The notes under the pieces: generated by a model
What the model was told of the DNA's origin: nothing
Database searches by the model: none
What the model saw: only the letters and a program-made list of their open reading frames with translations
Assembly: GCA_036273515.1 (NCBI GenBank)
Contig: DASUHM010000002.1
Span: forward strand, 748 to 64,747
Reading direction: 5' to 3'
Source of the DNA: Gaiellales bacterium
GTDB lineage: Bacteria; Actinomycetota; Thermoleophilia; Gaiellales; JAICJC01
DNA: 64,000 nucleotides
Shown: one piece after another, positions 1 through 64,000 of the stretch
Layout of the letters: the number at the start of each line of letters is the position of its first letter
Numbering within the stretch: the stretch's first letter is position 1
Made by a program: the position numbers and the translations under genes

Positions 1-1386
1 CAGGTGGATCGGCCGGCCCAGGGCGACGAGCGCGGCCTCCTTGACCGCCTCCGCCAGCGTTGGGTGCGCGGCGATCGAGTCGGCCACGGTGTCGATGGTC
101 GACTCGGCGCCGATGCCGATCACGCCCGCGTTCACGAGCTCGGTCGCCTGCGGACCGACGATGACGAGGCCGAGCAGCTCGCCGTAGCGGGTCTCGTGGA
201 TCGTCTTCGCCCAGCCGCCCTTCTCGGCGTACATCTGCGCCCGCGCGGACGCGGAGAACGGGAAGCGGCCGGTGACGATCGAGTCGTCGCCGTGCTGCTG
301 GCGCGCCTGCGCCTCGGTCAGGCCGACGGCGGCCACCTCGGGATCGGTGTAGACGCAGCGCGGCACCGCTGTGTAGTCCATTTCGGCCTCGTGGCCGAGC
401 GCGTTCTCGGCGGCGATTTCGCCCTCGCGGAACGACGTGTGCGCGAGCTGGTAGACGCCGGCGACGTCGCCGACCGCGTAGATGTGCTCCACGTTCGTGC
501 GCATGTGCCTGTCGGCGATCACGCCCTTGCGCGGGTCGAAGTCGACTCCCGCCTTGTCGAGGCCGATGTCGGCGGTGCTCGCCCCGCGCCCGGTCGCGAC
601 CAGCACGAGGTCGGCATCGACCGTGCCCGGCTTGCCGTCGCCGCCCTCGTAGTGCAGCGTGACGCCGCCGTCGCTCTCGGCGATCTCGGTCGCCTTCGCG
701 CCCAGGTGCGTGGTGATCCCGCGGCGCTTGAACGCGCGTTCGAGCTCCTTCGAGGCGTCGGCGTCCTCCATCGGGATCAGGTGCTCGAGCATCTCGACGA
801 TCGTCACCTCGGCGCCGAAATGCTTGAAGATCGACGCGAATTCGACGCCGATCACGCCGCCGCCCAGGATCACGAGCCGCTTCGGCACCTCGCCGATCTC
901 GAGCAGGCCGGTGGAGTCGACGCATCGAGGGCCGTCGATGCCCTTGACGGGCGGGCGCAGCGAGTGCGACCCGGTCGCGATGACGGCCGAGCGGAAGGTG
1001 ACGTCCTCCCCGCCCTCGACGGCGATCGTGTTCGGGCCCGTGAAGGCGCCGCGGCCGTTCACGATCGTGATGCCGTTCGCCTTGACGACGCCGGTGATCC
1101 CGTTGACGAGTCCGTCGACGATGCCCTGCTTGTTCGTCTGGGCCTGGCCGAAGTCGAGCTCGGGCGCGGACACGCGCACGCCGATCTTGGCGAACGTCTC
1201 GCGCGCTTCCTTGATTCCGTGCGCCGTCTGCACCCACGCCTTCGTGGGGATGCAGCCGACCGTGATGCAGGTCCCGCCGACGCGGTCCTGCTCGATCAGG
1301 ACGACGTTGGCGCCCAGCTGTGCCGCCCGGATGGCGGCCGGGTAGCCGCCCGGCCCTCCGCCCAGGACGGCGACGTCACAGTCCAT
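1..1386 (-). CDS. lpdA: Dihydrolipoyl dehydrogenase (E3); C-terminal part lies outside the window
   Basis: Reverse translation from ATG at 1386 gives MDCDVAVLGGGPGGYPAAIRAAQLGANVVLIEQDRVGGTCITVGCIPTKAW. This contains the FAD GxGxxG motif and the redox-active CxxxxC disulfide motif. The frame stays open to base 1. It is absent from the ORF track because there is no stop in the window. SD GAGGGAG lies about 8 nt upstream. Confidence 0.9.
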   Translation of the reverse strand, partial: MDCDVAVLGGGPGGYPAAIRAAQLGANVVLIEQDRVGGTCITVGCIPTKAWVQTAHGIKEARETFAKIGVRVSAPELDFGQAQTNKQGIVDGLVNGITGVVKANGITIVNGRGAFTGPNTIAVEGGEDVTFRSAVIATGSHSLRPPVKGIDGPRCVDSTGLLEIGEVPKRLVILGGGVIGVEFASIFKHFGAEVTIVEMLEHLIPMEDADASKELERAFKRRGITTHLGAKATEIAESDGGVTLHYEGGDGKPGTVDADLVLVATGRGASTADIGLDKAGVDFDPRKGVIADRHMRTNVEHIYAVGDVAGVYQLAHTSFREGEIAAENALGHEAEMDYTAVPRCVYTDPEVAAVGLTEAQARQQHGDDSIVTGRFPFSASARAQMYAEKGGWAKTIHETRYGELLGLVIVGPQATELVNAGVIGIGAESTIDTVADSIAAHPTLAEAVKEAALVALGRPIHL

Positions 1387-1433
1387 CGACTCGCTCCCTC
1401 GCTCGCTTTCGCGGGCATCCTAGTCGTGAATAA

Positions 1434-1449
1434 GCGGGGTCTGACCCGC
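1434..1449. repeat. Imperfect copy of the GGGGTCWGACCCC palindromic repeat (gcGGGGTCTGACCCgc)
   Basis: Sits directly after the cupin gene stop (1450-1452), in the 63-nt gap before lpd. It shares the GGGGTCTGACCC core with the other copies. Confidence 0.5.
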
Positions 1450-2103
1450 TCATTCAGGCTTGGGGAACGCCGGGTCGTCCCGGATCGAGTCCAGGTCGGA
1501 GTCGTCGGCGGCCCACTCGGCCACGCGCGGGTCGTTCGCGGCGGCGATCGCGAGATGCTCGAGCGCCTTGTCGCGGCGGCCGGCCAGGGCCTGGAAGCAC
1601 GCCAGCTGGTAGTTCAGCTGCCCGGACTCGGGCCACTCGCTGAGCCCCTCCGAGGCCACCTCGATCGCGCCGTCGTAGTCGCCCGCGTTGTACGGCGCCT
1701 CGGCCGCGAACCAGTACTCGAAGGGCGAGGTCGGGATCGGGGAGTCGGCGGGCCCGCCCACGACCAGCACGGTCGTCGCGTCGGCGGTGGCGACGGCGCC
1801 GCGCCTGGCGTTGACGTCCGGGACGAACACCATGGTGCCCGCGGGCGCGTCCACGGTCTCCCCCGCCACGGTGAACTCGGCGTGGCCCGCGACCACCATG
1901 TACAGCTCCTCCTGCCGGCCGGAACCGCCGCCCGCGCCCTCCGTGTGCTGCTCGACGACCTGGTCGCCGGCCTTGTCGGCGGTGTAGGCGTTGATGCCGA
2001 ACGCGCGCACGCCCAGCCGACGGCGGATCGGCCGGTACTGGCCGCCGGCCACCTCGATGCGGTCGAGGTCGTCGAGATGGGCGACGCGGTAGGAGCCGCT
2101 CAC
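1450..2103 (-). CDS. Cupin-domain protein with C-terminal TPR-like helical region
   Basis: 217-aa ORF. The N-terminal half has a cupin beta-barrel pattern (VVEQHTE ... ELYMVVAGHAEFTV ... GTMVFVP). The C-terminal ~70 aa are helical and TPR-like. The GTG start overlaps the upstream stop (GTGA at 2100-2103). Confidence 0.6.
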   Translation of the reverse strand: MSGSYRVAHLDDLDRIEVAGGQYRPIRRRLGVRAFGINAYTADKAGDQVVEQHTEGAGGGSGRQEELYMVVAGHAEFTVAGETVDAPAGTMVFVPDVNARRGAVATADATTVLVVGGPADSPIPTSPFEYWFAAEAPYNAGDYDGAIEVASEGLSEWPESGQLNYQLACFQALAGRRDKALEHLAIAAANDPRVAEWAADDSDLDSIRDDPAFPKPE

Positions 2104-2357
2104 GCTCCGGCCGTCTCGCCGGGCTCGCCGATCCAGGCGATCGTCGCGCCGGGCGGGTACTCGACGCCGGGCGTGCCGACGACCTCGAGCAGGACGCCGT
2201 CGGCCTCGGCCTCGACCTCCTGCGTCACCTTGTCGGTGTCGAGCTCGTAGAGCGGGTCGCCGCGGTGGACGGCCTGTCCCGGCTCCACCAGGAACCGGAT
2301 CAGGACGGCCGGCGCGTCCTCCTCGCCCAGGCTGGGAACCGTCACTGGGGTCGCCAT
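2100..2357 (-). CDS. Free-standing lipoyl-attachment domain protein (85 aa)
   Basis: From the internal ATG at 2357 of ORF 2100..2510: MATPVTVPSLGEEDAPAVLIRFLVEPGQAVHRGDPLYELDTDKVTQEVEAEADGVLLEV. This is the E2/GcvH-type lipoyl domain, with the modifiable Lys in DTDKV. The upstream part of the track ORF is Ser/Arg-rich and would overlap pdhA. Confidence 0.75.
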   Translation of the reverse strand: MATPVTVPSLGEEDAPAVLIRFLVEPGQAVHRGDPLYELDTDKVTQEVEAEADGVLLEVVGTPGVEYPPGATIAWIGEPGETAGA

Positions 2358-2378
2358 CGCGGGCGCAAGCCTAGCGTC

Positions 2379-2384
2379 TAGTGT
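2379..2384 (+). promoter_or_regulatory. -10 box TAGTGT, 7 nt upstream of the pdhA ATG (leaderless candidate)
   Basis: Sequence is TAGTGT tcctgat ATG. Only 34 bp separate the divergent lipoyl-domain and pdhA start codons, and there is no SD. Confidence 0.5.
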
Positions 2385-2391
2385 TCCTGAT

Positions 2392-3468
2392 ATGGCGAAG
2401 ACCGCGGCGGGCGAGGCTTCGGTTCTGAACGACCGAGAGCACGCGCTCGACCTCTTCCGGCAGATGGCGCTGATCCGCCGGTTCGAGGAACGAACCGAGG
2501 AGCAGTACACCAGGGCCCGGATCGGCGGCTACTGCCATCTCGCGATCGGCGAGGAGGCTTCGTCGGTGGGCGCGATCGACGCGCTCGTCGACGGCGACGC
2601 CCTCTACGCCAGCTACCGCGACCATGGCACCGCCCTCGCGGTCGGAAGCCCTGCGGCGGCGGTCATGGCGGAGCTCTTCGGCAAGGAGTCGGGCGTTGCC
2701 CACGGCCGCGGCGGCTCGATGCACCTGCTCGACGTGGAACGCCACTTCTACGGCGGCTGGGGCATCGTCGGGGCGCATCTGCCGATCGCCACCGGAACCG
2801 CCCTCGCGATGACCTATCGGGAGCTCCCGTTCGCCGTCCTGTGCCAGTTCGGCGACGGCGCCGTGGCGACCGGGTCGTTCCACGAGGCGCTCAACCTGGC
2901 CGCGGTCTGGGATCTCCCCATCGTGTTCCATGCGATCAACAACCAGTACGGGATGGGGACGTCGGTGCAGCAGTCGAACGCCGAGCCCGAGCTGTGGAAG
3001 CGGGCCGCCGCGTACCGCATGCACGGCGAGCAGGTCGATGGCAACGACGTGCTCGCGGTGCGCGAGGCGGCCGACCGGCTCCTGCGCCAGGCGCGCGAGG
3101 AGCGCCGGCCGGCGTTGCTCGAGACGATCACCTACCGCTACCGGGGCCACTCGGTGGCCGACGCCGGCAAGGTCTACCGCACCGCCGACGAGGTGCGCTC
3201 CTGGCGCGAGCGCGACCCGATCACGCGCTACGGCCTGCTGCTCGGCGAGCGCGGCCTCGCCACCGCCGCCGATCTCGACGCGATCTGGCAGGACGTCTCG
3301 GCCGTGGTGAAGGACGCGATCGACAAGGCGGTCGCCGCGGCGGCGCCCGGGCGCGACAGCCTCTACGAGCACCTCTACGGCGACCCGGCCCACGAGGAGC
3401 AGTTCTCCCGCATGCAGTCGGGTGCCCCCTACGGCGAGCGCGGAGGCGAGCAGACATGGCCGACGTGA
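2392..3468 (+). CDS. pdhA: 2-oxo acid (pyruvate/acetoin-type) dehydrogenase E1 alpha subunit
   Basis: 358-aa ORF with the TPP-binding motif GDGAVATGSFHEALNLAAVWDLPIVFHAINNQYG. The E1-alpha N-terminus reads FRQMALIRRFEE. The E1 beta gene follows. Confidence 0.9.
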   Translation: MAKTAAGEASVLNDREHALDLFRQMALIRRFEERTEEQYTRARIGGYCHLAIGEEASSVGAIDALVDGDALYASYRDHGTALAVGSPAAAVMAELFGKESGVAHGRGGSMHLLDVERHFYGGWGIVGAHLPIATGTALAMTYRELPFAVLCQFGDGAVATGSFHEALNLAAVWDLPIVFHAINNQYGMGTSVQQSNAEPELWKRAAAYRMHGEQVDGNDVLAVREAADRLLRQAREERRPALLETITYRYRGHSVADAGKVYRTADEVRSWRERDPITRYGLLLGERGLATAADLDAIWQDVSAVVKDAIDKAVAAAAPGRDSLYEHLYGDPAHEEQFSRMQSGAPYGERGGEQTWPT

Positions 3469-4445
3469 CCTACCGCGAGGCGCTGCGCCTGGCCCTCGAC
3501 GAGGAGCTCGGCCGCGACCAGGACGTTTTTCTGATGGGCGAGGAGATCGGGCGTTTCGAGGGCTCCTACAAGGTCACCGCCGGCCTGTGGCAGAAGTACG
3601 GCGCGACCCGCGTACGGGAGACGCCCATCTCCGAGGAGGGCTTCGTCGGCGCGGGCATCGGCGCGGCCATGATGGGCCTGCGGCCGGTAATCGAGATCAT
3701 GACGATCAACTTCATCCTGGTGGCGATGGACCAGGTCATCAACCACGCCGCCAAGATCCGCTACATGTTCGGCGGCAAGGTGGGCGTGCCGCTCGTGATC
3801 CGCGCGCCGGGCGGTGCCGGCGCCCAGTTGACCGCCCAGCACTCGCAGTCGCTCGAGGCCTGGTTCGCCGGCTGCCCGGGCCTGAAGGTGGTCTCGCCGG
3901 CAACGCCGGCGGACGCCTACGGGATGCTGAAGACGGCGATCCGCGACGACGACCCGGTGCTCTTCTGCGAGAACCTGGTGCTCTACAACCTGACCGGCGC
4001 CCTGCCCGAGAACGGCGACGGCCTCGTCCCGCTCGGCCGGGCCGCGATCGCCCGCGAGGGCACCGATCTCACCCTCGTCGCCCACTCCTACACCGTGCAG
4101 CGGGCGCTGCGCGTCGCCGACCGGCTCTCGCAGGACGGGATCTCGGTCGAGGTCGTCGACCTGCGGTCGCTGCGGCCGCTCGACGTCGACACGGTGGCGG
4201 AGTCGGTGCGCAAGACGAACCGGGTGCTGGTCGCCGAGGAGGGCTGGTCGACCTACGGCGTCGGTGCCGAGCTGGCGGCCCGCCTGCAGCGGGTCTGCTT
4301 CGACGACCTGGACGCGCCCGTCGAGCGGGTCGGCCAGGCCGAGGTGCCCATGCCCTACGCGAAGCCGCTCGAGCTCGCCGCGCTGCCGCTCGAGTCGAAG
4401 ATCGAGGCCGCCGCGCGCTCGTTGCTGGCCGAGTGCGGACTGTAA
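3456..4445 (+). CDS. pdhB: 2-oxo acid dehydrogenase E1 beta subunit
   Basis: Internal ATG at 3456 of ORF 2841..4445 gives MADVTYREALRLALDEELGRDQDVFLMGEEIGRFEGSYKVTAGL, a typical E1-beta N-terminus. It overlaps the pdhA 3' end by 13 nt. Confidence 0.9.
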   Translation: MADVTYREALRLALDEELGRDQDVFLMGEEIGRFEGSYKVTAGLWQKYGATRVRETPISEEGFVGAGIGAAMMGLRPVIEIMTINFILVAMDQVINHAAKIRYMFGGKVGVPLVIRAPGGAGAQLTAQHSQSLEAWFAGCPGLKVVSPATPADAYGMLKTAIRDDDPVLFCENLVLYNLTGALPENGDGLVPLGRAAIAREGTDLTLVAHSYTVQRALRVADRLSQDGISVEVVDLRSLRPLDVDTVAESVRKTNRVLVAEEGWSTYGVGAELAARLQRVCFDDLDAPVERVGQAEVPMPYAKPLELAALPLESKIEAAARSLLAECGL

Positions 4446-4454
4446 GGTTCGCCC

Positions 4455-5735
4455 ATGTCTGAAGAGCTCACCATGCCCCGCCTCTCCGACACGATGGAGC
4501 AGGGCACCATCGGCCGGTGGCTGAAGCGCGAGGGCGAGAGCTTCCACGAGGGCGACGTGATCGCCGAGATCGAGACCGACAAGGCCACGATGGACTTCCA
4601 GGCCTACGAGGACGGCACGATGCTGCGGATCCTCGTCGGCGACGGCGAGTCCGCCGCCCTGGGCGCACCGATCGCGATCATCGGCGCCGAGGGCGAGGAG
4701 GTGCCCGCCGACGCGCCGGCCGCGGCCTCCGCGAACGGCGGCGGCCGCGACAACGGCGCCGCCGAGCCGGCGCCCGCGGCCGAACCCGAGGCCGAGGCCA
4801 AGGAAGAGGCGCCGGTCGCGACCGTGACCGAGGAAGCCCCCTCCGACGGGGGCGGCCTGCGCGCCAGCCCGATCGCGCGCCGGATGGCCGACGCGGGCGG
4901 GCTCGACCTGCGCACCCTGGCGGGCAAGGGCACCGGGCCCGACGGCCGCATCGTCAAGGCCGACGTCGAGAAGGCGCTCGCGGGCGGCGTGACGCCCGCG
5001 CCGGCGGCCCCGGCCGCAGCCCAGGCCGCGCCGCCGCCTCCGGGCGAGGGCGACGACGTGCGCGAGCTGACGCCGATGCTGAAGGCCGTCGCCCGGCGCA
5101 TGGCCGAATCCAAGGCGACCGTCCCCCACTTCTACGTCAGCTCCGAGATCGACATGACCCGCGCCCTCGAGCTGCGGGCCGAGTTGAACGAGGCCCTCGC
5201 CGACTCCGGCGAGAAGGTGAGCGTGAACGACCTGATCGTGCGCGCGTGCGCCCAGGCGCTGGTGCAGCACCCGCAGGCGCACCGCTCCTACGTCGACGGT
5301 CACCACGTCTACCACTCCCATGTGCACGTCGGGATCGCGGTGGCGCTCGACGACGGCCTGATCGTCCCGGTGCTGCGCGACGCCGACACGAAGGGCGTGC
5401 GCCGGCTCGCGGCCGAGACGCGCGACCTGGTCAAGCGGGCCCGCGACGGGAAGCTGCGCCAGTCCGAGATCGAGGGCGCCACGTTCACGGTCTCGAACAT
5501 GGGCATGTTCGACGTCGCCGCCTTCTCGGCGATCATCAACCCGCCCGAGTCGACCATCCTGGCGGTGTCGAGCACGGTCGAGCGCGCGGTCGTCCGCGAC
5601 GGCGCCGTCGTCCCGCGCAAGATCATGTCGGTGACCCTCTCCTGCGACCATCGCGCCTGCTCGGGCGCCGACGGCGCGCGGCTGCTCCAGACCGTCAAAC
5701 GCCATCTCGAGGCGCCGACGCTCCTGCTCGCATGA
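4455..5735 (+). CDS. pdhC: Dihydrolipoamide acyltransferase (E2)
   Basis: 426-aa ORF with a lipoyl domain (EIETDKATMD), an Ala/Pro/Glu linker, a peripheral-subunit-binding domain (ASPIARRMA...GTGPDGRIVKADVE) and the catalytic DHRACSGADG motif. Confidence 0.9.
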   Translation: MSEELTMPRLSDTMEQGTIGRWLKREGESFHEGDVIAEIETDKATMDFQAYEDGTMLRILVGDGESAALGAPIAIIGAEGEEVPADAPAAASANGGGRDNGAAEPAPAAEPEAEAKEEAPVATVTEEAPSDGGGLRASPIARRMADAGGLDLRTLAGKGTGPDGRIVKADVEKALAGGVTPAPAAPAAAQAAPPPPGEGDDVRELTPMLKAVARRMAESKATVPHFYVSSEIDMTRALELRAELNEALADSGEKVSVNDLIVRACAQALVQHPQAHRSYVDGHHVYHSHVHVGIAVALDDGLIVPVLRDADTKGVRRLAAETRDLVKRARDGKLRQSEIEGATFTVSNMGMFDVAAFSAIINPPESTILAVSSTVERAVVRDGAVVPRKIMSVTLSCDHRACSGADGARLLQTVKRHLEAPTLLLA

Positions 5736-5750
5736 CCCCGGCAGGGCACG

Positions 5751-5756
5751 TACACT
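5751..5756 (+). promoter_or_regulatory. -10 box TACACT, 7 nt upstream of the CBS gene ATG
   Basis: Sequence is TACACT cgggctg ATG(5764), the same geometry as the other leaderless candidates. Confidence 0.35.
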
Positions 5757-5763
5757 CGGGCTG

Positions 5764-6225
5764 ATGGAACTGACGGACGTGATGGCGACGCACGTGGTGA
5801 CGGTGTCGCCCGACACCCAGATCGGTGACGCGGCCCGCCACATGGTCGAGGCCGACGTCGGCGCCGCGATGGTGGTCGACGAGGCGGGCAACCTGGTCGG
5901 CGTGATCAGCGAGCGCGACCTGATGCGCTGCGTGAGCGACGGCACCGACCCGGCCACGCCCGTCAGCGAGCGGATGACCAGCCACGTCCTCACCGCCGCC
6001 CCGGACACGAACATCCCCGAGGCGATGGCGCTCATGGTCGACGGCCACTTCCGCCACCTGCCGGTGGTGAACGGCGACGGCCAGGTGGTCGGCGTCATCT
6101 CGATGCGCGATCTGATGGCCTACACCTCGCTGCGGCTGCGCGGCGGCAGCCTCGGCCACGACGACGATCTCGACCCGGCCGAGGTGATCGCCACGATCTT
6201 CCGCATGCGCACCGGCGCCGCCTGA
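5764..6225 (+). CDS. CBS-domain pair protein
   Basis: 153-aa ORF with two CBS repeats (MATHVVTVSPDT...GVISERDLMR and MTSHVLTAAPDT...GVISMRDLM). Confidence 0.85.
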   Translation: MELTDVMATHVVTVSPDTQIGDAARHMVEADVGAAMVVDEAGNLVGVISERDLMRCVSDGTDPATPVSERMTSHVLTAAPDTNIPEAMALMVDGHFRHLPVVNGDGQVVGVISMRDLMAYTSLRLRGGSLGHDDDLDPAEVIATIFRMRTGAA

Positions 6226-6227
6226 TC

Positions 6228-6240
6228 GGGGTCAGACCCC
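6228..6240. repeat. GGGGTCAGACCCC perfect 13-nt palindrome (REP-like), 3 nt after the CBS stop
   Basis: Read directly from the sequence. It belongs to the family also seen at 13878, 25034, 34745 and 58363. Confidence 0.8.
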
Positions 6241-6285
6241 GAACGGCGGGCGCGCGCAAGCCGTTGCGCTTCCGTGACCACCGTT

Positions 6286-6302
6286 AAGGGGACTGTCCCC
6301 TT
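6286..6302. terminator. Second GC hairpin AAGGGGAC-T-GTCCCCTT between the convergent CBS and GFA genes
   Basis: Perfect 17-nt palindrome about 34 nt downstream of the GFA stop. There is no U-tract. It could act as a bidirectional terminator or REP variant. Confidence 0.4.
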
Positions 6303-6335
6303 GACGGGCGGCCCGGGGCCAGGTCCCGCTTCCAG

Positions 6336-6677
6336 TCACGAGTCCCAGGGGTACTCGTCGTGCTGAGGCAGGTCGTCCGAGATCTCGTACCACGGGGCCT
6401 TGGATCCGACGAACATGTGGGCCATCGGCCTGAGGGCGGGTTCGTCGATCCGCGTGCCGTACGGCACGCGGACATACATGCCTTCGGGCGCCGTGCGCGT
6501 GAAGTAGACAAGCGACCAGCACTCTCGGCAGCCCATTGCGTGGTCCGGGCCGTTGTCCTCGATCACGGCAGAGCCGGTCGTCGCGCGGCAATTGGAGCAA
6601 TGGCAGTTGTAGGCGACGATGAACTCGCCGGCGACCTCGTACTGCACCGCACGGCATCCGCAGCGCCCCCGGAGCAT
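6336..6677 (-). CDS. GFA (glutathione-dependent formaldehyde-activating / CENP-V) family zinc protein
   Basis: 113-aa ORF with the Cys pattern CGCRAV ... CHCSNCR that is typical of the GFA fold. Confidence 0.7.
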   Translation of the reverse strand: MLRGRCGCRAVQYEVAGEFIVAYNCHCSNCRATTGSAVIEDNGPDHAMGCRECWSLVYFTRTAPEGMYVRVPYGTRIDEPALRPMAHMFVGSKAPWYEISDDLPQHDEYPWDS

Positions 6678-6683
6678 CCCGGC

Positions 6684-7880
6684 TCAGATCTGCCAGGCGC
6701 CGTTACGGAGCACGGGCACGCGGTCGCCCGAGGCCGTGACGCCGGTGACGTCGACCTCGGGGGAGCCGATCATGAAGTCGACGTGGATATCGCTGCGGTT
6801 GATCCGCTCGCGGTCAGCCTCCTCGACGGCCCAGTCGAAGCCCTGGCCAAGGGCGATGTGGCTGGCCGCGTTCTCGTCGAGCAGCGTGTCGTAGAAGACG
6901 GTGTCGAGCGGGCCGATGCGCCCGCCGGCGTCGACGAGCGCGAGCTCGCCGAGGCGGCCGGCGCCCTCGTCGCGCTCCGCGTACGCCTTGAGGACGTCGC
7001 CATTCTCGTCGGCGTCGATCGACGTCACCCGGCCGCCCTCGAAGCGCACCTCCAGGCCGCGTACGATCGTGCCGGAGAGCTCGCGCGGCTTCGTCGCGCG
7101 AACGGCGCCGTCGACCCGCTCGGGATCGGGCGTCGTGAAGACTTCCTCGGTGGGCAGATTGGCGCGATGCGGAAGCCCCCACGCGGTCGACATGCCCCCG
7201 CCGTTCCAGTTCGAGCCGGGCAGGAGGCCGACGCGCAGATCGGTGCCGGGCCCTTCCAGGTGGATGGTGTCGAAGCGGCGCTCGTTCAGGGCCCCGCAGG
7301 CCCGCTTCAGCTCGTCGATCCGCGCCGACCACGCAGCGACGGGATCGTCCGTGTCGAGCCGGCAGACGATCGCGATCTCCTCCCACAGCCGGTCGAGCGC
7401 CGCGTCGGGCTCGAGGTCGGGGTGCACGAGCGTCGCCCAGCCCTCGGTCGGGCACGGCACGATCGACCAGTTGTTGCGGGCCTCGGTCATGTTCTCGGTC
7501 TGCTGCTTCTGCGCCGGCGGACGGTCGCGGCCGATCCGGGACGGGTCGATGCCGTCGAGCAACCCCGGCGCGACGGGCCCGCTGAGCGCGATGATCGCGC
7601 CCTTGTGGATGCCGTGCTGGCGCACCATCTCGACGACCCACTCCGGCTCGTAGCCGAGCGCCTCGTCGACCGCGTGCTGGAGCCGTGCCCGCTGGACGTA
7701 GGGGTCGCGGTAGATCATGTCCACGTACACCGCGCCGGCCTGGTAGGTGAGCTCGACGATCTTGCGGGCCAGCGCCTCCTGCCCGATCGAGGCGATGATC
7801 ATCACCCGCTGGCCCGGCTGGACATTGGCTCCGAACCCGACGGCGAGCTTTGCCAACCTGTCCAGCGTGGCGGAATCCAC
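6684..7880 (-). CDS. Aminopeptidase, M29 (AmpS / aminopeptidase T) family
   Basis: Lies within ORF 6684..8186. The conserved region starts at VDSATLDRLAKLAVGFGANVQPGQRVMI. I propose the GTG start at 7880, preceded by tAGGAt 8 nt upstream. The further upstream part of the track ORF is Ala/Arg-rich and overlaps a plus-strand ORF. Confidence 0.8.
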   Translation of the reverse strand: MDSATLDRLAKLAVGFGANVQPGQRVMIIASIGQEALARKIVELTYQAGAVYVDMIYRDPYVQRARLQHAVDEALGYEPEWVVEMVRQHGIHKGAIIALSGPVAPGLLDGIDPSRIGRDRPPAQKQQTENMTEARNNWSIVPCPTEGWATLVHPDLEPDAALDRLWEEIAIVCRLDTDDPVAAWSARIDELKRACGALNERRFDTIHLEGPGTDLRVGLLPGSNWNGGGMSTAWGLPHRANLPTEEVFTTPDPERVDGAVRATKPRELSGTIVRGLEVRFEGGRVTSIDADENGDVLKAYAERDEGAGRLGELALVDAGGRIGPLDTVFYDTLLDENAASHIALGQGFDWAVEEADRERINRSDIHVDFMIGSPEVDVTGVTASGDRVPVLRNGAWQI

Positions 7881-7920
7881 AGACGGGATCCTAATCCCGG
7901 CTGCGATACTTCCGTCGCAG

Positions 7921-8484
7921 ATGCGCACCAACACGCTCGCTCGCGGGCTGGCCCTGGCCGGAGTCGCCGCTGCATCGGCGACGGCCGCGCACGGCGGCGC
8001 GGCTGCGCTGGCCGATCCGGCGTGGTCGATCCCCGCCCTCGGTGCGGCATCGGCGGGCGCGATCGCGCTCGTGCACATGGCCTCTTCGGCTCGACGAGCG
8101 CGACACGCGGCGGCCCGCGCCCGGCGCGGGACACCGCTGATTGCGGCGCACACGCCGCTCGGCCTCCCGGAGACGGCGGCGGTCATGCTCGCCGCTCAGG
8201 GCTGCGCCCACGTCGCCCTGCTCGCCGCCGGCGCGCCGGCGCACACCGGCCAGGCAGGCGCCCTTGCGCTCCACACCGCTCTCGCCCTGCTCGGCGCGGG
8301 CCTCGTCCGGAGCGCCGACCGGGCCCTCGGGCTCGCCCTCGAGGGCCTTGGTGACGCGGTCATGGCGGCCATGGAGCTGCTCCTGCGCCTGGCGACGCCG
8401 CCGCGACCCGTGCCGATCGCGGCACCGGCCGGGCGCCTCGCGTTCGGCGCGCATCGCGGCCGCGGGCCGCCCACGCCTCCCTGA
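7921..8484 (+). CDS. Hypothetical Ala/His-rich membrane or secreted protein upstream of copCD
   Basis: ATG at 7921 inside ORF 7747..8484 gives MRTNTLARGLALAGVAAASATAAHGGAAALADP. This is signal/TM-like, with strong GC3 bias and several His within hydrophobic stretches. I recognise no family. Confidence 0.4.
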   Translation: MRTNTLARGLALAGVAAASATAAHGGAAALADPAWSIPALGAASAGAIALVHMASSARRARHAAARARRGTPLIAAHTPLGLPETAAVMLAAQGCAHVALLAAGAPAHTGQAGALALHTALALLGAGLVRSADRALGLALEGLGDAVMAAMELLLRLATPPRPVPIAAPAGRLAFGAHRGRGPPTPP

Positions 8485-8544
8485 AACCGGCCGACTCCGG
8501 CACGCGTAGCCGGATGAACCGAACCCAGGAGGTCGACCCCGTCC

Positions 8545-10971
8545 ATGCGCGGTCTCCGCGCGCTCGCAATCATGCTTCCGCTGCTCGTGCCCGCGGCCTT
8601 TCCGGCCTCGGCGCTGGCGCACGCCAGCCTGCTCCGCAGCGACCCGGCCGCGGGCAGCGTCGTCCCCCAGGCTCCCACGCAGATCGTGCTCCACTTCGAC
8701 GAGCCGGTGCAGGACGCGGGCAGCGCGGTCGTCTCGAGCACCGGCGCGTCGGTGCTGGCCGGCCACGCCCGGCTCGAGCACGGCGACTCGCGCGCGCTCG
8801 TCATCCCCTTGCGAACCGGCCTCGGCGACGGCGACTACACCGTCCGCTGGCGGGTCGTCTCGTCGGACGGGCACATCGTCTCGGGCGTCGTTGCGATCGG
8901 CGTCGGCCGCAACCGCCCTCCGCCGCAGGCGGCGACGACCCAGACCTCATCCCTCGACTGGCCGTTCCTGGCTGCCCGGTTCGCGTACTTCCTGGGGCTG
9001 ATGCTGCTCGTCGGCGGCGCGATCTACCGGGTGGCCGTGTTCCGGCCGGCCATCGCCGCCGTCACCGGCAAGCCGCGGGAGATGGCGGCGCTGCGCGAGG
9101 GGGCGCGGGCAAACTCGCTCCTGCTCGGCGCTGCGGCGCTGATGCTGGCGGGCGGCTGGGTCGCGCTCACGCGCGAGGGCGCCGAGGTGGCGGGCGTGTC
9201 GTTCTGGCAGGCGTTCAACCACCACGGCCCGATCGGCTCGGCGCTCGGGGCGACCCGGTTCGGGCGCGAGTTCGGCCGCGGGATCGACCTCGGCGCCGCG
9301 TTCTGCGTCGCCACGGCGGCGGCGTTCGCGGTCGCCCGCCGCAGCCGCGTGGCGGCGCTCGTCCTGGCCGTGCCGGCCGTCGCGCTGGGAGCGTGGGCGG
9401 TGATCGTGCCGGGACTCTCGGGGCACGCCGGCGATCCCGGGCTGGGACTTCCGGCGGTCGCCGTCGACGCCCTTCACACGCTCGCCGCGGCGGTCTGGAT
9501 CGGCGGCCTCGTCCAGCTCGTGCTGGTCACGCCCTACGCCACCCGCGGCCTGCCCGACGGCGAGCGCGGCCGCGTCCGCACGGACGCCACAACGCGCTTC
9601 TCGAAGATCGCGCTCGCGAGCGTCGCCGTGCTCGCGGCAACCGGGCTGGGACGAGCGCTCTGGGCCGTCTCCTCGCCCGCGCAGGTGTGGCAGACCGGCT
9701 ACGGCCGCGCCCTCGCCGTCAAGGCGGGCCTGCTCGCCTGCCTCGTCGCGCTCGGATATCTCAACCGCCGCCGGCTCTCGGCCTTCGAGGCGATCCGGCG
9801 CCGCGGCGCCGTCGAGATCGGACTGATGGCGGCGGTGCTGGCGGTCGTCGCGCTGCTCACCGACCTGCCGCCGGCGAACACGCCCGGCGTCGGATCGGCG
9901 GCGTCCGCTCCCGCCGGCGGGCCGGTCAGCCTGCGCCTGGCGGGTGGGGCGCGGCTCGCGCTGTGGCCCGGGTTCGCGGGCACGAACGCCGTCGACCTGC
10001 GGTTGCCGGGCGCCACCGAACCCACGATCAACATCCGGACGGCACGCAGCGGCGCGGTGCTGCGCCGCGCACCGGACGGCTCCTACGCCGGGCTGCTCAC
10101 GGCCCTGCCGCAGGGCCACATGCGCCTGCGCATCGAGTCCGGGCCGCGGCCGCTGACCGCCGACGTCACCCTCGGCGCGCCTTCGGGCGCACCGCCGGTG
10201 CCCGCCGCGCCCGCCGCGACCGGTGCGACGGCCGCCGCCGAGGCCTCCGACCTGGCCGTAGGCGGGCAGCGCGTCGGCCGGCATGCGCTGCGGCTGACGC
10301 TGCTCTCGCAGACCGGCGCGGCCGTGCCCGATGTGATCGTGCTCGTGAACGGCCACGTGGCCCTCCCGTGCCCCGGCTCACCTGGCGTCTGCTATCAGGC
10401 GCCAATTGGCGCGTCCGCGGCGCCGGTCGACGTCGTCGTCATCCGCCCCGGCGAGCCGAACGTCGACGCAACGCTCGACCTGCCCGGCGCCGACGCCCGC
10501 CCCGCTCCCGCGCTGCTGCGAGAGGCCGCCCGGGCGTTTGCCGCGCTCCACAGTCTGCGGGCCGAGAACGTGCTCTCCTCCGGGCCGGGACGGACGGTGG
10601 CGACGACGTACATCGTCCAGGCCCCCAACCGGCTGACCATCGACGTCCACGGCGGCGAGCACTCGCGGATCATCGGCACGACCCGGTGGGATCAGCTCGC
10701 GAGCGGCGGCTGGAAGCGCTCGTTCACGCCGGCCATCCGCCAGCCCGACCCGTTCTGGGCGCCCACTGCCGAGTCGGTCTACGTCGCCGGAGGCGACGCC
10801 AACACCGTCGAGCTGACGCTCGTCCAGCCCGGCGGGCCGACGTTCTTCCGCCTCTGGATCGATCGCCGCACCCACGTCGTCCGGCGGCTGCGGATGATCA
10901 CCGCCGCCCACTTCATGAGCGAGCGCGAGCTCGACCTGAACTCGGCGCCGCCGGTGCTGCCGCCGCGCTAG
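8545..10971 (+). CDS. CopC-CopD fusion copper-resistance/import protein with long C-terminal extracytoplasmic region
   Basis: 808-aa ORF. It has a signal peptide, then a CopC domain starting at AHASLLRSDPAAGSVV and including YTVRWRVVSSDGH. A multi-TM CopD-like region follows, then about 330 aa of non-membrane C-terminus. SD AGGAGG is upstream. Confidence 0.8.
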   Translation: MRGLRALAIMLPLLVPAAFPASALAHASLLRSDPAAGSVVPQAPTQIVLHFDEPVQDAGSAVVSSTGASVLAGHARLEHGDSRALVIPLRTGLGDGDYTVRWRVVSSDGHIVSGVVAIGVGRNRPPPQAATTQTSSLDWPFLAARFAYFLGLMLLVGGAIYRVAVFRPAIAAVTGKPREMAALREGARANSLLLGAAALMLAGGWVALTREGAEVAGVSFWQAFNHHGPIGSALGATRFGREFGRGIDLGAAFCVATAAAFAVARRSRVAALVLAVPAVALGAWAVIVPGLSGHAGDPGLGLPAVAVDALHTLAAAVWIGGLVQLVLVTPYATRGLPDGERGRVRTDATTRFSKIALASVAVLAATGLGRALWAVSSPAQVWQTGYGRALAVKAGLLACLVALGYLNRRRLSAFEAIRRRGAVEIGLMAAVLAVVALLTDLPPANTPGVGSAASAPAGGPVSLRLAGGARLALWPGFAGTNAVDLRLPGATEPTINIRTARSGAVLRRAPDGSYAGLLTALPQGHMRLRIESGPRPLTADVTLGAPSGAPPVPAAPAATGATAAAEASDLAVGGQRVGRHALRLTLLSQTGAAVPDVIVLVNGHVALPCPGSPGVCYQAPIGASAAPVDVVVIRPGEPNVDATLDLPGADARPAPALLREAARAFAALHSLRAENVLSSGPGRTVATTYIVQAPNRLTIDVHGGEHSRIIGTTRWDQLASGGWKRSFTPAIRQPDPFWAPTAESVYVAGGDANTVELTLVQPGGPTFFRLWIDRRTHVVRRLRMITAAHFMSERELDLNSAPPVLPPR

Positions 10972-11459
10972 TGGCCGAGTCCGGCGACCGCCGCCGTCAG
11001 CGCGATCGCCCACACGCCCACGGCCGTTCCCGCGGATGCCGCCCGCGGCCATCTGCGCACGAGAAGCCCCGACACGAGTGTCGCGGCAACGAGGAAGGCG
11101 ATCAAGCGGCCGGCCACGAGCCCCTCCTCCGACATTCGCCGTAGATACGGCGCGTAGTAGGGGTCGTACGAGTAGAACCGCGCAACGAGGAACGCCGAGG
11201 CGGCGGCACCCGCCGCCGGCACGGCCAGCCTGCCCCACCCGTTCCAGCGGCGCCCGCCCACGGCCGCCGCCAGAAGCAGTCCGCCCGCCAGCAGGAGCGC
11301 AAGGAGCGCGAGCGGGACGATCGCCGTCGCGCCGGCCGGCGCGTCGCCGGGCCGCGGCCCGAGGCCGATCACGCCGAGGGCGACGAGAAGCTCGTACGCC
11401 GCTCCGGCCGCGGCCACCCCGATCGCGGCGAGAAGGATCCGGCGCTTCATCGCTTTCAT
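10968..11459 (-). CDS. Hypothetical integral membrane protein
   Basis: 163-aa ORF with about 5 hydrophobic segments. TAGCAT lies 7 nt upstream of the ATG. Its stop overlaps the copCD stop in CTAG (10968-10971). Confidence 0.6.
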   Translation of the reverse strand: MKAMKRRILLAAIGVAAAGAAYELLVALGVIGLGPRPGDAPAGATAIVPLALLALLLAGGLLLAAAVGGRRWNGWGRLAVPAAGAAASAFLVARFYSYDPYYAPYLRRMSEEGLVAGRLIAFLVAATLVSGLLVRRWPRAASAGTAVGVWAIALTAAVAGLGH

Positions 11460-11466
11460 AGCTCAC

Positions 11467-11472
11467 ATGCTA
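11467..11472 (-). promoter_or_regulatory. -10 box TAGCAT, 7 nt upstream of ATG 11459 (leaderless candidate)
   Basis: The minus strand reads TAGCAT gtgagct ATG. Confidence 0.4.
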
Positions 11473-11514
11473 TATCGCTGCCCCCCACCGCGCAAGCCCG
11501 TCGCCGCGCCCGGG

Positions 11515-11520
11515 TACGAT
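11515..11520 (+). promoter_or_regulatory. -10 box TACGAT, 7 nt upstream of ATG 11528 (leaderless candidate)
   Basis: Sequence is TACGAT ccccgcg ATG. Confidence 0.4.
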
Positions 11521-11527
11521 CCCCGCG

Positions 11528-11857
11528 ATGCCCGCCACCCTCGTCGAACAGTGGGACGCGATCGTCGCCGCCCAGCCGTCGGACTGGTCGTCGCTCTTCC
11601 TCGAGCTGCGCCTGCGCGACGCCGTCCAGGCCGAGGAGTGCGCCCTCGTCATGTCGCCGCTCAACCCGTGGCACGAGGGCGACTGGCGCAGCGGCGTCTT
11701 CCGCTTCCGCGCCGCCCACACCTACGGCTACGGCGCGGCCGCGCAGCTCGTGCGAAAGCGCCTCGGCACCCTGGACGAGGTGGGCATCGTCGCCAATCTG
11801 CGGCTGGAGCGGCGTCTCGCGGACGTCCGCCCCGTCTCGACGCAGGGCGTCACCTAG
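11528..11857 (+). CDS. Hypothetical protein (109 aa)
   Basis: ORF with balanced composition (MPATLVEQWDAIVAAQPSDWSSLFLELRLRD...). I recognise no family. Confidence 0.5.
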   Translation: MPATLVEQWDAIVAAQPSDWSSLFLELRLRDAVQAEECALVMSPLNPWHEGDWRSGVFRFRAAHTYGYGAAAQLVRKRLGTLDEVGIVANLRLERRLADVRPVSTQGVT

Positions 11858-12026
11858 ATGATTGATCGGTAAGTCCCGCGCGCCTGGACGCACGACGGCT
11901 GGTGATCAGGCGAAGCGCTGGTGGCGCTGCGGCGTTGCGGATCCGGTCGGGCTTCCACACCTGCATGACCGGACGGCTGTCAAGACCCCCCTTCTACCTT
12001 GACGCTGCGGAGCGGCGGCGTACTGT

Positions 12027-12695
12027 ATGCAAAGACCAATGAGCGCCAGTTCGCCGAACGGACGCCTGGAGATCCAGAGCGTCGTGGATCATGTCTACAC
12101 CGCCCTGCGCGAGCGGATCCTCGCCGGCGACCTGCCTCGCGCGTCGAAGCTGCGACAGGTCTCGCTCGCCGAGGAGATGGGCGTGTCGCGGACGCCGCTG
12201 CGCGAGGCGCTGCGGCGGCTGGCGGCCGAGGGGCTGGTCGACTTCTCGCCCAACCGCGGCGCGACCGTGTCTGAGCTCGACTTCGGCGACATGCGCCACG
12301 CCTGGGCGGCGCGGGTCGCGCTCGAGCCGGGGGCGGCCCGCCTGGCGGCCGAGCGGCGCGACCCGGACGGGATCGCGGCGATGCGCGACGCCATCGCCGT
12401 GCAGCGGGGCGCCGACGGCGAGCGGGGCCAGAGCTTCGCCGCCAACCGCGCGTTCCACCTGGCGCTGGCCGCCGCATCCGGCAACCCCCACCTCACCCGC
12501 TTCGCCGAGATGCTGTGGGTGCCGCGCATCGGCGTCCCGATCTACGCCGCCCAGGCGGCCGAGCCGGCCGGGCCCTCGGCCTGGGCTGACGAGCACGAGC
12601 GGATCGCCGACGCGATCGAGCAGGGCGACGCCGACGCGGCCGAGCGGCTCACGCGGGCGCACGTCGCGGCGCACCCGCCTGTCCCCCGCTCGTAG
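12027..12695 (+). CDS. GntR-family transcriptional regulator (FadR/FCD subfamily)
   Basis: 222-aa ORF. The wHTH reads LRQVSLAEEMGVSRTPLREALRRLAAEGLVDFSPNRGATV, followed by a helical FCD-like C-terminal domain. An alternative ATG lies at 12039. TTGACG-16-TACTGT lies immediately upstream. Confidence 0.85.
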   Translation: MQRPMSASSPNGRLEIQSVVDHVYTALRERILAGDLPRASKLRQVSLAEEMGVSRTPLREALRRLAAEGLVDFSPNRGATVSELDFGDMRHAWAARVALEPGAARLAAERRDPDGIAAMRDAIAVQRGADGERGQSFAANRAFHLALAAASGNPHLTRFAEMLWVPRIGVPIYAAQAAEPAGPSAWADEHERIADAIEQGDADAAERLTRAHVAAHPPVPRS

Positions 12696-12927
12696 CGCGG
12701 CCGCCGGCCGCCTCCCGCGCGAGGTCGAGCGCGATCTGCGGAACGGCGGCTCCTCGCCCCACCATCCGTTCCAGGGCGAGTCGCCCCACGCCCCCCGGCC
12801 CGCCGTCGAACATGTTCCGGCCCATGAGGATCGCGCCGCCGACGCCGAGCGGGTGCTGCGGGCGCTGATCGGGACCGGCGACGAACCCGTCGAGAGAGAT
12901 CGACGCCGAGTACCGGAGCAGGCTCAT
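12649..12927 (-). pseudogene. Remnant of a RibD-C / dihydrofolate-reductase-family gene
   Basis: The first ~48 codons read MSLLRYSASISLDGFVAGPD..HPLGVGGAILMGRNMFDGGPG. These are two conserved blocks of the family joined without the ~50-60 aa that normally separate them. The frame then degenerates into Ala/Gly/Arg sequence and overlaps the GntR 3' end. Confidence 0.45.
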
Positions 12928-12976
12928 CGCAGGTGGAGACCGGCGGGCGAGGAACTCATCGGGCGGGTGTTGCCTC

Positions 12977-12982
12977 TAGGAT
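12977..12982 (+). promoter_or_regulatory. -10 box TAGGAT, 8 nt upstream of ATG 12991
   Basis: Sequence is TAGGAT cacccgcc ATG. Confidence 0.4.
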
Positions 12983-12990
12983 CACCCGCC

Positions 12991-13827
12991 ATGCGCGCGA
13001 TGCGACTCGGCGTGGCCGTGTGGCTCACCGACACGGGCGTCGGCATCACGGAACTCGCGCGCATCGTCGAGGACGCCGGGCTCGAGTCGCTGTTCCTCAC
13101 GGAGCACAGCCACGTCCCGGCCAGCCGGGTCGACCTGATCGCGGGCGACCGGCCGGGCGAGGACGCGCGGCTGCTCGACCAGTTCACCGCGCTCGGCGCG
13201 GCCGCGGCCTGCACGACCCGGCTGCGCCTGGGGACCGGCATCTGCATCGTGCCCCAGCACGACCCGATCGCCCTCGCGAAGCAGGTCGCGACGATCGACC
13301 ACATCTCGGGCGGGCGCTTCCTCTTCGGCGTCGGCGCCGGCTGGCTCGTCGAGGAGCTGCGAAACCACGGCGTCGATCCGGCGACGCGGTGGGCGCTGAT
13401 GGAGGAGCAGATCCTCGCGATGAAGGCGATCTGGACGACTGACGAGGCGGAGTTTCACGGCAACCACGTCGACTTCGACCGGATCTGGTGCTGGCCGAAG
13501 CCCGTCCAGGAGCCGCATCCGCCCCTCATCGTGGGCGGCGACTCGGCCCGCAGCCTGCGGCTGGCCGCGCTCCACGGCGACGCCTGGGGGCCGGTCGTCG
13601 ACGAGGTGGGCGAGTTCGAGCGCGGCCTGGCCGAGTGGCGCCGCCTGCGGGCGGAGGCGGGGCTCGGGCCCGGCGACGTGACCGTGTTCGCGTTCGACCT
13701 GGACGGGGAGCGGTTGGCCCGGTTTGCCGAGCTGGGTGTCGGCCGGATCGTCGTGCAGGTTCCGATCGGCGACGCGGAGGTGCTGCGGCGGCGGCTCGCC
13801 GACCTTGCCGCGCTGGCACCGGCGTAG
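12991..13827 (+). CDS. LLM-class (luciferase-like) F420-dependent oxidoreductase
   Basis: ATG at 12991 inside ORF 12091..13827 gives MRAMRLGVAVWLTDTGVGITELARIVEDAGLESLFLTEHSHVP ... ISGGRFLFGVGAGW, which are typical LLM motifs. Confidence 0.8.
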   Translation: MRAMRLGVAVWLTDTGVGITELARIVEDAGLESLFLTEHSHVPASRVDLIAGDRPGEDARLLDQFTALGAAAACTTRLRLGTGICIVPQHDPIALAKQVATIDHISGGRFLFGVGAGWLVEELRNHGVDPATRWALMEEQILAMKAIWTTDEAEFHGNHVDFDRIWCWPKPVQEPHPPLIVGGDSARSLRLAALHGDAWGPVVDEVGEFERGLAEWRRLRAEAGLGPGDVTVFAFDLDGERLARFAELGVGRIVVQVPIGDAEVLRRRLADLAALAPA

Positions 13828-13841
13828 CCCGGACCAGGGCA

Positions 13842-13871
13842 GCGGGCGGGCCTCCGAGGAAGTCCGCCCGC
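13842..13871. terminator. GC hairpin GCGGGCGG-N14-CCGCCCGC between convergent genes
   Basis: 8-bp perfect stem read from the sequence, with no U-tract. It is adjacent to the REP-like copy at 13878. Confidence 0.35.
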
Positions 13872-13877
13872 AGGGTC

Positions 13878-13890
13878 GGGGTCAGACCCC
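13878..13890. repeat. GGGGTCAGACCCC palindrome overlapping the stop codon of ORF 13882..14247
   Basis: On the minus strand, the last codons GGG GTC TGA of the ORF lie inside the repeat. Confidence 0.8.
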
Positions 13891-14247
13891 TAGCGCCATC
13901 CGCCGGCGGCCGCGGAGGCCGATGGCCCCGGCGCCGACGAGGACGATCGACACGATGAAGCCCGCGCCGATCAGGGCGGACGTCCAGTCGAACGAGCTGT
14001 GAGTCACGGTCTTCGTGGTCGCGACCGGGACCTGGTGGATGTTCGTCACCTGCGCGAGCGTGCCGACCTTGTCAGCGCGGTCGGGCGAGAGCCGGACGTT
14101 GGTGTCCACCGACCGGTACGTGCCCTGATAGCCGGAAGCCGTCGAGGTGACGGGCTTGACGATGGCGAGCGGCTTGGCGGACGCAACCGGGGCGGCGACG
14201 GCGAGGACCGCGGCAGCCACGATGAGGGAGCGAGTCATGCGGAACAT
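13882..14247 (-). CDS. Secreted protein with C-terminal TM anchor and Arg-rich tail
   Basis: I chose the ATG at 14247 because SD GGAAGGA lies 7 nt upstream. The product is MFRMTRSLIVAAAVLAVAAPVASA (signal peptide), then a ~70-aa domain, then FDWTSALIGAGFIVSIVLVGAGAIGLRGRRR (sorting-signal-like tail). Confidence 0.55.
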   Translation of the reverse strand: MFRMTRSLIVAAAVLAVAAPVASAKPLAIVKPVTSTASGYQGTYRSVDTNVRLSPDRADKVGTLAQVTNIHQVPVATTKTVTHSSFDWTSALIGAGFIVSIVLVGAGAIGLRGRRRMALGV

Positions 14248-14361
14248 GTCTGGATCCTTCCGGGTGTGAGGGGAAAACATGGCCGCAGGCTACGGACGCG
14301 CGGTCACGCGTTCCACATCGCCCGATCCGGACGACGTGTGACGACGATCACACACGCGAGA

Positions 14362-14664
14362 TCAGGCCGGCGCGTTGCTCAGAACGTCGCCGAGCGCATA
14401 CATCGAGGAGCCCGACAGACCTCCCCGCGCGGTACCCGAGCAGGTCACCGTCGTCGATCCGCCGTTCACGTAGCCCGTCCAGCCGCAGGTGATGTGCGTC
14501 GCGCCCTGACGCTTCAGGTCGGCGGTGAGCCGGCGCATCTCGAGGGCGATGGGCGACGCATGATGGTGAGGCTTGCTGTCCCGGGCGACGATGAAGGCAC
14601 CCAGCGGGATGCCGACCAGCACGAGCACGACCACGAGGACGCTGCCGGCAGACGAGCGGGTCAC
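14362..14664 (-). CDS. Small N-terminally anchored protein with a 2-Cys extracytoplasmic domain (DUF4333-like pattern)
   Basis: GTG at 14664 inside ORF 14362..14985 gives VTRSSAGSVLVVVLVLVGIPLGAFIVARD (TM segment), followed by ...GATHITCGWTGYVNGGSTTVTCSG. Confidence 0.4.
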   Translation of the reverse strand: MTRSSAGSVLVVVLVLVGIPLGAFIVARDSKPHHHASPIALEMRRLTADLKRQGATHITCGWTGYVNGGSTTVTCSGTARGGLSGSSMYALGDVLSNAPA

Positions 14665-14765
14665 GTCGGCTTGGGAGCGACCACACGACGTGCATGGTCG
14701 GTGACGCGATCCAGGTTCACTGGACCGAGTATCTCGCCGGGTCGGCTGCCCGGCAACCGAAGGGA

Positions 14766-15437
14766 TCAGCCGTTCGCTGCGGTCGGCGCGAACCTCGCCG
14801 CCAGGTCTTCGGAGATCGCGACCGCGGTGTCGGGCGAGAATGTGGCCGCCGGGCCGATGACGATGAGCTCGTACGGGCCTTGCAGCCAGGTCACGCTCGT
14901 CGGACCATCGGGTCCGGCCAGCAGCGCACCTTGGATGCCTGGCTGGAGCTTCACCAGACGGTGGTCGGTACATGATGCGGCGCACACGGACGGGATCCCG
15001 TCGATGAACGACTGGTCGAGCTCGCCGTCGGGGTGCTTCGACTCGCGCACCCGAAAGGGGCCGTACGGCGACGAACCGTCGTACTCCTCGACGATCTCCG
15101 TCTCGCCGGCGGGGTAGTCGGCCGGCTTCGAGACGAACACACCCATCGGCGCGCCGGCGTCCGCCGGAAACGCCGCCGCGAAGGGCAGCGCGGACGCCGG
15201 CGGAATCGTCCGTTGCGCGACCTCCTTCATCCCATCAAAGGACTTCATCGGGAACGCCATCCGCTCGCCGTCGCCGCCCGGCGTCACCGTCATCGCGGGT
15301 ACGGAGCCGCCTTCGCTGGCCGTCGAGGCATGAGGGTTCGCACCGGAGCCTTCCTGCATGGCGGCGCCGCAGGCCGTCGCCCCCAGGGCGACGAGCCCGA
15401 GCACCGCAGCTTTCCGGACACCGGGCCACGAGCTCAT
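14766..15437 (-). CDS. Probable lipoprotein, function unknown
   Basis: 223-aa ORF starting MSSWPGVRKAAVLGLVALGATAC (signal plus Cys). An ECF-type promoter lies immediately upstream. Confidence 0.6.
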   Translation of the reverse strand: MSSWPGVRKAAVLGLVALGATACGAAMQEGSGANPHASTASEGGSVPAMTVTPGGDGERMAFPMKSFDGMKEVAQRTIPPASALPFAAAFPADAGAPMGVFVSKPADYPAGETEIVEEYDGSSPYGPFRVRESKHPDGELDQSFIDGIPSVCAASCTDHRLVKLQPGIQGALLAGPDGPTSVTWLQGPYELIVIGPAATFSPDTAVAISEDLAARFAPTAANG

Positions 15438-15441
15438 GTGG

Positions 15442-15470
15442 ATTAGACGGCTGTCGAGGCGACGAAGTTC
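15442..15470 (-). promoter_or_regulatory. ECF-sigma-type promoter GAACTT-N15-CGTCTAAT, 4 nt before ATG 15437
   Basis: The minus strand reads gccGAACTTCGTcgcctcgacagCCGTCTAATCcacATG. It is almost identical to the element at 15832-15859. Confidence 0.55.
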
Positions 15471-15533
15471 GGCAGAGAACCGTGTCAGCTCGGTTCCGGC
15501 GGCGGACGTCCAGCAGCGCCCGACATGGCTCCA

Positions 15534-15827
15534 CTAACCCTCACAGACGACAGTCTCGTGGCGGATGTTCATGGACCCCAACACGTTGACGAAGACCTGT
15601 CGACAGGCGGGGTCGTCACCCCATCGTGCGCTGACGCAGTTCCATCTCGTCCCATTCCCGGTCTGCGCAAAGCACCTGATTCGGGCGCCTCGCCGTCCGA
15701 ACTCGCGGTAGACCGCCCGGGTCACCTGGGCCTGAGTCGCCCGCTGCCGGTACTCGAACGCCCAGAAGAGCGCCGTGAACCCGACCACGAGGGCCGCGAT
15801 CGCGATCAGCGGGACGAGCTTCCGCAT
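15534..15827 (-). CDS. Small N-terminally anchored 4-Cys protein
   Basis: 97-aa ORF starting MRKLVPLIAIAALVVGFTALFWAF (TM segment), followed by a domain with four Cys. An ECF-type promoter lies immediately upstream. Confidence 0.55.
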   Translation of the reverse strand: MRKLVPLIAIAALVVGFTALFWAFEYRQRATQAQVTRAVYREFGRRGARIRCFAQTGNGTRWNCVSARWGDDPACRQVFVNVLGSMNIRHETVVCEG

Positions 15828-15831
15828 ACCG

Positions 15832-15859
15832 ATTAGACGGTCGCCGGTCTACGAAGTTC
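15832..15859 (-). promoter_or_regulatory. ECF-sigma-type promoter GAACTT-N14-CGTCTAAT, 4 nt before ATG 15827
   Basis: The minus strand reads gccGAACTTCGTagaccggcgaCCGTCTAATCggtATG. Confidence 0.55.
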
Positions 15860-16181
15860 GGCCGCCGGAGCGATCCTCGCGGGAACCCGGCCGCGGTTCC
15901 CAGATGACCGGCGGGTGCCAGAGATACGCGAGCAACGCCGTGGCGCAGAGGATCACGACGCCGGCGACGGCGAGCAGGAGCGCGAGCTGCAGATGCGGAT
16001 GGGTCGGCGGCGGCAGATCACACGCGCCCCGGTACGGCCCACATGCGAGCCGGTGCGTCCGGAGCGCGTTGTAGGCGGCGAGCGCGAGCACTCCAAGGCC
16101 GGTCACCGTCGCGAGGCGAATCAGCCAGGTTCTGGTTGCATCCACTCCCACCAACCCTACCGGGCTCTCGCGGAGGGTCAA
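15849..16181 (-). CDS. Hypothetical membrane protein (2 TM)
   Basis: 110-aa ORF with a TTG start, 5 nt after the nif3 stop. It has two hydrophobic segments flanking a Cys-containing loop. Confidence 0.45.
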   Translation of the reverse strand: MTLRESPVGLVGVDATRTWLIRLATVTGLGVLALAAYNALRTHRLACGPYRGACDLPPPTHPHLQLALLLAVAGVVILCATALLAYLWHPPVIWEPRPGSREDRSGGRTS

Positions 16182-16185
16182 ACGA

Positions 16186-17034
16186 CTATTTTGGGCCGTC
16201 GGGAAGGAACTCGGCCTCGAGTCCCAGCCCTTGGAACCACCCCACCATCGCCCGCTGCGGCGGCACCTCGGTGCCGTAGTGGGTGCCGTCGATCACGGCG
16301 ATGTCGCGCTCCTCGGCGAGGGCCATGAACTCGGCCGCCCAGCGCGTGAAGACGCCACCCGTGACGAACGTCTGGCAGCCGCGTGTGAGCGACTCGGTCA
16401 GCGCCTCGCGGTCGGCGCCACCGCCGCCGACGACGGCGACCCGGCCCGCAGCGTCCGTGCCGGCCCGTCGGCGCACCACCTGCACCGGCACGTCGGGTCC
16501 CAGGTCGGTGCCGAGCCGGGCGGCCAGCTCGTCCACGGTCGCATCGGACGGCCCGATGACGGCCGCGCCGCCGCCGATGCCCTCGGCGATCGGGAAGTAC
16601 TCGTCCTCGACCGGCACGCCCATGGCGGCGGCGCACAGGCGCGACGGCGACACCTCGGGGTGATGGTCGATCGGCGCGTGCACATGGTAGAAGCCGATGC
16701 CGTCGCGGCGCATCCGCTCGAACGTCTCCCGGGCGAGCGGCAGGAAGCCGGGCTCGTCGCCGTAGTCGATCGGGTGCTCCGAGAAGAGGAACGTCCCCGG
16801 CTCGAGCAGGCCGACCACCCGGTCGGACGGAAAGACGCAGGTCACGACCCGGTCGACCTCGTCCGTGCCGCGCACGAGCAGCCCGTTCCAGCGGCCCTCG
16901 TAGCCGGGCTCGGCGTACTCGCGCCAGTACGGGTCGGGATAGACGAGCTCGAAGAGGTCGGCCCACTCGTCGCCACGCACGTCCTGGGTGCCGAAGTACT
17001 CGTCCAGCCGCTCGACGAGGTCGTCGCGCCTCAT
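16186..17034 (-). CDS. Nif3-like dinuclear-metal-centre protein (GTP cyclohydrolase 1 type 2 family)
   Basis: ATG at 17034 overlaps the pheT stop (ATGA). The product starts MRRDDLVERLDEYFG and contains FSEHPIDYG, HVHAPIDHHPE and GTHYGTE motifs. Confidence 0.6.
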   Translation of the reverse strand: MRRDDLVERLDEYFGTQDVRGDEWADLFELVYPDPYWREYAEPGYEGRWNGLLVRGTDEVDRVVTCVFPSDRVVGLLEPGTFLFSEHPIDYGDEPGFLPLARETFERMRRDGIGFYHVHAPIDHHPEVSPSRLCAAAMGVPVEDEYFPIAEGIGGGAAVIGPSDATVDELAARLGTDLGPDVPVQVVRRRAGTDAAGRVAVVGGGGADREALTESLTRGCQTFVTGGVFTRWAAEFMALAEERDIAVIDGTHYGTEVPPQRAMVGWFQGLGLEAEFLPDGPK

Positions 17035-19388
17035 GCGCGCAGCTCGCCGCCGACGTCGGCGCGCAGGGCGGCCACGATCCGCTCGCGCACGGCGTCGGCC
17101 TCGGCGTCGGTGAGCGTCCGGTCGGGCGCCTGGAACACGAGGTGCAGGGCCAGGCTCTTGCGCCCCTCCCCCACCTGCGGCCCGCGGTACACGTCGAAGA
17201 CCTCGACCCGCGCGAGCGCCTCGCCGCCGGCCGACCGCACCACGTCGACCGCCCGGCCCGCCGGCACGTCCTCGGAGACGACGACCGCGATGTCCTGCCG
17301 CAGCGGCGGGAAGCTCGTGACGTCGCGGTAGAGCACCTCCTCCGGCGGCCGGCCGCGCAGGCCGTCCAGGCCGACCTCGAACACCGCCACTCCGGGCTCG
17401 AGCTCGAACGCCTCCGCCACCAGCGGGTGCAACTCGCCGACGAACCCGTCGGCGACCGCCGCTGCCCGGCCCGGGTGCAGGAACGGCTCGTCGAGGGGCC
17501 GGTACTCGGGCGCCGCGACGCGCGCGGCGGCGAAGAGCGCCTCGACCACGCCCTTGGCGGCGAAGAACCCGGCGCCCTCCCCCGCGAGCACGCCCGAGAC
17601 CCGCGCCGGCTGGTCGGGCAGCGTGTCGTTGCTTCGCAGGAACACGTGCCCGATCTCGAAGAGGGCCACGCGCGGCGCCGACATCGCCAGGTTTCGCCGG
17701 GCCGAGTGCAGCAGGCCAGGGAAGACGAGCGTCCGCATCGCCGCCCATTCGGCGCTCATCGGGTTCTGGAGCTCGACCAGCGCCGCCCGGGGGTCGCCGG
17801 CGCCGAGGCGCAGGCGCTTGGGCATGCCGAGATCCCACAGCGTCAGCGTCGCCGCCTCGGAGAGCCCCGCGCCGCGGAGCACGTCGACGACCTTGCGCCG
17901 CAGGCGCTCGTCCGGGTCGAGCCGCCCGCCGCCGGGATCGCCGCCCGGCATCTCGACCGGCACCCGCTCGAGCCCGCCGATACGCGCGACCTCCTCGACC
18001 AGGTCGACCTCACGGGTCGTGTCCGCCGCCCGCCACGTGGGCACACGCCAGCCCTGGCCGGCCCACTCGTACCCGAGGCGGGCGAGCGTGCGGTCGACCT
18101 CGTCGTCCGCGTACGTGATCCCGATCAGCCCCTCGAGCCGCTCGCGCCGAAGCGGCACGACCGGCGGCTCCGGCAGGTCGCCGTGCACGTCGATCTCCCC
18201 GGGGACGAGGGTGGCGCCGGCAAGCTCGACCATCAGCTGCGAGGCGAGCCGAAGCGCCTTCGGCGGCAGATGCGGATCGAGGCCCTTCTCCCACCTGCTC
18301 GAGCCCTCGGTGCGCAGGCCGAGCCGGATCGACGAGGCCTGGGTGGTCGGGCCGTCGAAGTTGGCGCACTCCATGAGCACGGTCGTCGTCCCGGCGGTCA
18401 CCTCGCTCCACTCCGAGCCCATCAGGCCCGCCACGGCGGACGGCTTCTCGGCGTCGGCGATCACGAGCGTTTCGGTGTCGAGCACGCGATCCTGGCCGTC
18501 GAGCGTCGTCACCTTCTCGCCGTCGGCCGCGCGGCGGACGATGATCTCGCGGCCGGAGACCTTGTCCAGGTCGAAGGCGTGGGTCGGCTCGCCGATGGCG
18601 AGCATCACGTAGTTGGTGATGTCGACGACGTTGGAGATCGGCCGCATCCCGGCCGCGGCGATGCGCGCCTTGAGCCACGGCGGCGACGGGCCGACGCGCA
18701 CGTTCGTGAAGACGCGCGCGGCCCAGCGCGGGCACATGTCGGGCGCGTCGATGCGGGCCTTGACGTAGTCGCCGGCCGTCCCCTCGCCGGTTGCCTCGGG
18801 CTCGGTTCCGGGCCAGTCGGCCAGGTCGGTGTCGAGCACCGCCGAGACCTCTCGGGCGATCCCGTAGACGTTCTGGCAGTCGGGCCGGTTGGACGTGATC
18901 TCGAACTCGAGCACGTCGTCGGCGATCGCGAGGTGCTCGATCAGGGCGTCGCCGACCGGCCAGTCGGCGGGCAGGAGCATGATGCCGTCGTGATCCTGGC
19001 CGAGCTCGAGCTCGCGCTCGGAGAGCATCATCCCGTGCGACTCGAGCCCGCGCAGCTTCGCCACGCGCAGCTCCGTCCCGTCCGGCAGCACCGCGCCCGG
19101 GAGCGCGACGGCCACCGTCGCCCCGGCCTCGAAGTTGCGGGCGCCGCACACGATCTGCTGTGGCTCGCCCGTCCCGATGTCCACGCTGCACAGGCTCAGC
19201 CGGTCGGCGTTCGGGTGCTGCTCGCGGGTGATGACGCGGCCGACCCGGTAGCGCTCGAGCGCGCGCGGGACGCCGCGGCGGTGCAGCGCCTCGAGCTTCG
19301 TCCCGGTCAGCGAGAGCCGCTCGCCCAGCTCCCGCGGATCGAGGTCGAACGAGACGTATTCGCGCAGCCACGAGACCGGCACCCTCAT
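17031..19388 (-). CDS. pheT: Phenylalanine--tRNA ligase beta subunit
   Basis: ATG at 19388 overlaps the pheS stop (ATGA). The product starts MRVPVSWLREYVSFDLDPRELGERLSLTGTKLE and has the tRNA-binding domain HPNADRLSLCSVDIG. Length is 785 aa. Confidence 0.95.
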   Translation of the reverse strand: MRVPVSWLREYVSFDLDPRELGERLSLTGTKLEALHRRGVPRALERYRVGRVITREQHPNADRLSLCSVDIGTGEPQQIVCGARNFEAGATVAVALPGAVLPDGTELRVAKLRGLESHGMMLSERELELGQDHDGIMLLPADWPVGDALIEHLAIADDVLEFEITSNRPDCQNVYGIAREVSAVLDTDLADWPGTEPEATGEGTAGDYVKARIDAPDMCPRWAARVFTNVRVGPSPPWLKARIAAAGMRPISNVVDITNYVMLAIGEPTHAFDLDKVSGREIIVRRAADGEKVTTLDGQDRVLDTETLVIADAEKPSAVAGLMGSEWSEVTAGTTTVLMECANFDGPTTQASSIRLGLRTEGSSRWEKGLDPHLPPKALRLASQLMVELAGATLVPGEIDVHGDLPEPPVVPLRRERLEGLIGITYADDEVDRTLARLGYEWAGQGWRVPTWRAADTTREVDLVEEVARIGGLERVPVEMPGGDPGGGRLDPDERLRRKVVDVLRGAGLSEAATLTLWDLGMPKRLRLGAGDPRAALVELQNPMSAEWAAMRTLVFPGLLHSARRNLAMSAPRVALFEIGHVFLRSNDTLPDQPARVSGVLAGEGAGFFAAKGVVEALFAAARVAAPEYRPLDEPFLHPGRAAAVADGFVGELHPLVAEAFELEPGVAVFEVGLDGLRGRPPEEVLYRDVTSFPPLRQDIAVVVSEDVPAGRAVDVVRSAGGEALARVEVFDVYRGPQVGEGRKSLALHLVFQAPDRTLTDAEADAVRERIVAALRADVGGELRA

Positions 19389-20410
19389 CCGAACTGCTCC
19401 ATGAAGCGCAGGTCGTTCTCCCACAGGAGGCGGATATCGGGGATGTCGTGGCGCAGGCCCGCCACCCGCTCGACGCCCATGCCGAACGCGAAGCCCGACA
19501 CCTCCTCCGGGTCGTAGCCCTCGACGTACCCGTACAGGTTGGGGTCGACCATCCCGGCGCCGAGGATCTCGACCCAGCCCTCGCCCCTGCAGACCCGGCA
19601 CGGCGAGCCGTCGCGGGCGCAGTTGAAGCAGCTGACGTCGACCTCGACCGAGGGCTCGGTGAACGGGAAGAAGTGCGGCCGCAGGCGCACCTCGCGATCG
19701 GCGCCGAAGATGGCGCGGGCAAACCCGAGCAGCGTTCCTTTGAGATGGCCGAGCGTGATGCCACGGTCGACGACGAGCCCCTCGATCTGCGTGAACATCG
19801 CGGTATGGGTCGCGTCGGGCGTGTCGCGCCGGTAGCAGCGGCCCGCGGTGGCCATGTAGACGGGCGGCGGCTGCGCCTCCATCGTGCGGATCTGCACCGG
19901 CGAGGTGTGCGTGCGCAGGACGACGTCGGGCGAGACGTAGAACGTGTCGGTGACCTGCCGCGACGGGTGCGTCGGCGCGTGGTTCAGCGCGTCGAAGTTG
20001 TAGTGGACGGTGTCGATCTCCGGCCCGTCGACGATGCGGTAGCCGAACCCGACGAAGACATCGAGGATGTCGCGCCGGGTCTGCTCGATCAGGTGCGCGT
20101 ACCCGCGCGGCGGCACCGCGCCGGGCAGGGTGACGTCGAGCCGGTCGGAGCGCAGGCGCTCCTCGAGCTCGGCCTCGCCCAGCTCGCGCGAGCGGCGCTC
20201 GACCAGCTCCTCCAGCGAGCGCCGGGCGCGGTTCAGGTCGGCGCCGCGGGTGCGCCGCTCCTCCGGGTCGAGCGACCCCAGCTCGCGCAGCGCGAGCACG
20301 AGCGGCGCCTTGCGCCCCAGCACGTCGATGCGCACCTCCTCGAGCGCGGCCGAGCCGTCGGCGGCCGCGATGCGCGCCTGGGCGTCGGAGACGAGGGCAT
20401 CGAGGTCCAT
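19385..20410 (-). CDS. pheS: Phenylalanine--tRNA ligase alpha subunit
   Basis: 341-aa ORF with class II aaRS motifs (HPSRQVTDTFY, RTHTSPVQIR, GAGMVDPNL, GFAFGMGVERV). Confidence 0.95.
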   Translation of the reverse strand: MDLDALVSDAQARIAAADGSAALEEVRIDVLGRKAPLVLALRELGSLDPEERRTRGADLNRARRSLEELVERRSRELGEAELEERLRSDRLDVTLPGAVPPRGYAHLIEQTRRDILDVFVGFGYRIVDGPEIDTVHYNFDALNHAPTHPSRQVTDTFYVSPDVVLRTHTSPVQIRTMEAQPPPVYMATAGRCYRRDTPDATHTAMFTQIEGLVVDRGITLGHLKGTLLGFARAIFGADREVRLRPHFFPFTEPSVEVDVSCFNCARDGSPCRVCRGEGWVEILGAGMVDPNLYGYVEGYDPEEVSGFAFGMGVERVAGLRHDIPDIRLLWENDLRFMEQFG

Positions 20411-20420
20411 GGTGGCCGGG

Positions 20421-20426
20421 TAGTGT
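20421..20426 (+). promoter_or_regulatory. -10 box TAGTGT, 7 nt upstream of in-frame ATC 20434 (methyltransferase)
   Basis: Sequence is TAGTGT agttagc ATC. Its complement TACACT could serve the divergent pheS gene, 11 nt from ATG 20410. Confidence 0.35.
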
Positions 20427-20550
20427 AGTTAGCATCGGGACGCCGCCCTCCGCCTACGACCGCCTCGGCGAGCGCTATGACGTCTGGTGCCGTTCGGTCA
20501 CCGAGGACATCCCGTTCTACGTCGACCTCGCGCTCGCGAGCGGCGGGCCG

Positions 20551-21159
20551 GTGCTCGAGATCGGCGTCGGATCGGGCCGGGTGGCCGTGCCGACGGCGCT
20601 CGCGGGCATCACGGTCGTCGGCGTCGATGCGTCGGAGACGATGCTCGAGCTGGCGCGGCGGCGGGCGGCGCCGCACGATCTGCGCCTGACGCTCGTGCGC
20701 GCGGACATGCGCGAGCTGCCGGAGCTGGGGACGTTCCCGCTCGTCACCGTGCCGTTCCGGGCGTTCCTGCACCTGCGCGACGACGCCGAGCGGCTGGCCG
20801 TCCTGCGGGCGCTGCGCGACCGGCTCAATCCCGGGGGGGCGCTCGCCTTCGACGTCTTCCATCCCGACCGGCTCGACATCGCCGAGACGCACGGGCGCTG
20901 GATCGAGCGCGAGCCGGGCATCGACGAGCGGGCGCTCTGGGACGAGGACGCCCGCCGGCTCGAGTTGACCGTGCGCGCCGACGACATGCACGCCGAGATG
21001 GAGCTCTGGTGGGTCGAGCCGCACCGCTGGCGGGCGCTGCTGGACGAGGCCGGGTACGACCACATCCGGGCCTACGGGTGGTTCGACCGCCGCCCGCTCG
21101 AGCCGGACGCGACCGACTCCGTGTGGGTGGCGACCCGGCCGGGGAGCCGGGTAGGGTGA
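20551..21159 (+). CDS. Class I SAM-dependent methyltransferase (true start probably upstream, near 20434)
   Basis: The SAM motif is VLEIGVGSGRVAVP. The same frame stays open and protein-like upstream (SAYDRLGERYDVWCRSVTEDIPFYVDLALASGGP), but has no ATG, GTG or TTG between 20434 and 20551. Confidence 0.75.
   Translation: MLEIGVGSGRVAVPTALAGITVVGVDASETMLELARRRAAPHDLRLTLVRADMRELPELGTFPLVTVPFRAFLHLRDDAERLAVLRALRDRLNPGGALAFDVFHPDRLDIAETHGRWIEREPGIDERALWDEDARRLELTVRADDMHAEMELWWVEPHRWRALLDEAGYDHIRAYGWFDRRPLEPDATDSVWVATRPGSRVG
21152..21157 (+). promoter_or_regulatory. -10 box TAGGGT, 7 nt upstream of ATG 21165
   Basis: Sequence is TAGGGT gacgagc ATG. It lies in the last codons of the methyltransferase gene. 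Confidence 0.3.
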
Positions 21160-21164
21160 CGAGC

Positions 21165-21797
21165 ATGCAACCGTATCCAGTGACATTCTCGGTCGACTAC
21201 CCCGACCGGCCGCTCGACCGGCTCTCGACCGCGCTTCGGATCTTCTGGATCATCCCGATCTTGATCATCCTGGCCATGCTCGACCAGACCACCACCCAGT
21301 TCTCGCATGGTGGGCCGGACAATCGCACCGGGGCGGAGTTCGCCGCCGCCGGCGGCACGGTCGTCCTGCCCGTCGTCCTCATGCTGCTCTTCCGCCGGAA
21401 GTACCCGCGCTGGTGGTTCGCCTGGAACCTCGAGCTGAACCGGTTCTCAAACCGGGTGTTCGCCTACCTGGCGCTGATGGACGACCGCTACCCCTCGACC
21501 GACGAGCACCAGTCGGTGCACCTGGAGTATCCGGAGGTGACCGGCCCCGAGCTGAATCGGTGGCTACCGCTCGTGAAGTGGTTCCTGGCCATCCCCCACT
21601 ACATCGTGCTCTTCTTCATGGGGATCGCGGCGTTCTTCGTGGTCGTGTTCGCCTGGTTCGCGATCGTCTTCACGGGCCGCTACCCGCCCGGGGCGTTCGG
21701 GTTCGTCGAGGGCGTGCTGCGGTGGGGAAACCGCGTGACCGGCTACGCGTTCACGCTCGTCACCGACGACTACCCGCCGTTCGGGCTCTCGGCCTGA
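21165..21797 (+). CDS. DUF4389-family membrane protein
   Basis: ATG at 21165 in ORF 20487..21797 gives MQPYPVTFSVDYPDRPLDRLSTALRIFWIIPILII ... AIPHYIVLFF ... FAIVFTGRYP, the characteristic DUF4389 pattern. Confidence 0.7.
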   Translation: MQPYPVTFSVDYPDRPLDRLSTALRIFWIIPILIILAMLDQTTTQFSHGGPDNRTGAEFAAAGGTVVLPVVLMLLFRRKYPRWWFAWNLELNRFSNRVFAYLALMDDRYPSTDEHQSVHLEYPEVTGPELNRWLPLVKWFLAIPHYIVLFFMGIAAFFVVVFAWFAIVFTGRYPPGAFGFVEGVLRWGNRVTGYAFTLVTDDYPPFGLSA

Positions 21798-22585
21798 GCG
21801 CGCTGGCGCACGGCCTCGTAGAGCGCGAGCGTGGCCGCCTGGGCGGCGTTCAGCGACTCGGCGCCGGCCGCCTGTGGAACCGCGCAGACGACGTCGCAGG
21901 CCTCCACCACATCGGGGGGTAGCCCGTGCCGCTCGGCGCCCACGACGAGGGTCGTCGGGGCGGTCAGGTCGGCCTCCCAGAGCGGCGTGTCCGCCCCGGC
22001 CACGAGGGCGACGCGCGTGCCGTCCTCCGGCACCTCGGCGCCCGTCTCGATCGGCACGCGGAAGACGGCGCCCATCGAGGCCCGCACGCCCTTCCCGGCC
22101 AGCGGGTCGGAGCAGCCCGGCGACAGCGCCAGCCGCGCCGGCCCGAGCGCGCCGCACGCCCGCACGACGGTGCCGACGTTGCCCGGATCGATCACGCGGT
22201 GCAGATAGACGGCCAGGGGTGAAGAACCGGTGCCTGGCACCGGATATTCATGCGGGAGCGAGGCGATGTCGTAGAGGGCGATGACGCGGGCCGGGTGGCC
22301 CAGGCCGCCCACCTCGGCGAGCAGCGCGTCGCGCACCGGGAGCACCGGCCCACCCCGTGCCAGCCGCGCGATCAGGCCCTCGTCGGGCGGCCGGTCGGCC
22401 GCGATCAGCGTCTCGACGGGCAGGATCCCAGCCGCGAGCGCCTCCTCGACGATGTCCTCGCCCTCGGCCAGGAACTGCCCCAGCGCACGCCGGTGCCGGC
22501 GGGCCTGGAGCTTGCGCGCGTGCTTCAGCCGGGCGTTGCCGTGGGAGGTGATTGGCTCCACGGCGGGGAGCCCGTCATGCTGCAA
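21770..22585 (-). CDS. TrmH/SpoU-family RNA 2'-O-methyltransferase
   Basis: 271-aa ORF with SpoU motifs ([42 protein letters not shown]). The TTG start at 22585 overlaps the rplT 3' end. An alternative GTG lies at 22561. Confidence 0.8.
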
Positions 22586-22934
22586 GCGCGGCCTTGGCTG
22601 CCTCGGCGAGCGCCCCGAACGCCTTCGGGTCGGACACGGCGAGGTCGGCGAGCACCTTGCGGTCGAGCTCGATCTCGGCCTTGCGCAGGCCGTGCATGAA
22701 CTGGTTGTAGGAGAGCCCGTTCTGGCGGGCGCCGGCGTTGATGCGGATGATCCAGAGCCGGCGGAAGTCGCGCTTGCGCGCCCGGCGGTCGCGGTAGGCG
22801 TAGGTGAGCGACTTGAGCATCTGCTCTTTCGCCTTACGGTAGGTGTTCTTCTTGAGCCCGCGGTATCCCTTGGCGGACTCGAGCACCTCCCGGCGCTTCT
22901 TCTTGGCGTTGACGCTGCGTTTCACGCGTGCCAT
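22575..22934 (-). CDS. rplT: 50S ribosomal protein L20
   Basis: The product starts [26 protein letters not shown] and includes [20 protein letters not shown]. Confidence 0.97.
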
Positions 22935-22944
22935 CGTCGAGCTC

Positions 22945-23142
22945 CTATCGCTTTCCCAGGAGGCGCAGCGCCTCGGTTCGATCCGCCGGGGCCATCTCCT
23001 TGGCCTGGCGCTTCACCCGCCGCCGCTTCGCGCTCTTGTGCTCGAGCAGGTGCGTGCGGAACGCGCGCCGGCGCAGCACCTTGCCCGCGGCGGTCAGCCG
23101 GAACCGCTTCTTCGCGGCGGAAGAGGTCTTCATCTTTGGCAT
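22945..23142 (-). CDS. rpmI: 50S ribosomal protein L35
   Basis: The product starts [37 protein letters not shown]. Confidence 0.97.
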
Positions 23143-23155
23143 GCTCGGATCTCCT

Positions 23156-23770
23156 TCAGGCGCCGGCGGCGGCCTCGTCGGCGGCCTCGGCAGGCGCGTC
23201 GTCCGCCTTCGCGGCGGGTGCTACCACCGCCTTGTGCGGGGCCAGCATCATCACCATGTTCCGTCCGTCCTGCAGCGGCTGGGATTCGATCGAGCCGAGA
23301 TCCTTCACGTCCTCGGCGAGTCGGAGCAGGAGGTCCCGCCCACGCTCCGGGTGCGTCATCTCGCGCCCGCGGAACATGATCGTGACCTTCACCTTCGCCC
23401 GGCCCTTCAGGAATCGGACGACGTGACCCTTCTTGGTCTCGTAGTCGCCGACGCCGATCTTCGGCCGCAGCTTGATCTCCTTGATCGTGATCGTCGACTG
23501 GTGCTTGCGCGCGAGCTTTGCCTTCTGCTCTTGCTCGTACCGGTACTTGGAGTAGTCCATCACCCGGCACACGGGTGGGCGGGCGTCAGGCGCCACCTCG
23601 ACGAGGTCGAGGTTCTTGTCCCACGCCCACTTCTGCGCCTCGTCTGTGTTCTTGATACCGATCTGCGTGCCGTCGGCGTCGATCAGACGCACCTGGGGGA
23701 CGCGGATCGCCTCGTTGATCCGGGTGGTCGGCTCTTGCGGCCGTTGGTCGAGCTGCCTGCGGGGCCTCAA
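23156..23770 (-). CDS. infC: Translation initiation factor IF-3 (TTG start)
   Basis: The product contains [33 protein letters not shown] and [18 protein letters not shown]. An in-frame TAG lies 9 nt upstream of TTG 23770. There is no in-frame ATG before the conserved domain. Confidence 0.93.
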
Positions 23771-23821
23771 GACCTTTGCCTACTCACGATCATCCTCAAC
23801 CCTTGGAGCTCCTCTCCTAGA

Positions 23822-23848
23822 CAAAAAAACGGGTGCCGAAAGCACCCG
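23822..23848 (-). terminator. Intrinsic terminator inside the infC leader
   Basis: The minus strand reads CGGGTGC-TTTCG-GCACCCG followed by TTTTTTT. It ends 52 nt upstream of the infC start, and no gene lies upstream on this strand. Confidence 0.7.
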
Positions 23849-23953
23849 ATTGACGCCTCCACGACGGAAGCGGTAGCCGAACGATTCGGTTGAACCTCCC
23901 GGTACAGAGCCGGAGAGGTGAGGGGCGTGATGCCTCTGCTTAGCCAGGCGGGC

Positions 23954-23981
23954 AGTATAGCAACGCACTCGTAGCGGCCAA
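23954..23981 (-). promoter_or_regulatory. Sigma-70-type promoter TTGGCC-N16-TATACT for the infC-rpmI-rplT leader
   Basis: Read on the minus strand. It predicts a ~175-nt leader that contains the terminator. Confidence 0.45.
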
Positions 23982-24033
23982 ATCTCCGTTTGGAAACCTT
24001 GACCGGCGCGCCCGCCTTGGGCATTATCGCGGG

Positions 24034-24678
24034 GTGTTCCACGACCGCACCCAGGCAGGAGCGGCGCTCGCAGCGGCGATGCCGGAGCTGCGCAAGAAGG
24101 CGAACGTGACCGTCGTCGGGCTGGCGCGCGGCGGAGTCGAGGTGGCGGCGGAGACCGCCCGGCTGCTCGATCTGCCGCTCGACGTGCTGTGCGTCCGCAA
24201 GGTGGCGACGCCGGGCCATCCCGAGCTGGCGATGGGCGCCGTCGCCCCCCAGGGCGAGCGCTACACGAACCGGCGCGTCGCCGGCCGGCTCACGCCGATC
24301 CAGGTCGATGCGGCGTACGACACCGCGACCGCCCAGGCGCGGGAGATGGACGAGCGACTGCGCGGCGGCACGCCGATGATGCTCGTCGGGCGCACCGCGA
24401 TGATCATCGACGACGGCGCCGCGACCGGCGCCTCGATCCGGGCGGCCCTGGCGGCGGTGCGAAACGCCGGCGCCCGCCAGACCGTTATCGCGCTGCCCGT
24501 CCTGCCGCGGCTCGCCGTCGAGCGGCTCGAACGCGAGTGCGACCGGCTGGTCACGCTGCGAGCGCCCCAGCGCTTCCACGCTGTCAGCCAGTTCTACGAG
24601 CACTTCGACGAGGTCACCGAGTCACGCGTGATGGCGCTGCTCGCAACCGCGAAGCCCGCGGTCGAGCTCACCGTCTGA
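24034..24678 (+). CDS. Phosphoribosyltransferase-family protein
   Basis: 214-aa ORF with a GTG start. The PRPP-binding loop is AMIIDDGAATGAS, and the N-terminus reads FHDRTQAGAALA...VVGLARGGVEVA. CATTAT lies 6 nt upstream of the start. Confidence 0.75.
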   Translation: MFHDRTQAGAALAAAMPELRKKANVTVVGLARGGVEVAAETARLLDLPLDVLCVRKVATPGHPELAMGAVAPQGERYTNRRVAGRLTPIQVDAAYDTATAQAREMDERLRGGTPMMLVGRTAMIIDDGAATGASIRAALAAVRNAGARQTVIALPVLPRLAVERLERECDRLVTLRAPQRFHAVSQFYEHFDEVTESRVMALLATAKPAVELTV

Positions 24679-24689
24679 CACGGGGGGCC

Positions 24690-25020
24690 GTGGCGCCCAC
24701 CGCGATCGTCGTGGCGTTTCCCGACGTCCCGGCGCATGTGACGCTCATCTACCCGTTCGTCGACGACGCCGACCTGGCGGACGACGAAGTCCCTCGCCTG
24801 CGCGGCCCGCTCGCCGCTTTTCGCGCCATTCGACGTGCTCTACCTGGAGCCGGAGCCCGCCGGGCCCTTCCTCGGGATGATCGCGGCGTTGGCACTCTTT
24901 CCGCCGTCGAGGCCGAGGTCGACCGCCACCTGCCCTTCAATGCTCGGGTCGCCGAGGTCGCCGCGCTCGACAGGGAGACTCGGCTCGACCGCCTCTACGG
25001 CGCCCCCAACGAACGCGCTC
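24690..25020 (+). pseudogene. Degraded 2H-phosphoesterase (LigT / 2'-5' RNA ligase-like) gene
   Basis: Frame 0 reads (V)APTAIVVAFPDVPAHVTLIYPFVDDADL...PLAAF. The family-typical block FDVLYLEPEPAGPFLGMIAALALFPP is in frame +1. The frame then returns to frame 0. No second HxT/S motif is present, and no frame has a stop near the expected end. Confidence 0.45.
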
Positions 25021-25024
25021 AGAC

Positions 25025-25055
25025 GCACCAAAAGGGGTCTGACCCCGTTTGGTGC
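25025..25055. repeat. Extended REP-like hairpin GCACCAAAAGGGGTC-T-GACCCCGTTTGGTGC
   Basis: 15-bp arms with one mismatch. It lies directly after the stop of the hotdog gene (25057). Confidence 0.8.
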
Positions 25056-25056
25056 G

Positions 25057-25476
25057 TCAGTGGCCGGCGACGATGCCCGCGCCGCCCGGGCCGCGCTGGT
25101 GCTCGCGGCGGACGACGTAGGTGCCGCGGGCACGGGTGGCGAGGATCGGGTCGGGGAGCAGGTCGGCGGCGGAGTCGCTCACATCCGGGCGGGCCGAGAT
25201 CTCCTTCCAGATCTCGAGATCCACCGTCCGGCTGGTGGTGCCCATGCGCACGATCGTGCCGGTCGCGCGGACGAAGTCGCCGCCGTAGAGCGGCGCCAGG
25301 AACTCGACCTTCTCGTAGCCGGCGAAGAGGCCCTCGTCGCCGTCCGTGCGGATGGCGAGCTCGGTGACGATGTCGCCGAACAGCTCCAGGCCGTGCGCGC
25401 CGTCGACCAGGTTGCCGCCGTAGTGGACGTCGGCCGCCGACAGGCGCACCCGAAGCTCGACGCTCATGCCCTCCAT
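25057..25476 (-). CDS. Hotdog-fold protein resembling 3-aminobutyryl-CoA ammonia-lyase (Kal)
   Basis: 139-aa ORF with the motif block SAADVHYGGNLVDGAHGLELFGDIVTELAIRTDGDEGLFAGYEKVEFLAPLYGGDF. This matches my recollection of the Kal/hotdog family. It is the last gene of the peptide operon. Confidence 0.55.
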   Translation of the reverse strand: MEGMSVELRVRLSAADVHYGGNLVDGAHGLELFGDIVTELAIRTDGDEGLFAGYEKVEFLAPLYGGDFVRATGTIVRMGTTSRTVDLEIWKEISARPDVSDSAADLLPDPILATRARGTYVVRREHQRGPGGAGIVAGH

Positions 25477-25485
25477 GCGGCCATC

Positions 25486-26421
25486 CTACGCCCCACGCCG
25501 GATCAGGTGGACCGGGAACTGGTCCTGCATCTTGCCGTTCCGGCGCCGGGCCGGCTTCGCGGCGACGAGGCAGTTGTAGACCGCCTCCTCCGCCGCCTCG
25601 TAGGCGGCGGCGAAGAGCGGCGAGAGCCGCTCGAGCGGGAAGCCCTCCTCCTCGGCGACGGTGAAGGCGACCGCGATCTCGCCCGAGCCGTTCGACGCGT
25701 ACGACCCGGCCCGGGCCAGTCCCAGCAGCGGCCGCAGGGCCAGCCGCCGCAGCTGCTGGGCCTCGAGCGGCGCGTCCGTGGCGCAGACCGCGATGCAGGA
25801 GCCCTCGGGCGGCTCGGGCGGCTCGGCGGGGTCGAAGCGCAGCCCGCCTGAGGTGAGCCGCTCACGGTCGCCGAAGTTGCACATGAGCAGCACGCCGATC
25901 GTGTGCCCGTCGACGACCCGCGAGGCCGTGCCGATGCCGCCCGGGAAGTCGAAGCACGTCATTCCGGTGCCGCCGCCCACCGTCCCCTCGACGACGTCCT
26001 CGCCCGCGTTCGCGAGCGCCGCGTTCACGTCGTCGACGGTCACGGTGCGTGAGTCGCCCATGTCCGAGTCGTCGCACTCGCCGACGACCGGGATGACCGT
26101 GTTGTCGGGATCGCCGCCCGCGGCCAGCACGGCGCCGTGGTAGACCGTCCCGACGGCATGCGTCCCGCACAGCCACACCGGCGACTGGATGATCCCCCAC
26201 TCGTCGATCTCGAGCTTCTTCGTCAGCTCGCCGACGCCGTTAACCGTGTTCACGCCCGCCCGCGCCGGCAGCCGCGGCGGCACGATCACGGAGACGCCGG
26301 TGGCCTCGCCGCTGCCCGCCTGGGCGTGGCCGACGCGCACGCCGGGCACGTCCGTGACGGCGTTTCGCGCCCCCGTCGGGAAGAGGCCCACCGGGCCGGC
26401 CAGGTCGCGCCAGCGGGTCAT
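25486..26421 (-). CDS. P1/S58-family aminopeptidase (DmpA/BapA-like)
   Basis: ATG at 26421 overlaps the upstream stop (ATGA). The product contains NAVTDVPGVRVGH, TGVSVIV, GGTGMTCFDFPGGIGTAS and SGEIAVAF. Confidence 0.8.
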   Translation of the reverse strand: MTRWRDLAGPVGLFPTGARNAVTDVPGVRVGHAQAGSGEATGVSVIVPPRLPARAGVNTVNGVGELTKKLEIDEWGIIQSPVWLCGTHAVGTVYHGAVLAAGGDPDNTVIPVVGECDDSDMGDSRTVTVDDVNAALANAGEDVVEGTVGGGTGMTCFDFPGGIGTASRVVDGHTIGVLLMCNFGDRERLTSGGLRFDPAEPPEPPEGSCIAVCATDAPLEAQQLRRLALRPLLGLARAGSYASNGSGEIAVAFTVAEEEGFPLERLSPLFAAAYEAAEEAVYNCLVAAKPARRRNGKMQDQFPVHLIRRGA

Positions 26422-27446
26422 ACGAGGATGCACGCCGCCCGGTGCTGCGGCGACGTCGCCGCGTCGGGCCTGCGCAGCTCGGGATCGATCGACTTGCAGC
26501 GCTCCTCCGCGATCGGGCAGCGGGGATGGAAGCGGCAGCCGGACGGGATGTGGACGGGGTTCGGGGTCTCGCCGCTCAGGATCTGCGGCACCGTCGCGTC
26601 GCGCGGGTCGCGCTTCGGCACGACCGAGATGAGCGCCTTCGTGTACGGGTGTAGCGGTGTGCGTACGACGTCCTTCGCCGGCCCCTCCTCCACGATCCGG
26701 CCCAGGTACATGACCGCGATCCGGTCGGCGAAATGGGCCGCCGTCGAGAGGTCGTGCGTGATCATCACGATGGCGAGGCCCTCGCGGCGCAGGTCGTCCA
26801 GCAGGCGCAGGATGCCGGCCCGCACCGAGACGTCGAGCATCGACACCGGCTCGTCGGCCAGGAGCAGCTTCGGCTTCAGCACCATGGCCGCGGCGATCGC
26901 CACGCGCTGGCGTTGGCCGCCGGAGAGCTCGTGCGGGAAGCGGTCGAGGTAGAGCTCCGGCGGCTGCAGCCCCGCCTGGACGAGGGCCTGGACGACCAGC
27001 GCGTCGCGCGCGGCCGCGCTCCCGCCGATGCCGTGGATCAGCAACGGCTCGGCGACGGTGTCGCGCACCCGATAGCGCGGATCGAGCGACTCGTACGGGT
27101 CCTGGTAGATGATCTGCATCTCGCGCCGCAGCGGCCGCAGCTGCTTGTGGCTCAGCCGCGAGATGTCCTGGCCGCGGAAGCTGATCCGGCCCTCGTCGGC
27201 CTCGACCATCCGCATCACCGTCTGGGCGGTCGTCGTCTTGCCGCACCCGGACTCGCCGACGAGCGCGAGCATCTCGCCCGGGCCGACCGAGAAGTCGACG
27301 CCCTCGACGGCGTGCACGTGCAGCTGCTCCCGGCGCCGGATCGTGCCGAGGAGGCCGCGCGGCACCGGGTAGCGGGTGACGAGCCCCTCGACCTCGAGCA
27401 GCTGTGCATCGGCCTCGGCCGGGACGGCGGTCGCCTCGGCGCTCAC
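26418..27446 (-). CDS. Oligopeptide/dipeptide ABC transporter ATP-binding protein (OppF/DppF-type)
   Basis: GTG at 27446 overlaps the upstream stop (GTGA). It has Walker A GESGCGKTT, signature LSGGQRQRVAIA, and a C-terminal oligopeptide-type extension (HPYTKAL...CRFHPRCP). Confidence 0.9.
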   Translation of the reverse strand: MSAEATAVPAEADAQLLEVEGLVTRYPVPRGLLGTIRRREQLHVHAVEGVDFSVGPGEMLALVGESGCGKTTTAQTVMRMVEADEGRISFRGQDISRLSHKQLRPLRREMQIIYQDPYESLDPRYRVRDTVAEPLLIHGIGGSAAARDALVVQALVQAGLQPPELYLDRFPHELSGGQRQRVAIAAAMVLKPKLLLADEPVSMLDVSVRAGILRLLDDLRREGLAIVMITHDLSTAAHFADRIAVMYLGRIVEEGPAKDVVRTPLHPYTKALISVVPKRDPRDATVPQILSGETPNPVHIPSGCRFHPRCPIAEERCKSIDPELRRPDAATSPQHRAACILV

Positions 27447-28423
27447 CCGGCCACCTCCGCGGGGACGTCGTTCAGGTGGCAGGCGGCGGTGTGGTTGTCG
27501 CCCACCTCGCGCAGCCGTGGCTCCTCGTGCGGGCAGCGGGCGAAGGCGGAGTCGCAGCGGGGCTGGAACGGGCAGCCGACCACCTCGCGGTCGAGCCGGG
27601 GCGGCGCTCCGGGGATCGAGGTCACCTCGTCGTCGCCGCGCAGGTCGGGCGTCGCCTGGAAGAGCATCCGCGTGTACGGGTGGCGGGGATCGTGGAAGAG
27701 CGTCTCGATCGGCCCCGACTCCGCCACCTTGCCGGCGTACATGACGGCCGCCCGCCGGCACACCTGGGCGACGACCGGGAGGTCGTGGGTGACGAGGATC
27801 ATCGCCAGCCCGAGATCCTCCGTCAGGCGCACGAGCAGCTCGAGGATCTGGGCCTGCACCATCACGTCGAGCGCCGTCGTCGGCTCGTCGGCGAGCAGCA
27901 CCTTGGGGTTGCACGCGAGCGCCATCGCGATCGCGGCGCGCTGGCGCATTCCGCCGGAGAACTCGTGCGGGTAGCGGTCGGCCCGCGACCCCGAGATCCC
28001 GACCATCTCGAGCAGCTCGGCGGCCTGGTTGCGGGCGGCCCGGCCCGACGCGACATCGTGCAGCTCCATCGGCTCGACGATCTGCGATCCGACGGTCTTC
28101 ACGGGGTTGAACGCGTTCATCGCCCCCTGGAACACCATCGCGACGTCGCGCCAGCGGTGCGGCGCCATCGACTCCTCGCCCTTCGCGAGCGCATCCAGGC
28201 CCTCGAGCAGCACGCGGCCCGCCACGCTCGCGTTCGGCGGCAACAACCCCATGAGCGCGAGGATGGTGGTCGTCTTGCCGCAGCCCGACTCGCCCACGAG
28301 GCCCATCCGCTCGCCCGGGTAGAGATCGAAGTCGACCCCCTGCACGGCATGGAGCTCGCCGCCGGGGATGTCGAACCACACCTCGAGGCCCTCGACGCTC
28401 AGCACCGGAGTCCGCGCGCTCAC
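27443..28423 (-). CDS. Oligopeptide/dipeptide ABC transporter ATP-binding protein (OppD/DppD-type)
   Basis: GTG at 28423 overlaps the upstream stop (GTGA). It has Walker A GESGCGKTT, signature FSGGMRQRAAIA, and HPYTRML...CPFQPRC. Confidence 0.9.
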   Translation of the reverse strand: MSARTPVLSVEGLEVWFDIPGGELHAVQGVDFDLYPGERMGLVGESGCGKTTTILALMGLLPPNASVAGRVLLEGLDALAKGEESMAPHRWRDVAMVFQGAMNAFNPVKTVGSQIVEPMELHDVASGRAARNQAAELLEMVGISGSRADRYPHEFSGGMRQRAAIAMALACNPKVLLADEPTTALDVMVQAQILELLVRLTEDLGLAMILVTHDLPVVAQVCRRAAVMYAGKVAESGPIETLFHDPRHPYTRMLFQATPDLRGDDEVTSIPGAPPRLDREVVGCPFQPRCDSAFARCPHEEPRLREVGDNHTAACHLNDVPAEVAG

Positions 28424-29370
28424 TCGGACTCGAGCCTCCCCCGCAGCGGCCGCAGCCGGAACCGCCGCACCGACAGGTGGCCGACGCGCAGCCGCGGGTT
28501 GAGCGCGTCCTCCATCGCCTGGCCCATCATCGTCGCGGCCAGGATGACGATCGTGACGCACAGGCCCGGCGGGATGATCGCCCACCACGCCTTGTGGAAG
28601 ATCGCCCCGCCGGAGAGCGAATTCTGGATCAGCTTGCCCCACGAGATCGTGGACGGATCCTCGAGGCCGAGGAACGCGATGTAGGTCTCGGCGAAGACGG
28701 CGATCGCGATCGTGAGCACCGTGTTCGCCACGAGCAGCGGCGCCACCTGGGGCGTGATGTGCTTCCACACCAGCCGCCCGTGCCCGCCGCCGAGCGCCCG
28801 GGCGCGCTTCACGTAGACGCGCTCACGCACCGATTTCACCTGTGCCCTGATCAGCCGCGCGGTGCTCGTCCAGTAGATGATCCCGATGATGAGGACGACG
28901 TTCAGGGTGCTGCGGCCGAACACCGCCGCGGCCACGATCATGAGCGGCACGTCCGGGATCACCAGGAAGTAGTCCGTGATCCGCATGAGGAAGATGTCGG
29001 TCTTGTTGCCGAAGTAGCCGGACAGGAGACCGACGCCGCCGCCGATGATCATCGCCACGGCCGCGCCGGCGAACCCGACGATCATCGAGACCCGCGCGCC
29101 CGCGATCACCTCGGAGAGCATGTCGATGCCGCCGTCGTCCAGCCCGAGCCAGTGCTGGCTGCTCGGCGGGGCGTAGACCGGGCCGACCTGCGTCGTCGTC
29201 GAGTACGGCTCGATCCACGGCCCGATGATCGCGATCACGATGAAGAACAGCAGCACCAGCAGGCCGACGACCGCCGCCCGCTGGCCGAAGAGCACCTCGC
29301 GGATGAATCCGCGCCGCGGCGTCGATTCCTGCGCGACCGGGGCCTCGACGAGCCCGATTGCCTCGCTCAT
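28420..29370 (-). CDS. Peptide ABC transporter permease (OppC/DppC-type)
   Basis: 316-aa ORF with 6 TM segments and an EAA-like loop (ARALGGGHGRLVWKHITPQV). Its ATG overlaps the oppB stop (ATGA). Confidence 0.9.
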   Translation of the reverse strand: MSEAIGLVEAPVAQESTPRRGFIREVLFGQRAAVVGLLVLLFFIVIAIIGPWIEPYSTTTQVGPVYAPPSSQHWLGLDDGGIDMLSEVIAGARVSMIVGFAGAAVAMIIGGGVGLLSGYFGNKTDIFLMRITDYFLVIPDVPLMIVAAAVFGRSTLNVVLIIGIIYWTSTARLIRAQVKSVRERVYVKRARALGGGHGRLVWKHITPQVAPLLVANTVLTIAIAVFAETYIAFLGLEDPSTISWGKLIQNSLSGGAIFHKAWWAIIPPGLCVTIVILAATMMGQAMEDALNPRLRVGHLSVRRFRLRPLRGRLESE

Positions 29371-30341
29371 TCGGTCACCCTCGGATCGAGCTTGAAGTAG
29401 ACGAGGTCGGCGATGAAGTTGGCGATGATCACCGACAGGGTCAGGATCAGGAAGATCCCCTGGAGCACCGGGTAGTCACGCCGGTTGAGGGCGTCGATCG
29501 TGGCCAGACCGATGCCGGGGTAGGAGAACACGTCCTCGACGACGATCGCCCCGGCGACGATCGACCCGAGCGACAGGGCGATCAGCGTCACCAGCGGGAG
29601 CATCGCGTTGCGCAGGGCGTGCTTCCACACGATCGACCAGTTGCGGATGCCCTTGGCGCGGGCGGTCAGGATGTAGTCCTCGCCGAGCGTCTCGAGCATC
29701 GAGGAGCGCACGATCAGCGCGTACTCGCCGTAGAGGCCGATCCCGAGCACCAGGGCCGGCAGGAAGAGGTGCGAGACGCGGTCGCTGAACACGTCCCACG
29801 TCGACGGCGTCGACAGGATGCCGAGGGTGTTCGACTCGATCCCGCTCGCCGGCAGGCCGAGCGGGATCGCGATGTAGAAGATCACGAGGATCCCGATCCA
29901 CTGCGTCGGCATCGCGTAGAAGGCGAGCGCGCTCCACGTGTTGCTCGTATCCGCGAGGGTGCCCCGCCGCCAGGCGGCGACCACCCCCGTGATGACCCCG
30001 AGAATGATCGAGATCACCGTCCCGGCCACGATCATCGGCAGGGTGTTCACGAGCGGCCCTTTGATGTCGTCCCACACCGGGCGGTTGTCGGCGATCGACG
30101 TGCCCAGATCGCCGTGGGCGAGCCGCTCGATGTAGATGAAGTACTGCTGCAGCTTGGGCTTGTCGAGGCCGTACTGCTTGACGATCGACTCGCGGAACTG
30201 CTTCGTGCAGTGCTGGCAGCGAAGCCCGGAAACCGCGTTGCCGGGCAAGGCCCGGAACAGCACGAAGTTGAGCGTGATGGCGACGAACACCGTCACGATC
30301 GCGAACACCGTCCGCTTGATGATGTAGTCGGCCCCGCTCAC
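29367..30341 (-). CDS. Peptide ABC transporter permease (OppB/DppB-type)
   Basis: 324-aa ORF. The N-terminus reads YIIKRTVFAIVTVFVAITLNFVLFRALPG, and the EAA loop reads TARAKGIRNWSIVWKHALRNAM. Confidence 0.9.
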   Translation of the reverse strand: MSGADYIIKRTVFAIVTVFVAITLNFVLFRALPGNAVSGLRCQHCTKQFRESIVKQYGLDKPKLQQYFIYIERLAHGDLGTSIADNRPVWDDIKGPLVNTLPMIVAGTVISIILGVITGVVAAWRRGTLADTSNTWSALAFYAMPTQWIGILVIFYIAIPLGLPASGIESNTLGILSTPSTWDVFSDRVSHLFLPALVLGIGLYGEYALIVRSSMLETLGEDYILTARAKGIRNWSIVWKHALRNAMLPLVTLIALSLGSIVAGAIVVEDVFSYPGIGLATIDALNRRDYPVLQGIFLILTLSVIIANFIADLVYFKLDPRVTE

Positions 30342-30377
30342 GTCGTCCTCTGCTCCAGCTTGACGCGGTTCAGCGAC

Positions 30378-32072
30378 TCATCCGGTCTTGTGCGGCGCCG
30401 TGTAGTAGCACTTGCAGTAGGCGTTCAGGTCGGGATAGAAGCCCGTCCAGCCCTTGTCGTTGGCCGTGACCAGATCCTCGTTCACGAGCTGGATGTACGG
30501 CCGGTCGTGCGCGACTCTGGCCTCCATCTTCCACACGAGCGCCTGCCGCTGCTTCGCGTCGAGCAGCGTCGCCTGCTTCAGGTACGCGTTGTTGAACCAG
30601 GGGACGTTGTAGCCGGTGTCGTTCCAGCTGTACCACTGGGCCCGGGTCATGTACGAGAGCTGGGCGTCCGGATCGATGTACTCGGCCCAGTCCCAGGTGG
30701 CGAAGTCGAACTTCGTGTACTTGCCGGCGGTCTCGAGGCCGTAGGCCTGACCGCTGTCGCCGCCCGCGACCTCGTGCAGCTTGACCCCGACCTTGGCCCA
30801 GTCGTCCGCGATGATCTGGAACTGGCGGTCGCCGTTGAAGTCGAGGCTGTCCGGCACGATGACGTTGTAGTCCATCGGGTGCGCCGGCTGCGCGTACTTC
30901 CCGGTCGTCGCGGGCACCTCGCGGATCCCGTTCGAGCCCTTCTTGTAGCCGAGCGAGTCGAGGATCTGGTTCGCCTTGTCCGGGTCGAACGGCAGCGGCT
31001 TGATCGCCGGGTTCAGCCAGAACGGGCCGGACTGGACCGAGAGCATGTTCGCCCAGGGCTTGGCGTAGCCCGCGAAGATCACCTTCACGATGGCGGCCCG
31101 GTCGGTGGCGTACTCGAGCGCCTCCCGCACCTTCGGGTCGAGCAGCTCGCGGTTCTTGGGCTTCAGCGGGTTCGAGTTGATGGTGATGTTGGTGACCTCG
31201 GAGGTCGGCACCGACTGCACGGCGAAGCGGGAGTCGGTCTTCAGCGAGCTGATCGCGTTGAACGGCACCTGGTCGGCGAAGTCGATGTTGCCCTGGTCGA
31301 GGTCGGCGATCATCGAGGTCGAGTTCGTGTAGTAGGTCATCGCCACGGCCTCGGCGTTGGACTTCGGGCCGTAGAAGTACGGGTTGGGCTTGAAGACCGT
31401 CGTGCCCTTCTCCTGGTACTTCGAGATCGAGTACGGGCCGCCGGCGACAGTGGGCAGGTGCTGCTCGGGGCGATACGACTTGAGGCCCTTGCCGTCGGAT
31501 CCCACGAGGGGGCCCCAGACGTGCTGGGGCAGGACCCAGAACTGCTCGAGCTGCGGCAGCACGTTGGCGATCGGCTTGTCGTAGTGGACGATCAGCGTCG
31601 TCGCGTTGGGCGCATCCATGTGCGTCACATGGGTCAGCGCAGCCGCCAGGTACGCGGCCGGCCCGGCGCCGAACTTCACGATGGTGTTTCCCGTCCAGGC
31701 GGCGTCTGCGGCCGTCAGGGGCTTCCCATCCGACCACTTGCCGCCGCCCTTCAGGTGGAAGGTCCAGGTGCGGCCGTCGGACGACTTCGTCCAGCTGGTC
31801 GCCCAGTCGCCCTCGAGCTTCTCGCCCGGGCCGTACTGGACGAGCTGCGGGTACTCCATGACGAAGGCGTTGTAGGACTGGCTCTCGATGGCCACGAACG
31901 GATTGAGGGAGTCGATGTAGTTCGTCGTGCCGACGCGCAGGATGCCGCCCTTGACGACGTTTCCGCTCCCGCCGCCGCCACCTCCGGGCGATGCCCCGCC
32001 TCCGCCGCAGCCGGCGGCGATCGCCACAACGGCCGCGAGCATCGTCGTTGCCATCAACCTGCGCGCTCTCAT
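30378..32072 (-). CDS. ABC transporter substrate-binding lipoprotein, family 5 (peptide/nickel)
   Basis: I chose the ATG at 32072 because SD GGGAGGGA lies upstream. The product starts MRARRLMATTMLAAVVAIAAGC (lipobox). The ATG overlaps the creatininase stop (ATGA). Confidence 0.85.
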   Translation of the reverse strand: MRARRLMATTMLAAVVAIAAGCGGGGASPGGGGGGSGNVVKGGILRVGTTNYIDSLNPFVAIESQSYNAFVMEYPQLVQYGPGEKLEGDWATSWTKSSDGRTWTFHLKGGGKWSDGKPLTAADAAWTGNTIVKFGAGPAAYLAAALTHVTHMDAPNATTLIVHYDKPIANVLPQLEQFWVLPQHVWGPLVGSDGKGLKSYRPEQHLPTVAGGPYSISKYQEKGTTVFKPNPYFYGPKSNAEAVAMTYYTNSTSMIADLDQGNIDFADQVPFNAISSLKTDSRFAVQSVPTSEVTNITINSNPLKPKNRELLDPKVREALEYATDRAAIVKVIFAGYAKPWANMLSVQSGPFWLNPAIKPLPFDPDKANQILDSLGYKKGSNGIREVPATTGKYAQPAHPMDYNVIVPDSLDFNGDRQFQIIADDWAKVGVKLHEVAGGDSGQAYGLETAGKYTKFDFATWDWAEYIDPDAQLSYMTRAQWYSWNDTGYNVPWFNNAYLKQATLLDAKQRQALVWKMEARVAHDRPYIQLVNEDLVTANDKGWTGFYPDLNAYCKCYYTAPHKTG

Positions 32073-32896
32073 CTGGATCCCTCCCACGGTGGTTCATGAT
32101 GATCCCTGCCCGGGCGCGGTTCGCGCACGGCCAGCTCCTCGATATATCCCGCGATCTCCGCGACCGCACGGTCGAGCCAGAGCCTGCCCTTCTCGACCGT
32201 CGCCACGGTCGCGTCGCCCATGACGCCCGACTCCGTCCACCCGCTCCACGCGCCCTTGACCGAGAGCGGCCCGTCGTTCCAGTCCATCCACACGTTCTCC
32301 GAGCCCCAGTCGGGGATCTCGCGCACCGCCTTGCCCATCTGCACGAGCTCGGGCTTGATCGCCAGGTAGAGCGACGTCTCGAGCTCGCAGGCATGGGCCA
32401 TCCCGCCCGGCGCCTCGGAGTCGCGCGTCTCCCGCAGGAGCTCGGCCGACTCGGCGCTCGAGAGGTACCAGAACGAGGCCGCCGTTGCCTCGGGCCGCTC
32501 GACCATGAGCAGGCGTGCCGCCATCTCGACGAGGGGGACGTTCGAGCCGTGGCCGTTCACGAAGAGGATGCGCGAGAAGCCGTGTCGGAAGAGGCTGCGG
32601 CCGATGTCGAGCAGGCCGTCGACGAACGTCTTCCAGTCGATCGTGATCGGCCCGGGGAAGTCCATGTGGTGCGGCGTATAGCCGTGCGTCACGGTCGGCA
32701 GCAGGAGCGCCTGGGCCGGGCAGCGCCGCACCGCCAGGTCGGCGAGCGTCTCGGCGATGACGACGTCCGTGTCGATGGGCAGGTGGTAGCCGTGGTCCTC
32801 GAGCGTGGCGACCGGGATCACGCACACCGGATCGCGCTGCGACCACTCGGCCACCTCCGGCCAGGTCAGCTGCGCGTAGCGGTGCGTCGGGGTCTC
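32069..32896 (-). CDS. Creatininase-family amidohydrolase (start codon uncertain)
   Basis: Conserved residues are LTWPEV, VIPVATLEDHGYHLPIDTD, FVNGHGSN and AHACELETS. Only CTG (32869) or ACG (32887) is available between the upstream stop (32895-32897) and the conserved N-terminus. Confidence 0.75.
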   Translation of the reverse strand, partial: ETPTHRYAQLTWPEVAEWSQRDPVCVIPVATLEDHGYHLPIDTDVVIAETLADLAVRRCPAQALLLPTVTHGYTPHHMDFPGPITIDWKTFVDGLLDIGRSLFRHGFSRILFVNGHGSNVPLVEMAARLLMVERPEATAASFWYLSSAESAELLRETRDSEAPGGMAHACELETSLYLAIKPELVQMGKAVREIPDWGSENVWMDWNDGPLSVKGAWSGWTESGVMGDATVATVEKGRLWLDRAVAEIAGYIEELAVREPRPGRDHHEPPWEGSR

Positions 32897-33914
32897 AGTT
32901 GAAGGCGTAGCGCTGCTCCTGGGAATCGCACGGGTTTCCGCGACCGTACCGGATCGTCCCTTCTGTGACGTCGGCAAGGCACCAAAAGACAGTTTTGGAT
33001 TGCGCGCCGTGCTCGATGTGGCGGCAGAGCGAGTCCGGCGCGCCGGTGTGGTCGGAGAGCGCCTCGCGCAGGCGCTCGGGCGTCGCCGGGCCGCTGTCGA
33101 GCCAGTTACGGGCGGCGCGCTGGCGGGCACACGAGCCCTCGATGTCGCCCGGATCGCGCTCGTAGGCGGCCATCCGCGCGCTCGTGTAGTGGTTCGTGTG
33201 GGCCAGGGTGCCGCGCGCGTCCGGCCGCAGCAGCTCGGCGTCGGTGGCGGAGCCCTCGACGCTGACGACGCCGCCGTCGCGGTGGCTCAGGAGGTTGTTG
33301 TACGACGACGCGCGGCGGGGATGCAGCGCCGCCTCGGTGGCCTCGGCGAGCGTGCACCGGCGCAGGATGTCGCGCACGAGCAGGAGCCGGGGGATGCCGA
33401 CGCGGTCGTCGTTCGGCGAGAGCTCGTTGCCGGTCAGCGCGAGGCCGGCCGAGTTGAAGCCGACGCTGATCCACGGCCCGATCCCGATGGTGAACGACAC
33501 CGGGTCGCCGGGCACCGACCACTCGATGGCGACGAGCTCCTCCTCGGACTCGGGCCCGAGGTCGTTGTTGTGGGCGGCCCAGACGTGGCCGTCCGGCGTG
33601 GCGGGGGCGGTGGCGACGAGGTCGGAGCAGCGCGATGCCGGGGCCGGCTCCTCGACGGCGATCTCCTCGATCCCGGCGGCGAACACGGCCAGCGGATCGG
33701 CGCCGGCGCCCGCGGCGACGCCGTCGAGCTCCTCGATCAGCCAGGGCAGCTCGGCCGCCGTCACCTCGCGGTAGGCGGCCGCCTCGGCCAGCCGGCGGCC
33801 GTCGATCGCCGCCGCACGCCGACGCACGACCTCGGCGGTCGCGGCGCCGATCTGATTCCCGACCTCGCGGTGCGTCCCTGCCACACGCACGAGCTCGATC
33901 CTACGGGGCGGCAT
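32895..33914 (-). CDS. C45-family peptidase / acyl-CoA:6-APA acyltransferase-like Ntn hydrolase
   Basis: 339-aa ORF with THREVGNQIG, a candidate nucleophile Cys in SRCSDLV, and NNDL and HTNHY blocks. It is the first gene of the operon. TAGCGT lies 6 nt upstream of the ATG. Confidence 0.65.
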   Translation of the reverse strand: MPPRRIELVRVAGTHREVGNQIGAATAEVVRRRAAAIDGRRLAEAAAYREVTAAELPWLIEELDGVAAGAGADPLAVFAAGIEEIAVEEPAPASRCSDLVATAPATPDGHVWAAHNNDLGPESEEELVAIEWSVPGDPVSFTIGIGPWISVGFNSAGLALTGNELSPNDDRVGIPRLLLVRDILRRCTLAEATEAALHPRRASSYNNLLSHRDGGVVSVEGSATDAELLRPDARGTLAHTNHYTSARMAAYERDPGDIEGSCARQRAARNWLDSGPATPERLREALSDHTGAPDSLCRHIEHGAQSKTVFWCLADVTEGTIRYGRGNPCDSQEQRYAFN

Positions 33915-33920
33915 TCCGGA

Positions 33921-33926
33921 ACGCTA
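33921..33926 (-). promoter_or_regulatory. -10 box TAGCGT, 6 nt upstream of ATG 33914 (leaderless operon start)
   Basis: The minus strand reads TAGCGT tccgga ATG. Confidence 0.45.
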
Positions 33927-33983
33927 CCGGTCGAAGGGCCGCCTGTATAGGGCGAACCGTCCCCAATCCCGGTGCGCTGGGTG

Positions 33984-33989
33984 TAGGTT
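33984..33989 (+). promoter_or_regulatory. -10 box TAGGTT, 6 nt upstream of ATG 33996
   Basis: Sequence is TAGGTT gaacgg ATG. Confidence 0.45.
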
Positions 33990-33995
33990 GAACGG

Positions 33996-34718
33996 ATGGC
34001 AAGCGCTGGGGCCCCGCGCTACCGGGAGGTCGCGGACGCGCTCCAGCGGCGGATCCTGGCAGGTGACCTGACTTCCCACGACCGGCTGGCGTCGGAGCGG
34101 GAGATCGCCGAGAGCTTCGGGCTCTCCCGCATGACTGCCCGGCAGGCGGTCGAGCTGCTCGTCCGCCGCGGCGTCGTCTACCGCCGGCCGGGCTCCGGCA
34201 CCTACGTGTCGCCGCCGCGGGTCGTGCATTCGCTCGAGCGGCTGGCCGGCTTCTCCGAACAGATGCGCCGGCAGGGCGTCCATCCCGGCGGCCGCGTGCT
34301 CGAGATGCGCTGCACCGAGACCCCCGACGACGACGCCCGGCAGGCGCTCGGCCTCGGCGACCGCGAGGCCGCCTGGATGGTGCGGCGCATGCGCTACGGC
34401 GACGGCGAGCCGCTGCTGCTCGAGACGTTCTGGGTGCCGCGGGCCGTCTGCCCGGAGCTCCAGCCGGACGAGCTCACCGAGCAGTCGCTCTACGCCGTCA
34501 TGCGCAGCCGCTATGGCATCGACCCGGTCAGCGCGGAGACGTCCCTCGAGCCGGCGGCCCTGGACGCCGACGACGCCCGCCACCTGCGCGCCCGCCCCGG
34601 CGCCCCGGCCATCCTGGTCGTGCGCACCACGCGCGCAGCGGACGGCCGGGCGGTCGAGTTCGCCCGCGACCTCTACCGGGGCGACCGGGCGCGGTTCGAC
34701 CTGACGCTGCGGACGTAG
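33996..34718 (+). CDS. GntR/HutC-family transcriptional regulator (wHTH + UTRA)
   Basis: 240-aa ORF. The wHTH reads LASEREIAESFGLSRMTARQAVELLVRRGVVYRRPGSGTYV, followed by a UTRA-like C-terminal domain. It is divergent from the peptide operon. Confidence 0.85.
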   Translation: MASAGAPRYREVADALQRRILAGDLTSHDRLASEREIAESFGLSRMTARQAVELLVRRGVVYRRPGSGTYVSPPRVVHSLERLAGFSEQMRRQGVHPGGRVLEMRCTETPDDDARQALGLGDREAAWMVRRMRYGDGEPLLLETFWVPRAVCPELQPDELTEQSLYAVMRSRYGIDPVSAETSLEPAALDADDARHLRARPGAPAILVVRTTRAADGRAVEFARDLYRGDRARFDLTLRT

Positions 34719-34735
34719 CGGCGCGGCCCGCCGCC

Positions 34736-34766
34736 GCACCGTGCGGGGTCAGACCCCATTTGGTGC
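34736..34766. repeat. REP-like copy GCACCgtgcGGGGTCAGACCCCatttGGTGC, plus a half copy at 34788-34797
   Basis: Lies between the convergent HutC and thrS genes. The half copy supplies the thrS terminal codons GGG GTC TGA. Confidence 0.8.
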
Positions 34767-34788
34767 GTCTGCGCCGCACCACCTGGCG

Positions 34789-36708
34789 TCAGACCCCTGT
34801 CGCGGCAGATCGCCTGGTTGCGGCTTCGGCGACGAGCTCGTCGCGCAGCTCGGCCAGCGGGCGGGCGCCCAGGTTGCCCTCGTCGCGGCGGCGCAGCGAG
34901 ACGGCGCCCGCCTCGACCTCCTTGTCGCCGACCACGAGGATGCAGGGGATGCGCTGGTGCTCGGCCTCGGCGATCTTCTTGCCGACCGACTCGGTGCGCA
35001 GGTCGGGCTCGGCCCGCAGGCCGGCAGCGACCAGGTCGGCGGCGACCTGGGTCGCATAGTCGTCGTGACGGTCGGCGACCGGCAGCACGATCGCCTGGAG
35101 CGGCGCCAGCCACAGCGGGAACGCGCCCGCGTAGTGCTCGATCAGGATGCCGATGAAGCGCTCGAATGCGCCGAACAGCGCCCGGTGCACCATCGCCGGC
35201 CGGTGCTCGGCGTTGTCGTCGCCGGTGTAGACCATGTCGAACCGCTCGGGCATCTGGTAGTCGAGCTGGATCGTGCCCATCTGCCACGACCGGCCCACCG
35301 AGTCGGTCATGTGCAGGTCGATCTTGGGGCCGTAGAAGGCGCCGTCGCCCTCGTTCAGGTCGTACTCCTCGCCGGCGCGCGCCAGCGCGTTCGCGAGCGC
35401 CCCCTCCGCCCGGTCCCAGAGGGCGTCGTCGCCGATCCGGTTCTCGGGCCGGGTCGAGAGCTCGAGCCGCACCGGCAGGTCGAAGATGCCGTAGATGTGG
35501 CGGGCCAGCTCGAGGCAGCCGATCACCTCGTCCTCGACCTGATCGTCGGTGCAGAAGATGTGGGCGTCGTCCTGGGTGATGTGGATGACGCGGAGCAGGC
35601 CGTGGAGCGCGCCGGACGGCTCGTCGCGGTGCACCAGCCCCTGCTCGGCGAGCCGCATCGGCAGGTCGCGGTAGCTGCGCCGGGCCGCCTGGTAGATCTC
35701 GACGTGGCCGGGGCAGTTCATCGGCTTCACGCCCAGCGGGCGCTCGTCCTTCTCGGTGAAGAACATGTTCTCGCGGTACTTGTCCCAGTGCCCGGAGCGG
35801 CGCCAGATGTCGACCGAGTAGATGATCGGCGTGCGCACCTCGCGGTAGCCCCAATCCCGGTTCAGCTCGCGCCAGAGCCGGGTCAGCTCGTTCCAGATGA
35901 CCATGCCGCGGGGGTGCCAGAACGGCGCCCCCGGCGCCACGTCGGAGGTGTGGAAGAGGTCGAGCTCGCGGCCGATCCGGCGATGGTCGCGGCGGCGCGC
36001 CTCCTCCAGCAGCCGCAGATGCTCGTCGAGGTCGGCCTGCTTGAAGAAGGCGGTGCCGTAGATGCGGGTGAGCATCGTATTGGCCGAGTCGCCGCGCCAG
36101 TACGCGCCGGCCTGCGAGAGCAGCTTGAACGCCTTGATCGGCGCGGTCGTCTGCAGGTGCGGCCCGCGGCAGAGGTCCTCGAAGTCGTCGTTTCGGTACA
36201 GGCTGATGTCGCCGTCCGGAAGGCCCTCGGCCAGCTCGAGCTTGTACGGCTGGTGCTCCGCCTCGAACCGCGCCAGCAGCCCGGGCTTCTCGACCCCGTC
36301 CTCGCGGACGAAGTCCGCCGGGGTCTTCAGGATGCGGCGCATCTCGGCCTCGATCTTCTCGAGATCCTCGGGCCCGATCGGCTCGGCGAACTCGAAGTCG
36401 TAGTAGAAGCCGTCGGCGATGGCGGGGCCGATCGCGATCTTCGTGTCCGGCCACAGGTGCAGCACGGCCTGCGCCATGACGTGGGCAGTCGAGTGGCGCA
36501 GCACCGCGAGCGCCTCCGGGTCGCGGTCGGTGAGGATGCGCAGGCTCTCCCCCTCGTGTACGGGCAGGCGCAGGTCGCGCACCTCGCCGTCGACCTGGAG
36601 GGCGACTGCGGCCTTGGCCAGGCGGGGGCCGACGGCCGCGGCGGCGTCGAGGCCGCTGGCACCGTCGGGAAGGTCGAGCCCGCTGCCGTCGGGGAGGGTC
36701 ACTTTCAT
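34789..36708 (-). CDS. thrS: Threonine--tRNA ligase
   Basis: The product has a TGS domain (MKVTLPDGSGLDLPDG), class II motifs (FHTSDVAPGAPFWHPRG, RVIHITQDDAHIF) and an anticodon-binding domain. I prefer ATG 36708 because TATGCT lies 7 nt upstream. The track start at 36720 is the alternative. Confidence 0.93.
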   Translation of the reverse strand: MKVTLPDGSGLDLPDGASGLDAAAAVGPRLAKAAVALQVDGEVRDLRLPVHEGESLRILTDRDPEALAVLRHSTAHVMAQAVLHLWPDTKIAIGPAIADGFYYDFEFAEPIGPEDLEKIEAEMRRILKTPADFVREDGVEKPGLLARFEAEHQPYKLELAEGLPDGDISLYRNDDFEDLCRGPHLQTTAPIKAFKLLSQAGAYWRGDSANTMLTRIYGTAFFKQADLDEHLRLLEEARRRDHRRIGRELDLFHTSDVAPGAPFWHPRGMVIWNELTRLWRELNRDWGYREVRTPIIYSVDIWRRSGHWDKYRENMFFTEKDERPLGVKPMNCPGHVEIYQAARRSYRDLPMRLAEQGLVHRDEPSGALHGLLRVIHITQDDAHIFCTDDQVEDEVIGCLELARHIYGIFDLPVRLELSTRPENRIGDDALWDRAEGALANALARAGEEYDLNEGDGAFYGPKIDLHMTDSVGRSWQMGTIQLDYQMPERFDMVYTGDDNAEHRPAMVHRALFGAFERFIGILIEHYAGAFPLWLAPLQAIVLPVADRHDDYATQVAADLVAAGLRAEPDLRTESVGKKIAEAEHQRIPCILVVGDKEVEAGAVSLRRRDEGNLGARPLAELRDELVAEAATRRSAATGV

Positions 36709-36715
36709 GCTCGGC

Positions 36716-36721
36716 AGCATA
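36716..36721 (-). promoter_or_regulatory. -10 box TATGCT, 7 nt upstream of thrS ATG 36708
   Basis: The minus strand reads TATGCT gccgagc ATG. Confidence 0.45.
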
Positions 36722-36735
36722 CAAACGCGCGCTGG

Positions 36736-36741
36736 TACGCT
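36736..36741 (+). promoter_or_regulatory. -10 box TACGCT, 7 nt upstream of kinase ATG 36749
   Basis: Sequence is TACGCT cgccccg ATG. Confidence 0.45.
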
Positions 36742-36748
36742 CGCCCCG

Positions 36749-37894
36749 ATGACAGCGGCGATTGCGGCCTTGGCGGTGGCCCTCGGGATCGCCGTCGTCT
36801 TGCTCGTCCGGACGCGGCGCGATCACGCCGAGGGGGAGGCCGCCCTGGCGCGCGAGCTGCGCGACCGCGTCCCCCGCTCCGAGCTCTCCGAGGCGCGGGC
36901 CGGCCGCGACGCGTTGATGGCGGCCGTCCCCAGCCCGGTGCTCGTGTTCGACGCCGACGGCCGGCTGGTGCGCGCGAACGCGCTCGCCCGGGAGGAGGCA
37001 AGCGCCCTGCTCGACCTCGGCGCGCAGCCCGACCTGGCCGCAGCCGTCGAGTCGGCGCTCACCGGCGGCACCCCGGCCGGCGAGATCGGCCTGACGGTCT
37101 ACGAGCCCGACCGGCGCCGCTACCGCGCCCATCTCCAGGCGTTCCGGGGCGAGGGCGGCGCGCGCTGCGTCGTCGTCCTGACCGACGAGAGCGCCGAGGC
37201 CGACTACCGCGACGCCCGGCGGCTGTTCTCGGCCGGCGTGTCGCACGAGCTGCGCACGCCGCTCCAGCGCATCCTCGGCCTCGTCGAGACGCTCGGGCTC
37301 GACCTGCCCGACGAGGGCCGGGCCGAGATCATCGCCCAGGCCCGGCTGGAGGTCGACGGCATGCGCCGCCTGATCGAGGACATGATCATGCTCGTCCAGC
37401 TCGAGGGCCACCGCGTCGACGGAGCCGGCGAACCGACGGACATGGCCGAGGCGGTCTCGGCATGCCTGCGCCGCCACGCCGACGCCGCCGCCGAGGCGTC
37501 GATGCCGCTCAGCGCGCAGGCCAACCGCGGCCTCGTGGTGGCGGTGCCGCCGCGGCTGGTCGAGGCGGTGCTCGACAACCTGGTCGAGAACGCCATCCGC
37601 CACGCCGGCGAGGGCGAGAGCATCGAGGTGCGCGTCCGCGGCCTCTCGGGCGCCGTCGAGCTCGTCGTCCACGACACCGGCGGCCGCATCCCGCCCGACC
37701 ACCTCGGCCGGGTGTTCGAGCGCTTCCACCGGGTCGAGGACGCGCGGTCCGGCCCGGGGACGGGACTCGGCCTTGCCATCGTGAAGCACATCGCCGAGGA
37801 GTCCGGCGGCCGCGCGACGGCGGAGTCGAGCCCGACGGCGGGCACCACGATGCGGGTCGTGCTGCCCGCGCCTGCTGCTGTCCGAACCGGCTAG
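36749..37894 (+). CDS. Sensor histidine kinase (1 TM, PAS-like, HisKA, HATPase_c)
   Basis: ATG at 36749 in ORF 36419..37894. It has a TM segment (MTAAIAALAVALGIAVVLLV), H-box FSAGVSHELRTPLQ, N-box LDNLVENAIRHA and G-boxes HDTGGRIP and GTGLGLAIV. Confidence 0.85.
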   Translation: MTAAIAALAVALGIAVVLLVRTRRDHAEGEAALARELRDRVPRSELSEARAGRDALMAAVPSPVLVFDADGRLVRANALAREEASALLDLGAQPDLAAAVESALTGGTPAGEIGLTVYEPDRRRYRAHLQAFRGEGGARCVVVLTDESAEADYRDARRLFSAGVSHELRTPLQRILGLVETLGLDLPDEGRAEIIAQARLEVDGMRRLIEDMIMLVQLEGHRVDGAGEPTDMAEAVSACLRRHADAAAEASMPLSAQANRGLVVAVPPRLVEAVLDNLVENAIRHAGEGESIEVRVRGLSGAVELVVHDTGGRIPPDHLGRVFERFHRVEDARSGPGTGLGLAIVKHIAEESGGRATAESSPTAGTTMRVVLPAPAAVRTG

Positions 37895-38553
37895 TTCTGG
37901 CCGGCGTGGACGACGGCGATGTTGAAGTCGGGCCGCCCCAGCGTCCCCATCAGCCGTAGCCACAGCGGCAGGTACATCTCCTGACCGCGGGCGGCGGTGA
38001 TGTCGCCCAGGTCGAGGATCGCGTACTGCGGCCAGCCGAAGGCGCCCAGGATCCCCTCGACGGTCTTCTTCGCCTCGGCGTCGTTCCCGCTGATGAAGAG
38101 CGTGTGGTTGCCCGGCACGCTGGCCGGATCGGTCATGACGGCCTGGTTCACCGAGTTCAGCGTCTTCACGATGCGCGCGTCGGGGAACTCGCGCTGGAGC
38201 CGCTCGCCCACGCTGTCGGTGTTGCAGACCGTCAGCGTCGGCGGCCGTCCCTGGGAGAAGTCGAGCGGGTTGGAGACGTCGACCACGACCTTCCCGGCCA
38301 GATTCTCCGCCCCGGCCGCGCGCAGCGCGTCGACCGCGACGGCGCCGCCCGTGCAGTTGAACACGAGCTCCGCGCCGGACGCGGCGTCGGCGAACGTCCC
38401 CTGCGCGGCACCTCCGCCGGCAGCCGCGACCCATTCGCGGGCGTTCTCGTTGTCCGCCGTCCGCGACCCCATCGTCACCTCGTGGCCGAGCTCGACGAGC
38501 TTCGTCGCGATCGTCCGCCCGACCGTCCCTGTTCCGAGCACTGCAATTTTCAT
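37891..38553 (-). CDS. NADPH-dependent F420 reductase-like / NAD(P)-binding oxidoreductase
   Basis: 220-aa ORF with a Rossmann motif (MKIAVLGTGTVGRTIA). Its start overlaps the response-regulator stop by 1 nt (TGATG). Its stop shares CTAG with the kinase stop. Confidence 0.65.
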   Translation of the reverse strand: MKIAVLGTGTVGRTIATKLVELGHEVTMGSRTADNENAREWVAAAGGGAAQGTFADAASGAELVFNCTGGAVAVDALRAAGAENLAGKVVVDVSNPLDFSQGRPPTLTVCNTDSVGERLQREFPDARIVKTLNSVNQAVMTDPASVPGNHTLFISGNDAEAKKTVEGILGAFGWPQYAILDLGDITAARGQEMYLPLWLRLMGTLGRPDFNIAVVHAGQN

Positions 38554-39257
38554 CAGGCCGGCCCCCTTGCCATCGCCTCGAATCGGTAACCCACCCCCGG
38601 GTGGGTCTGGATGTACGTGTGCGTCGCCGAGCGCTGGTCGAGCTTCTGCCGCAGCTTACGCACGCAGACGTCGACGGTGCGGTCGCGGTAGCGGTACGGC
38701 GTGCCCCAGACGCGCTGCTGCAGCTGGTCGCGGGTGAGCGCCTTGCCCGACTCGCCCGCCAGCACCCACAGGAGCCGGAACTCCGTGCGGGTGAGGCCGG
38801 CGTCCTCGCCCTCGAGGAGCGCCTGGTGCAGGTCGGCGTCGACCACGAGCCCGGGCGCCTCGACACGGCCCGAGTCGCGGTCGGACGGCACCATCCCCGA
38901 CCGCCGCAGCGCCGCCTCGACCCGCGCCACCAGCTCGCGCATCCCGAACGGCTTGGCGAGGTAGTCGTCTGCGCCGATGCGCAGGCCGTGCACCTTGTCG
39001 TGCTCGGAGCCGCGCGCGCTGATCATGATGATCGGGATGGTCGCGCCCTCCGAGCGGAGCGCCTCGGTGATCCGCCAGCCGTCCTCGCCGGGCAGCATCA
39101 GGTCGATCACCGCGATGTCGGGCCGCTCGAAGCGCAGCTTGCGTAGGGCCGCATCGCCATTGTCGGCCCACTCCACGTCCATGCCCGCACCACGCAGGTG
39201 CGTCGCCATGGCGTTCGCGATGACGCGGTCGTCTTCGGCGATCAACACCCGTGGCAT
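38553..39257 (-). CDS. OmpR/PhoB-family response regulator
   Basis: 234-aa ORF with a receiver domain (LIAEDD...DIAVIDLMLPGEDG...KPF) and a winged-helix output domain (LTRTEFRLLWVLA...VGYRF). TAGCCT lies 8 nt upstream of the ATG. Confidence 0.9.
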   Translation of the reverse strand: MPRVLIAEDDRVIANAMATHLRGAGMDVEWADNGDAALRKLRFERPDIAVIDLMLPGEDGWRITEALRSEGATIPIIMISARGSEHDKVHGLRIGADDYLAKPFGMRELVARVEAALRRSGMVPSDRDSGRVEAPGLVVDADLHQALLEGEDAGLTRTEFRLLWVLAGESGKALTRDQLQQRVWGTPYRYRDRTVDVCVRKLRQKLDQRSATHTYIQTHPGVGYRFEAMARGPA

Positions 39258-39395
39258 CGGCGCGAAGGCTAGATGATCGGTTCCACGGCGGCGCGCGCCT
39301 GACCGTCAGGGCTGTTGGCGGGAGTTCGGACGCTGGTGGGCTGCGGCTGCGAGCCGTCGCATCCGCCCAGGACATCACGCCGCCGTGGAACCAAC

Positions 39396-39426
39396 CATCT
39401 CGCCGGTACCAGCTACCGGCGAGATG
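39396..39426. other. Perfect 13-bp stem / 5-nt loop hairpin CATCTCGCCGGTA-ccagc-TACCGGCGAGATG
   Basis: Read directly from the sequence. On the minus strand it is followed by GTTGGTT. It lies within the 430-bp non-coding region. Confidence 0.6.
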
Positions 39427-39653
39427 CGGTTCGCGCCGCTGCGGGGTTAAAAGGATTCGCCGCCCCGGCTTGCCTTTCGTCCCCCGGTCGAACGGACTTT
39501 CGAGTCGCCTCTACGGCCCGTCCGCCCGGCTTCGCTCTACTCGGCTGCCCTCGGCGGCGCAGGGGGGACACTAGGGAGTCGCAAACCCGCTTGCAAGCAA
39601 CGAATTGCCGCACTTTGCGGACATCCGCGAACGTCCGGATTCGGATTGTTCGC

Positions 39654-39675
39654 AAAGACCGAGAATCGGTCTCGG
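39654..39675 (-). terminator. Hairpin GAGACCGA-ttc-TCGGTCTT followed by TTGCG, after the second Clp-N paralog
   Basis: 7-bp stem 13 nt downstream of the stop at 39688, with a short T-run. Confidence 0.45.
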
Positions 39676-39687
39676 CGCCCGGGCCGG

Positions 39688-40377
39688 CTACTCCGGCCGC
39701 GCCTTCCACGAGACGGTGTAGGCGATCGTCCAGCGTGCTCCGCAGACGCCGCAGTCGCGGTCGCCTTGCGCCTCGACGGCGAACGTCGTGCTCGGTTGGC
39801 CGATCGAGATCGTCTCGATCGGCGTGGCGCAGACCGGGCACGCGACGAGCAGCTGGGCGGGCCGGTTGCCGGCGTGCAGGAATGGCGCAGGGTGCGGGGT
39901 CTGGCGAGGTCGCGGCCTTGCCGCCATCTCCTCGTGGCGCCCCGGTCGGGACAGCATCCGGATGAGCTCGCTGCGCACCTTCTGCGGATCGGCGTCGAAG
40001 TCGCGCAGGATCCGCGCTCCCACCCCGCCGTCCTCCCGCACCAGGCCGAGCAGGATGTGCTCGGTGCCGATGTAGTTGTGATCGAGCTCGAGCGCCTCCT
40101 GCAGCGCCAGCTCGAGCACCTTCTTCACCCGCGGCGTGAACGGGATCTGGCCGGTGTCGACCTCGTCACCCTGGCCGACGATGCGAGCGACCTGCGCGCG
40201 TACCTCGTCGGCGGTGATGTCGAGGGTGTCGAGGACGCGAGCCGCCAGCCCGTCCTCCTCGCGCAGCAGGCCGAGCAGGATGTGCTCGGTGCCGATGTAG
40301 TTGTGCTTGAGGAGTCTCGCCTCATCCTGGGCCAACACGACCACCTGACGGGCCCGCTCGGTAAAGCGTTCGAACAT
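39688..40377 (-). CDS. Clp-N (ClpA/B/C N-terminal repeat) domain protein with C-terminal CxxC...CxxC zinc-ribbon, paralog 2
   Basis: 229-aa ORF. The N-terminus MFERFTERARQVVVLAQDEARLLKHNYIGTEHILLGLLRE is the ClpC-type N-domain, and a second repeat is present. There is no AAA+ module. The C-terminus reads ACPVCATPIET...GDRDCGVCGARWTIAYTVS. Confidence 0.85.
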   Translation of the reverse strand: MFERFTERARQVVVLAQDEARLLKHNYIGTEHILLGLLREEDGLAARVLDTLDITADEVRAQVARIVGQGDEVDTGQIPFTPRVKKVLELALQEALELDHNYIGTEHILLGLVREDGGVGARILRDFDADPQKVRSELIRMLSRPGRHEEMAARPRPRQTPHPAPFLHAGNRPAQLLVACPVCATPIETISIGQPSTTFAVEAQGDRDCGVCGARWTIAYTVSWKARPE

Positions 40378-40401
40378 GACGTCAGTCTCGCAGAGCCGCC
40401 G

Positions 40402-41031
40402 CTACCCGGACAGCTCGCGTAGCGAGACGGTGTAGGCGATCGACCACCGCTTGCCGCAGTTGTGGCAGGTGCGATCGCCCTCGGCGGAGACGTCGAGGTT
40501 CGAGCCGGACCTCTCGCGGATGACCGTCTCCAGCCCCTGGCCGCACGCGGGGCATGCGATCACGACCTGCCGGATCCGGTCCGGTCCCCGCCGGCTCGGC
40601 GGCGGAAGCCGGCCGATGACCTCGTTTCGGATGGTCTCGGCATCCGCGTCGAACTCGAGCAGGATGCGTGCCGCGACGCCCTCGTTCTCGCGGACGAGGC
40701 CGAGCAGGATGTGCTCGGTCGCGATGTAGTCATGGCCGAGCGAAAGCGACTCCCGCAGCGCCAGCTCGAGCACATTCCTGGCCCGTGGAGTGAAGGCGAT
40801 CTGGCCGGTGACGACCTCATCTCCCTGAGCGACGATCCGGGCGACCTGCGCACGCACCTCCTCTTCGGTGACGTGGAGGGTCTCCAGGACGCGGGCAGCG
40901 AGGCCGTCCTCCTCGCGCAGCAGGCCCAGCAGGATGTGCTCGGTGCCGATGTAGTCGTGCTTCAGCGTGCGGGCCTCGTCCTGCGCGAGGACGACCACCT
41001 GGCGGGCCCGCTCCGTGAACCGTTCGAACAT
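40402..41031 (-). CDS. Clp-N domain protein with C-terminal zinc-ribbon, paralog 1
   Basis: 209-aa ORF with the same architecture. The C-terminus reads ACPACGQGLET...GDRTCHNCGKRWSIAYTVS. It shares a 15-nt upstream block, GCTCTGCGAGACTGA, with paralog 2. Confidence 0.85.
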   Translation of the reverse strand: MFERFTERARQVVVLAQDEARTLKHDYIGTEHILLGLLREEDGLAARVLETLHVTEEEVRAQVARIVAQGDEVVTGQIAFTPRARNVLELALRESLSLGHDYIATEHILLGLVRENEGVAARILLEFDADAETIRNEVIGRLPPPSRRGPDRIRQVVIACPACGQGLETVIRERSGSNLDVSAEGDRTCHNCGKRWSIAYTVSLRELSG

Positions 41032-41170
41032 ACCCTCAGTCTCGCAGAGCGGTCATCGCCGTTCGTCTTTGCCGCAGCCGGGCCGGGTGGCTGTGACGGA
41101 GGACTTCGCCTTCCGCGGCGGAGGCGAGACCGCGCTCTCGCCGGAGCGCACGAGGGCCCGCCACATCCCC

Positions 41171-41202
41171 GACGCGGGGGGACCCATGGGTTCCCCCGCG
41201 TC
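41171..41202. terminator. GC hairpin GACGCGGGGG-gacccatgggtt-CCCCCGCGTC enclosing the Nudix stop codon
   Basis: 10-bp perfect stem whose inner CCCATGGG is also palindromic. There is no U-tract. Confidence 0.4.
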
Positions 41203-41578
41203 AAAGATGCTTGCGCGCGCGGGCGAGCACGTCCCGGTCGGTGGCGTAGGTGAGGAGCTCCTCGACGCCGTCCGGGGCGAGCCAGCGCACGTCGTCGACG
41301 TCGTCGGCCGTGTCGATCGCGTCGGCGCAGGCGGTCATCAGATACCAGCGGACGGTCTTCGGGCGGCCGCTGGCGACCTCGTAGGAGACCGTGCCGAGAT
41401 CCCGCTCGATGACCGCCTCGCGGCCCGTCTCCTCGCGCACCTCGCGCACGGCCGCGGTCGCGTCGTCCTCGCCGGGCTCGAGCTTGCCCTTCGGCAGCGA
41501 CCAGTCGCCGTGCTGCGGCCGGTGGACGACCGCGATCAGCCCATCACGGCGCACGACCCCGCCGGCCGCGCGGATCAT
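41201..41578 (-). CDS. Nudix hydrolase
   Basis: 125-aa ORF with the Nudix box GKLEPGEDDATAAVREVREETG. Its ATG overlaps the upstream stop (ATGA). Confidence 0.9.
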   Translation of the reverse strand: MIRAAGGVVRRDGLIAVVHRPQHGDWSLPKGKLEPGEDDATAAVREVREETGREAVIERDLGTVSYEVASGRPKTVRWYLMTACADAIDTADDVDDVRWLAPDGVEELLTYATDRDVLARARKHL

Positions 41579-42036
41579 CGCCCCCGGGCCGCGCCCCGCC
41601 GCGTGAGCAACGCGCCCGCCCAGAAGGCCAGCCCGACGCCGCCGACCAGCACGAGCACGATCCCCGAGAAGATCCAGATGACGCCGCGGCTGCCGCCGAT
41701 CACGGCGCCGGCGACGATCATCGTCACCCCGAGGACGCCGAAGGCCTGGGTCGCCACGAACGGGCCCGGCAGGCCGGCCGGGGTCACCGGCTGGGAGGCG
41801 TCCGAGAGCCGCGCCGGCTGGCGCCGGTCCATCCGCCGGCTGCGCTCCGCCAGGGCGATGACCACGCCGAAGAAGGCAAGGAAGTAGATCACCTGCGACC
41901 AGAACGACCCGATGTAGTCGTCCATGTACGTGAAGAGGACGATCAGGACGACCGCGGCGGCGGTGCCGAGCACCGCGACGGCGATCGCCGTCTGCCAGGC
42001 GTAGACGCTGCGCTGCTCGCTCGGCGGCTGGCTCAC
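41575..42036 (-). CDS. Hypothetical membrane protein (4 TM)
   Basis: Lies within ORF 41575..42051. I prefer GTG 42036 because TACGCT lies 6 nt upstream (42043-42048). Confidence 0.55.
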   Translation of the reverse strand: MSQPPSEQRSVYAWQTAIAVAVLGTAAAVVLIVLFTYMDDYIGSFWSQVIYFLAFFGVVIALAERSRRMDRRQPARLSDASQPVTPAGLPGPFVATQAFGVLGVTMIVAGAVIGGSRGVIWIFSGIVLVLVGGVGLAFWAGALLTRRGAARGR

Positions 42037-42091
42037 GCGCGTAGCGTACACGCGTCGCCGGAGGGGCAGCGCATCCGCCCGACCGGCCTGG

Positions 42092-43018
42092 CTACGCGGC
42101 TTCCTGGAGCTCCGAGCAGAGCTCGCGGGCGACGTCGACGAAGGCGAGCGCGGCCGGCGAGCGGTACCGGTCGCGATGCCAGGCCAGGCCGATCAGGCGC
42201 GGCGGCACGCTGCCGCCGAGCTCGATCACCGCGATCCGCGGATCGGCCTCGTTGACGGTCAGCCGCGGCACCAGCGCGATCCCGATGCCGGTCGCCACCA
42301 TCGCCTGGAGCGTCGCATTGTCGTCCGAGCGGAACGCCATCCGTGGCGCCACCCCGGCGGCGCGCAGCCGGTCTTCGACCTGTTGCCCGCCCAGACAGGT
42401 GCGATAGCCGATCAGCGGCATCGCGCCGATCTCGCGGAAGGTCGGCGGCGTGCTCGCGCGCGCGAGCGGTGAGTCGGCCTGGGTGACGAGCACGTAGGGG
42501 TCGCGCACGAGCTCGACCGTCTCGACGGCGGGATCCTCGACGGGCAGCATCACGAAGGCGAGGTCGAGCCCGCCGTCCTCGATGCCGCTCAGAAGGCCCT
42601 CGTCCTCCGCCTCCTCGAGCCGGATCTCGACCCGCGGCCAGGCCGCCGTGAAGCGGCGCAGGAGCTCGGGCAGGATGCGCGCGCCGGCGCTCTGGAACGC
42701 GCCCACCCGCAGGGTGCCCGCCTCGCCGCCGCGGAGGGCGTCGAGGTCGGCGCGGGCGGCGTGCAGCCGCGCGACGATGGCCTCGGCGTGGTGCAGGAGC
42801 AGGCGGCCGGCCTCGGTCAGCTCCACGGGACGGGGCCCGCCGGGCCGCTCGACGAGGCGGACGCCGACGAGCCGCTCGAGCGTCGCCAGCTGCTGGCTGA
42901 CGGCCGACTGGGTGTAGCCGAGCGCGTTCGCCGCGCGCCCGAACGAGCCGTGCTCCGCGATGGCCTCGAGCGCCGCCAGATGGCGCAGCTCGACGCCGAG
43001 CCAAGGATCAGGTTCCAT
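42092..43018 (-). CDS. LysR-family transcriptional regulator
   Basis: ATG at 43018. The HTH reads LRHLAALEAIAEHGSFGRAANALGYTQSAVSQQLATLE. It is a paralog of the LysR gene at 50310. Confidence 0.88.
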   Translation of the reverse strand: MEPDPWLGVELRHLAALEAIAEHGSFGRAANALGYTQSAVSQQLATLERLVGVRLVERPGGPRPVELTEAGRLLLHHAEAIVARLHAARADLDALRGGEAGTLRVGAFQSAGARILPELLRRFTAAWPRVEIRLEEAEDEGLLSGIEDGGLDLAFVMLPVEDPAVETVELVRDPYVLVTQADSPLARASTPPTFREIGAMPLIGYRTCLGGQQVEDRLRAAGVAPRMAFRSDDNATLQAMVATGIGIALVPRLTVNEADPRIAVIELGGSVPPRLIGLAWHRDRYRSPAALAFVDVARELCSELQEAA

Positions 43019-43077
43019 GATGGAAACCACCGTTATCTCGATTTGTACTAATGGACATCGGTGCCGATGATACACGC

Positions 43078-43209
43078 ATGGGACTAGCAGTGATCCTCAT
43101 TCTGCTCCTGGTCGTCGGACCGCTGTCGCTGCGCTTCGGGGTCGATTCGCGCCCCCAGGGCGAGCGCCAGCAGGCCTGGTGGCCCGGAGCTCCGCGCGCC
43201 GACCGCTAG
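43078..43209 (+). CDS. Candidate 43-aa small membrane protein (below ORF-track cutoff)
   Basis: ATG at 43078 gives MGLAVILILLLVVGPLSLRFGVDSRPQGERQQAWWPGAPRADR followed by TAG. It has one TM segment then a polar tail, with GC3-biased codons. It is divergent from the LysR gene. Confidence 0.4.
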   Translation: MGLAVILILLLVVGPLSLRFGVDSRPQGERQQAWWPGAPRADR

Positions 43210-43224
43210 CCGTGTCGCCCGGCG

Positions 43225-43953
43225 TCAGCTGAGGCCGAGGTAGGCCTTGCGCACGCGCTCGTTCGTGCGCAGCGCCGCCGCGTCGTCGGTGAGCGCCACG
43301 ACGCCGGTCTCGAGCACGTAGCCGCGCTTCGCGACGTCGAGGGCCATCAGCGCGTTTTGCTCGACGAGCAGGATCGTGGTGCCCTGCGAGTTGATCTCGG
43401 TGACGATCTCGAAGATCCGCTCGACGAGCACCGGAGCGAGGCCCATCGACGGCTCGTCCAGCAAAAGCAGCTTCGGCCGGGCCATCAGCGCCCGCCCCAT
43501 GGCACACATCTGCTGCTCGCCCCCGGAAAGCGTCCCCGCCTTCTGGGCCCGGCGCTCGGCGAGGCGCGGGAACAGATCGAACACCCGGGCGACATCCTCG
43601 CTCACGCCCGACTTGTCGGTGCGCTGAAACGCTCCCATCTCCAGGTTCTCGAGCACGGTCATACGAGCAAACAGGCGCCGCCCCTCGGGCGACTGGCTGA
43701 TCCCCATCCGGACGATCTCGTGCGGCGGCCGGCCCACGATGTCCTCACCCTTGAAGAGGATCCGCCCGCGCTTGGGCTTGTTGATGCCCTGGATCGATCG
43801 CAGGGTCGTCGACTTCCCGGCGCCGTTGGCGCCGATCAGCGTCACGACCTCGCCCTCGTTCACCGTCAGCGAGATGCCCTTGATCGCCTCGATCGTCCCG
43901 TAGTAGGTGTGGACGTCCTCGAGCTCGAGCAGCGGGGCGCCGTTGCTGCTCAT
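43225..43953 (-). CDS. livF: Branched-chain amino acid ABC transporter ATP-binding protein
   Basis: 242-aa ORF with Walker A GANGAGKST, signature LSGGEQQM, and an ATGA overlap with livG. Confidence 0.9.
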   Translation of the reverse strand: MSSNGAPLLELEDVHTYYGTIEAIKGISLTVNEGEVVTLIGANGAGKSTTLRSIQGINKPKRGRILFKGEDIVGRPPHEIVRMGISQSPEGRRLFARMTVLENLEMGAFQRTDKSGVSEDVARVFDLFPRLAERRAQKAGTLSGGEQQMCAMGRALMARPKLLLLDEPSMGLAPVLVERIFEIVTEINSQGTTILLVEQNALMALDVAKRGYVLETGVVALTDDAAALRTNERVRKAYLGLS

Positions 43954-44762
43954 GCGCCCGCCGGCTCCCCGCCGGCCGCCGACGTGGCGCCGCTCCCGAG
44001 GTAGGCCTCGATGACGCGCTCGTCGGCCTGGATCTCGGCCGGTGAGCCCTCGGCGATCTTCTGCCCGTAGTCGAGCACCGTCACCCGCTCGGAGATGCCC
44101 ATGACGACCTTCATGTCGTGCTCGATCAGGAGCACCGTGACGCCGCGCTCGTCGCGCACCTTGCTGACGAACGACGTGAACTGGGCACTCTCCTGCGGGT
44201 TCATCCCGGCCGTCGGCTCGTCCAGGAGCAGCAGCTTCGGATCGGTCGCGAGCGCCCGCGCCACCTCGAGCCGGCGCTGGTCGCCGTAGGAGAGGTGCAT
44301 CGCGTAGGACTCGTCGGCCGACTTGGGCAGCTCGCAGTAGCGCAGCAGCTCGCGGGCGCGCTCGGCGGCCTCGCGCTCCTCGCGCCGCAGGCCCGGTGTC
44401 CGCAGGATCGAGCGGACGATGCCGCCCTTGATCCGCGAGTGCATGCCGACGAGCACGTTCTCCATGCTCGTCATCGTCGGGAAGAGGCGGATGTTCTGGA
44501 ACGTCCGCCCCACGCCCATGTGGGTGACCGCGTGCGGCGGGAGCCCGGCCACGTCGTGGCCGTTGAAGAGGATCTCGCCGCTCGTCGGCGTGTAGACGCC
44601 CGTGAGCATGTTAAAGAACGTCGTCTTGCCGGCGCCGTTCGGCCCGATCAGGCTGACGATCGCGCCCCGCGGGACGGCGAAGTCCACGTCGTTGCACGCG
44701 ACCAGGCCACCGAACTCCTTGCGCAGCTGCCTCGCCTCGAGCAGGTTTTCGGTCTCGCTCAT
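43950..44762 (-). CDS. livG: Branched-chain amino acid ABC transporter ATP-binding protein
   Basis: ATG at 44762 overlaps the livM stop. It has Walker A GPNGAGKTT, signature LSYGDQRRLEVA, and a LivG-type C-terminus. Confidence 0.9.
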   Translation of the reverse strand: MSETENLLEARQLRKEFGGLVACNDVDFAVPRGAIVSLIGPNGAGKTTFFNMLTGVYTPTSGEILFNGHDVAGLPPHAVTHMGVGRTFQNIRLFPTMTSMENVLVGMHSRIKGGIVRSILRTPGLRREEREAAERARELLRYCELPKSADESYAMHLSYGDQRRLEVARALATDPKLLLLDEPTAGMNPQESAQFTSFVSKVRDERGVTVLLIEHDMKVVMGISERVTVLDYGQKIAEGSPAEIQADERVIEAYLGSGATSAAGGEPAGA

Positions 44763-45979
44763 TGCGCGCTGGCTTCGTACATGGACCCGCCCTCGACGCC
44801 GAGCTCGAGCTCGACCTTGCGGCGCTGCCCGGGTATCAGCCCCTGCGGCCGCAGCAGCATCATGACGACGATGATCAGCCCGAAGATGCCGTAGGTGTAC
44901 TGGGGGACGTTGAAGCTCGTGCCGGCGATGTTGTTGAAGTTGTTGCCGACCGCCTCGAGGCCCTGGTAGTTCAGGTAGGAGAGCACCGCACCGCCCAGGC
45001 AGACGCCCCAGACGTTGCCCATGCCGCCGAGGATCACCATGCAGAGCACGGTGATCGAGATGTTCAGCGAGAAGTCGCCCGGGAACGTCGAGCTCTTGTA
45101 GATCGCGTAGAAGCAACCGGCCATGCCGCCGAAGAACGCGCCGATCGCGTAGGCGAGCGTCTTGGTGCGCATGAGCGGGACGCCCATCGCGGCCGCAGCG
45201 ATCTCGTCCTCGCGGATGGCCACCCACGCGCGACCGAGCCGGGAGTCGCGGATGCGGATGCAGCAGAACAGCGTGAACGCGACGAGCGCGAGACCGGTCC
45301 AGTAGTAGTAGGAGGTCGCGTTCGTGACCGAGTAGTACACGCTCGGCAGGAACGCCCACTGGTTGTGCAGCGATCCGAATCCGAGCGCGTCGATCGGTGT
45401 GAGCCCGTTGGGTCCGTTCGTGATGTTGTGCCCGAACCAGTTGTCGCCGTTGTTCACGGCCTGCGGCACGATCTCGCCGAATCCGAGCGTGACGATGGCG
45501 AGGTAGTCGCCGCGCAGGCGCAGCGTCGGCAGACCGATGACGATGCCGAAGAGTGCCGCGAACACCGCTCCGACAAGGAGCAGGAACCACACGTTTATGT
45601 GGATGCCCTGCACCGAGTGCGGCACCCCGACCGACGCGAGATGGACGTCGTGCGGCGTGAACTGCTGGGTCGCGAACCAGCCGGCGACGTAGGCGCCGGC
45701 CGCGTAGAACGCGACGTAGCCGAGGTCGAGCAGGCCTGCATAGCCGACCACCACGTTCAGGCCGAGGGCCATGACCACGTAGACCGTCATGATGACCATC
45801 GTCGGCACGGTCGGGATGAGCTGCGATTCGGTGCTGTTCGTCCCGATCAGCGACGTGAGGTCGCTGTAGTACGACGGGTAGAGGACGAGGAGCAGTGCGA
45901 CCACGGCCGGGAGCAGCCCGTGCCGCATCGGCCTCGGCACCTTGGACCACGCGTCGCCCAGGCCGAGGCGCTCCATCAT
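44759..45979 (-). CDS. livM: Branched-chain amino acid ABC transporter permease
   Basis: ATG at 45979 overlaps the livH stop. It is a multi-TM protein with LNVVVGYAGLLDLGYVAFYAAGAY. Confidence 0.88.
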   Translation of the reverse strand: MMERLGLGDAWSKVPRPMRHGLLPAVVALLLVLYPSYYSDLTSLIGTNSTESQLIPTVPTMVIMTVYVVMALGLNVVVGYAGLLDLGYVAFYAAGAYVAGWFATQQFTPHDVHLASVGVPHSVQGIHINVWFLLLVGAVFAALFGIVIGLPTLRLRGDYLAIVTLGFGEIVPQAVNNGDNWFGHNITNGPNGLTPIDALGFGSLHNQWAFLPSVYYSVTNATSYYYWTGLALVAFTLFCCIRIRDSRLGRAWVAIREDEIAAAAMGVPLMRTKTLAYAIGAFFGGMAGCFYAIYKSSTFPGDFSLNISITVLCMVILGGMGNVWGVCLGGAVLSYLNYQGLEAVGNNFNNIAGTSFNVPQYTYGIFGLIIVVMMLLRPQGLIPGQRRKVELELGVEGGSMYEASAQ

Positions 45980-47055
45980 GCTCTGTCCGCCGTCGCCTCG
46001 CCGAGCAGGCCCTGCGGCCGGAACACGAGCACGAGGATGAGGATGGCGAAGATGATCGACTCCGTCCAGTCGGTCCCCGGCGTGTGCCAGGAGAGGCCCT
46101 CGTTGAACGCCTGGATCAGGCCGATCACGAGCGCGCCGAGGGCGGCGCCGGTGAGGTTGCCGATCCCGCCGAGCACGGCTGCGGTGAAGGCGAACAGGCC
46201 GAGCTGGAACCCGAGGTCGAACCGGGTCGACGTCTGGAACATCACGAAGAGCAGCCCGGCCGCGCCGGCGAGCGCTCCGCCGAGCGCGAACGTGAACGCG
46301 ATCGTGCGATCGACGTCGATGCCCATCATGCGGCTCGCGTCCATGTCCTGGGCGACTGCGCGCATGGCCTTGCCCGGCTTCGTGTTCCGCACCAGATAGC
46401 TGAGCACGAGCAGCACCGGGATCGTGATCAGCACGACCAGGAGCGACTTCTCGCGATACGGAAACCCGCCGACGGTGAACAGGGTGCTCGTGGGGAAGAT
46501 GCTGGCGCCGGTCGACGTGAGCGGGCGCTCGTTGAAGCCCCAGATGGCGGCGCCGACGTTCTGCAGCAGGAACGACATGCCGATGGCCGTGATCAGCGGC
46601 GCCAGCTTGGGGGCATTGCGCAGCGGCCGGTAGGCGACCCGCTCGATGGCCACGTTCAGCCCGCCGCAGAAGGCCATGGCGGCCGCGAGCGTGAGAAGCA
46701 GGAGCGGAATCGTCGTGTACCACGCCTGTGTGCCGTCGAGGCCCAGCCAGCCGTTGGCGACGGTGATGGTGACCATGGTGCCGAGCATGAACACGTCGCC
46801 GTGGGCGAAGTTGATCAGCTCGATGATGCCGTAGACCAGGGTGTAGCCGAGGGCCACGAGCGCGTAGATGGCGCCGTAGGTGATGCCGAGCAGGAGGACG
46901 CTCAGCACCTGCTGCGGCGCGCTCAGGATGTTCCCGACGATCCACACCCCGAACAGGCCGACGACGATCCACTGCGCGACCCTGTTGATCTGCTGGGAGA
47001 ACCGGGGGAGCGCCGCCAGCATCGGACGCCGCGCGGTCTGCACGCGAGTCGTCAC
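45976..47055 (-). CDS. livH: Branched-chain amino acid ABC transporter permease
   Basis: 359-aa ORF with GITYGAIYALVALGYTLVYGIIELINFAHGD. Confidence 0.88.
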   Translation of the reverse strand: MTTRVQTARRPMLAALPRFSQQINRVAQWIVVGLFGVWIVGNILSAPQQVLSVLLLGITYGAIYALVALGYTLVYGIIELINFAHGDVFMLGTMVTITVANGWLGLDGTQAWYTTIPLLLLTLAAAMAFCGGLNVAIERVAYRPLRNAPKLAPLITAIGMSFLLQNVGAAIWGFNERPLTSTGASIFPTSTLFTVGGFPYREKSLLVVLITIPVLLVLSYLVRNTKPGKAMRAVAQDMDASRMMGIDVDRTIAFTFALGGALAGAAGLLFVMFQTSTRFDLGFQLGLFAFTAAVLGGIGNLTGAALGALVIGLIQAFNEGLSWHTPGTDWTESIIFAILILVLVFRPQGLLGEATADRA

Positions 47056-47083
47056 TGGCGGCGCTCTCCGGTCGTCTCCATGT

Positions 47084-48421
47084 CTAGTGGAAGGTCTCCA
47101 CCAGGTTTGCCGGCGGCGTCAGCACCTTGTAGGTGACGAGCTTGCCGCCCTTCGCGACGTCAACCGTCATCGAGCCCTGGTTGGTGTCGCCGTTCTGGTC
47201 GATGGCGAAGTTGCCGAGCACGCTGTCGGTGACGTTCACGCCGAACAGGTGCTTGGCGATGTCCGACCGCGACCCGTCGGAGGCCTTGATGGCGTTCAGG
47301 AGCACCTGGGTCGCCGCGGCCGCGTACGGGGTGTACGGGTCGAGTGCATCCGGGTGGTACGTGTTCGTGAAGTCGGTCACGAACTGCGCACCCGCGCCCT
47401 TCAGCTGGTCCGGCGGGACACCGGCCACCGAGGCGTACAGGCCCTCGGCGTTGGCCGCGCCGGCCGTGTCGATGGTGGACTGGGTCGTGAACCCGTCCGG
47501 CAGCAGCAGCTTGACCTTGCCGGTGTTCGGGCCGAGCACGGACACCTTGTCCTTGATCAGCTGGCCGCCGTTCTCGCAGACCAGTCCGCCGACCATGATC
47601 GCGTCGGGGTGCGTGGAGCCGATCTGCTGCATCAGGGCCTGGTAGTTCGTCCCCGTCTTCGTGTTGTACGCCGCGAAGCCCTTGATCTGAATGCCGAGCT
47701 TCTTGGCCGCGTCCTTGAAGTACGTCGCGACGCCCAGGCCGTAGGCCTGCTTGTCGTTCAGGATGTAGACGCTCTTCACGCCGAGACCCTTGGCGGTCTC
47801 AGCAAGCGCCGGGCCCTGGAAGTTGTCCGCAGCGACGACGCGGGCGTAGTTGCGCTGGCCGGTCGGGTAGTACTTGTCCGGCTCGCCCGGCGTCTTGGTC
47901 TTCTGCGTCAAGCCGGGCCACGTGTTGGCCGGGCTGACCATGGCCACCATGCCGCCGGGGGCGCGGTTCAGCACCGGGACCTCGAGCTCGGCACAACCCG
48001 AGTTGAACGTCCCGATCACGCCGATGACGGACGGATCCTGTGCGTACGCGTTCGCGTTCGCGCTACACGTGGCGGAGTCCCACGTCGCAGCCTGGGCGGT
48101 CGAGTCGTCGCACGCCTGGTACTGGATGGTCATGCCGTTGATCTTGTAGTTGTTCTGCTTCAGGACCATCTCGATGGCCTGGACCATCTGCTTCGTCTGA
48201 TGCGACGACGCACCCTGCATTGGGAGGTCGGAGACGATCTCGTACTTGCCGCTCCCGACCGGAGCCGCACACGTCGACGAGTTGACCGGAGTCGCCCCGC
48301 CAGACGCGCCGCTGTTCCCACCGCTCCCGCTGCTGCCGCCGCTGGAGCCGCATCCTGCGGCCACGGCGAGCGAGAGCGCGACGGCCGCGACCATCATGGC
48401 GCGGCCTGAAACACTTCTCAT
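47084..48421 (-). CDS. livJ: Branched-chain amino acid ABC transporter substrate-binding lipoprotein
   Basis: I chose the ATG at 48421 because SD GGAGGAG lies 5 nt upstream. The product starts MRSVSGRAMMVAAVALSLAVAAGC (lipobox), followed by a type I periplasmic-binding fold. Confidence 0.85.
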   Translation of the reverse strand: MRSVSGRAMMVAAVALSLAVAAGCGSSGGSSGSGGNSGASGGATPVNSSTCAAPVGSGKYEIVSDLPMQGASSHQTKQMVQAIEMVLKQNNYKINGMTIQYQACDDSTAQAATWDSATCSANANAYAQDPSVIGVIGTFNSGCAELEVPVLNRAPGGMVAMVSPANTWPGLTQKTKTPGEPDKYYPTGQRNYARVVAADNFQGPALAETAKGLGVKSVYILNDKQAYGLGVATYFKDAAKKLGIQIKGFAAYNTKTGTNYQALMQQIGSTHPDAIMVGGLVCENGGQLIKDKVSVLGPNTGKVKLLLPDGFTTQSTIDTAGAANAEGLYASVAGVPPDQLKGAGAQFVTDFTNTYHPDALDPYTPYAAAATQVLLNAIKASDGSRSDIAKHLFGVNVTDSVLGNFAIDQNGDTNQGSMTVDVAKGGKLVTYKVLTPPANLVETFH

Positions 48422-48507
48422 GAGATCTCCTCCCACTGCGGATTAAAAACCCTCTCCCGAACCGGACCGGCGCGGGCGCGAGATGGGGTATTTACCATCA
48501 CGAGCGG

Positions 48508-49131
48508 ATGGGAGCAAGCGCACCGCCTACGAATCCGTTCGCTGCCGACAAGCTCTGGCATCGCCGCGCAATGGTACTCCTCGTTGCGGTTGCCGTCATT
48601 TCCGCCGGTTGCGGATCCGGTTCGTCCGATTCAGGATCCAATCCGGCGGTCGCATCGGGATGTTCCAAGACCTGGAAGGCCGGCTGGCAGAAGTGGACGG
48701 ACACGGTCGGCATGCCCGTGTGGTGCCCGGGGTGGATGCCAAGCCCGATCGACGCGATCATCCACGGGCAGTGGAATTCGGCCCGGGTCGAGCAGCACCA
48801 GTGGCAGCTCGGATACGCGTGGCTCGAGGAGGGTCAGCTCGTACACGTCATCTTCGAGGGCTATCCGCCGGGGACGTTCCCGCCCAAATGCGAAGGCGTC
48901 CCGTGCTTCGGCGGAGAGGAGCCCGCCTCGGAGAAGATCGCGGGCCACGTCGTGCACTTCTACGACAAGAATCATGCATCTCACTCAGGTCACATCGCGG
49001 CCATTTTCAGATCAGGCCCTGATACCTACGTCGTCAGCATCCACGTCGCCTCGCCGGTCTCCACGAAGGCCGTTGCGAAGCGCGATCTGCGTCACATCAT
49101 CAGCTCGATGTCGGAGCTGAAACCCTCGTAG
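48508..49131 (+). CDS. Hypothetical lipoprotein
   Basis: 207-aa ORF with an internal alternative start at 48571 (MVLLVAVAVISAGC lipobox). It is Trp/Cys/His-rich. I recognise no family. Confidence 0.55.
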   Translation: MGASAPPTNPFAADKLWHRRAMVLLVAVAVISAGCGSGSSDSGSNPAVASGCSKTWKAGWQKWTDTVGMPVWCPGWMPSPIDAIIHGQWNSARVEQHQWQLGYAWLEEGQLVHVIFEGYPPGTFPPKCEGVPCFGGEEPASEKIAGHVVHFYDKNHASHSGHIAAIFRSGPDTYVVSIHVASPVSTKAVAKRDLRHIISSMSELKPS

Positions 49132-49144
49132 GATCAGCGCCCCC

Positions 49145-49174
49145 GGGCCAGGCCCCGCGCGCGGGGCCTGGCCC
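49145..49174. terminator. Perfect 30-nt GC palindrome GGGCCAGGCCCCGCG|CGCGGGGCCTGGCCC
   Basis: Read directly from the sequence. It lies 14 nt after the stop at 49131 and 24 nt before the -10 box of the next gene. Confidence 0.5.
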
Positions 49175-49197
49175 CTCCCATCCCTGACCGGTTGCTC

Positions 49198-49203
49198 TAG
49201 GAT
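49198..49203 (+). promoter_or_regulatory. -10 box TAGGAT, 6 nt upstream of ATG 49210
   Basis: Sequence is TAGGAT cggcgg ATG. Confidence 0.45.
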
Positions 49204-49209
49204 CGGCGG

Positions 49210-50313
49210 ATGCGCGTCTACTGGCACGACGAGGCGCTCGCCCACGACACGGGGTCGGGCATGTTCGACCAGCCCCCGACGCCGCTGATCGAGGTGCCCG
49301 AGCTGCACCCGGAGAACCCGGAGCGGATCCGCAACATCCGCTCGGCCCTGCGAAACGGCCCGATCGCGCCGCACCTGGAGTGGCACGCCGGCCGCCACGC
49401 AACCCGCGCGGAGCTCGAGCTCATCCACCCGTCGAGCTACATCGACTCGGTCGAAGCCGCCTGTGCCTCGGGTCCGGCGATCCTGACCCAGTCGACTCCG
49501 GTCGTCCCCGCCTCGTGGGGAGCGGCGCTCGGCTCGGCGGGCACGGCGCTCGCCGCCACCGAGGCCGTCCTCGCCGGCGAGTGCAGCCGGGCCTACGCGC
49601 TCGTGCGCCCGCCGGGGCACCACTGCCAGCCGGCCCAGGCCGACGGCTACTGCCTCTTCTCCAACGCGTCGCTCTGCGCCGAGCTGGCCCGCCGCCGCGG
49701 CGTCGAGCGGGTCGCCGTCGTCGACTGGGACGTGCACCACGGCAACGGCACCCAGGAGTGCTTCTGGACGCGCCCGGACGTCGTCACGATCTCGCTCCAC
49801 ATGGGCCACGGCTCGTGGGGGCCGCACCATCCCCAGACCGGTGCTCCGGACGAGCTCGGCGAAGGCGACGGAGCCGGCCGAAACGTGAACGTCGAGCTGC
49901 CGCTGGGCACGGGCGACGAGGGCTACCGGCGGGCCTGGTCACGCGTCGTCGAGCCGCTGCTCGGAAGCTTCGACCCCGGCCTGCTCGTGATCGCCTGCGG
50001 GCAGGACGCGAGCCAGTACGACCCCAACGGCCGGATGTCCGTGACGATGGACGGCTTCCGCGACCTCGGCGCCGCCGCCCGCCGGTTCGCCGACGAGCGC
50101 TGCGACGGCCGGCTCGTGCTCGTGCAGGAGGGCGGCTACGGGCGCACCTACTCGGCCTTCTGCATGCACGCGACGCTCGAGGGCGTGCTTCTCACCGGCA
50201 GGCTGCTCGACGATCCGCTGGCCTACCTGCCGGACGACCCCGACCGCGGCGACGCCGCCATCGACGCCGTGCTGGGCGCGGTGGGGCCGTACTGGAGCGG
50301 GATCCCGGCATGA
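49210..50313 (+). CDS. Histone-deacetylase-family (arginase fold) amidohydrolase
   Basis: 367-aa ORF with RPPGHH, VVDWDVHHGNGTQ and GGY motifs. Confidence 0.85.
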   Translation: MRVYWHDEALAHDTGSGMFDQPPTPLIEVPELHPENPERIRNIRSALRNGPIAPHLEWHAGRHATRAELELIHPSSYIDSVEAACASGPAILTQSTPVVPASWGAALGSAGTALAATEAVLAGECSRAYALVRPPGHHCQPAQADGYCLFSNASLCAELARRRGVERVAVVDWDVHHGNGTQECFWTRPDVVTISLHMGHGSWGPHHPQTGAPDELGEGDGAGRNVNVELPLGTGDEGYRRAWSRVVEPLLGSFDPGLLVIACGQDASQYDPNGRMSVTMDGFRDLGAAARRFADERCDGRLVLVQEGGYGRTYSAFCMHATLEGVLLTGRLLDDPLAYLPDDPDRGDAAIDAVLGAVGPYWSGIPA

Positions 50314-51278
50314 GCGGCGGTGAGCCGCGCTGGCTGGGCATCGAGCCGCGCCACCTGGCCACGCTCCGCGCCGTCGCCGAGGCGGGCTCGTTCCGCGGCG
50401 CCGCCGCCGAGCTCGGCTATGTGCCCTCCGGCGTGAGCGCCCACGTGGGCGCGCTCGAGCGCGCCGTCGGCCGCCCGCTGGTGCGCCGCCGCCGCGGCGC
50501 CGGCATCGAGCTCACCGAGGCCGGCCGGGTGCTGCTCGACCACGCCGATGCCATCCTCGCCCGGCTGCGCGCCGCCCAGGCCGACATGGCCGCGCTGGAC
50601 GACGAGGCGGCCGTGCCGCTGCGGGTCGGGATCACGCAGAGCGTCGGCATCCGCGCGCTCCCCGACATCGTCCGCCGGTTCGGCCGCGACTATCCGCTCG
50701 TACGCATCCAGCCGCGCGAGTCCGAGACCGACCTCGACCTGTACGGCGGAGTCGAGTCGGCCGAGCTCGACCTCACGTTCGTCGAGCTGCCCGCACCGCC
50801 CGGCCCCTACGAGACGCTGCCGCTGCTGGTCGACCCCTACGTGCTGATCGTGCGCAGCGACTCGCCGCTCGCCCACCGGCCCCACTGTCCCACGCTCTCC
50901 GAGATCGGCAACCTCGAGCTGATCGGGCACACCCAGTGCCGCGGCCTGCGCCGGGTCGAGGATCAGATCCGGGCCGCCGGCGAGGAGCCCCATTTCGCCT
51001 TCCGTTCCGACGTGAACGCCACCGTACAGGCGCTCGTCGCCGCCGGTGTGGGCGTCGCCGTCATGCCGGGACTGGGCTTCGATCCAGGCGACGGGCGCAC
51101 GGTCGCGTTCGACCTCTCCCGCGACGTGCCGCCGCGCACGCTGGCGCTGGCGTGGCACCGCGACCGCAACGTGACGGCGCCGATGCAGGCATTCGTCGAC
51201 GCCTCCGTGGCGGTCTTCGCCGACCTCGCGGAGCGCCCGGGAAGCGAGCGGCGGCTGCGGGCAGTTCGCGAGGCGTGA
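50310..51278 (+). CDS. LysR-family transcriptional regulator
   Basis: ATG at 50310 overlaps the HDAC stop (ATGA). The HTH reads LRAVAEAGSFRGAAAELGYVPSGVSAHVGALE. Confidence 0.85.
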   Translation: MSGGEPRWLGIEPRHLATLRAVAEAGSFRGAAAELGYVPSGVSAHVGALERAVGRPLVRRRRGAGIELTEAGRVLLDHADAILARLRAAQADMAALDDEAAVPLRVGITQSVGIRALPDIVRRFGRDYPLVRIQPRESETDLDLYGGVESAELDLTFVELPAPPGPYETLPLLVDPYVLIVRSDSPLAHRPHCPTLSEIGNLELIGHTQCRGLRRVEDQIRAAGEEPHFAFRSDVNATVQALVAAGVGVAVMPGLGFDPGDGRTVAFDLSRDVPPRTLALAWHRDRNVTAPMQAFVDASVAVFADLAERPGSERRLRAVREA

Positions 51279-51303
51279 ACACCGCGCTCGCGGATTCGCG
51301 CTT

Positions 51304-54300
51304 GTGACAGCCGAGCCGAGGCGCGAACATTCTCCCCGGTTGGAGATTCGCGCCGATGTGGGAGCCCGATCGCGGGCGGCTTGGGCGCCGCTTCGGGTGG
51401 CGGCGGCGCGAGCGCGCGCGCGGCCGGGCCGCGGCGGCCTCGTGGCGATCGGCGTCGCGGTCGCCGCGGCGGCCCTGGGAGGGGTCGTCGGCGGCTCCAC
51501 GATCACGGCCGACCGCAGCCTGCGGGCCGCGCTCGAGGACCTGCCCGTCGCCCAGCGCAGCTTCACGGCCACGTGGCAGGGGACGCCCCCGGCGGGCGGA
51601 TACGGCGAGATCGACCGCGCAGCGACCCGCGCGCTGGCCCGGCTGGGGCCGACGCCGCCCGCGCGCACGGTCGCGTTTCCCGAGCTGAACCTCGGCGGGC
51701 GCCTCGCCGACCTCGGCGCGATCGACGACCCGGCGCGGTGGGTGCGGCTGCGCTCGGGCCGCCTCCCCCGCTCCTGCGCGCCGGCCCGGTGCGAGGTGCT
51801 CCAGGCCGGCGGCACCCCGGTGACGGCGATGGCCGAGCCGGGCCTGCACCTCGTCGTCGTCGGCCGCACAGCGGGCCCGCTGCCGGTGACGCTGGCGCCG
51901 CTCACCCGCAGCAGCCACCAGGCCAAGGGCGGCCCGCCGCCGGTGCTGCTGGCGGGCGGCGTGTCCGAGCTCTCCGCCCTACCCGTGTTCTCGGCCGTCT
52001 ACCGGGCGTACGGCTGGACGACGCCGATCGACCCGAAGGCCCTGCACGACTGGGAGATCACCGGCCTACTCGACCGTGAGGCGACGGCTGCCCAGCACGT
52101 GCGCCTGCTGGGGACGCCGTTCGGGCTGACCGGGCCGACCAACACGCTCGTCGCCCTGCGCGCGGCGGACGACGTCGCGGCGCGGCGGATGCAGCTCGTG
52201 GGCGGCGGGGCGGCGGCGCTCCTGCTCGGGTTCGTGCTCCTGGCCGCAGCCGGCCTGCGCCGCGACGCCGGCACCGAGTGGGCGCGGCTCGAGCGCCACG
52301 GCGCCCGGCTCGGCCAGCTGTGGACGTTCGCCTGGGTCGAGGCGGCCTGGATCACGCTCGCCGGGGCGATCTTCGGCGCCGTCGTGGCCGCCGTCGGGGT
52401 CGCGATCGCCGCCGAGCGGGCGGACGTCGCCGCCGGGGCCGTCCTGCGCCACACGCTGCTGTCGGGCCCGGGCATCGCCGCGATCGTCGTCGCGTGGATC
52501 GCCGGCGCCGCGATCCTGGTCACGGCCGAGCGCACGTCCGGCGCCGACCTGCGCCTCGGGCCGGTGCGCGGGCTCGACCTGGCGGCCCTCGCCATCGTCG
52601 GCGCGGTCGCCCTGGCCGCCGCCCGCGGCAGCGCGAGCTCGACGTCGCTCGAGTCGGGATCGGATCCACTGCTCGCCCTGCTGCCGGGTCTGGTCGCGAT
52701 CGCCGGGGCGATCGTCACCGCCCGGCTGATCGGGCCGCTGCTGCGGCTGGCCGGGCGCGGCCTCCGCCACGGGCCGCCCAGCGTGCGCCTGGCCATCGTC
52801 TCGCTCGGCCGCGAGGGCGGCCGGCCGACGCTCGCCGCCGCGTTCCTCGTGGCCGGCATCGGGCTCGGCGTGTTCGCGGTCGCCTACCGGGCGACGCTCG
52901 CCCAGGGCGAGCACGACCAGGCCGCCTTCCAGGTGCCGCTCGACTACACGCTGTCCGAGGGTCCGGCGCTGCGGCTGCCGCTCCAGGCGGCGCCGCTCTC
53001 GGCCTACCGCGGGGTGGCACCGGGGACGCTGGCCGCGCCCGTCGTACGGCTGGGCGCCACGGCTCCGGCGCCCGGCCAGCCGGCCCAGGCGAGCGTCCTC
53101 GGCGTCCCTGCCGGCGCCATCGCGTCGATCCGCAGCTGGCGCGGCGACTTCGCCTCGGTCTCCCAGGAGGAGGTCGTGCACCGGCTGCGGCCGGCCCATC
53201 CGCCGGCGCTGCACGGCGCGCCGCTCCCGCCGGGCGCTTCGAGCGTCTCGCTGGCCGTGACCACCGACGGCCGCCCGGTGAACCTCGCCCTCGCCATCGA
53301 GACCCCCAGGGGCGACTTCGAAAACGTCCCGCTCGGCGACACGACCAGGGGCGCCACGACGCTGCGGGCAAACCTGCCCGAGGCCGACCGCGGCGGCAAG
53401 GTCGTGGGCCTGATCGTGGCCCTGCGCTTCAACGACGCCCAGGCCCTCGCCCACCAGGGCATCGAGGGCGGGCTGACCATCGTCGCCCGCGGGCGCCTGC
53501 GCCTGGGGCCCCTGGAGGCCGCCGCCGCGCCCGTGACCGACTGGCGAGGTTGGGTCACGCGCGGCACCGCCCGGCCGTCGGTCGTTCCCGGGGCGGGCCT
53601 GCGGTATGCGCTCGACGGCAGCACGAACGGCCTCTTCCGGCCCCGCCAGCCGACCGACGGCAAGGCGGTGCCGGTGGTGGCGAGCCCGGGCCTTGCGGCG
53701 CTCGCCGGCCCCGACGGCGTCCTGCACATGACGGTCGAGGGCGCCGTCGCGCTCACGGTGAAGATCGCGGCTGTCGCGCACCGCTTCCCCACCGCGGGCG
53801 GTGAGTTCGTCGTGGCGGACGAGGCCGAGCTGGCGACGGCGCTCAACGCCGACGCCCCCGGCGCGGCGACGCCCGCCGAGATCTGGCTGGCCGTGGCGTC
53901 GGCCCAGCGCGACCGAGTCGATGCGGCGCTTCGGAAGCGGCCCTTCTCCGCCCTCGAGCTGCGCTCCCGCGACGCCGTCCAGGCCCGGCTCGCCTCCGAG
54001 CCGCTCGCCCGCGGCCTGCTGGACGTCCTGGCGATGTCCGCCCTGCTCGCGCTCGTGCTCGGCGTCGCCGGGCTCGTCCTGGTGTGCGCCGCCGACCTCG
54101 GCGACGAGCGCGACCACCTGGTCGACCTCGAGGCGATGGGCGTTGGCCCGCCCGCGCTGCGCCGCCACCTCGTGCTGCGCGCGGCAGCCTTGGTCGTGAC
54201 CGGCATCGTCGGCGGCGTCGTCCTCGGCCTCGTGCTCGAGCGGCTCGTCATCGACCTCGTCTCGCTCGGCGCCGGCGCCGCGACGGCCGAGCCCCCGCTG

Positions 54301-54435
54301 CGAGGCGTCCAGGACTGGGCGACGGTCATGGCCGGCCTGCTGGCCTTCGCCGTCTGCGGCCTCGCGCTCGTATGGGCATTCGCCCGCACCGCCTTCCGGG
54401 CGCCGGTGCCCGGCCGGATCGGGGGCGGGCCGTGA
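51304..54435 (+). CDS. Large FtsX/MacB-type ABC transporter permease (1043 aa)
   Basis: GTG start. The protein has an N-terminal TM segment, large extracytoplasmic regions and two clusters of FtsX-like TM helices. It is translationally coupled (GTGA) to the ATPase gene. Confidence 0.7.
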   Translation: MTAEPRREHSPRLEIRADVGARSRAAWAPLRVAAARARARPGRGGLVAIGVAVAAAALGGVVGGSTITADRSLRAALEDLPVAQRSFTATWQGTPPAGGYGEIDRAATRALARLGPTPPARTVAFPELNLGGRLADLGAIDDPARWVRLRSGRLPRSCAPARCEVLQAGGTPVTAMAEPGLHLVVVGRTAGPLPVTLAPLTRSSHQAKGGPPPVLLAGGVSELSALPVFSAVYRAYGWTTPIDPKALHDWEITGLLDREATAAQHVRLLGTPFGLTGPTNTLVALRAADDVAARRMQLVGGGAAALLLGFVLLAAAGLRRDAGTEWARLERHGARLGQLWTFAWVEAAWITLAGAIFGAVVAAVGVAIAAERADVAAGAVLRHTLLSGPGIAAIVVAWIAGAAILVTAERTSGADLRLGPVRGLDLAALAIVGAVALAAARGSASSTSLESGSDPLLALLPGLVAIAGAIVTARLIGPLLRLAGRGLRHGPPSVRLAIVSLGREGGRPTLAAAFLVAGIGLGVFAVAYRATLAQGEHDQAAFQVPLDYTLSEGPALRLPLQAAPLSAYRGVAPGTLAAPVVRLGATAPAPGQPAQASVLGVPAGAIASIRSWRGDFASVSQEEVVHRLRPAHPPALHGAPLPPGASSVSLAVTTDGRPVNLALAIETPRGDFENVPLGDTTRGATTLRANLPEADRGGKVVGLIVALRFNDAQALAHQGIEGGLTIVARGRLRLGPLEAAAAPVTDWRGWVTRGTARPSVVPGAGLRYALDGSTNGLFRPRQPTDGKAVPVVASPGLAALAGPDGVLHMTVEGAVALTVKIAAVAHRFPTAGGEFVVADEAELATALNADAPGAATPAEIWLAVASAQRDRVDAALRKRPFSALELRSRDAVQARLASEPLARGLLDVLAMSALLALVLGVAGLVLVCAADLGDERDHLVDLEAMGVGPPALRRHLVLRAAALVVTGIVGGVVLGLVLERLVIDLVSLGAGAATAEPPLRGVQDWATVMAGLLAFAVCGLALVWAFARTAFRAPVPGRIGGGP

Positions 54436-55979
54436 CCCCCGTCATCGACGCCCGCGACCTCTTCCGCATCCACAGAAGCGCCGAGGGCGAGGCGGCGGCG
54501 CTCCAGGGTCTGACGATGCACGTCGACCCCGGCGAGGTGGTCGCCGTGCTGGGCCCGAGCGGGTCGGGCAAGAGCACGCTGCTTCGGATCCTGGCCGGCC
54601 TGGAGCGGCCGTCGGCGGGCACCGCCCGCGTGCTCGGGCACGACATGGCCGAGCTGCGCCCCCGCCGCGCCGCCTCCCTGCGGGCGCGCTCGCTCGGGAT
54701 CGTCGACCAGCACTACCACCGCTCGCTCCCGCCGGAGCTGCGCTGCCGCGAGATCGTCGGCCTCCAGCTGGCCATGCTCGGCGTGGCCGCCGCCGACCGC
54801 GACCGGCGGGCCGCCGAGCTGCTCGAGCGGGTGGGCCTCGCCGATGCGGCGGAGACGCCGCCGGGGAGGCTCTCGGGCGGCGAGCAGCAGCGGGTCGCGA
54901 TCTGCGCGGCCGTGGCCCACCGCCCCGCCCTCCTGCTGGCCGACGAGCCGGCCGGCGAGCTCGACGCGAAGAACGTCGCGGTCGCCTACGAGCTGATCGC
55001 CGAGCTGGCCCGCGACGACGGCGCGACGGTCGTCCTCGTCAGCCACGACCCGGCGGCGACCACCGTCGCCGACCGCACCGTCCACATCCGCGACGGCCGC
55101 CTGAGCGACGAGGCGTCGGCCGGCGGCGCGAGCGCGATCGTCGTCGGCAGCGGCGGCTGGCTGCGGCTGCCCGAGGAGCTCCTGCGCGACGCCGGCGTCG
55201 GCCGGCTGGCGCGGGCGGAGCGGCACGACCAGGGCATCCTGATCACGCCCGCCGGGCCTGCCGCCACCCCCGTCCCCGAGCCGGCTGTCCCCATGCCCGC
55301 ACCCGAGCGACCGGCGCCGACGGCCGCGGCCGAGCTGCGCGACGTCACCATGCGCTACGGCGAGGGCCGGCGGGCGCGGGTCGTGCTCGACGGCTTCGGC
55401 GCGACGTTCGAGTCGGGCAGGATGACGGCGCTGACCGGCCGGTCGGGCTCGGGCAAGAGCACCGTGCTGCGGCTCCTGGCCGGGATGGAGCACCCGACCT
55501 CGGGCGAAGTGGCCGTGCTGGGGAGCTCGATCGGCGGGCTCGACCGGGCCGCGGCGGCAGCCTTCCGGCGCGATCATGTGGCCGTCGTCGCGCAGGAGGC
55601 GGGGCTCGTCGACTACCTCTCGGCCACCGAGAACGTGACCCTGGCGATGGCGATGCGGGGGCTCGGCGAGGGCGAGGCGGCCACCGAGACGGCCGCGACC
55701 TGGCTCTCCCGCGTCGGGCTCGGCCACCGCCTCGAGCACCGCGTGGCGCGGCTCTCGGCCGGCGAGCGCCAGCGCGTGGCGATCGCCCGCGCTCTCGCCT
55801 GCGAGCCCGACCTGCTCCTGGTCGACGAGCCGACCTCGCGGCTCGACCAGGTGAACGCGGCCGTCGTCGCGCGCATGCTCGCCGACGCCGCCCGCCTGCA
55901 TGGCGCCACCATCGTCTGCGCCACCCACGACCCGCTCGTCACCGAGCAGGCCGACGTGGTCATGCCGCTCGAGCGCTGA
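54432..55979 (+). CDS. Tandem-NBD ABC ATPase with inter-domain AbrB/SpoVT-like segment
   Basis: GTG at 54432. NBD1 has [20 protein letters not shown] and LLADEP. NBD2 has [21 protein letters not shown] and LLVDEP. The linker reads [33 protein letters not shown]. Confidence 0.85.
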
Positions 55980-56020
55980 AGTGTTGACCTGTTCGCCAAG
56001 TGGCCGCATGCTGGTGACGG

Positions 56021-57694
56021 GTGTCGAGCACACGTCTCCGATCTGCGGTTCTCGCGGTGTCCGTCCTTGCCGTCGCCATGTCGGCGGGCTCGGCGTTCGC
56101 AACCACGAACCTGCTGCCGAACGGCGGGTTCGAGGGCGCGGGGTCAGGCTCGCTGACCGGCTGGAAGGGAGTTCGCGCCACGCTCAGCGTGCGGCCCGAC
56201 GGCCGCGGCGGCGGGCACGCGGTCCGCGCCCTCCGCACGAGCGGCACGAGCTACTCGATCGTCGCGAGCCCGAACCCGACGCCCAGCACCGCCGGCCGCC
56301 TGTACCGCGCCCGCGGCGACGTGCGCTCCGGCCGGGTCGGCCGCACCGTCTGCCTGAAGCTGCTCGAGATGACGCCCGCCGGGCGCGTCGCCGGGCAGAG
56401 CTCCGGCTGCATCAAGCCCGTCGACGCATGGCGCGCCTTCCCGACGGTCAACTACACCGCCAAGCGGGCCGGCGACACGATCTCGTTCCGGGTCGTGCAG
56501 ACCTCGCGCGCGGTCGCGGGCGATAGCTTCCAGGTCGACGCCCTCAGCCTGACCTCGCCGTCGGACGACGCCAGCCCGCCGGCCGCGCCTACCGGATTCA
56601 CCGCCCAGGCGGCGTCGCAGACGCGGGTCGCGCTGGCCTGGAATGCATCGACCGACAACCGCGCCGTCGCGGGCTACACGATCTACCGCGGCGGCGTCTT
56701 CCGGGCGACGGTGTTCGGGGCAGCGACGACGACCTTCCTCGACAAGACGGCCGTGGCCGGGAAGACCTACAGCTACGCGATCGACGCCTTCGACGCGTCC
56801 GGCAACCGCTCGGCCCGCACGGCCCAGAAGACCGTGGTCATGCCGGCCGCCGGCGACCCCATCGTCGCCGCCGCCGGCGACATCGCCTGCGATCCCACCT
56901 CCGCCAGCTTCAACGGCGGGAAGGGCACCGCGGCGGCCTGCCAGCAGATGGCGACGTCGGCCATCATCCAGGACGACCCGGCGATCGCGGCCGTGCTCAC
57001 CCTCGGCGACGACCAGTACGGATGCGGCGGCTTCAGCGCCTTCCAGGCGTCGTTCGACCCGTCGTGGGGCCGGTTCAAGGCCAAGATCCACCCGGCCCCC
57101 GGAAACCACGAGTACCAGACGAGCGGCGGCAGCGGCTGCTCACCGAACGCCGCAGGCTACTTCCGCTACTTCGGCGCCGCGGCCGGGAACGCGCAGGGCG
57201 ACTACGCGTGGAACATCGGCGCATGGCACATGATCGCCCTGAACGGCGAGTGCCAGAACGTCGGCGGCTGCGACGCCGGCTCACCGCAGGGCCAGTTCCT
57301 GACGTCGCATCTCGGCACGAGCAGGTGCACCCTGGCCTACTGGCACGAGCCGTACTACAACGGCGGCGGCATCACGAGCTCGAAGTACGCCTACTTCTGG
57401 CAGACGCTGCGGGCCGCGAACGCCGACATCATCCTGAACGGGCACATCCACACGTACGCGCGCTTCGCCCCCCAGGACGCGAACGGCAACGCCGACCCGG
57501 ACGGGGTGCGCGAGTTCATCGTCGGCACGGGCGGCGAGGATCACGGCTCGATGAACGGGTCGACCAATGTCCAGGCCAGCGCCGGCGGCGACTTCGGCGT
57601 CCTCGAGCTGACCCTCCACCCCGCCGGCTACACGTGGAAGATGGTGTCGACGACCGGCGCCGTCCTCGACTCCGGCACCACCGCCTGCACCTAA
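56021..57694 (+). CDS. Secreted metallophosphoesterase with CBM-like and fibronectin-III domains
   Basis: 557-aa ORF with a GTG start and a signal peptide. It has a CBM4/9-like N-terminus (LLPNGGFEG), an FN3 domain (ALAWNASTDNRAVAGYTIYR) and calcineurin-like motifs (GDIACD, GDDQY, GNHEY, NGHIH). Confidence 0.8.
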   Translation: MSSTRLRSAVLAVSVLAVAMSAGSAFATTNLLPNGGFEGAGSGSLTGWKGVRATLSVRPDGRGGGHAVRALRTSGTSYSIVASPNPTPSTAGRLYRARGDVRSGRVGRTVCLKLLEMTPAGRVAGQSSGCIKPVDAWRAFPTVNYTAKRAGDTISFRVVQTSRAVAGDSFQVDALSLTSPSDDASPPAAPTGFTAQAASQTRVALAWNASTDNRAVAGYTIYRGGVFRATVFGAATTTFLDKTAVAGKTYSYAIDAFDASGNRSARTAQKTVVMPAAGDPIVAAAGDIACDPTSASFNGGKGTAAACQQMATSAIIQDDPAIAAVLTLGDDQYGCGGFSAFQASFDPSWGRFKAKIHPAPGNHEYQTSGGSGCSPNAAGYFRYFGAAAGNAQGDYAWNIGAWHMIALNGECQNVGGCDAGSPQGQFLTSHLGTSRCTLAYWHEPYYNGGGITSSKYAYFWQTLRAANADIILNGHIHTYARFAPQDANGNADPDGVREFIVGTGGEDHGSMNGSTNVQASAGGDFGVLELTLHPAGYTWKMVSTTGAVLDSGTTACT

Positions 57695-58329
57695 TCCTTC
57701 CGGCCGGTGACGGCCAGGCGCAGGCCGAGGCCGATCAGCACCACGCCGCCGGCGCCCGCGAGCGCTTCGAGCCGCCCGCGCGAGCGCGCGATCCAGGTGC
57801 GGGCCGAGCCGGAGGCGATCGCCCACGCGCTGTCGGAGATCACGCCGATCGTGAGGAAGACGATGCCCAGGACGAGCAGCTGCAGCGGCACGTGGCCGCG
57901 TGACGGATCGGCGAACTGCGGAATGACCACGGTGAAGACGACGACGGCCTTCGGATTCGTGAAGCCGACGATGAAGCCCTCGCGCACGATCCGGCGGGTG
58001 CCCCTGGGCACCTCGGTCGCGTCGTGCAGGGCGGCCAGGCCGTGGCGGTTTCGGAGCATGCGCAGGCCGAGCACCACGAGGTAGACGGCGCCGATCAGCT
58101 TGACCGCGGTGAACGCGGCGTCGGAGCGCTCGACCAGCGCCCCCAGACCGAGGGCGACGAGGATCGCCTGCACCATCACGCCGGCGGTGTTGCCGGCCAC
58201 GGTCGCGAGCGCGGCCTTGCGCCCCAGCGCCACCCCGCGGCTGACGACGAAGAGCACGCTCGGCCCCGGCACGACGATCAGCACGAAGGCCGTGATCGCG
58301 AACTCGAGCAGGTGGTCGCCGGGAGGCAT
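57691..58329 (-). CDS. LysE/RhtB-family amino-acid exporter
   Basis: 212-aa ORF with FVLIVVPGPSVLFVVS... TAGAGT lies 8 nt upstream of the ATG (58338-58343). Its stop overlaps the phosphoesterase stop (CTAA). Confidence 0.85.
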   Translation of the reverse strand: MPPGDHLLEFAITAFVLIVVPGPSVLFVVSRGVALGRKAALATVAGNTAGVMVQAILVALGLGALVERSDAAFTAVKLIGAVYLVVLGLRMLRNRHGLAALHDATEVPRGTRRIVREGFIVGFTNPKAVVVFTVVIPQFADPSRGHVPLQLLVLGIVFLTIGVISDSAWAIASGSARTWIARSRGRLEALAGAGGVVLIGLGLRLAVTGRKD

Positions 58330-58352
58330 GCCCGCCGACTCTAACCGCCGCC

Positions 58353-58385
58353 GTGAATAAAAGGGGTCTGACCCCGTTTCTTCAC
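58353..58385. repeat. Extended REP-like hairpin GTGAATAAAAGGGGTC-T-GACCCCGTTTCTTCAC
   Basis: It shares the identical 21-nt core AAAAGGGGTCTGACCCCGTTT with the copy at 25031. The outer arms differ but remain complementary. Confidence 0.8.
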
Positions 58386-58493
58386 CGGTTATCCCAATAG
58401 CTTGGAAAGTCGCGTAGGGCGAATTACCGCAATCTGGCTCCTGAAGGGCGACATCTAACAGTCTCCTTACGCGATCGGCCGCGGTCGCTGCCG

Positions 58494-59861
58494 ATGGATG
58501 GCCGGCTGAATCGTCCGACGAACACGTTTACGGGGGTCACCATGGGGGGAGAGTCAGTCGCAGTCGCCGCGCCGTCATTCGACGAGGTAGTCGGCGCGCG
58601 AACGGCGAAGATCGGCATCATCGGCCTCGGCTACGCGGGCCTGCCGCTCGCAACCGGGTTCGCCGGCGCCGGCTTCGAGGTGCTCGGCATCGACCTCGAC
58701 CCCGACCGGGTCGCATCGGTGAACGCCGGCCGGTCCTACCTGACCGACCTGAGCGACTCCGAGCTGGCCGCGCTCGACGGCCGTGTCTCCGCCGCGACGA
58801 CCTACGACCGGGTCGGCGAGGCCGCCGCGTTCATCATCTGCGTCCCCACCCCGCTCTCGAAGACCCGCACGCCCGACCTCTCCCACGTCGTCGCCGCGGT
58901 CGAGTCGGTGGCCAGGCGGCTCGTCCCGGGCCAGCTCGTCATCCTCCAGTCCACCACCGTCCCCGGCACGACCGACGAGCTCGTCGTGTCGACGCTCGAG
59001 CGCGCGACCGGCGGCACCGTCGGCCGCGACTTCTACGTCGGCTACGCGCCCGAGCGGGTCGATCCGGCCAACACGGCCGGCTGGAACCTGCACACGACGC
59101 CCAAGCTCGTCTCCGGCGTCACCGAGGAGTGCGTCCGCCGTACCGCGCTGCTCTTCGACCAGGTCTGCGAGACGGTGATCCCGTGCGGGTCGACCCGGGT
59201 GGCCGAGCTCGCGAAGCTCTACGAGAACACGTTCCGGCAGGTGAACATCGCCCTGGCCAACGAGCTCGCGCTGATGTGCCAGCGGCTCGGCGTCTCGGCC
59301 TGGGAGGTCATCGACGCCGCCGCCACCAAGCCGTTCGGGTTCCTGGCCCACTACCCCGGCCCCGGTCTCGGCGGCGACTGCATCCCGGTCGTCCCCCACT
59401 TCCTCTCCTACCGCCTGCGCGAGTGCGGCTACCAGACGCGGATGATCGACGCCGCCCACGAGATCAACACCGCCATGCCCGAGTTCGTCGTCGGCCTCGT
59501 GACCCGGGCGCTGAACGATCGGGGTATGGCCGTGCGCGATGCACGCATCCTGCTCTGCGGCGTCGCCTACAAGCCGAACGTCTCCGACCTGCGCGAGTCG
59601 CCGGCGCTCGTGATCTTCGAGCAGCTCCAGCGCCGCGGCGCCCAGATCGCCTACTCCGACCCGCACATTGCGTCCGTCACGGTCGGCGATTACGTGTACG
59701 GGTCGACGCCGTGGGAGGCCGCAATCGTCCGCAGCGCGGACGTGGTCGTGATGCTGACGCCGCACGATGAGTTCCTGGCCGCCCCGCACTGGGAGTCGGC
59801 GACGACCGTGGTCGACACCCGGAACGTCGTCGCGTCCGGCGAGGGCGTGTACCGGCTGTGA
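58494..59861 (+). CDS. Nucleotide-sugar 6-dehydrogenase (WbpA/TviB/WecC-like subgroup)
   Basis: 455-aa ORF with an alternative ATG at 58542. The N-terminal motif is KIGIIGLGYAGLPLATGFAGAGFEVLGIDLD, and the catalytic Cys is in GLGGDCIP. Confidence 0.85.
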   Translation: MDGRLNRPTNTFTGVTMGGESVAVAAPSFDEVVGARTAKIGIIGLGYAGLPLATGFAGAGFEVLGIDLDPDRVASVNAGRSYLTDLSDSELAALDGRVSAATTYDRVGEAAAFIICVPTPLSKTRTPDLSHVVAAVESVARRLVPGQLVILQSTTVPGTTDELVVSTLERATGGTVGRDFYVGYAPERVDPANTAGWNLHTTPKLVSGVTEECVRRTALLFDQVCETVIPCGSTRVAELAKLYENTFRQVNIALANELALMCQRLGVSAWEVIDAAATKPFGFLAHYPGPGLGGDCIPVVPHFLSYRLRECGYQTRMIDAAHEINTAMPEFVVGLVTRALNDRGMAVRDARILLCGVAYKPNVSDLRESPALVIFEQLQRRGAQIAYSDPHIASVTVGDYVYGSTPWEAAIVRSADVVVMLTPHDEFLAAPHWESATTVVDTRNVVASGEGVYRL

Positions 59862-61681
59862 GCGTCGCTCCGACTTCCAGGCGGCCGTCGACCGCCACCC
59901 GGCTCTTCCAGGTCGGCTGCCTCGCCTACGGCCTCGCGGTCGCCTACGACAGCGCCCGCAAGCGCCGCTTCGACGCCCTCGAGGCGGCCGGCCACGAGCT
60001 GCCCCGGGAGGCGTTCGAGCCGCTGGCGCTGCAGGCCGCGGCACCCGACCCGGTCGTCGTCGCCGGGCCCGAGGTCATCGCCGAGCCCGAGATCGTCGCC
60101 GCCGTCGCGGTCGAGCCGGAGCCCGACATCGTCGAGGCGCCGGCCCCCGCGCCGGCGCAAGAGCCGGAGCCCGAGCCCGTCGCGTGGCCGCAGCCGCGCC
60201 CGCGCCTGGCGCTCGTCGCCGACCCGGCCCCCGAGCCCGTGGCGACCGCCGCCGCCGAGCCGGAGCAGCCTGCGCCAAATGACGCCATCGTCTTCGAGCC
60301 GATCGACGAGAGCCGGGCCGGCCTGCCGGACGGCCTGCGCGACTCCCTCTGGGCGCGGGCCGCGATCCGCGTCCTCCAGGCCGTCTGCATCGCCTACAGC
60401 GCCGCACTCCTCTACGTCGTCTGGCTCGCGAAGGACATCACCGTCGCCTCGCTCGCCCGCGACCCGGTGTTCGGCGGCTACTCGTTCCTCGTCACCCTGT
60501 ACGTGCTTGCCCGGTTCTCGCTCGCGCCGCTCTACCGGCCGACGCCCGACACCGGCTACCGCCCGTCGTGCTCGATCGTGATCCCGGCGTTCAACGAGGA
60601 GGGCTGCATCGAGGCCACGATCGATGCCTGCTTCTCGGCCGACTACCCGGCCGACCTGATCGAGGTCGTCGTCGTCGACGACGGCTCGAGCGACCGCACC
60701 TGGGAGCGCATGCTGGCCGCCCGCGAGCGGCACCCGTCGCTGCTCTGCGTGCAGTTCTCGCAGAACCGCGGCAAGCGGGCCGCGATGGCCGAGGGCATCC
60801 GCCGCTCGAGCGGTGAGATCTGCGTGTTCATCGACTCCGACTCGGTGATCGAGCCGGACGGCCTCGCCCACATCATGGCCGACTTCCGGGAGGACAACGT
60901 CGGCGCGGTGGTCGGCACGGCCGACGTCATGAACAAGGCCCAGAACCGCATGACCAAGATGCAGCAGGTGCGCTACTTCGTCGCGTTCCGGGTCGTCAAG
61001 GGCTCGGAGTCGGTGTTCGGCGCCGTCACCTGCGCCTCGGGCTGCTTCTCGGCCTACCGCCGCTCGGCGCTGCTCGCGATCCTGCCCAGGTGGGAGAACC
61101 AGCGCTTCCTGGGCCGGCCCGCCACGTACGGCGACGACCGCGCCCTCACGAACTACATCCTCCGCGACCACAAGGTCACCTACCAGTCGCTCGCCCGCAG
61201 CCACACGCTCGCGCCGGACACGCTCAAGGGCTTCCTGATCCAGCAGATCCGCTGGCGCAAGAGCTGGCTTCGCGAGTCGCTGCACGTCGTCCGCTTCATG
61301 TGGCGCAAGCACCCGATCGCCGCGATCCTCACCTACCTGGGGGTGTTCTTCCCGTGGGTGGCGCCCGTCGTCGCGTTCCGGTCGCTCTACTGGCACAGCT
61401 TCATGACCGGCAGCCCCTGGTTCTACCTGATGGGGGCCTACGTGATGGCGCTGCTCTACTCGCTCTACTACGCCGTCTCGCGCAAGAGCCCGCTGTGGCA
61501 CCACGGGATCACCTTCATCGTCATCTACATGGCGTTCCTGGTGTGGCTCACCTACTACGCGCTCCTGACCCTGCGCGACACCGGCTGGGGCACCCGCGCG
61601 TCGACCCACTCGGTCGGCGAGTTCCACGTCACGGTCGTCGGCGACGGCGCCGACGCGGCCGCGATCCCCGAGGCGGCCTGA
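59858..61681 (+). CDS. Processive family-2 glycosyltransferase, hyaluronan-synthase/NodC-like, with Pro/Glu-rich N-terminal extension
   Basis: The GTG start overlaps the upstream stop (GTGA). Motifs are IVIPAFNEE, VVVDDGSSD, FIDSDS, CASGCFSAYRR, GDDRALTNYIL and QQIRWRKSWLRE (compare HasA GDDRCLTNY and QQNRWNKSFFRE). Confidence 0.85.
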   Translation: MSVAPTSRRPSTATRLFQVGCLAYGLAVAYDSARKRRFDALEAAGHELPREAFEPLALQAAAPDPVVVAGPEVIAEPEIVAAVAVEPEPDIVEAPAPAPAQEPEPEPVAWPQPRPRLALVADPAPEPVATAAAEPEQPAPNDAIVFEPIDESRAGLPDGLRDSLWARAAIRVLQAVCIAYSAALLYVVWLAKDITVASLARDPVFGGYSFLVTLYVLARFSLAPLYRPTPDTGYRPSCSIVIPAFNEEGCIEATIDACFSADYPADLIEVVVVDDGSSDRTWERMLAARERHPSLLCVQFSQNRGKRAAMAEGIRRSSGEICVFIDSDSVIEPDGLAHIMADFREDNVGAVVGTADVMNKAQNRMTKMQQVRYFVAFRVVKGSESVFGAVTCASGCFSAYRRSALLAILPRWENQRFLGRPATYGDDRALTNYILRDHKVTYQSLARSHTLAPDTLKGFLIQQIRWRKSWLRESLHVVRFMWRKHPIAAILTYLGVFFPWVAPVVAFRSLYWHSFMTGSPWFYLMGAYVMALLYSLYYAVSRKSPLWHHGITFIVIYMAFLVWLTYYALLTLRDTGWGTRASTHSVGEFHVTVVGDGADAAAIPEAA

Positions 61682-61683
61682 CC

Positions 61684-63408
61684 GTGCTGCGCCGCTCCCC
61701 GATGTCGCCGCGCCGCCGCTGGCTGCTCCAGACCATCGTCGGCCTCGTCACGCTGCCGCTCTCGGCGGTGCCGATCTGGATCTACGCGACCCACACGTCG
61801 GTCGGCGAGCTGCTCTCGATGCGTGTCCGCTACCGGTTCATGCCGCCGTCGACGCCGCAGCTCAACCCGGTCGACCGCACCGTGGCCGACGCCGAGCGGG
61901 CGCGGGGGATCCGCGGCGTGCCGGTGCTCTTCTACAGCATCGGTCACCCGACCGAGTCGTTCGACGACCGCTACGTCGTCAGCCGCACCAACTTCGCCGA
62001 GCAGATGCGGTCGCTGCGCGCCGCCGGCTACCAGCCGATCCGGGTCGAGCAGCTGGCCCAGTACCTGCGCACCGGCAACCGCACCGGCCTGCCGCGCAAG
62101 CCGGTCCTGATCACCTTCGACTCCGCCAAGACCGAGGCGATGGTGCAGGTCGACCCGATCCTGAAGGCCACCGGCATGCGCGCGGTGATGTTCGTGAGCA
62201 CCGGCCAGGCCGACTCGGGCAGCCTCTTCTCGGAGCAGTGGGGCAGCCTCTCCGGCTACGCCTCGAGCGGCCGCTGGGAGCTCGAGAACCGCACCGACGG
62301 CCTGAGCGAGCCCGACAACCAGAACGGCCGCCTGGTGACCCGCCTCGTCGAGCGCCGCGGAGAGTCGCTGGCCGAGTACGGCCGGCACACCGCGTCCGAC
62401 CTCGAGAGCGCCGAGCGCGCGATCGACGACCACGGCGCCGGCCACGCCATCGCCTTCGCCTACCCGTACGGCAACTGGGGCCAGAACGCCGGCCCGGGCG
62501 TCGCCCGCACGCTGCGCCAGGTCGTCGGCCATCGCTTCCGGCTCGCCTTCGACCAGGACCAGCAGTCCGGCTGGCGGCCCGCCATCCCGGGTGACGACCG
62601 GCTCCACATCCACCGGCTCGAGGTGATGGACTGGACCGGGCCCGAGCTGCTCAAGCGGCTCGACGACGGCGCCAAGCTGGGCACCACGGTCTATCGCGAG
62701 CGCGGCCTCGACCACACCTACTCCCCGCTCCAGCTCGTCCGCGCGGCCAAGAGCTACCGCTGCGCCGGCACCTCCGGCAGCGTGCTCCAGCCCGAGGTCC
62801 ACGCCGCGCACACGGTCGCCCTCTCGTTCGACGACGGCCCGTCGCCGTACACGCCGCAGGTGCTGCACCTGCTCGAGCGCGCCCACGTGCACGCCACGTT
62901 CTTCGTCTCGGCCAGCCAGCTCACCGACAAGGCCCGCATCCTCACCCGGATGCTCGCCGACGGCGACGAGATCGGGAACGCCCTCTCGCCCGGCACGACG
63001 GCCATCTCGGCCGCATCGGCACACGCCGAGCTCGAGGCGACGGTGGAGGCCGTCCACGCCGCCGTGCCGCTCTCGCCGTGCCTCGTTCGGCCGCCGAGCC
63101 GCACGTCCGCGGCCGCCGTCCAGCGGGCCGCCGCGGGGCTGGGCGAGCGGGTGGCGCTCTGGTCGCTCGACCCGCGCGACTTCGACACGACCGACCCGAG
63201 CCTGATCGCCCACCGGGTGCTGTCCCAGGTGCGGCCGGGCTCGATCATCACCCTGCACGACGGCGGCTCCGACCGCTGGGCGACCGTGCAGGCCATCCCG
63301 CAGATCCTCGCCGGCCTGGCCCGGCGCGGCTACCGGGTGACCACGGTCACCAATCTCTACCGAACGGTGCTCGCCACGCCCTCCCGGGCGGGGCGCAGCA
63401 CGCACTGA
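61684..63408 (+). CDS. Membrane-anchored protein with two polysaccharide-deacetylase (CE4/NodB-like) domains
   Basis: GTG at 61684, or ATG at 61702. It has an N-terminal TM segment. Domain 1 contains PVLITFDSAKTE. Domain 2 contains VALSFDDGPSPYT, VRPP and IITLHDGG. Confidence 0.75.
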   Translation: MLRRSPMSPRRRWLLQTIVGLVTLPLSAVPIWIYATHTSVGELLSMRVRYRFMPPSTPQLNPVDRTVADAERARGIRGVPVLFYSIGHPTESFDDRYVVSRTNFAEQMRSLRAAGYQPIRVEQLAQYLRTGNRTGLPRKPVLITFDSAKTEAMVQVDPILKATGMRAVMFVSTGQADSGSLFSEQWGSLSGYASSGRWELENRTDGLSEPDNQNGRLVTRLVERRGESLAEYGRHTASDLESAERAIDDHGAGHAIAFAYPYGNWGQNAGPGVARTLRQVVGHRFRLAFDQDQQSGWRPAIPGDDRLHIHRLEVMDWTGPELLKRLDDGAKLGTTVYRERGLDHTYSPLQLVRAAKSYRCAGTSGSVLQPEVHAAHTVALSFDDGPSPYTPQVLHLLERAHVHATFFVSASQLTDKARILTRMLADGDEIGNALSPGTTAISAASAHAELEATVEAVHAAVPLSPCLVRPPSRTSAAAVQRAAAGLGERVALWSLDPRDFDTTDPSLIAHRVLSQVRPGSIITLHDGGSDRWATVQAIPQILAGLARRGYRVTTVTNLYRTVLATPSRAGRSTH

Positions 63409-63422
63409 AGGAGACCCACGCT

Positions 63423-64000
63423 ATGTGCGGAATCATCGGCTACGTCGGTCACCGGCAGGCCCAGGACGTCCTCCTCGACGGCCTCTCCCGGCTCGAGTAC
63501 CGCGGCTACGACTCGGCCGGCCTCGCCGTCCACACGGGCGGCGCGGTGCTGACCCGGCGGGCGGTCGGGAACCTCGCCATGCTGCGCCGATCGCTCGAGG
63601 AGGGCTGGGGCACCGTCGAGATCGACGCCACCGTCGGCATCGCTCACACCCGCTGGGCGACGCACGGCGGCGTGACCGAGGCGAACGCCCACCCGCACAG
63701 CGACTGCGAGGGCCGCATCCACGTCGTCCTGAACGGGATCGTCGAGAACCACCGCCGCCTGCGCGACGAGCTCGAGCTGGCCGGGTGCTCCTTCGCCTCC
63801 CAGACCGACGCCGAGCCGATCGCACATCTCGTCGAGCGCCACCTGCGCGACGTCGAGGACGACCTGTACGAGGCCGTGCGGCGCACCGCGCTCGAGCTCG
63901 ACGGCCACTACGCCATCGTCGTCCTCGACCGCGAGCAGCCCGGCATGCTGGTCGCGGCCCGCAAGGAGTGCCCGCTCGTGATCGGCCTCGGGGAGGAGGA
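63423..64000 (+). CDS. glmS: Glutamine--fructose-6-phosphate aminotransferase, N-terminal part (runs off window)
   Basis: The product starts MCGIIGYVGHRQAQDVLLDGLSRLEYRGYDSAGLAV (Ntn Cys2) and contains GIAHTRWATHG. SD AAGGAG lies 9 nt upstream. Confidence 0.95.
   Translation, partial: MCGIIGYVGHRQAQDVLLDGLSRLEYRGYDSAGLAVHTGGAVLTRRAVGNLAMLRRSLEEGWGTVEIDATVGIAHTRWATHGGVTEANAHPHSDCEGRIHVVLNGIVENHRRLRDELELAGCSFASQTDAEPIAHLVERHLRDVEDDLYEAVRRTALELDGHYAIVVLDREQPGMLVAARKECPLVIGLGEE

Follow-up and report, generated by a model that had tools for sequence, protein, structure and literature searches.

Probable REP/REPIN elements associated with two RAYT-type transposase genes in the genome of an uncultured Gaiellales actinobacterium

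Repeats that carry the stop or start signals of neighboring genes are already known, among them the MIRU of mycobacteria and the E. coli REPs found near stop codons. The systems closest to the repeats analyzed here are the REPIN-RAYT pairs of Pseudomonas fluorescens SBW25 and its relatives (PMC3116915, PMC5581495), the REP/BIME elements of E. coli with their transposase TnpA-REP (YafM, structure 4ER8; PMC3479197), the TIRYT/subclass 2.1 TnpA-REP enzymes and the CGTC-tagged REPs. TIRYT/subclass 2.1 enzymes were reported with long TIRs present in moderate numbers, and REP-like hairpins were absent from their vicinity (PMC3733652, PMC6006769). CGTC-tagged REPs have an unpaired CGTC, stems of 8-9 bp, loops of 4-5 nt and no associated transposase (PMC3733652). 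In the Actinobacteridae that it sampled, a 2018 survey of Y1 transposases found no enzymes other than those of IS200 type (PMC6006769). Our host is an uncultured soil actinobacterium of the Gaiellales, a lineage for which we found no description of REP/RAYT elements in the literature. The palindromes that we describe belong, with a probability of roughly 0.85, to an element kind that is already known: they are REP/REPIN elements, short non-autonomous hairpin repeats belonging to two REP-associated tyrosine transposases (RAYTs, HUH/Y1 family) encoded by the same genome.

The palindromic core GGGGTCWGACCCC occurs five times in the window (the whole 64-kb stretch of DNA that was analyzed), and the copies reported in a preliminary description at 6228, 13878, 25034, 34745 and 58363 are all present and perfect. 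The 4.07-Mb genome holds 261 exact copies. Markov models of order 1, 3 and 5 predict 0.02-0.15 copies per strand for each of the two core forms (<0.3 genome-wide), an enrichment of more than 800-fold, and 100 dinucleotide shuffles of the window gave an expectation of zero perfect cores. A genome of 72% G+C is rich in palindromes, and such a word might be a chance product of composition or a DNA-uptake-type signal without any link to a transposase. However, the core far outnumbers every other 6-N-6 palindrome of this genome (the runner-up has 100 copies), and only 3 of the 16 possible GGGGNN-N-NNCCCC forms are abundant, the remaining 13 being present at 0-2 copies each. A backwards control pattern gave 0 matches across 41 genomes. 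A composition-favored word would also land mostly in coding DNA, which makes up 91% of our own GC3/codon-based gene map (4035 genes, 9% non-coding), whereas 240 of the 261 cores (92%) are intergenic. Most of the 21 "coding" cores are no more than 50 nt away from an ORF end or ~30 nt away from a predicted start. The count and the intergenic location refute a chance origin, and we give this explanation, uptake signal included, practically no weight.

The 13-mer core, which is strictly conserved with W at its center, is common to at least four arm types. Type A consists of 63-nt inverted doublets (unit length 63-73 nt, ~58 copies) and type B of a 33-nt hairpin, YGCACCAAAA-core-GYTTGGTGCG (unit length 33-39 nt, ~66 copies); the arms are GTGAATA/TATTCAC in type C and CCGCCA/TGGCGG in type D. 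Core pairs 47-53 nt apart number 62, of which ~58 are type-A doublets; 54-58 are spaced by exactly 50 nt, and in 49 core pairs the centers are A and then T. The type-A doublet folds as one long hairpin of 20-23 bp (-29.7 kcal/mol, z -7.9). In type B, a 5-6-bp core and an outer stem of 7-10 bp enclose an internal loop. Arm complementarity exceeds chance, with 76% of arm positions paired compared with 61% after shuffling and 32-44% with slid partners. The alternatives C-G/T-A, C-G/A-T, C-G/G-C and G-C/T-A/C-G at arm pairs are each found in at least eight copies. Conserved flanking bases are nAAnC ahead of the core and GnTT behind it (C 99%, A 83%, A 72%); nAAnC and GnTTn mirror each other rather than forming direct duplications, and the element ends are inverted. 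The unpaired GTAG/GTGG tetranucleotide at the 5' hairpin foot, the mark of well-studied proteobacterial REPs, is absent here. The copies in the window are as follows.

1421-1456, plus strand: degenerate type-C REP, GTGAATAAGC-GGGGTCTGACCCG-CTCATTCAG, between two tandem minus-strand genes.
6223-6305, plus strand: type-A doublet with unlike cores, TGAtc-GGGGTCAGACCCC-GAACG...GTTGCGCTTCC GTGACC...GTTAA-GGGGACTGTCCCC-TTGAC.
13878-13890, minus strand: solo core with no recognizable arms, at the end of ORF 13882-14280 (minus strand).
25019-25061, plus strand: type-B REP with a long hairpin, GACGCACCAAAA-GGGGTCTGACCCC-GTTTGGTGCGTC (-19.4 kcal/mol, z -7.5).
34733-34770, minus strand: type-B REP whose arms are slightly degenerate, CAGACGCACCAAAT-GGGGTCTGACCCC-GCACGGTGCGG when read on the minus strand, between the convergent genes for a GntR-family protein and thrS.
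34772-34797, minus strand: partial type-B copy, a core with one mismatch, GGGGTCTGACGCC (minus strand), and a right arm, AGGTGGTGCGG.
49141-49176, no strand assigned: tight doublet of the sister core type GGGGCC, cGGGCCAGGCCCC-gcgcgc-GGGGCCTGGCCCC, between tandem plus-strand genes.
58351-58387, plus strand: type-C REP, CCGTGAATAAAA-GGGGTCTGACCCC-GTTTCTTCACCGG (-9.7 kcal/mol, z -3.3), between divergent genes for a RhtB/LysE-type exporter (57691-58329, minus strand) and a nucleotide-sugar dehydrogenase (58494-59861, plus strand).

No Rfam family matched at gathering score within the 64-kb window. The imperfect copy reported near 1436 is real and lies at 1436-1448; the 34-nt segment 1423-1456 folds with -8.9 kcal/mol (z -3.5). 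What had been called a half copy at 34788-34797 is instead a full core with one mismatch (34785-34797) and one arm. At 6288-6300, GGGGACTGTCCCC exists as reported, but it is the second core of the doublet starting at 6228 and not a separate palindrome. The doublet at 49141-49176, which includes a 30-nt perfect palindrome (49145-49174), was absent from the earlier list. A GC-rich hairpin at ~13842-13871 is separate from, and just upstream of, the solo core. The copies at 25025-25055 and 58353-58385 do share the 21-mer AAAAGGGGTCTGACCCCGTTT, as those at 25034 and 34745 share the 3' extension TTTGGTGCGTC. The arms GCACC/GGTGC and GTGAA/TTCAC were correctly read, but the "covariation" seen in them falls between the discrete subfamilies B and C, not within one.

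Stop codons come both from the A/T-rich element ends (TAAnC, TGAATAA, TGAcgcacc) and from the core (GGG GTC TGA), which allows an element to occupy a reading-frame end or to lie immediately next to it. TCA at 1450-1452, in the right arm of the first copy, is the stop of ORF 1450-2103; TGA at 6223-6225 ends a CBS-domain gene (5764-6225), and TCA at 25057-25059, at the end of the right arm, is the stop of a 3-aminobutyryl-CoA ammonia-lyase gene (25057-25476, minus strand). The preliminary description was right that the Gly-Val-stop ends of ORF 13882-14280 and thrS (34789-36720, minus strand; TIGR00418, 661 bits) come from the repeat, in the latter case from the copy at 34772-34797, which provides the final GGG GTC TGA. 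Such supply is general, since 20 genes in the genome terminate within a core. As the stop-bearing ends function on both strands, one element can close both of two convergent genes. On the more tentative co-evolution reading set out below, the A/T-rich ends would be portable stop-codon caps for both strands, with which an element can occupy the ends of convergent genes or the space between them.

Most copies are found at the 3' ends of genes: convergent gaps (n = 402) hold 102 cores, compared with 22 in divergent gaps (n = 605). This distribution and the stable folds of type B and of the type-A doublets would also suit gene-end hairpins, as RNA or DNA, that the host keeps as bidirectional terminators or 3'-end mRNA stabilizers, as the preliminary description suggested, the transposase only seeding them; such a role is compatible with the REP/RAYT reading. 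A terminator role is countered by the lack of a T-run after the hairpin on either strand (T ≤0.5 at every post-stem position in 66 type-B copies), although terminators without a U-tract have been reported in high-GC actinobacteria. Nor do the copies favor one orientation with respect to the gene upstream of them (10 versus 17 for type B, 34 versus 25 for type A), and the 22 copies in divergent gaps, that at 58363 included, sit in promoter regions.

Sequence divergence bears on the same question. When type-A units were located by their interiors alone, the core was perfect in 67 of 68, while the interiors were ~21% different and one interior position was saturated. Every type-A doublet differs from every other (a mean of 7.7 differences across the 37-nt interior), which gives no indication of a recent burst. 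The cores are much better conserved than the interiors, which is unexpected under simple selfish decay and leaves room for a host function. Perfect cores amid divergent interiors point to constraint at each locus, and stem position 5, the sole stem position to vary, is compensated in every case; both fit host-kept hairpins. Orthologous sites, on the other hand, differ between species in the presence and type of REP. The end of thrS is empty in G020; G000 (this genome) and G007 carry type B there, six genomes carry type C, and four have AC or CC cores. The doublet at 6223-6305 recurs at the orthologous CBS-gene site in G042 and G018 (the site is occupied also in G000), and the site is empty in G023. 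Because the same gene end can bear quite different repeats or none in a sister species, no particular site needs one. We regard a host-kept hairpin as possible but unlikely.

The REP/RAYT reading draws on two HUH/Y1 transposases of RAYT type encoded by the genome, one gene per type, 21.7 kb apart and 45% identical. RAYT-A has 180 aa; RAYT-B has 240 aa, with a C-terminal extension whose helix-turn-helix-like match is weak and under cut-off (HTH_38, E 1.6e-4). Two Y1_Tnp (PF01797) matches exceed the Pfam cut-off of 23 (43.6 and 39.5 bits). The top NCBIfam family for both proteins is REP_Tyr_transpos (E 1e-20 and 3e-22), at 73.6 and 79.2 bits (75.2 and 79.6 in the genome search), just under NCBI's curated equivalog threshold of 80 for this family. 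The HUH motif and catalytic Tyr are intact: in an alignment of RAYT-A with E. coli TnpA-REP (4ER8), H-Y-H corresponds to H59-M-H61 and ARYIVENPV to VDYIYINPV (Tyr115), the 4ER8 residue numbers being our own count along the chain. Each gene is bracketed by inverted copies of one REP type, its own. The cores lie at -89 from the start and over the stop in RAYT-B, and at -98 and over the stop in RAYT-A; in both, the upstream core has center A and the downstream core center T, with the stop codon inside the core. Inverted ends would also suit a MITE derived from a DDE-transposase insertion sequence, for which a target-site duplication and a parent IS with the same ends are further marks; the Y1 transposases are the only genes whose ends match the repeats. 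This assembly, which is 96.6% complete, contains no transposase cognate to types C and D or to the AC and CC cores. The label "REP-like" is borne out by the enrichment, the intergenic bias, the paired arms and the two repeat-flanked genes that the search for a RAYT/TnpA-REP transposase recovered.

Of 61 genomes from the order, 39 have RAYT-like genes, and REP_Tyr_transpos matches exceed 80 bits in 14 of its genomes, including G020, G021, G009 and G045 of this genus. Bracketing by inverted cores (TC, AC or CC) recurs at 20 further RAYT loci in relatives and is one-sided at 3 more; in 8 genomes two RAYT matches lie 18-22 kb apart, and the pair of loci is found again in sister species at a spacing of ~21 kb. 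At four syntenic RAYT-A loci the flanking genes are ~82-95% identical (translated matches) and the RAYT itself 70-88%. Each RAYT is single-copy per type and vertically inherited at a fixed locus. The core that flanks RAYT-A varies by one compensated base pair, giving TC, AC or CC, and in the RAYT-A part of the tree the TC-flanked genes are monophyletic (support 100/99), with CC as their sister and AC as a basal grade. Of the six genomes with an AC-flanked RAYT-A, five hold 126-238 AC cores and the sixth 53; G000 and G001, whose RAYT-A is TC-flanked, hold 28 and 22. G043 is a counter-case, with a TC-flanked RAYT-A yet 194 AC cores. Core type and RAYT-A lineage change in step.

This co-variation, expected if a RAYT reads the site, weighs against the repeats being binding sites of a host DNA-binding protein, for instance a regulator or, as in the BIMEs of E. 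coli, a nucleoid protein, gyrase or an IHF-like factor. Such a protein could explain the strict core conservation with its W center. It could also explain the direct repeats that recur every 11 nt (one turn of the helix) in type-A interiors and RAYT-A flanks, and the TTCCGT/GTKRCA units inside type A would be additional protein sites; the dimorphic interior states GTGACA and GTTGCA look constrained rather than decayed. The RAYTs, however, are the only candidate proteins linked to the sites, and the distribution tracks gene ends, not promoters. We consider host-protein sites quite improbable.

In the REP/RAYT reading, and by analogy with E. coli TnpA-REP and IS200/IS605, RAYT would bind single-stranded DNA with the core folded into a hairpin (GGGGT / CWG loop / ACCCC) and cut beside that hairpin. 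Candidate positions for cleavage or guiding are the conserved C/G at its foot and the AA/TT that lies two bases further out. The enzyme would then move or copy single REPs and 63-nt doublets, which we propose accumulate at gene ends because insertions are tolerated there; any effect on transcripts would be secondary. The differences in REP presence and type at orthologous sites are indirect evidence that elements may move. More tentatively, at somewhat less than even odds, the genus may offer a natural co-evolution series of an HUH transposase and its DNA hairpin, with a stem-pair switch, a REP population that followed and cores under selection. On this reading RAYT-A, at a fixed locus, changed the fifth base pair of its REP stem; the tree suggests an ancestral AC, with CC and TC coming later. 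Most of the REPs across the genome may have gone the same way, with AC and CC cores persisting as relics and with hybrid TC/AC doublets, of which 6228-6300 is one. In the lineage of the present genome, RAYT-A may now use the very core that its paralogue RAYT-B uses. Each locus seems to keep its core intact as the interior drifts, so that, if this reading is true, the repeats would be under continuing selection and would not be mere decaying copies.

The system resembles the SBW25 REPIN-RAYT pairs in its short intergenic palindromes in hundreds of copies, in inverted doublets that can form one long hairpin, and in an essentially single-copy, repeat-flanked RAYT whose locus stays fixed through speciation, with more than one RAYT/REP pair per genome. 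It differs in having no GTAG head and no dominant master sequence, each doublet being unique, in the use of the same 13-nt core with different flanks by two RAYT paralogues, and in its actinobacterial host. With E. coli it shares the positions of the HUH motif and catalytic Tyr, imperfect palindromes at gene 3' ends and a gene bracketed by inverted REPs (a "REPtron"). In sequence, however, the enzyme is only weakly similar to TnpA-REP (E 1e-3) and the REPs are unrelated to those of E. coli; instead of the E. coli pattern, the core stem has a conserved A.G mismatch (A.C in most copies) at its foot, and RAYT-B has its extra C-terminal segment. That HTH-like extension, and RAYT-A flanks that are ~60-nt terminal inverted segments rather than bare hairpins, recall TIRYT/subclass 2.1; unlike TIRYT, the flanks here hold a high-copy hairpin. 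Many type-B copies end in ...GGTGCGTC, which places CGTC at one end of the palindrome as in CGTC-tagged REPs, but in full copies here GCGTC pairs with GACGC, and a RAYT is flanked by the repeat. Finally, as with MIRU and the stop-near REPs of E. coli, copies abut or overlap stops and remodel the last residues of proteins; here, by contrast, the stop-bearing ends are part of a RAYT-linked palindrome and function on both strands.

The 13-nt core GGGGTC-W-GACCCC (the TC core; AC and CC denote variants with GGGGAC and GGGGCC stems) defines an abundant, mostly intergenic repeat family. The preliminary description placed five perfect copies of GGGGTCWGACCCC in the window, at 6228, 13878, 25034, 34745 and 58363, and all five were recovered where dinucleotide-preserving shuffles expect none; allowing up to two mismatches gave nine matches, among them those at 1436, 6288, 34785 and 49163. 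The assembly that holds the window (4.07 Mb, 98 contigs, 96.6% complete) contains 261 exact cores, 132 centered on A and 129 on T, with only 4 centered on C or G; Markov models of order 1–5 predict 0.02–0.15 per form. The core is by far the commonest 6-N-6 palindrome of the genome. Among the 16 possible palindromes of the form GGGGNN-N-NNCCCC, only TC (265), CC (54) and AC (32) are abundant, the remaining 13 occurring zero to two times each; all three prefer a W center and are ~90% intergenic. The G+C content of the window is 67–77%; the shuffles, the Markov counts and the comparison among palindromes together rule out an artefact of chance or composition. A literature search for the exact 13-mers found no paper containing the sequence.

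Lacking an annotation, we called genes by codon usage, the model having been trained on long ORFs of high GC3; this gave 4035 genes at a coding density of 91%. On this map 240 of the 261 cores are intergenic. By kind of gap, the 402 convergent gaps hold 102 cores, the 1585 tandem gaps 107 and the 605 divergent gaps 22. Most of the 21 "coding" cores lie no more than 50 nt from an ORF end or ~30 nt from a predicted start. In agreement with the preliminary description, all copies in the window are either intergenic or overlap a stop codon. The window elements are:

1436: type C, degenerate
6228 and 6288: type-A doublet, the second core being the AC variant
13878: bare core
25034: type B
34745 and 34785: type B, then a partial copy
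49141–49176: CC-type tight doublet, cGGGCCAGGCCCC-gcgcgc-GGGGCCTGGCCCC, between tandem genes, including a 30-nt perfect palindrome
58363: type C

The convergent gap that holds the bare core at 13878 also contains, immediately upstream of that core, a distinct GC-rich hairpin (GCGGGCGG...CCGCCCGC, 13842–13871), which may be the original gene-end hairpin of its site. The ~355 nt from the gene ending at 24678 to the type-B element (24679–25033) appear coding-like (e.g., ...VAFPDVPAHVTLIYPFVDDADL...); our gene caller returned no ORF there, and the stretch may be a frameshifted or decayed gene. A 46-nt imperfect palindrome unrelated to the core (CATCCCCGACGCGGGGGGACCCATGG / CCATGGGTTCCCCCGCGTCAAAGATG, 41164–41209) takes up the larger part of the intergenic space between two genes with ends at 41031 and 41201, and overlaps the second by a few bases. 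No Rfam family matched in the 64-kb window.

When all copies were oriented on a central T, the 13-mer proved to be only the core of larger units. Type A (~140 cores, inner flank GAACG) consists of ~58 inverted doublets of 63 nt, with 54 core pairs exactly 50 nt apart, and ~20 singlets that have the left core together with a third 11-mer. The doublet consensus is nAAnC-GGGGTCAGACCCC-GAACGnCGGCC-GTKRCAnTTyC-GTKRCrnTTCC-GTTC-GGGGTCTGACCCC-GnTTn, and its interior is a TTCCGT/GTKRCA repeat with an 11-nt period. The nAAnC/GnTTn flanks are mirror-symmetric and could be part of either the element or its target. Type B (66 cores) is a long 33-nt hairpin, YGCACCAAAA-core-GYTTGGTGCG, with a conserved A.G mismatch at the foot of the core and, in most copies, an A.C mismatch as well; this anatomy does not match the CGTC-tagged REP family, which was therefore rejected as an identification. 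Type C (~15–20 cores) has (C/G)TGAATAnnn / nnnTATTCA(G/C) arms, type D (several cores) has CCCGCCAnnn / nnnTGGCGGG arms, and ~25 cores genome-wide are bare. The CC and AC cores of the genome mostly form inverted doublets with a spacing of 17–24 nt.

A second palindrome family, GTGAATAACCGGTGCC-W-GGCACCGGTTATTCAC, often adjoins type-B elements; GGTGCCWGGCACC occurs 30 times genome-wide, 25 of them intergenic. It has the GTGAATA/TATTCAC arms of type C but a core of its own, which makes arms and cores appear modular. An arm-less GGTGCCTGGCACC lies within a predicted gene at window position 22229.

The core has been kept while its surroundings have changed. No two type-A doublets are identical (their interiors differ at 7.7 of 37 nt on average) and the same 35-mer is shared by at most three type-B copies, which rules out a recent burst of identical copies. 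When type-A units were located from the interior alone, 67 of 68 had a perfect left core and none had one to three mismatches. One-mismatch variants of the TC core number only 36 genome-wide, and the sole change that is tolerated is a compensated one at stem position 5. These observations point to continuing constraint on the core, the source of which could be either recognition by a REP-associated tyrosine transposase (RAYT) or a host function.

Folding predictions for single-stranded DNA give −19.4 kcal/mol (z −7.5) for type B and −29.7 kcal/mol (z −7.9) for a type-A doublet; the bare core at 13878 is predicted to fold no better than shuffled sequence. By analogy with E. coli TnpA-REP and the IS200/IS605 transposases, the elements would pass through a single-stranded intermediate. 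The preliminary description read the differences between outer arms as compensatory changes consistent with selection for a hairpin. Their complementarity holds: in direct pair counts on an ungapped, registered alignment of 118 distinct non-type-A copies, arm positions 3–10 are paired in 76%, against 61% (maximum 64%) with shuffled partners and 32–44% with partners slid by 1–3 nt, and several arm positions alternate between two or three Watson-Crick pairs, each represented in no fewer than eight copies. The changes, however, set the discrete subfamilies B, C and D apart and do not reflect drift inside a single family. The complementary arms could be explained by selection for a hairpin or by self-templated correction of quasi-palindromes. 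The hairpins lack a T-tract, which rules out canonical intrinsic terminators, and their orientation is unbiased relative to transcription, which rules out a strand constraint at the RNA level. An effect of the elements on transcripts may exist and would be secondary.

A search of the whole genome with Pfam Y1_Tnp, a check of the kind suggested in the preliminary description, found two genes 21.7 kb apart on contig C8 of this genome (C8:47165–47980 and C8:68845–69489). Two type-B REPs enclose RAYT-B (240 aa), and a pair of type-A ends encloses RAYT-A (180 aa); at both genes the upstream core is centered on A and the downstream core on T, so the pair is inverted. Both genes end at the TGA within the downstream core, and both proteins consequently end in Gly-Val, as do RAYT orthologues in other species (...PPPFGV, ...NIGV). 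Both exceed the Pfam cut-off. RAYT-A and RAYT-B are 45% identical, and RAYT-B has a weak C-terminal HTH match. The HUH histidines and catalytic tyrosine of RAYT-A align in register with those of E. coli TnpA-REP (4ER8), and catalysis would be expected to follow that of its homologue. No cognate RAYT for the CC and AC cores was found in this assembly.

The TC core occurs in all 24 sampled genomes of the genus, at 16–240 copies each, as well as in some further genera of the order; a backwards control pattern had zero matches across the genomes searched. Y1 genes are present in 28 of 31 genomes of the genus; of 61 sampled genomes of the order, 39 have REP_Tyr_transpos-like genes. Using ORFs taken by motif-anchored extraction on both strands, an inverted pair of TC, AC or CC cores was found to bracket 20 further RAYT loci in relatives at equivalent positions, with a core on one side only at 3 more. 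RAYT-A is inherited vertically: at four syntenic loci the flanks are ~82–95% identical (translated matches) and the RAYT 70–88%, and the two RAYT matches are 18–22 kb apart in eight genomes.

In a maximum-likelihood tree the RAYT-A clade (support 100/99) contains a TC-flanked clade (100/99) with a CC-flanked pair as its sister, and the AC-flanked genes form a basal grade; in the RAYT-B group, fully bracketed members have TC cores. Among the six genomes whose RAYT-A is AC-flanked, five carry 126–238 AC cores and the sixth (G020) 53, compared with 28 and 22 in TC-flanked G000 (apparently this genome) and G001, a link between flanking and abundant core that was drawn from AC and TC counts, the TC counts covering genomes other than G041–G046. 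The exception is G043, which has a TC-flanked RAYT-A yet 194 AC cores. RAYT-A relatives of 52–53% identity also occur in Nitrospira metagenome bins (loci L006 and L010), where no GGGGNN-type core lies near them; they group inside the actinobacterial RAYT-A-side clade and could reflect horizontal transfer or a binning error.

Orthologous sites turn over between species. The identity of thrS was confirmed, and the gap between it and the convergent GntR-family gene holds type B in G000 and G007, type C in G001, G014, G021, G042, G044 and G045, CC or AC cores in G003, G018, G022 and G024, and a different palindrome in G010, G015 and G043; the GTGAATAACCGGTGCC-W-GGCACCGGTTATTCAC family is also found there, in relatives' loci L037, L040 and L045. 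In G020 the repeat is absent and the two genes overlap by ~13–16 nt (by eye). In G000, G001 and G042, the occupied sites followed through in sequence, the repeat contains the thrS stop, and ThrRS consequently has different last residues from species to species. The end of the CBS-domain gene (5764–6225) is empty in G023, with an 18-nt spacer, and carries a common TC/AC doublet in G000, G042 and G018, in which the interior has diverged and the cores are largely kept. Synteny breaks exactly at this doublet (window 6300–6336 versus L013 in G042, L016 in G023 and L018 in G018): three sister species have a convergent gene beginning "...gatctgccaggcgcc" to the right, and here another gene occupies 6336–6647 on the minus strand. 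The doublet is thus a possible rearrangement breakpoint.

Distances between the core and a facing stop codon show sharp peaks that differ by element type. At type-A outer ends the stop lies 2 nt from the core (TAAnC or TGAnC before the core; 29 and 13 cases), at type B it lies 10–13 nt away, abutting the arm, and in 20 genes, all ending GGG GTC TGA, the distance is −9 nt. Of the 139 type-A outer flanks, 30 have TAA at −5 to −3, a triplet that accounts for 6.5% of all called stops; of the 42 stop triplets found at these positions, 33 are the called stop of a gene. The repeats thus change how ordinary genes end, in both C-terminal residues and stop codon, the end of thrS differing in almost every species, and they should be masked or annotated during gene calling.

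We conclude, with a probability of roughly 0.85, that the palindromes are a REP/REPIN family with two cognate RAYTs. Knowledge of such systems comes almost entirely from Proteobacteria. Actinobacteria go unmentioned in the 2013 catalogue of tagged REPs (PMC3733652), and all Y1 transposases that the 2018 survey recorded from its Actinobacteridae sample were of the IS200 type (PMC6006769); neither reports REP-associated RAYTs in actinobacteria. A complete system, with repeats, doublets, two cognate transposases and vertical inheritance, is visible here in an uncultured soil Gaiellales, and such repeats account for many odd intergenic palindromes in metagenome-assembled genomes of this kind. The one-base-pair switches of the core that track the RAYT-A tree offer a straightforward way to test how HUH transposases recognise a hairpin. 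The GTAG tag of proteobacterial REPs is absent, and the best NCBIfam match of both RAYTs, the REP-associated tyrosine transposase, scores 73.6 and 79.2 bits, narrowly below the equivalog cut-off of 80. These repeats nonetheless share most of the defining features of REP/RAYT systems.

What the first reader, a model, noticed from the sequence alone, without database searches (positions are those of the whole stretch)
15438..15863. Two near-identical ECF-sigma-type promoters placed at a fixed distance from the ATG of adjacent small envelope-protein genes
Upstream of ATG 15437 the minus strand reads gccGAACTTCGTcgcctcgacagCCGTCTAATCcacATG. Upstream of ATG 15827 it reads gccGAACTTCGTagaccggcgaCCGTCTAATCggtATG.

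The conserved blocks are GCCGAACTTCGT and CCGTCTAATC. Together they give AAC-N16/17-CGTC, the classical ECF (group IV sigma) -35/-10 architecture (compare GGAACTT-N16-TCTNA for RpoE-like factors).

Both elements end exactly 4 nt before the start codon, which implies leaderless or near-leaderless transcripts.

A weaker GGAAC-N15-CGTA lies at 14291-14314, upstream of the next small gene. No sigma or anti-sigma gene is present in the window, so these would be remote regulon members.
Basis: seen in the sequence. Interest (0 to 1): 0.62.

Follow-up and report, generated by a model that had tools for sequence, protein, structure and literature searches.

The report
Paired leaderless ECF-sigma promoters, envelope genes
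Two adjacent genes for small cell-envelope proteins in an uncultured soil actinobacterium (Gaiellales-like) each carry a textbook alternative-sigma (ECF) promoter placed so that transcription should begin on the start codon itself; this is a well-supported but ordinary example of a known kind of regulation.

Summary
On the minus strand, GCCGAACTTCGT-N11/N10-CCGTCTAATC sits 3 nt before ATG 15437 (a 223-aa lipoprotein) and ATG 15827 (a 97-aa membrane-anchored protein). Chance expects 0 matches, and a motif matrix scores both sites 28.9 bits against a shuffle maximum of 20.5.

The flanks and the two proteins are unrelated, so this is not a simple segmental duplication. The core GAAC(T/C)T ... CGTCTAA and its distance to the start codon (CGTC-N8/9-ATG) recur before orthologues of both genes in other metagenomic lineages. 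Some of these lie in quite different gene neighbourhoods, and the spacers and flanks differ.

The geometry matches mapped E. coli sigma-E promoters and puts +1 on the A of the ATG. The sequence matches Streptomyces sigma-E targets (GGAAC-N16/17-CGTCT), half of which encode envelope proteins. In an unrelated metagenomic contig, the same motif at the same distance precedes an ECF sigma/anti-sigma operon.

Three limits remain. The cognate sigma was not found, and none is in the window. No transcription start data exist. The exact 18-base motif is private to this lineage.

Verdict: interpretation supported; a new member of a known kind; modest interest.

The parts
15462..15473 (-). W1 -35 region: GCCGAACTTCGT (core GAACTT 15470..15465)
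   Evidence: The core is invariant in orthologues L099, L044 and L070. A natural 1-nt T deletion (GAACT-CGT) in L006 and L007 changes the spacer from 17 to 16.
15441..15450 (-). W1 -10 region: CCGTCTAATC (core CGTCTAA 15449..15443). It is followed by cac and then the ATG.
   Evidence: TCTAA-N5-A places the predicted +1 on A 15437, using the E. coli sigma-E geometry.
14766..15437 (-). p223: a 223-aa predicted lipoprotein (signal peptide with lipobox LGATAC). Predicted to be a leaderless transcript from W1.
   Evidence: Cys23 and Gly24 nearly invariant. AF2 model has pLDDT 80.8, with the core above 90. No Pfam, NCBIfam or PDB fold match. Transcribed in rhizosphere metatranscriptomes.
15851..15862 (-). 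W2 -35 region: GCCGAACTTCGT (core GAACTT 15859..15854). It overlaps the last codons and the TAG stop (15851..15849) of the upstream p98 gene.
   Evidence: Conserved in L002, L022, L070, L136 and L149.
15831..15840 (-). W2 -10 region: CCGTCTAATC (core CGTCTAA 15839..15833). It is followed by ggt and then the ATG.
15534..15827 (-). p97: a 97-aa protein with an N-terminal membrane anchor and a Cys-rich domain. Predicted to be a leaderless transcript from W2.
   Evidence: Orthologues in L149, L150, L151, L152 and L011 all carry the promoter.
15849..16145 (-). p98: a 98-aa protein with two membrane helices and a GTG start. Its 3' end contains W2. It has its own housekeeping-type promoter, TTGACC (16181..16176)-N16-TAGGGT (16159..16154)-N8-GTG.
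   Evidence: L022 has the equivalent TCGACC-N17-TACGCT-N8-GTG.
14291..14314 (-). It is better read as TGGAAC-N17-TAGCCT (14292..14287), a sigma-A-like promoter of the 121-aa gene (13882..14247, Shine-Dalgarno GGAAGGA).
   Evidence: CGTA becomes CATA in L022 while TAGCCT is kept. The first ATG (14280) is out of frame in L070, so the real start is ATG 14247 with a leader of about 33 nt.

Best explanation
W1 and W2 are promoters read by an ECF (group IV) sigma factor of the AAC/CGTC class. The closest analogues are actinobacterial sigma-E of Streptomyces and RpoE-type factors. The sigma is encoded outside this window.

Sigma domain 4 would bind GAACTT and domain 2 would bind CGTCTAA, 16-17 nt downstream of AAC. 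Transcription would then start 6 nt after TCTAA, on the A of the ATG. Both mRNAs would therefore be leaderless and translated without a Shine-Dalgarno sequence.

The two genes encode a membrane-anchored Cys-rich protein (p97) and a lipoprotein (p223). Both are lineage-specific envelope proteins of an uncultured Gaiellales-like actinobacterium. On this reading they are switched on together when that sigma is released or made, most likely as part of an envelope-related response.

Shown: motif, geometry, conservation, absence of a Shine-Dalgarno sequence, the envelope nature of the products, and transcription of the genes in soil.

Inferred: identity of the sigma, the exact start site, and the inducing signal.
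For: **Not chance, not a duplication**
- 2 matches against 0 expected.
- 28.9 bits against a shuffle maximum of 20.5.
- Flanks and proteins are unrelated.

**Phylogenetic footprint (table)**
- p223 orthologues in L099, L044 and L070, and in L009 (52% identity, different context), keep [GA]AACTT-N-CGTC at AAC-N17-CGTC-N8-ATG.
- p97 orthologues keep GAAC(T/C)T-N16/17-CGTCTAA-N5/6-ATG. These are L149/L150 (a Gaiellales MAG), L151 (after an adh_short gene), L152 (after MarR and a tRNA) and L070. The spacers, discriminators and flanks differ.
- The p97 orthologue in L011 deviates. It has AAACCT-N-CGTCTTA, with a GTG start 11 nt after CGTC.
- L009 has three adjacent envelope genes, each with AAC-N17-CGTC-N8-ATG or GTG.

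**Geometry**
- GAACTT to TCTAA is 17 nt (W1) or 16 nt (W2), the discriminator is 5 nt, and -35 to +1 is 27 or 26 nt if +1 is the A of the ATG.
- Mapped E. coli sigma-E promoters use GGAACTT and TCAAA. They prefer a 16-nt spacer, a 5/6-nt discriminator, 26/27 nt in total, and A or G at +1 (PMC1312014).

**Sequence**
- Validated S. coelicolor sigma-E targets read GGAAC(C)-N16/17-CGTCT. Some lie within 7-20 nt of the start codon, and half encode envelope proteins (PMC6767563).

**Metagenome scan with core plus geometry**
- In high-GC contigs the RTG often opens long ORFs with signal peptides or lipoboxes (L125, L042, L080, L103 and others).
- In L123/L137 it opens a 212-aa ECF sigma. This matches TIGR02937 at 109.9 bits against a cut-off of 42.9, and is 38% identical to RpoE. 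It is followed by an overlapping anti-sigma gene.

**Start codons**
- Both ATGs are the first start codons of their ORFs and lack a Shine-Dalgarno sequence.
- The sigma-70 scan finds nothing in this region.
Against: - No transcription start data exist. The only RNA evidence is assembled metatranscriptome contigs from 90-97% relatives. One of these (X27 contig 19) runs through W1 to about 46 nt upstream of the ATG. Another (X25 contig 5) joins the end of p97 to the W1 -35 block. Read-through transcription, or DNA carry-over, therefore covers the promoters. No terminator separates the genes.
- No cognate sigma was found, and none lies in the window or in any related locus fetched.
- The exact 18-base motif occurs nowhere else in 185,579 reference genomes beyond 8 scattered chance hits. 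A genome-wide regulon is therefore not demonstrated.
- Several p223 orthologues (L011, L024, L026) sit inside operons without the motif.
- Part of the 22/22 identity between W1 and W2 reflects shared ancestry rather than constraint.
Confidence: 0.8

Rival explanations
1. These are housekeeping (sigma-A) promoters. TCTAAT would serve as a -10 hexamer (5 of 6 matches to TATAAT) and give leaderless transcripts, as is common in Actinobacteria.
For: - TCTAAT resembles TATAAT.
- The neighbouring genes p98 and p121 do appear to use TANNNT-type -10 elements close to their starts.
Against: - The second position is C, not the near-essential A. The sigma-70 scan finds 0 sites in 13700..16400.
- Only 4 nt separate TCTAAT from the ATG.
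- In orthologues the final T varies (TCTAAC, TCTAAG), while CGTC, which has no role for sigma-A, is invariant.
- The conserved -35 is GAACTT, not TTGNNN.
Confidence: 0.06
2. The motif is a relic of a local duplication or rearrangement. A promoter-plus-signal-peptide segment was copied when p97 was inserted. The near-identity is then historical and at least one copy is non-functional, with the genes expressed by read-through from p98 or NIF3.
For: - The locus is a rearrangement hot spot.
- L022 and L023 have one promoter driving a p97-N-terminus/p223 fusion.
- L099 lacks p98, W2 and the p97 N-terminus.
- L136 has an IS481-type insertion right after the promoter.
- L149 lacks p223.
- GCC...CGTAG flanks are shared only among the NIF3-linked loci.
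- RNA contigs span the promoters.
Against: - There is no flanking similarity within the window.
- The core and geometry are kept across lineages whose spacers and flanks have diverged, and before p97 in unrelated contexts (L151, L152, L011).
- The same core precedes unrelated envelope genes (L009a, L009c, L125, L042, L080, L103) and an ECF sigma gene.
- Shared history and present function are compatible.
Confidence: 0.05
3. The conserved blocks are the operator of a DNA-binding regulator, or another protein-binding site, rather than sigma recognition elements.
For: CGAACTTCG is a short imperfect palindrome (CGAA-C-TTCG). The blocks are longer than a minimal ECF core.
Against: - The element has two parts, a spacer that varies by 1 nt, and no symmetry between the blocks.
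- The palindromic flanks are not conserved in orthologues (CGG, CCT, GCG follow GAACTT), whereas AAC and CGTC are.
- The position relative to the start codon is exactly that expected of -35 and -10 elements.
Confidence: 0.04

Closest known systems
Streptomyces coelicolor sigma-E (ECF39) target promoters (Tran et al. 2019, PMC6767563)
   Same: - Actinobacterial host.
- Motif (G)GAAC(C/T)-N16/17-CGTCT(A/T).
- About half of the targets are lipoproteins, membrane or secreted proteins.
- Some promoters lie within 7-20 nt of the start codon.
- The sigma gene need not carry its own motif: sigE is driven by CseBC.
   Different: - The host here is a Gaiellales-like Thermoleophilia, not Streptomyces.
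- The -35 is GAACTT rather than GGAACC, and the -10 extends to CGTCTAA.
- The target genes (p97, p223) have no homologues outside a narrow metagenomic clade.
- The presence of a sigE-cseABC-type system could not be checked.
E. coli RpoE (sigma-E, ECF02) promoters (Rhodius et al. 2006, PMC1312014)
   Same: -35 GGAACTT, a -10 of the TCNAA type, a 16 (15-19) nt spacer, a 5/6-nt discriminator, 26/27 nt from -35 to +1, and a purine at +1. W1 and W2 fit all of these if +1 is the A of the ATG.
   Different: - There is no A/T-rich UP element (the upstream DNA is GC-rich).
- The host phylum is different.
- E. coli sigma-E transcripts have leaders.
- CGTC rather than GGTC precedes the TCTAA-type core.
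Leaderless mRNAs of Actinobacteria (mycobacteria, Streptomyces, Corynebacterium; general knowledge, not tested here)
   Same: The start codon lies at the predicted 5' end, there is no Shine-Dalgarno sequence, and the -10 element lies 6-7 nt upstream of the ATG or GTG.
   Different: Most described leaderless genes use sigma-A TANNNT promoters. Here the promoter is of ECF type, and the start is predicted, not mapped.
Autoregulated ECF sigma/anti-sigma operon on metagenome contig L123/L137
   Same: An identical core and geometry (GGGAACTTCG-N12-GGCGTCTAATCATC-ATG) directly before the sigma gene.
   Different: The contig has 62% GC and non-actinobacterial neighbours. It is therefore not the cognate sigma of the window's organism, and shows only what kind of factor reads such a motif.

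Membership tests
ECF (group IV sigma) dependent promoter | -35 element with a conserved AAC core (GGAAC-like) | tested here: met
   GAACTT in W1 and W2. AAC is invariant in all 15 independent related sites.
ECF (group IV sigma) dependent promoter | -10 element with a CGT/GTC core | tested here: met
   CGTCTAA in W1 and W2. CGTC is invariant in all related sites.
ECF (group IV sigma) dependent promoter | Fixed spacing (AAC-N16/17-CGT) with an unconserved spacer sequence | tested here: met
   The spacer is 17 nt (W1) or 16 nt (W2) and 16-17 nt in all relatives. The spacer sequences are unrelated.
ECF (group IV sigma) dependent promoter | Transcription starts 5-8 nt downstream of the -10 element | tested here: inconclusive
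   The geometry predicts +1 on the A of the ATG. The only RNA data are assembled metatranscriptome contigs, which have no 5'-end resolution and run across the promoters.
ECF (group IV sigma) dependent promoter | Activity depends on a specific ECF sigma factor | not testable with these tools
   No sigma gene is in the window. The source genome is not in the genome collection.
ECF (group IV sigma) dependent promoter | Motif conserved upstream of orthologous genes (regulon conservation) | tested here: met
   Shown for p223 and p97 orthologues at 52-94% identity in syntenic and non-syntenic contexts.
ECF (group IV sigma) dependent promoter | Same motif upstream of the cognate sigma gene (autoregulation; common but not universal) | not testable with these tools
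   Seen only on the unrelated contig L123. ECF39 sigE is itself not autoregulated.
Leaderless mRNA | No Shine-Dalgarno sequence, and the start codon is the first in its ORF and abuts the promoter | tested here: met
   The conserved N-terminal signal peptide or lipobox fixes the start.
Leaderless mRNA | The primary 5' end coincides with the start codon | not testable with these tools
   No raw RNA reads or 5'-end libraries exist for this organism.
Sigma-70/sigma-A housekeeping promoter | -10 hexamer TANNNT with A at position 2, and a TTGNNN -35 | tested here: not met
   TCTAAT has C at position 2. The scan finds 0 sites. The final T varies in orthologues.
E. coli RpoE-type full promoter | A/T-rich UP element upstream of the -35 | tested here: not met
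   The upstream sequence is GC-rich (ggttctctgcc and gctccggcggcc).

The most novel reading that the evidence does not exclude
The two promoters may mark an undescribed ECF-sigma regulon of Gaiellales/Thermoleophilia. Its members would be mostly leaderless, lineage-specific small Cys-rich membrane proteins and lipoproteins (the p97 and p223 families, plus L009, L080 and L103-type genes). They would travel as compact promoter-plus-gene cassettes and be gained, lost and fused at hot spots such as the one downstream of NIF3. If so, the motif would give a handle on the envelope-stress response of an abundant, uncultured soil lineage, and on an ECF group that works almost wholly through leaderless mRNAs.
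Probability: 0.3. Interest if true: 0.45.

Novelty: new member of a known kind. Interest (0 to 1): 0.3.

Why it matters
The finding gives a confident regulatory annotation for five otherwise uncharacterised orphan genes in an uncultured soil actinobacterium. It also provides a compact, testable promoter model, GAAC(T/C)T-N14/15-CGTCTAA-N5/6-ATG. This model can be used to find the regulon and its sigma once a complete Gaiellales genome is scanned.

It shows that ECF promoters in this lineage are positioned to yield leaderless mRNAs, and that the promoter moves together with its gene. It does not reveal a new mechanism.

Tried and rejected
- **Strict motif scan of 185,579 reference genomes.** It returned 8 single hits in unrelated phyla, which is chance. 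The source genome is not in that collection, so a regulon or an autoregulated sigma could not be defined this way.
- **Search for an ECF sigma.** I ran Pfam on 16 ORFs and tblastn with RpoE, SigW and the L123 sigma against the window and all loci. None was found in the window or in related loci.
- **Weight-matrix and regular-expression scans of the window for further sites.**
  - The only hit at 14 bits or more is intragenic and antisense (31669, 17.8 bits, within the shuffle range).
  - A weak AAC-N17-CGTC-N8-GTG lies before a Clp_N protein (40370, minus strand). It falls below the matrix threshold and was not followed up.
- **RNA evidence.** Only assembled metatranscriptome contigs from 90-97% relatives exist. 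They show the genes are transcribed but cannot place 5' ends.
- **Rfam and tRNA scans of the window.** Nothing was found.
- **Function of the regulated proteins.**
  - There are no Pfam or NCBIfam families.
  - The p223 AF2 model is confident, but the best PDB match is E 0.02 and TM 0.45 (Dip2269), so no fold was assigned.
  - p97 and p100 are not detectably related.
- **A recurrent ~61% GC metagenome hit (gtctGAACTTCC...CGTCTAACCTGGATG).** It proved to lie inside a polyphosphate-kinase-sized ORF. It is conserved as coding sequence and is not a promoter.
- **RNA hairpin or palindrome reading of CGAACTTCG.** I rejected this because the flanking bases are not conserved.

Full report
**1. The observation**

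On the minus strand the window reads as follows:
- W1: gccGAACTTCGTcgcctcgacagCCGTCTAATCcacATG, with the ATG at 15437.
- W2: gccGAACTTCGTagaccggcgaCCGTCTAATCggtATG, with the ATG at 15827.

The pattern GAACTTCGT-N10/11-CCGTCTAAT occurs twice, against 0.00 expected. A two-block weight matrix built from orthologous sites scores both at 28.9 bits. The next window hit scores 17.8 bits, and the best score in 30 shuffled windows was 20.5 bits.

The spacing is AAC-N17-CGTC in W1 and AAC-N16-CGTC in W2, and CGTC-N8-ATG in both.

**2. Not a segmental duplication within the window**

The 300 nt around the two sites do not align outside the blocks. The two downstream proteins are unrelated.

**3. The genes**

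Independent gene calls on eight near-identical metagenome contigs give the same gene order. On the minus strand it is: NIF3, then p98 (two membrane helices, GTG 16145), p97 (ATG 15827), p223 (ATG 15437), p100 and p121.
- p97 has an N-terminal membrane anchor and four cysteines.
- p223 has a lipoprotein signal peptide, LGATAC. Its Cys and Gly are nearly invariant in 24 homologues.

Both ATGs are the first start codon in their ORFs and lack a Shine-Dalgarno sequence. None of the five small proteins matches Pfam or NCBIfam. A confident AF2 model of p223 has no significant PDB neighbour.

W2's -35 overlaps the last codons and the TAG stop of p98.

**4. The organism**

The sequence occurs only in soil and rhizosphere metagenomes. 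Ribosomal protein L20 is closest to the actinobacterial ones in the PDB (the organism assignment of those entries is from my own knowledge). A 73%-identical p97 orthologue lies in a syntenic stretch (IF3-L35-L20-PheS-PheT-NIF3) of NCBI MAG GCA_035279685.1, which is named 'Gaiellales bacterium'. The window has 71.8% GC. It is therefore most likely an uncultured Gaiellales (Thermoleophilia, Actinomycetota).

**5. Phylogenetic footprint**

Sites are tabulated.

Before p223 orthologues:
- L099 and L044 (95% identity): gccGAACTTcggcgcctcggcagCCGTCTAATccacATG.
- L070 (80%): gccGAACTTcgtagttgccgcgaCCGTCTAATccgtATG.
- L009 (52%, unrelated context): gggAAACTTtcggacaacggcaggCGTCCACtgaacATG.

Before p97 orthologues:
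- L149 and L150: gccGAACTTcctcgcccggcgaCCGTCTAAccgatcATG.
- L151 (after an adh_short gene): cgtGAACTTcgcccgggagcgcggCGTCTAAgggtcATG.
- L152 (after MarR and a tRNA): cgaGAACCTtcggcgggcggccgCCGTCTAATcggtATG.
- L011 (deviates in both blocks): ggAAACCT...CGTCTTAAcggtgatGTG.

L009 carries two further neighbouring envelope genes with the same layout, a 151-aa lipoprotein with a GTG start and a 150-aa membrane protein.

Across all of these, AAC and CGTC are invariant, the spacer is 16-17 nt, and the start codon follows CGTC by 8-9 nt (once by 11). The spacer, discriminator and flanking bases vary. Two near-identical strains (L006, L007) carry a 1-nt deletion, GAACT-CGT, that turns W1's spacer from 17 into 16.

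**6. Comparison with mapped promoters**

E. coli sigma-E promoters mapped by 5' RACE have these features (PMC1312014):
- -35 GGAACTT and -10 TCAAA.
- A 16-nt spacer strongly preferred (range 15-19).
- A 5/6-nt discriminator.
- 26/27 nt from -35 to +1, and A or G at +1.

W1 and W2 give GAACTT-17/16-TCTAA-5-A. That is 27 and 26 nt if +1 is the A of the ATG. Variants with a 6-nt discriminator (L149, L022, L070) still place +1 on the A.

S. coelicolor sigma-E targets validated by ChIP-seq and S1 mapping read GGAAC(C)-N16/17-CGTCT. About half encode envelope proteins, and some lie 7-20 nt from the start codon. The sigE promoter itself is not a sigma-E target (PMC6767563). ECF39 transcription is controlled by a two-component system (PMC7826278).

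**7. Metagenome scan**

I scanned with the core plus geometry, GAACTTSS-N12/13-CGTCTAA-N5-RTG.

In contigs of 64% GC or more, the RTG frequently opens a long ORF that begins with a signal peptide or lipobox:
- L125: 334 aa.
- L042 and L122: 274 aa.
- L080 and L119: 137 aa.
- L103, L132, L041 and L135: 124-156 aa, Cys-rich lipoproteins.
- The p223 orthologues also appear.

In L123 and L137 (62% GC), the ATG opens a 212-aa ECF sigma. It matches TIGR02937 at 109.9 bits against a cut-off of 42.9, and tblastn to RpoE gives 8e-32. An overlapping anti-sigma-like gene follows it. This contig is not from the window's lineage. It shows that this motif, at this distance, is what an autoregulated ECF operon looks like.

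**8. What limits the claim**

- No ECF sigma is encoded in the window or in any related locus fetched.
- The strict 18-base motif is absent from 185,579 reference genomes apart from 8 chance singletons, and the source genome is not in that collection. A regulon therefore could not be defined.
- The only other window candidates are one intragenic antisense hit within the chance range and a weak site before a Clp_N gene at 40370.
- The RNA data are assembled metatranscriptome contigs from 90-97% relatives.
  - They show that p223, p97 and p121 are transcribed.
  - One contig runs through W1 to about -46, and another joins the end of p97 to W1's -35 block.
  - Read-through, or DNA carry-over, therefore exists, and 5' ends cannot be read.
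  - No terminator separates the genes.

**9. History of the pair**

The NIF3-p121 interval is highly plastic among close relatives:
- L022 and L023 have one promoter, and a p223 whose first 12 residues are those of p97.
- L099 lacks p98, W2 and the N-terminus of p97.
- L070 has both promoters, but p97 is truncated and p100 is missing.
- L136 has an IS481-type element right after the W2-type promoter.
- L149 lacks p223 and p100.

The extra identity beyond the core is shared only among these NIF3-linked loci, not with L151, L152 or L009. This covers GCC before GAAC, CGT or CGTAG after it, and C before CGTC. It therefore reflects common descent, while the core reflects constraint. It is met for the extended 22-base form but not for the functional core.

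**10. The third site**

GGAAC-N15-CGTA (14314..14291) is conserved, but in L022 CGTA is CATA while TAGCCT is retained. The element also reads TGGAAC-N17-TAGCCT-N6-A, a housekeeping-type layout. The ATG at 14280 is out of frame in L070, so the gene starts at ATG 14247, behind the Shine-Dalgarno sequence GGAAGGA. I do not count this site as an ECF site.

**11. Verdict**

W1 and W2 are most probably ECF-sigma promoters that produce leaderless mRNAs for two lineage-specific envelope proteins (confidence about 0.8). The closest known systems are Streptomyces sigma-E targets (sequence, target class, host phylum) and E. coli RpoE promoters (geometry).

Membership in the class 'ECF-type promoter' is met on every sequence-level criterion. 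It is untested for sigma dependence and start site. This is a new member of a known kind, and interest is modest.

Noticed in passing
window 14337..14352: A perfect CRP/GlxR-type palindrome, TGTGA-N6-TCACA. It is the only one in the window, even when 1 mismatch is allowed. It lies just after the p100 stop and about 64 nt upstream of the predicted start of the p121 transcript. It is conserved in L070 and L149 (TGTGACCGCCGTCACA) and nearly so in L022.
   Followed up: partly
window 16143..16181 (minus strand): The p98 gene appears to have a housekeeping-type promoter, TTGACC-N16-TAGGGT, ending 8 nt before its GTG start. This suggests a leaderless or 1-nt-leader transcript. L022 has the equivalent TCGACC-N17-TACGCT-N8-GTG.
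   Followed up: partly
window 13882..16145 compared with L022, L023, L070, L099, L136, L149: The interval between NIF3 and p121 is a rearrangement hot spot among close relatives. It shows gene loss, a p97/p223 signal-peptide fusion, truncations, and an IS481-family insertion immediately downstream of the W2-type promoter (L136).
   Followed up: partly
L123 2356..4416 (also L137): An ECF sigma (212 aa) plus an overlapping anti-sigma gene. Directly before them lies GGGAACTTCG-N12-GGCGTCTAATCATC-ATG, the same leaderless geometry as in the window. The contig has 62% GC and non-actinobacterial neighbours (a GGDEF/HD-GYP regulator and an FG-GAP-like protein).
   Followed up: partly
L009 9466..11825: Three adjacent envelope-protein genes, one of them divergent, each have AAC-N17-CGTC-N8-ATG or GTG. 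The first was mis-called by the gene caller: its real start is a leaderless GTG that opens a lipoprotein signal peptide.
   Followed up: partly
window 40345..40370 (minus strand): A weak ECF-like layout, tcgAACgctttaccgagcgggccCGTCaggtggtcGTG, lies in the short gap between two tandem Clp_N-domain protein genes (40402..41031 and 39688..40377). It falls below the matrix threshold and its conservation was not checked.
   Followed up: no
L006 1434..1460 and L007 1511..1537: A natural variant of W1 has a single T deleted in the -35 region (GAACT-CGT). This converts the 17-nt spacer to 16 nt. It appears in two independent assemblies.
   Followed up: no
L010 5689..6412 and L011 10046..11774: Homologues of p223, p97 and, in L011, p98 co-occur in distant relatives, but in convergent rather than tandem orientation. 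This suggests a functional link between these orphan families.
   Followed up: no

What the first reader, a model, noticed from the sequence alone, without database searches (positions are those of the whole stretch)
25057..33996. Nine-gene translationally coupled operon combining three different amide hydrolases, an Opp/Dpp importer and a Kal-like hotdog protein: possible beta-amino-peptide catabolism
Gene order on the minus strand is: C45 Ntn-hydrolase, creatininase-family amidohydrolase, family-5 binding lipoprotein, two permeases, two ATPases, a DmpA/BapA-type S58 aminopeptidase, and a 139-aa hotdog protein.

The genes are linked by ATGA/GTGA overlaps at 32069-32072, 29367-29370, 28420-28423, 27443-27446 and 26418-26421.

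DmpA/BapA enzymes are the known beta-aminopeptidases. The hotdog protein carries the HYGGNLVDG...DGDEGLF...VEFLAPLYGGD block, which I associate with 3-aminobutyryl-CoA ammonia-lyase from lysine fermentation. Their co-occurrence behind a peptide importer suggests uptake of unusual (beta- or D-amino-acid-containing, or N-acylated) peptides and funnelling of a beta-amino acid. No CoA ligase or transferase is present, however.

A divergent HutC-type regulator starts 81 bp away. Both genes look leaderless. A near-palindrome, CCTGTATAGG (33942-33951), lies between them as a candidate operator.
Basis: partly seen in the sequence, partly recalled or inferred. Interest (0 to 1): 0.6.

Follow-up and report, generated by a model that had tools for sequence, protein, structure and literature searches.

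The report
Amide-uptake operon ending in orphan Kal
Uncultured soil actinobacteria (Gaiellales) carry a conserved nine-gene operon that imports a small peptide-like compound, cuts it with three different amidases, and ends in a beta-aminoacyl-CoA ammonia-lyase gene; in sister species that gene sits inside a complete beta-lysine breakdown pathway, but here it has been kept alone.

Summary
Nine co-oriented minus-strand genes (25057-33914) encode a C45 Ntn enzyme, a creatininase-family amidase, a family-5 lipoprotein, two permeases, two ATPases, an S58/DmpA-type Ntn hydrolase and a 139-aa hotdog protein. The five ATGA/GTGA overlaps are exact, and a GntR/UTRA regulator starts 81 bp away.

The hotdog protein is a Kal-family lyase: it just reaches the NCBIfam Kal equivalog cut-off, and its best PDB match is beta-alanyl-CoA ammonia-lyase.

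The operon is conserved at the same chromosomal site in about 23 fetched relatives. About a dozen sister loci carry the same importer and hydrolases plus kdd, kamB/D/E and kce, which is the full beta-lysine degradation route. No lysine 2,3-aminomutase was found in any of 11 genomes tested.

The window's genome has lost all of that route except kal. Within the reduced clade, kal has the lowest dN/dS of the ten genes compared (0.115).

The beta-amino-acid link is therefore supported by synteny. The substrate, and how Kal's CoA thioester is made in this genome, remain unknown.

It is a new variant of known parts and of moderate interest. It offers a testable physiological context for S58 "beta-aminopeptidases".

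The parts
32895..33914 (-). C45-family autoproteolytic Ntn cysteine acyltransferase/hydrolase (339 aa), first gene of the operon
   Evidence: NF040521 scores 172.7 bits (cut-off 85) and PF03417 AAT is matched. It aligns to Penicillium acyl-CoA:6-APA acyltransferase 2x1d with the nucleophile Cys conserved (SR|CSD against DG|CTT).
32069..32977 (-). Creatininase-family metallo-amidohydrolase; the 5' end is uncertain (TTG 32977, or a non-canonical start near 32890)
   Evidence: PF02633 scores 220.9 bits. It is below the cut-offs of MftE, creatininase and IolN. The E-x-H...D and NGH metal-ligand positions align to creatininase 1q3k, while Glu122 aligns to Ser. Start-codon survey.
30378..32072 (-). 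Family-5 (Opp/Dpp/Nik/Gsi-type) substrate-binding lipoprotein
   Evidence: PF00496 scores 209.9 bits. The lipobox IAAGC is read directly from the sequence. An ATGA overlap with a GGGAGGG Shine-Dalgarno sequence is present. The closest solved relatives are YliB/GsiB, AapF and NikA, only at E ~1e-21.
29367..30341 (-). ABC permease (DppB/OppB type)
   Evidence: PF00528 plus PF19300.
28420..29370 (-). ABC permease (DppC/OppC type)
   Evidence: PF00528 plus PF12911. ATGA overlap at 29367-29370.
27443..28423 (-). ABC ATPase (OppD/DppD type)
   Evidence: PF00005 plus PF08352. GTGA overlap at 28420-28423.
26418..27446 (-). ABC ATPase (OppF/DppF type)
   Evidence: PF00005 plus PF08352. GTGA overlap at 27443-27446.
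25486..26421 (-). S58/P1 (DmpA/BapA family) self-processing Ntn serine hydrolase, a short 311-aa form
   Evidence: PF03576 scores 272.5 bits. It aligns to DmpA 1b65 with Gly249|Ser250 (EG|SCIAV), Asn218 and Ser288-Gly289 conserved. It matches BapA 3n2w at E 6e-32; the best hit is 2drh at E 9e-49. ATGA overlap at 26418-26421.
25057..25476 (-). Kal-family beta-aminoacyl-CoA ammonia-lyase (hotdog fold, 139 aa), last gene of the operon
   Evidence: NF052388 scores 160.2 bits (cut-off 160). PDB 4mtu, beta-alanyl-CoA:ammonia lyase, matches at E 4e-25. It is 84-88% identical to the kal gene lying between kamE and kce in sister loci. Its dN/dS is 0.115, the lowest of the ten genes compared.
25018..25059 (-). 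Stable hairpin overlapping the kal stop codon (REP-like; probable operon end); no T-run follows
   Evidence: RNA fold -37.5 kcal/mol for 66 nt, z = -4.4. Its core repeat CACCAAAAGGGGTCTGACCCC also occurs after the regulator gene at 34745-34765 and at 58355-58375.
33915..33995 (.). 81-bp divergent control region with two conserved -10-like boxes and the CCTGTATAGG element
   Evidence: Alignment of 16 relatives. TAGCGT lies 6 nt before the C45 ATG and TAGGTT lies 5 nt before the regulator ATG. Both are conserved as TANNNT, and neither start codon has a Shine-Dalgarno sequence. CCCTATACAG is conserved in the nearest relatives at the -35 position.
33996..34718 (+). GntR-family, HutC-subfamily (UTRA) regulator, divergent from the operon
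   Evidence: PF00392 plus PF07702. It is below every NCBIfam equivalog cut-off. It lies divergently next to C45 in 15 relatives.

Best explanation
This is a HutC-type-regulated catabolic operon, probably leaderless. An Opp/Dpp-type ABC importer with a lipoprotein receptor takes up a small amide-bonded (peptide-like) compound. Three mechanistically different intracellular amidases take it apart: a C45 Ntn-cysteine enzyme, a creatininase-family metallo-amidase and an S58/DmpA-type Ntn-serine aminopeptidase. The last gene, kal, removes ammonia from a beta-aminoacyl-CoA (most likely 3-aminobutyryl-CoA) to give an enoyl-CoA.

The operon is the reduced form of a longer locus found at the same site in sister species. 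There, the same importer and hydrolases are interleaved with kdd, kamB, kamD, kamE and kce, which convert beta-lysine to 3-aminobutyryl-CoA. Those genomes have no lysine 2,3-aminomutase, so the beta-lysine must come from outside, most plausibly released from the imported compound.

In the window's lineage, kdd, kamBDE and kce are gone, while kal has been kept under strong purifying selection.

Shown: gene content, family membership, conservation, synteny with the beta-lysine pathway, absence of that pathway here, and selection on kal.

Inferred: that the imported compound carries a beta-amino acyl unit, and that in this genome Kal's CoA-thioester substrate is made by an unlinked activating enzyme. 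Three NDP-forming acyl-CoA synthetase paralogs are present.
For: - **Families and catalytic residues:**
- **Conservation:** about 23 related Gaiellales loci carry the same nine-gene order at 55-99% identity, between thrS/GntR and the phosphoribosyltransferase gene (Pribosyltran) followed by infC-rpmI-rplT.
- **Long form:** it reads PucR< Kdd-C45-Creat-SBP-perm-perm-ATP-ATP-S58-KamB-KamD-KamE-Kal-Kce. Kdd, KamD, KamE and Kal pass the NCBIfam equivalog cut-offs. KamB (188 against 210) and Kce (356 against 382) fall just below theirs.
- **No KamA:** neither PF12544 nor TIGR00238 was found in 11 genomes of both forms, while the positive controls matched.
- **Pathway absent here:** the own genome is 96.6% complete and lacks KamB/D/E and Kdd. 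Its only BKACE (the Pfam family to which Kce belongs) gene pairs with carnitine 3-dehydrogenase.
- **Family-wide survey:** 60 of 65 sampled genomes of the window's family have kal, and only 17 of those have kamD. kamD never occurs without kal.
- **Several switches of form:** long and short forms are interleaved in the operon-gene tree. Monophyly of the short form is rejected (p-AU 7e-15), and at least 3 switches are required.
- **Selection on kal:** dN/dS is 0.115 inside the monophyletic short-form clade, the lowest of ten genes. No residue distinguishes short-form from long-form Kal.
- **Same importer and hydrolases in both forms:** between closely related short and long loci the SBP is 91% identical, C45 98% and S58 93%. 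The same compound is probably imported in both.
- **Precedent for Kal with a free-standing ligase:** in Acidobacteriota, an NDP-forming acyl-CoA synthetase gene abuts kal, with its end and the kal start at the same base.
Against: - No substrate has been identified. The SBP is only distantly related to any receptor with a known ligand.
- The S58 protein is closest to an uncharacterised archaeal homolog, not to BapA.
- In this genome no enzyme is linked to kal that could make a beta-aminoacyl-CoA.
- NDP-forming acyl-CoA synthetase paralogs occur equally in short-form and long-form genomes, so they do not discriminate.
- The importer/hydrolase module and the beta-lysine module could simply be neighbours in a super-operon without sharing a substrate.
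- The Kal model score is right at the cut-off (160.2 against 160).
Confidence: 0.6

Rival explanations
1. This is an ordinary oligo- or dipeptide (including D-amino-acid peptide) scavenging operon. Kal is a passenger left behind when a neighbouring beta-lysine module was deleted, and it now serves an unrelated housekeeping role, for example another acyl-CoA reaction.
For: The Opp/Dpp-type importer and the aminopeptidase-type hydrolases are generic. DmpA itself is an L-aminopeptidase and D-Ala esterase/amidase (established knowledge). 72% of kal-bearing genomes lack kamD. Nothing in this genome feeds Kal.
Against: kal is never separated from the S58 gene in any of about 40 loci, and it is the most constrained gene of the operon. 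Three unusual amidases, rather than standard peptidases, argue against plain alpha-peptides. The long form inserts further amidase-signature amidases and an M19 dipeptidase at the same places.
Confidence: 0.2
2. The C45 enzyme supplies the missing CoA step. Working like isopenicillin-N acyltransferase in reverse, it would move the beta-aminoacyl group from the imported amide through its Cys-thioester intermediate directly to CoA. Kal would then deaminate the product, so no ligase is needed.
For: The type member of C45 is an acyl-CoA-dependent transacylase, and the nucleophile Cys is conserved. C45 and kal co-occur in both the short and long forms wherever the locus is fully covered. No ligase or transferase gene lies in the operon.
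Against: Going from amide to thioester is thermodynamically uphill (established chemistry). No bacterial C45 member with this activity was found in the literature search. C45 is the fastest-evolving hydrolase of the operon: 52% identity between window and L087, against 76% for the creatininase-family protein and 77% for S58. Distant kal loci have no C45 neighbour.
Confidence: 0.1
3. This is a lactam or cyclic-amide catabolic operon, for creatinine-like compounds or diamino-acid lactams. The creatininase-family enzyme would perform the key ring-opening step, and the peptide-type importer would carry the cyclic compound.
For: The creatininase-family hit is strong. Homologs of this subfamily at about 60% identity sit directly after a Kdd paralog and before a PotD-type importer in 4 of 6 sampled contexts. 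This ties the enzyme to 3,5-diaminohexanoate-like chemistry, whose delta-lactam forms readily (the lactam chemistry is inference).
Against: It scores far below the creatininase equivalog cut-off (102 against 235 bits), and one metal ligand (Glu122) is replaced. This reading does not explain S58, C45 or Kal.
Confidence: 0.07

Closest known systems
Lysine fermentation pathway cluster (kamA, kamDE, kdd, kce, kal) of Fusobacterium nucleatum and Clostridium sticklandii (pathway as summarised in PMC3149608; gene identification by Kreimeyer et al. 2007 is from my own knowledge)
   Same: The window's last gene is a Kal-family lyase. Sister loci carry Kdd, KamB/D/E, Kal and Kce in the order kamD-kamE-kal-kce, as in other phyla.
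   Different: No kamA is present in any genome tested. The window's genome keeps only kal. The genes are embedded in a peptide-importer and amidase operon of soil actinobacteria rather than in an anaerobic fermenter's cluster.
DmpA (Ochrobactrum anthropi) and BapA (Sphingosinicella) aminopeptidases, MEROPS family S58/P1
   Same: The fold family, the self-processing Gly|Ser site, and the Asn and Ser-Gly oxyanion residues are conserved.
   Different: The protein is 311 aa against about 375 aa. E-values to DmpA and BapA are 8e-35 and 6e-32, whereas the best match is an uncharacterised Pyrococcus protein (2drh). Substrate preference is unknown. The known enzymes have no established physiological substrate or pathway context (established knowledge), whereas this one sits next to beta-amino-acid catabolic genes.
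Beta-alanyl-CoA:ammonia lyase Acl2 of Clostridium propionicum (PDB 4mtu)
   Same: It is the best solved relative of the hotdog protein (E 4e-25 over 130 residues), with the same small hotdog lyase family and the same reaction type.
   Different: The window protein scores as Kal (3-aminobutyryl-CoA) rather than Acl, and it is orthologous to kal inside beta-lysine clusters.
Acyl-CoA:6-aminopenicillanic acid acyltransferase (IAT, peptidase family C45) of Penicillium chrysogenum (PDB 2x1d)
   Same: It belongs to the C45 proenzyme family with a conserved nucleophile Cys.
   Different: Similarity is only distant (E 3e-11), the residue before the Cys is Arg rather than Gly, and the protein is bacterial with an unknown substrate.
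Peptide-type ABC importers with a linked Ntn hydrolase, e.g. E. coli iaaA-gsiABCD (own knowledge)
   Same: A family-5 SBP, two permeases and two oligo_HPY ATPases share an operon with an Ntn amidase. GsiB/YliB is the nearest solved SBP.
   Different: There are three amidases plus a CoA-ester lyase, and the SBP is far below the GsiB cut-off (84 against 594 bits).

Membership tests
Kal (3-aminobutyryl-CoA ammonia-lyase, NF052388) | Score at or above the curated equivalog cut-off | tested here: met
   160.2 bits against a cut-off of 160, so borderline. The in-pathway ortholog in L087 scores 164.
Kal (3-aminobutyryl-CoA ammonia-lyase, NF052388) | Genomic association with kce and kamDE (pathway context) | tested here: not met
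   Absent from the window and from its whole genome. It is met in orthologous sister loci, where kal is 84-88% identical.
Kal (3-aminobutyryl-CoA ammonia-lyase, NF052388) | [quoted passage not shown] | not testable with these tools
   This needs an enzyme assay. The closest solved structure is the beta-alanyl-CoA lyase Acl2.
Peptidase S58/P1 (DmpA/BapA) | Pfam domain over the full length, plus the self-processing nucleophile Ser after Gly/Asn | tested here: met
   PF03576 scores 272.5 bits over profile positions 1-305 of 307. EG|S aligns to DmpA G249|S250.
Peptidase S58/P1 (DmpA/BapA) | Cleavage of N-terminal beta-amino acids (beta-aminopeptidase activity) | not testable with these tools
   There is family-level homology only, and the nearest relative is uncharacterised.
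Peptidase C45 (IAT-like autoproteolytic acyltransferase/hydrolase) | Subfamily model above the cut-off and a nucleophile Cys at the processing site | tested here: met
   NF040521 scores 172.7 bits against 85. The Cys aligns to IAT Cys103.
Creatininase (creatinine amidohydrolase, TIGR04448) | Equivalog score at or above the cut-off | tested here: not met
   102 bits against 235. It is also below MftE (118.8 against 172). It is therefore a creatininase-family protein only (PF02633, 220.9 bits).
Creatininase (creatinine amidohydrolase, TIGR04448) | Binuclear metal ligands Glu34, His36, Asp45, His120 and Glu122 | tested here: inconclusive
   E, H, D and H align, while Glu122 aligns to Ser (NGHGSN against NGHYEN).
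Opp/Dpp-type (PepT family) ABC importer | SBP_bac_5 receptor, two BPD_transp_1 permeases and two ATPases with an oligo_HPY tail | tested here: met
   All five components are present. None reaches an equivalog cut-off for a named substrate.
HutC subfamily of GntR regulators | N-terminal GntR wHTH plus C-terminal UTRA domain | tested here: met
   PF00392 scores 66 bits and PF07702 scores 122.6 bits. It is below the HutC, PhnF and PhnR equivalog cut-offs.

The most novel reading that the evidence does not exclude
The operon family may encode an undescribed aerobic salvage route for natural beta-aminoacyl amides. Candidates are epsilon-linked beta-lysine oligomers or beta-lysyl side chains of the streptothricin or tuberactinomycin type, which are common in soil. 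The S58 enzyme would be a beta-aminopeptidase acting on its true physiological substrate. In the reduced form seen in this window, the C45 transacylase would hand the beta-aminoacyl group directly to CoA for Kal, which would be a ligase-independent amide-to-thioester entry into catabolism.
Probability: 0.12. Interest if true: 0.8.

Novelty: new variant of a known kind. Interest (0 to 1): 0.55.

Why it matters
S58 beta-aminopeptidases (BapA, DmpA) are well-studied biocatalysts, but their natural substrates and physiological role are unknown. Here an S58 gene is fixed between a peptide importer and beta-amino-acid catabolic genes across a whole family of abundant soil actinobacteria. That gives a concrete hypothesis that can be tested with recombinant proteins.

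The long form is a beta-lysine degradation pathway without lysine 2,3-aminomutase, in apparently non-fermentative organisms. This implies an environmental source of beta-lysine.

The short form shows that kal is maintained by selection without the rest of the pathway. Kal therefore has a substrate source that current pathway maps do not describe.

The locus also warns against reading kal as a marker of lysine fermentation or butyrate synthesis in metagenomes.

Tried and rejected
1. I looked for kce, kamDE and kdd elsewhere in the genome. There is none. The single BKACE gene (contig C60) sits next to carnitine 3-dehydrogenase, so it is a dehydrocarnitine-type enzyme and not Kce.
2. I looked for a discriminating CoA-activating enzyme. 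NDP-forming acyl-CoA synthetase paralogs are present in all 11 genomes of both forms, so they are uninformative.
3. I looked for residues that separate short-form from long-form Kal. There are none.
4. I tried to identify the ligand from the SBP. It has only distant relatives (GsiB/YliB, AapF, NikA).
5. Rfam found no RNA family in 22000-37000. The sigma-70 consensus scan found no promoter, and its only terminator-like hit at the operon end is the core of the kal-stop hairpin.
6. The literature searches found no description of this operon, no natural S58 substrate linked to beta-lysine, and no bacterial C45 CoA-transacylase.
8. Parsimony on the operon tree cannot by itself polarise loss against gain, since it needs about 7 switches either way. 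Polarity rests instead on the kamD-kamE-kal(-kce) adjacency in other phyla.
9. A locus with fragmented kamB and kamD (L021/L102) may show decay in progress. It comes from what appears to be a long-read MAG, so assembly errors cannot be excluded.

Full report
**Observation**

The window has about 72% G+C. Its nearest database relatives are labelled Gaiellales or Thermoleophilia MAGs.

On the minus strand, 25057-33914 holds nine co-oriented genes. Their families were confirmed by Pfam and NCBIfam:
- a C45 proenzyme
- a creatininase-family protein
- an SBP_bac_5 receptor with the lipobox IAAG|C
- two permeases
- two oligo_HPY ATPases
- a Peptidase_S58 protein
- a 139-aa hotdog protein

A GntR+UTRA regulator starts 81 bp upstream on the other strand. 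A stable hairpin overlaps the kal stop codon.

One junction is irregular. Between the C45 stop (32895-32897) and the conserved LTWPEV block of the creatininase-family gene there is no canonical start. The nearest in-frame candidates are TTG 32977 and GTG 32854. Many relatives have an ATG or TTG 10-17 codons before the motif. Several (L015, L016, L020, L023) have none in 70-187 open codons. In the relatives I inspected, the spacer length after the C45 stop is 1 modulo 3.

**The hotdog protein**

It scores 160.2 bits on the NCBIfam equivalog for 3-aminobutyryl-CoA ammonia-lyase, whose cut-off is 160. Its best solved relative is beta-alanyl-CoA:ammonia lyase Acl2 (4mtu, E 4e-25). Ordinary thioesterases follow only at E 5e-05 or worse.

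**The hydrolases**

- *S58.* The protein aligns to DmpA with the Gly|Ser processing and nucleophile site, Asn218 and Ser288-Gly289 conserved. It also aligns to BapA, but its best match is an uncharacterised Pyrococcus protein.
- *C45.* The protein keeps the nucleophile Cys of isopenicillin-N acyltransferase.
- *Creatininase family.* The protein is far below the creatininase and MftE cut-offs. It keeps four of the five metal ligands.

**Conservation and the key finding**

I fetched eighty genome loci through Kal, plus loci found through exact protein look-ups. They show two forms at the same chromosomal site, between thrS/GntR and the phosphoribosyltransferase gene (Pribosyltran) followed by infC-rpmI-rplT.

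- *Short form.* About 23 loci have the window's nine-gene order.
- *Long form.* About a dozen loci have the same importer and hydrolases plus Kdd upstream of C45, KamB-KamD-KamE between S58 and Kal, and Kce after Kal.

Kdd, KamD, KamE and Kal pass their NCBIfam equivalog cut-offs. KamB and Kce fall just below theirs. Some long loci add one or two amidase-signature amidases and an M19 dipeptidase. One locus (L031/L095) has S58-Kal-Kce without Kam or Kdd.

In the classical pathway, beta-lysine is converted by KamDE, Kdd and Kce to 3-aminobutyryl-CoA, which Kal deaminates (PMC3149608). Kce uses acetyl-CoA, so no ligase is required.

No member of the lysine 2,3-aminomutase family was found in 11 genomes of either form, while control genomes gave hits. 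The long form therefore degrades beta-lysine that the cell cannot make. Release from the imported compound is the simplest source, but this is an inference.

**The window's genome**

It is 96.6% complete. It has no KamB/D/E and no Kdd. Its only BKACE (the Pfam family to which Kce belongs) gene lies beside carnitine 3-dehydrogenase. Three other short-form genomes show the same absence.

In a sample of 201 genomes of the order, kal at 73% identity or more occurs in 60 of 65 genomes of the window's family and in no other family. Only 17 of these 60 have kamD, and kamD never occurs without kal.

**Is the orphan kal functional?**

- Inside the well-supported short-form clade that contains the window, kal has the lowest dN/dS of ten genes (0.115 at dS about 0.46).
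- No residue separates short-form from long-form Kal.
- Short and long forms are interleaved in a tree of ATPase+S58+Kal. Monophyly of the short form is rejected (p-AU 7e-15), and at least three switches are forced by well-supported branches.
- Closely related short and long loci have nearly identical SBP (91%), C45 (98%) and S58 (93%). The same compound is probably imported in both.

Kal therefore has a selected role tied to the importer and hydrolase genes, independent of KamDE, Kdd and Kce. Its substrate source in short-form genomes is unknown.

In Acidobacteriota a Kal homolog is translationally coupled to an NDP-forming acyl-CoA synthetase. This shows that ligase plus Kal can work on a free beta-amino acid. 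The window's genome has three such synthetase paralogs, but so do the long-form genomes.

**Extra lead**

Homologs of the creatininase-family protein at about 60% identity sit immediately after a Kdd paralog (37% identical to Kdd) and before a PotD-type importer in 4 of 6 sampled contexts. This links the subfamily to beta- or diamino-acid chemistry. One possibility, which is inference only, is the opening of a diamino-acid lactam.

**Regulation**

An alignment of the divergent region in 16 relatives shows conserved TANNNT boxes 5-6 nt before both start codons, with no Shine-Dalgarno sequences. This is consistent with leaderless transcripts. The CCTGTATAGG element is conserved only in the nearest relatives. 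It occupies the -35 position, 17 nt from the -10 box.

**Verdict**

The best reading (confidence 0.6) is uptake and hydrolysis of a beta-aminoacyl-containing amide, in a reduced descendant of a beta-lysine salvage locus, with kal retained.

No paper describing this operon was found. Two earlier notes of this scan on sister genomes reached the same reading. I re-derived their claims here, and they are not independent evidence.

Noticed in passing
window 32854-32977: The creatininase-family gene has no canonical start codon between the C45 stop and its conserved N-terminal LTWPEV block. Four relatives (L015, L016, L020, L023) have no in-frame ATG, GTG or TTG in 70-187 open codons, and in the relatives inspected the spacer after the C45 TGA is 1 modulo 3. 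This suggests non-canonical initiation, reinitiation, or a -1 frameshift fusion with C45.
   Followed up: partly
window 25026-25054, 34745-34765, 58355-58375: A REP-like palindromic element (core CACCAAAAGGGGTCTGACCCC) occurs just after kal, just after the regulator gene, and once more in the window. None is expected by chance.
   Followed up: partly
window 24690-24915 (+): A decayed 2H-phosphoesterase (LigT-like) pseudogene lies convergent with kal. It matches the intact 172-aa gene of L005 in two frames with internal deletions.
   Followed up: yes
own genome contig C62, about 26.5-37.5 kb (L089): A second, paralogous arrangement is present: an S58 gene (42% identical), an Opp-type importer on the other strand, and a creatininase-family paralog (33% identical). 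It has no kal.
   Followed up: no
L097, L099, L100, L096: A recurrent cluster reads TetR, Kdd paralog, creatininase-family protein, PotA/PotD-type ABC importer and a 180-200-aa lipoprotein-like gene. It lies divergent from an NDP-forming acyl-CoA synthetase, two acyl-CoA dehydrogenases and, in some loci, an enoyl-CoA hydratase. This looks like an undescribed diamino- or beta-amino-acid catabolic locus.
   Followed up: partly
L057, L058, L080 (Acidobacteriota), about 7914-10387: A Kal homolog (62% identical) starts at the last base of an NDP-forming acyl-CoA synthetase gene, with no lysine-pathway genes nearby. This may be a two-gene module for a free beta-amino acid.
   Followed up: partly
L091, L092, L093, L094, L095: Long-form loci carry extra amide hydrolases at fixed insertion points: an amidase-signature amidase between the ATPase and S58, a second one between kal and kce, and an M19 dipeptidase in L092. 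L093 has a flavin amine oxidase plus a TetR-like regulator (not Pfam-checked) inserted between kamE and kal. L095 holds a truncated amidase and a GFA-family gene.
   Followed up: partly
L008: This locus has the same hydrolases and kal as the window (86-98% identical), but its ABC-transporter genes are only 39-51% identical. The transporter cassette appears to have been swapped.
   Followed up: no
L021/L102, 9335-11914: kamD and kamB are broken over several frames with in-frame stops, next to intact kamE, kal and kce. This may be decay in progress, or errors in what appears to be a long-read assembly.
   Followed up: partly
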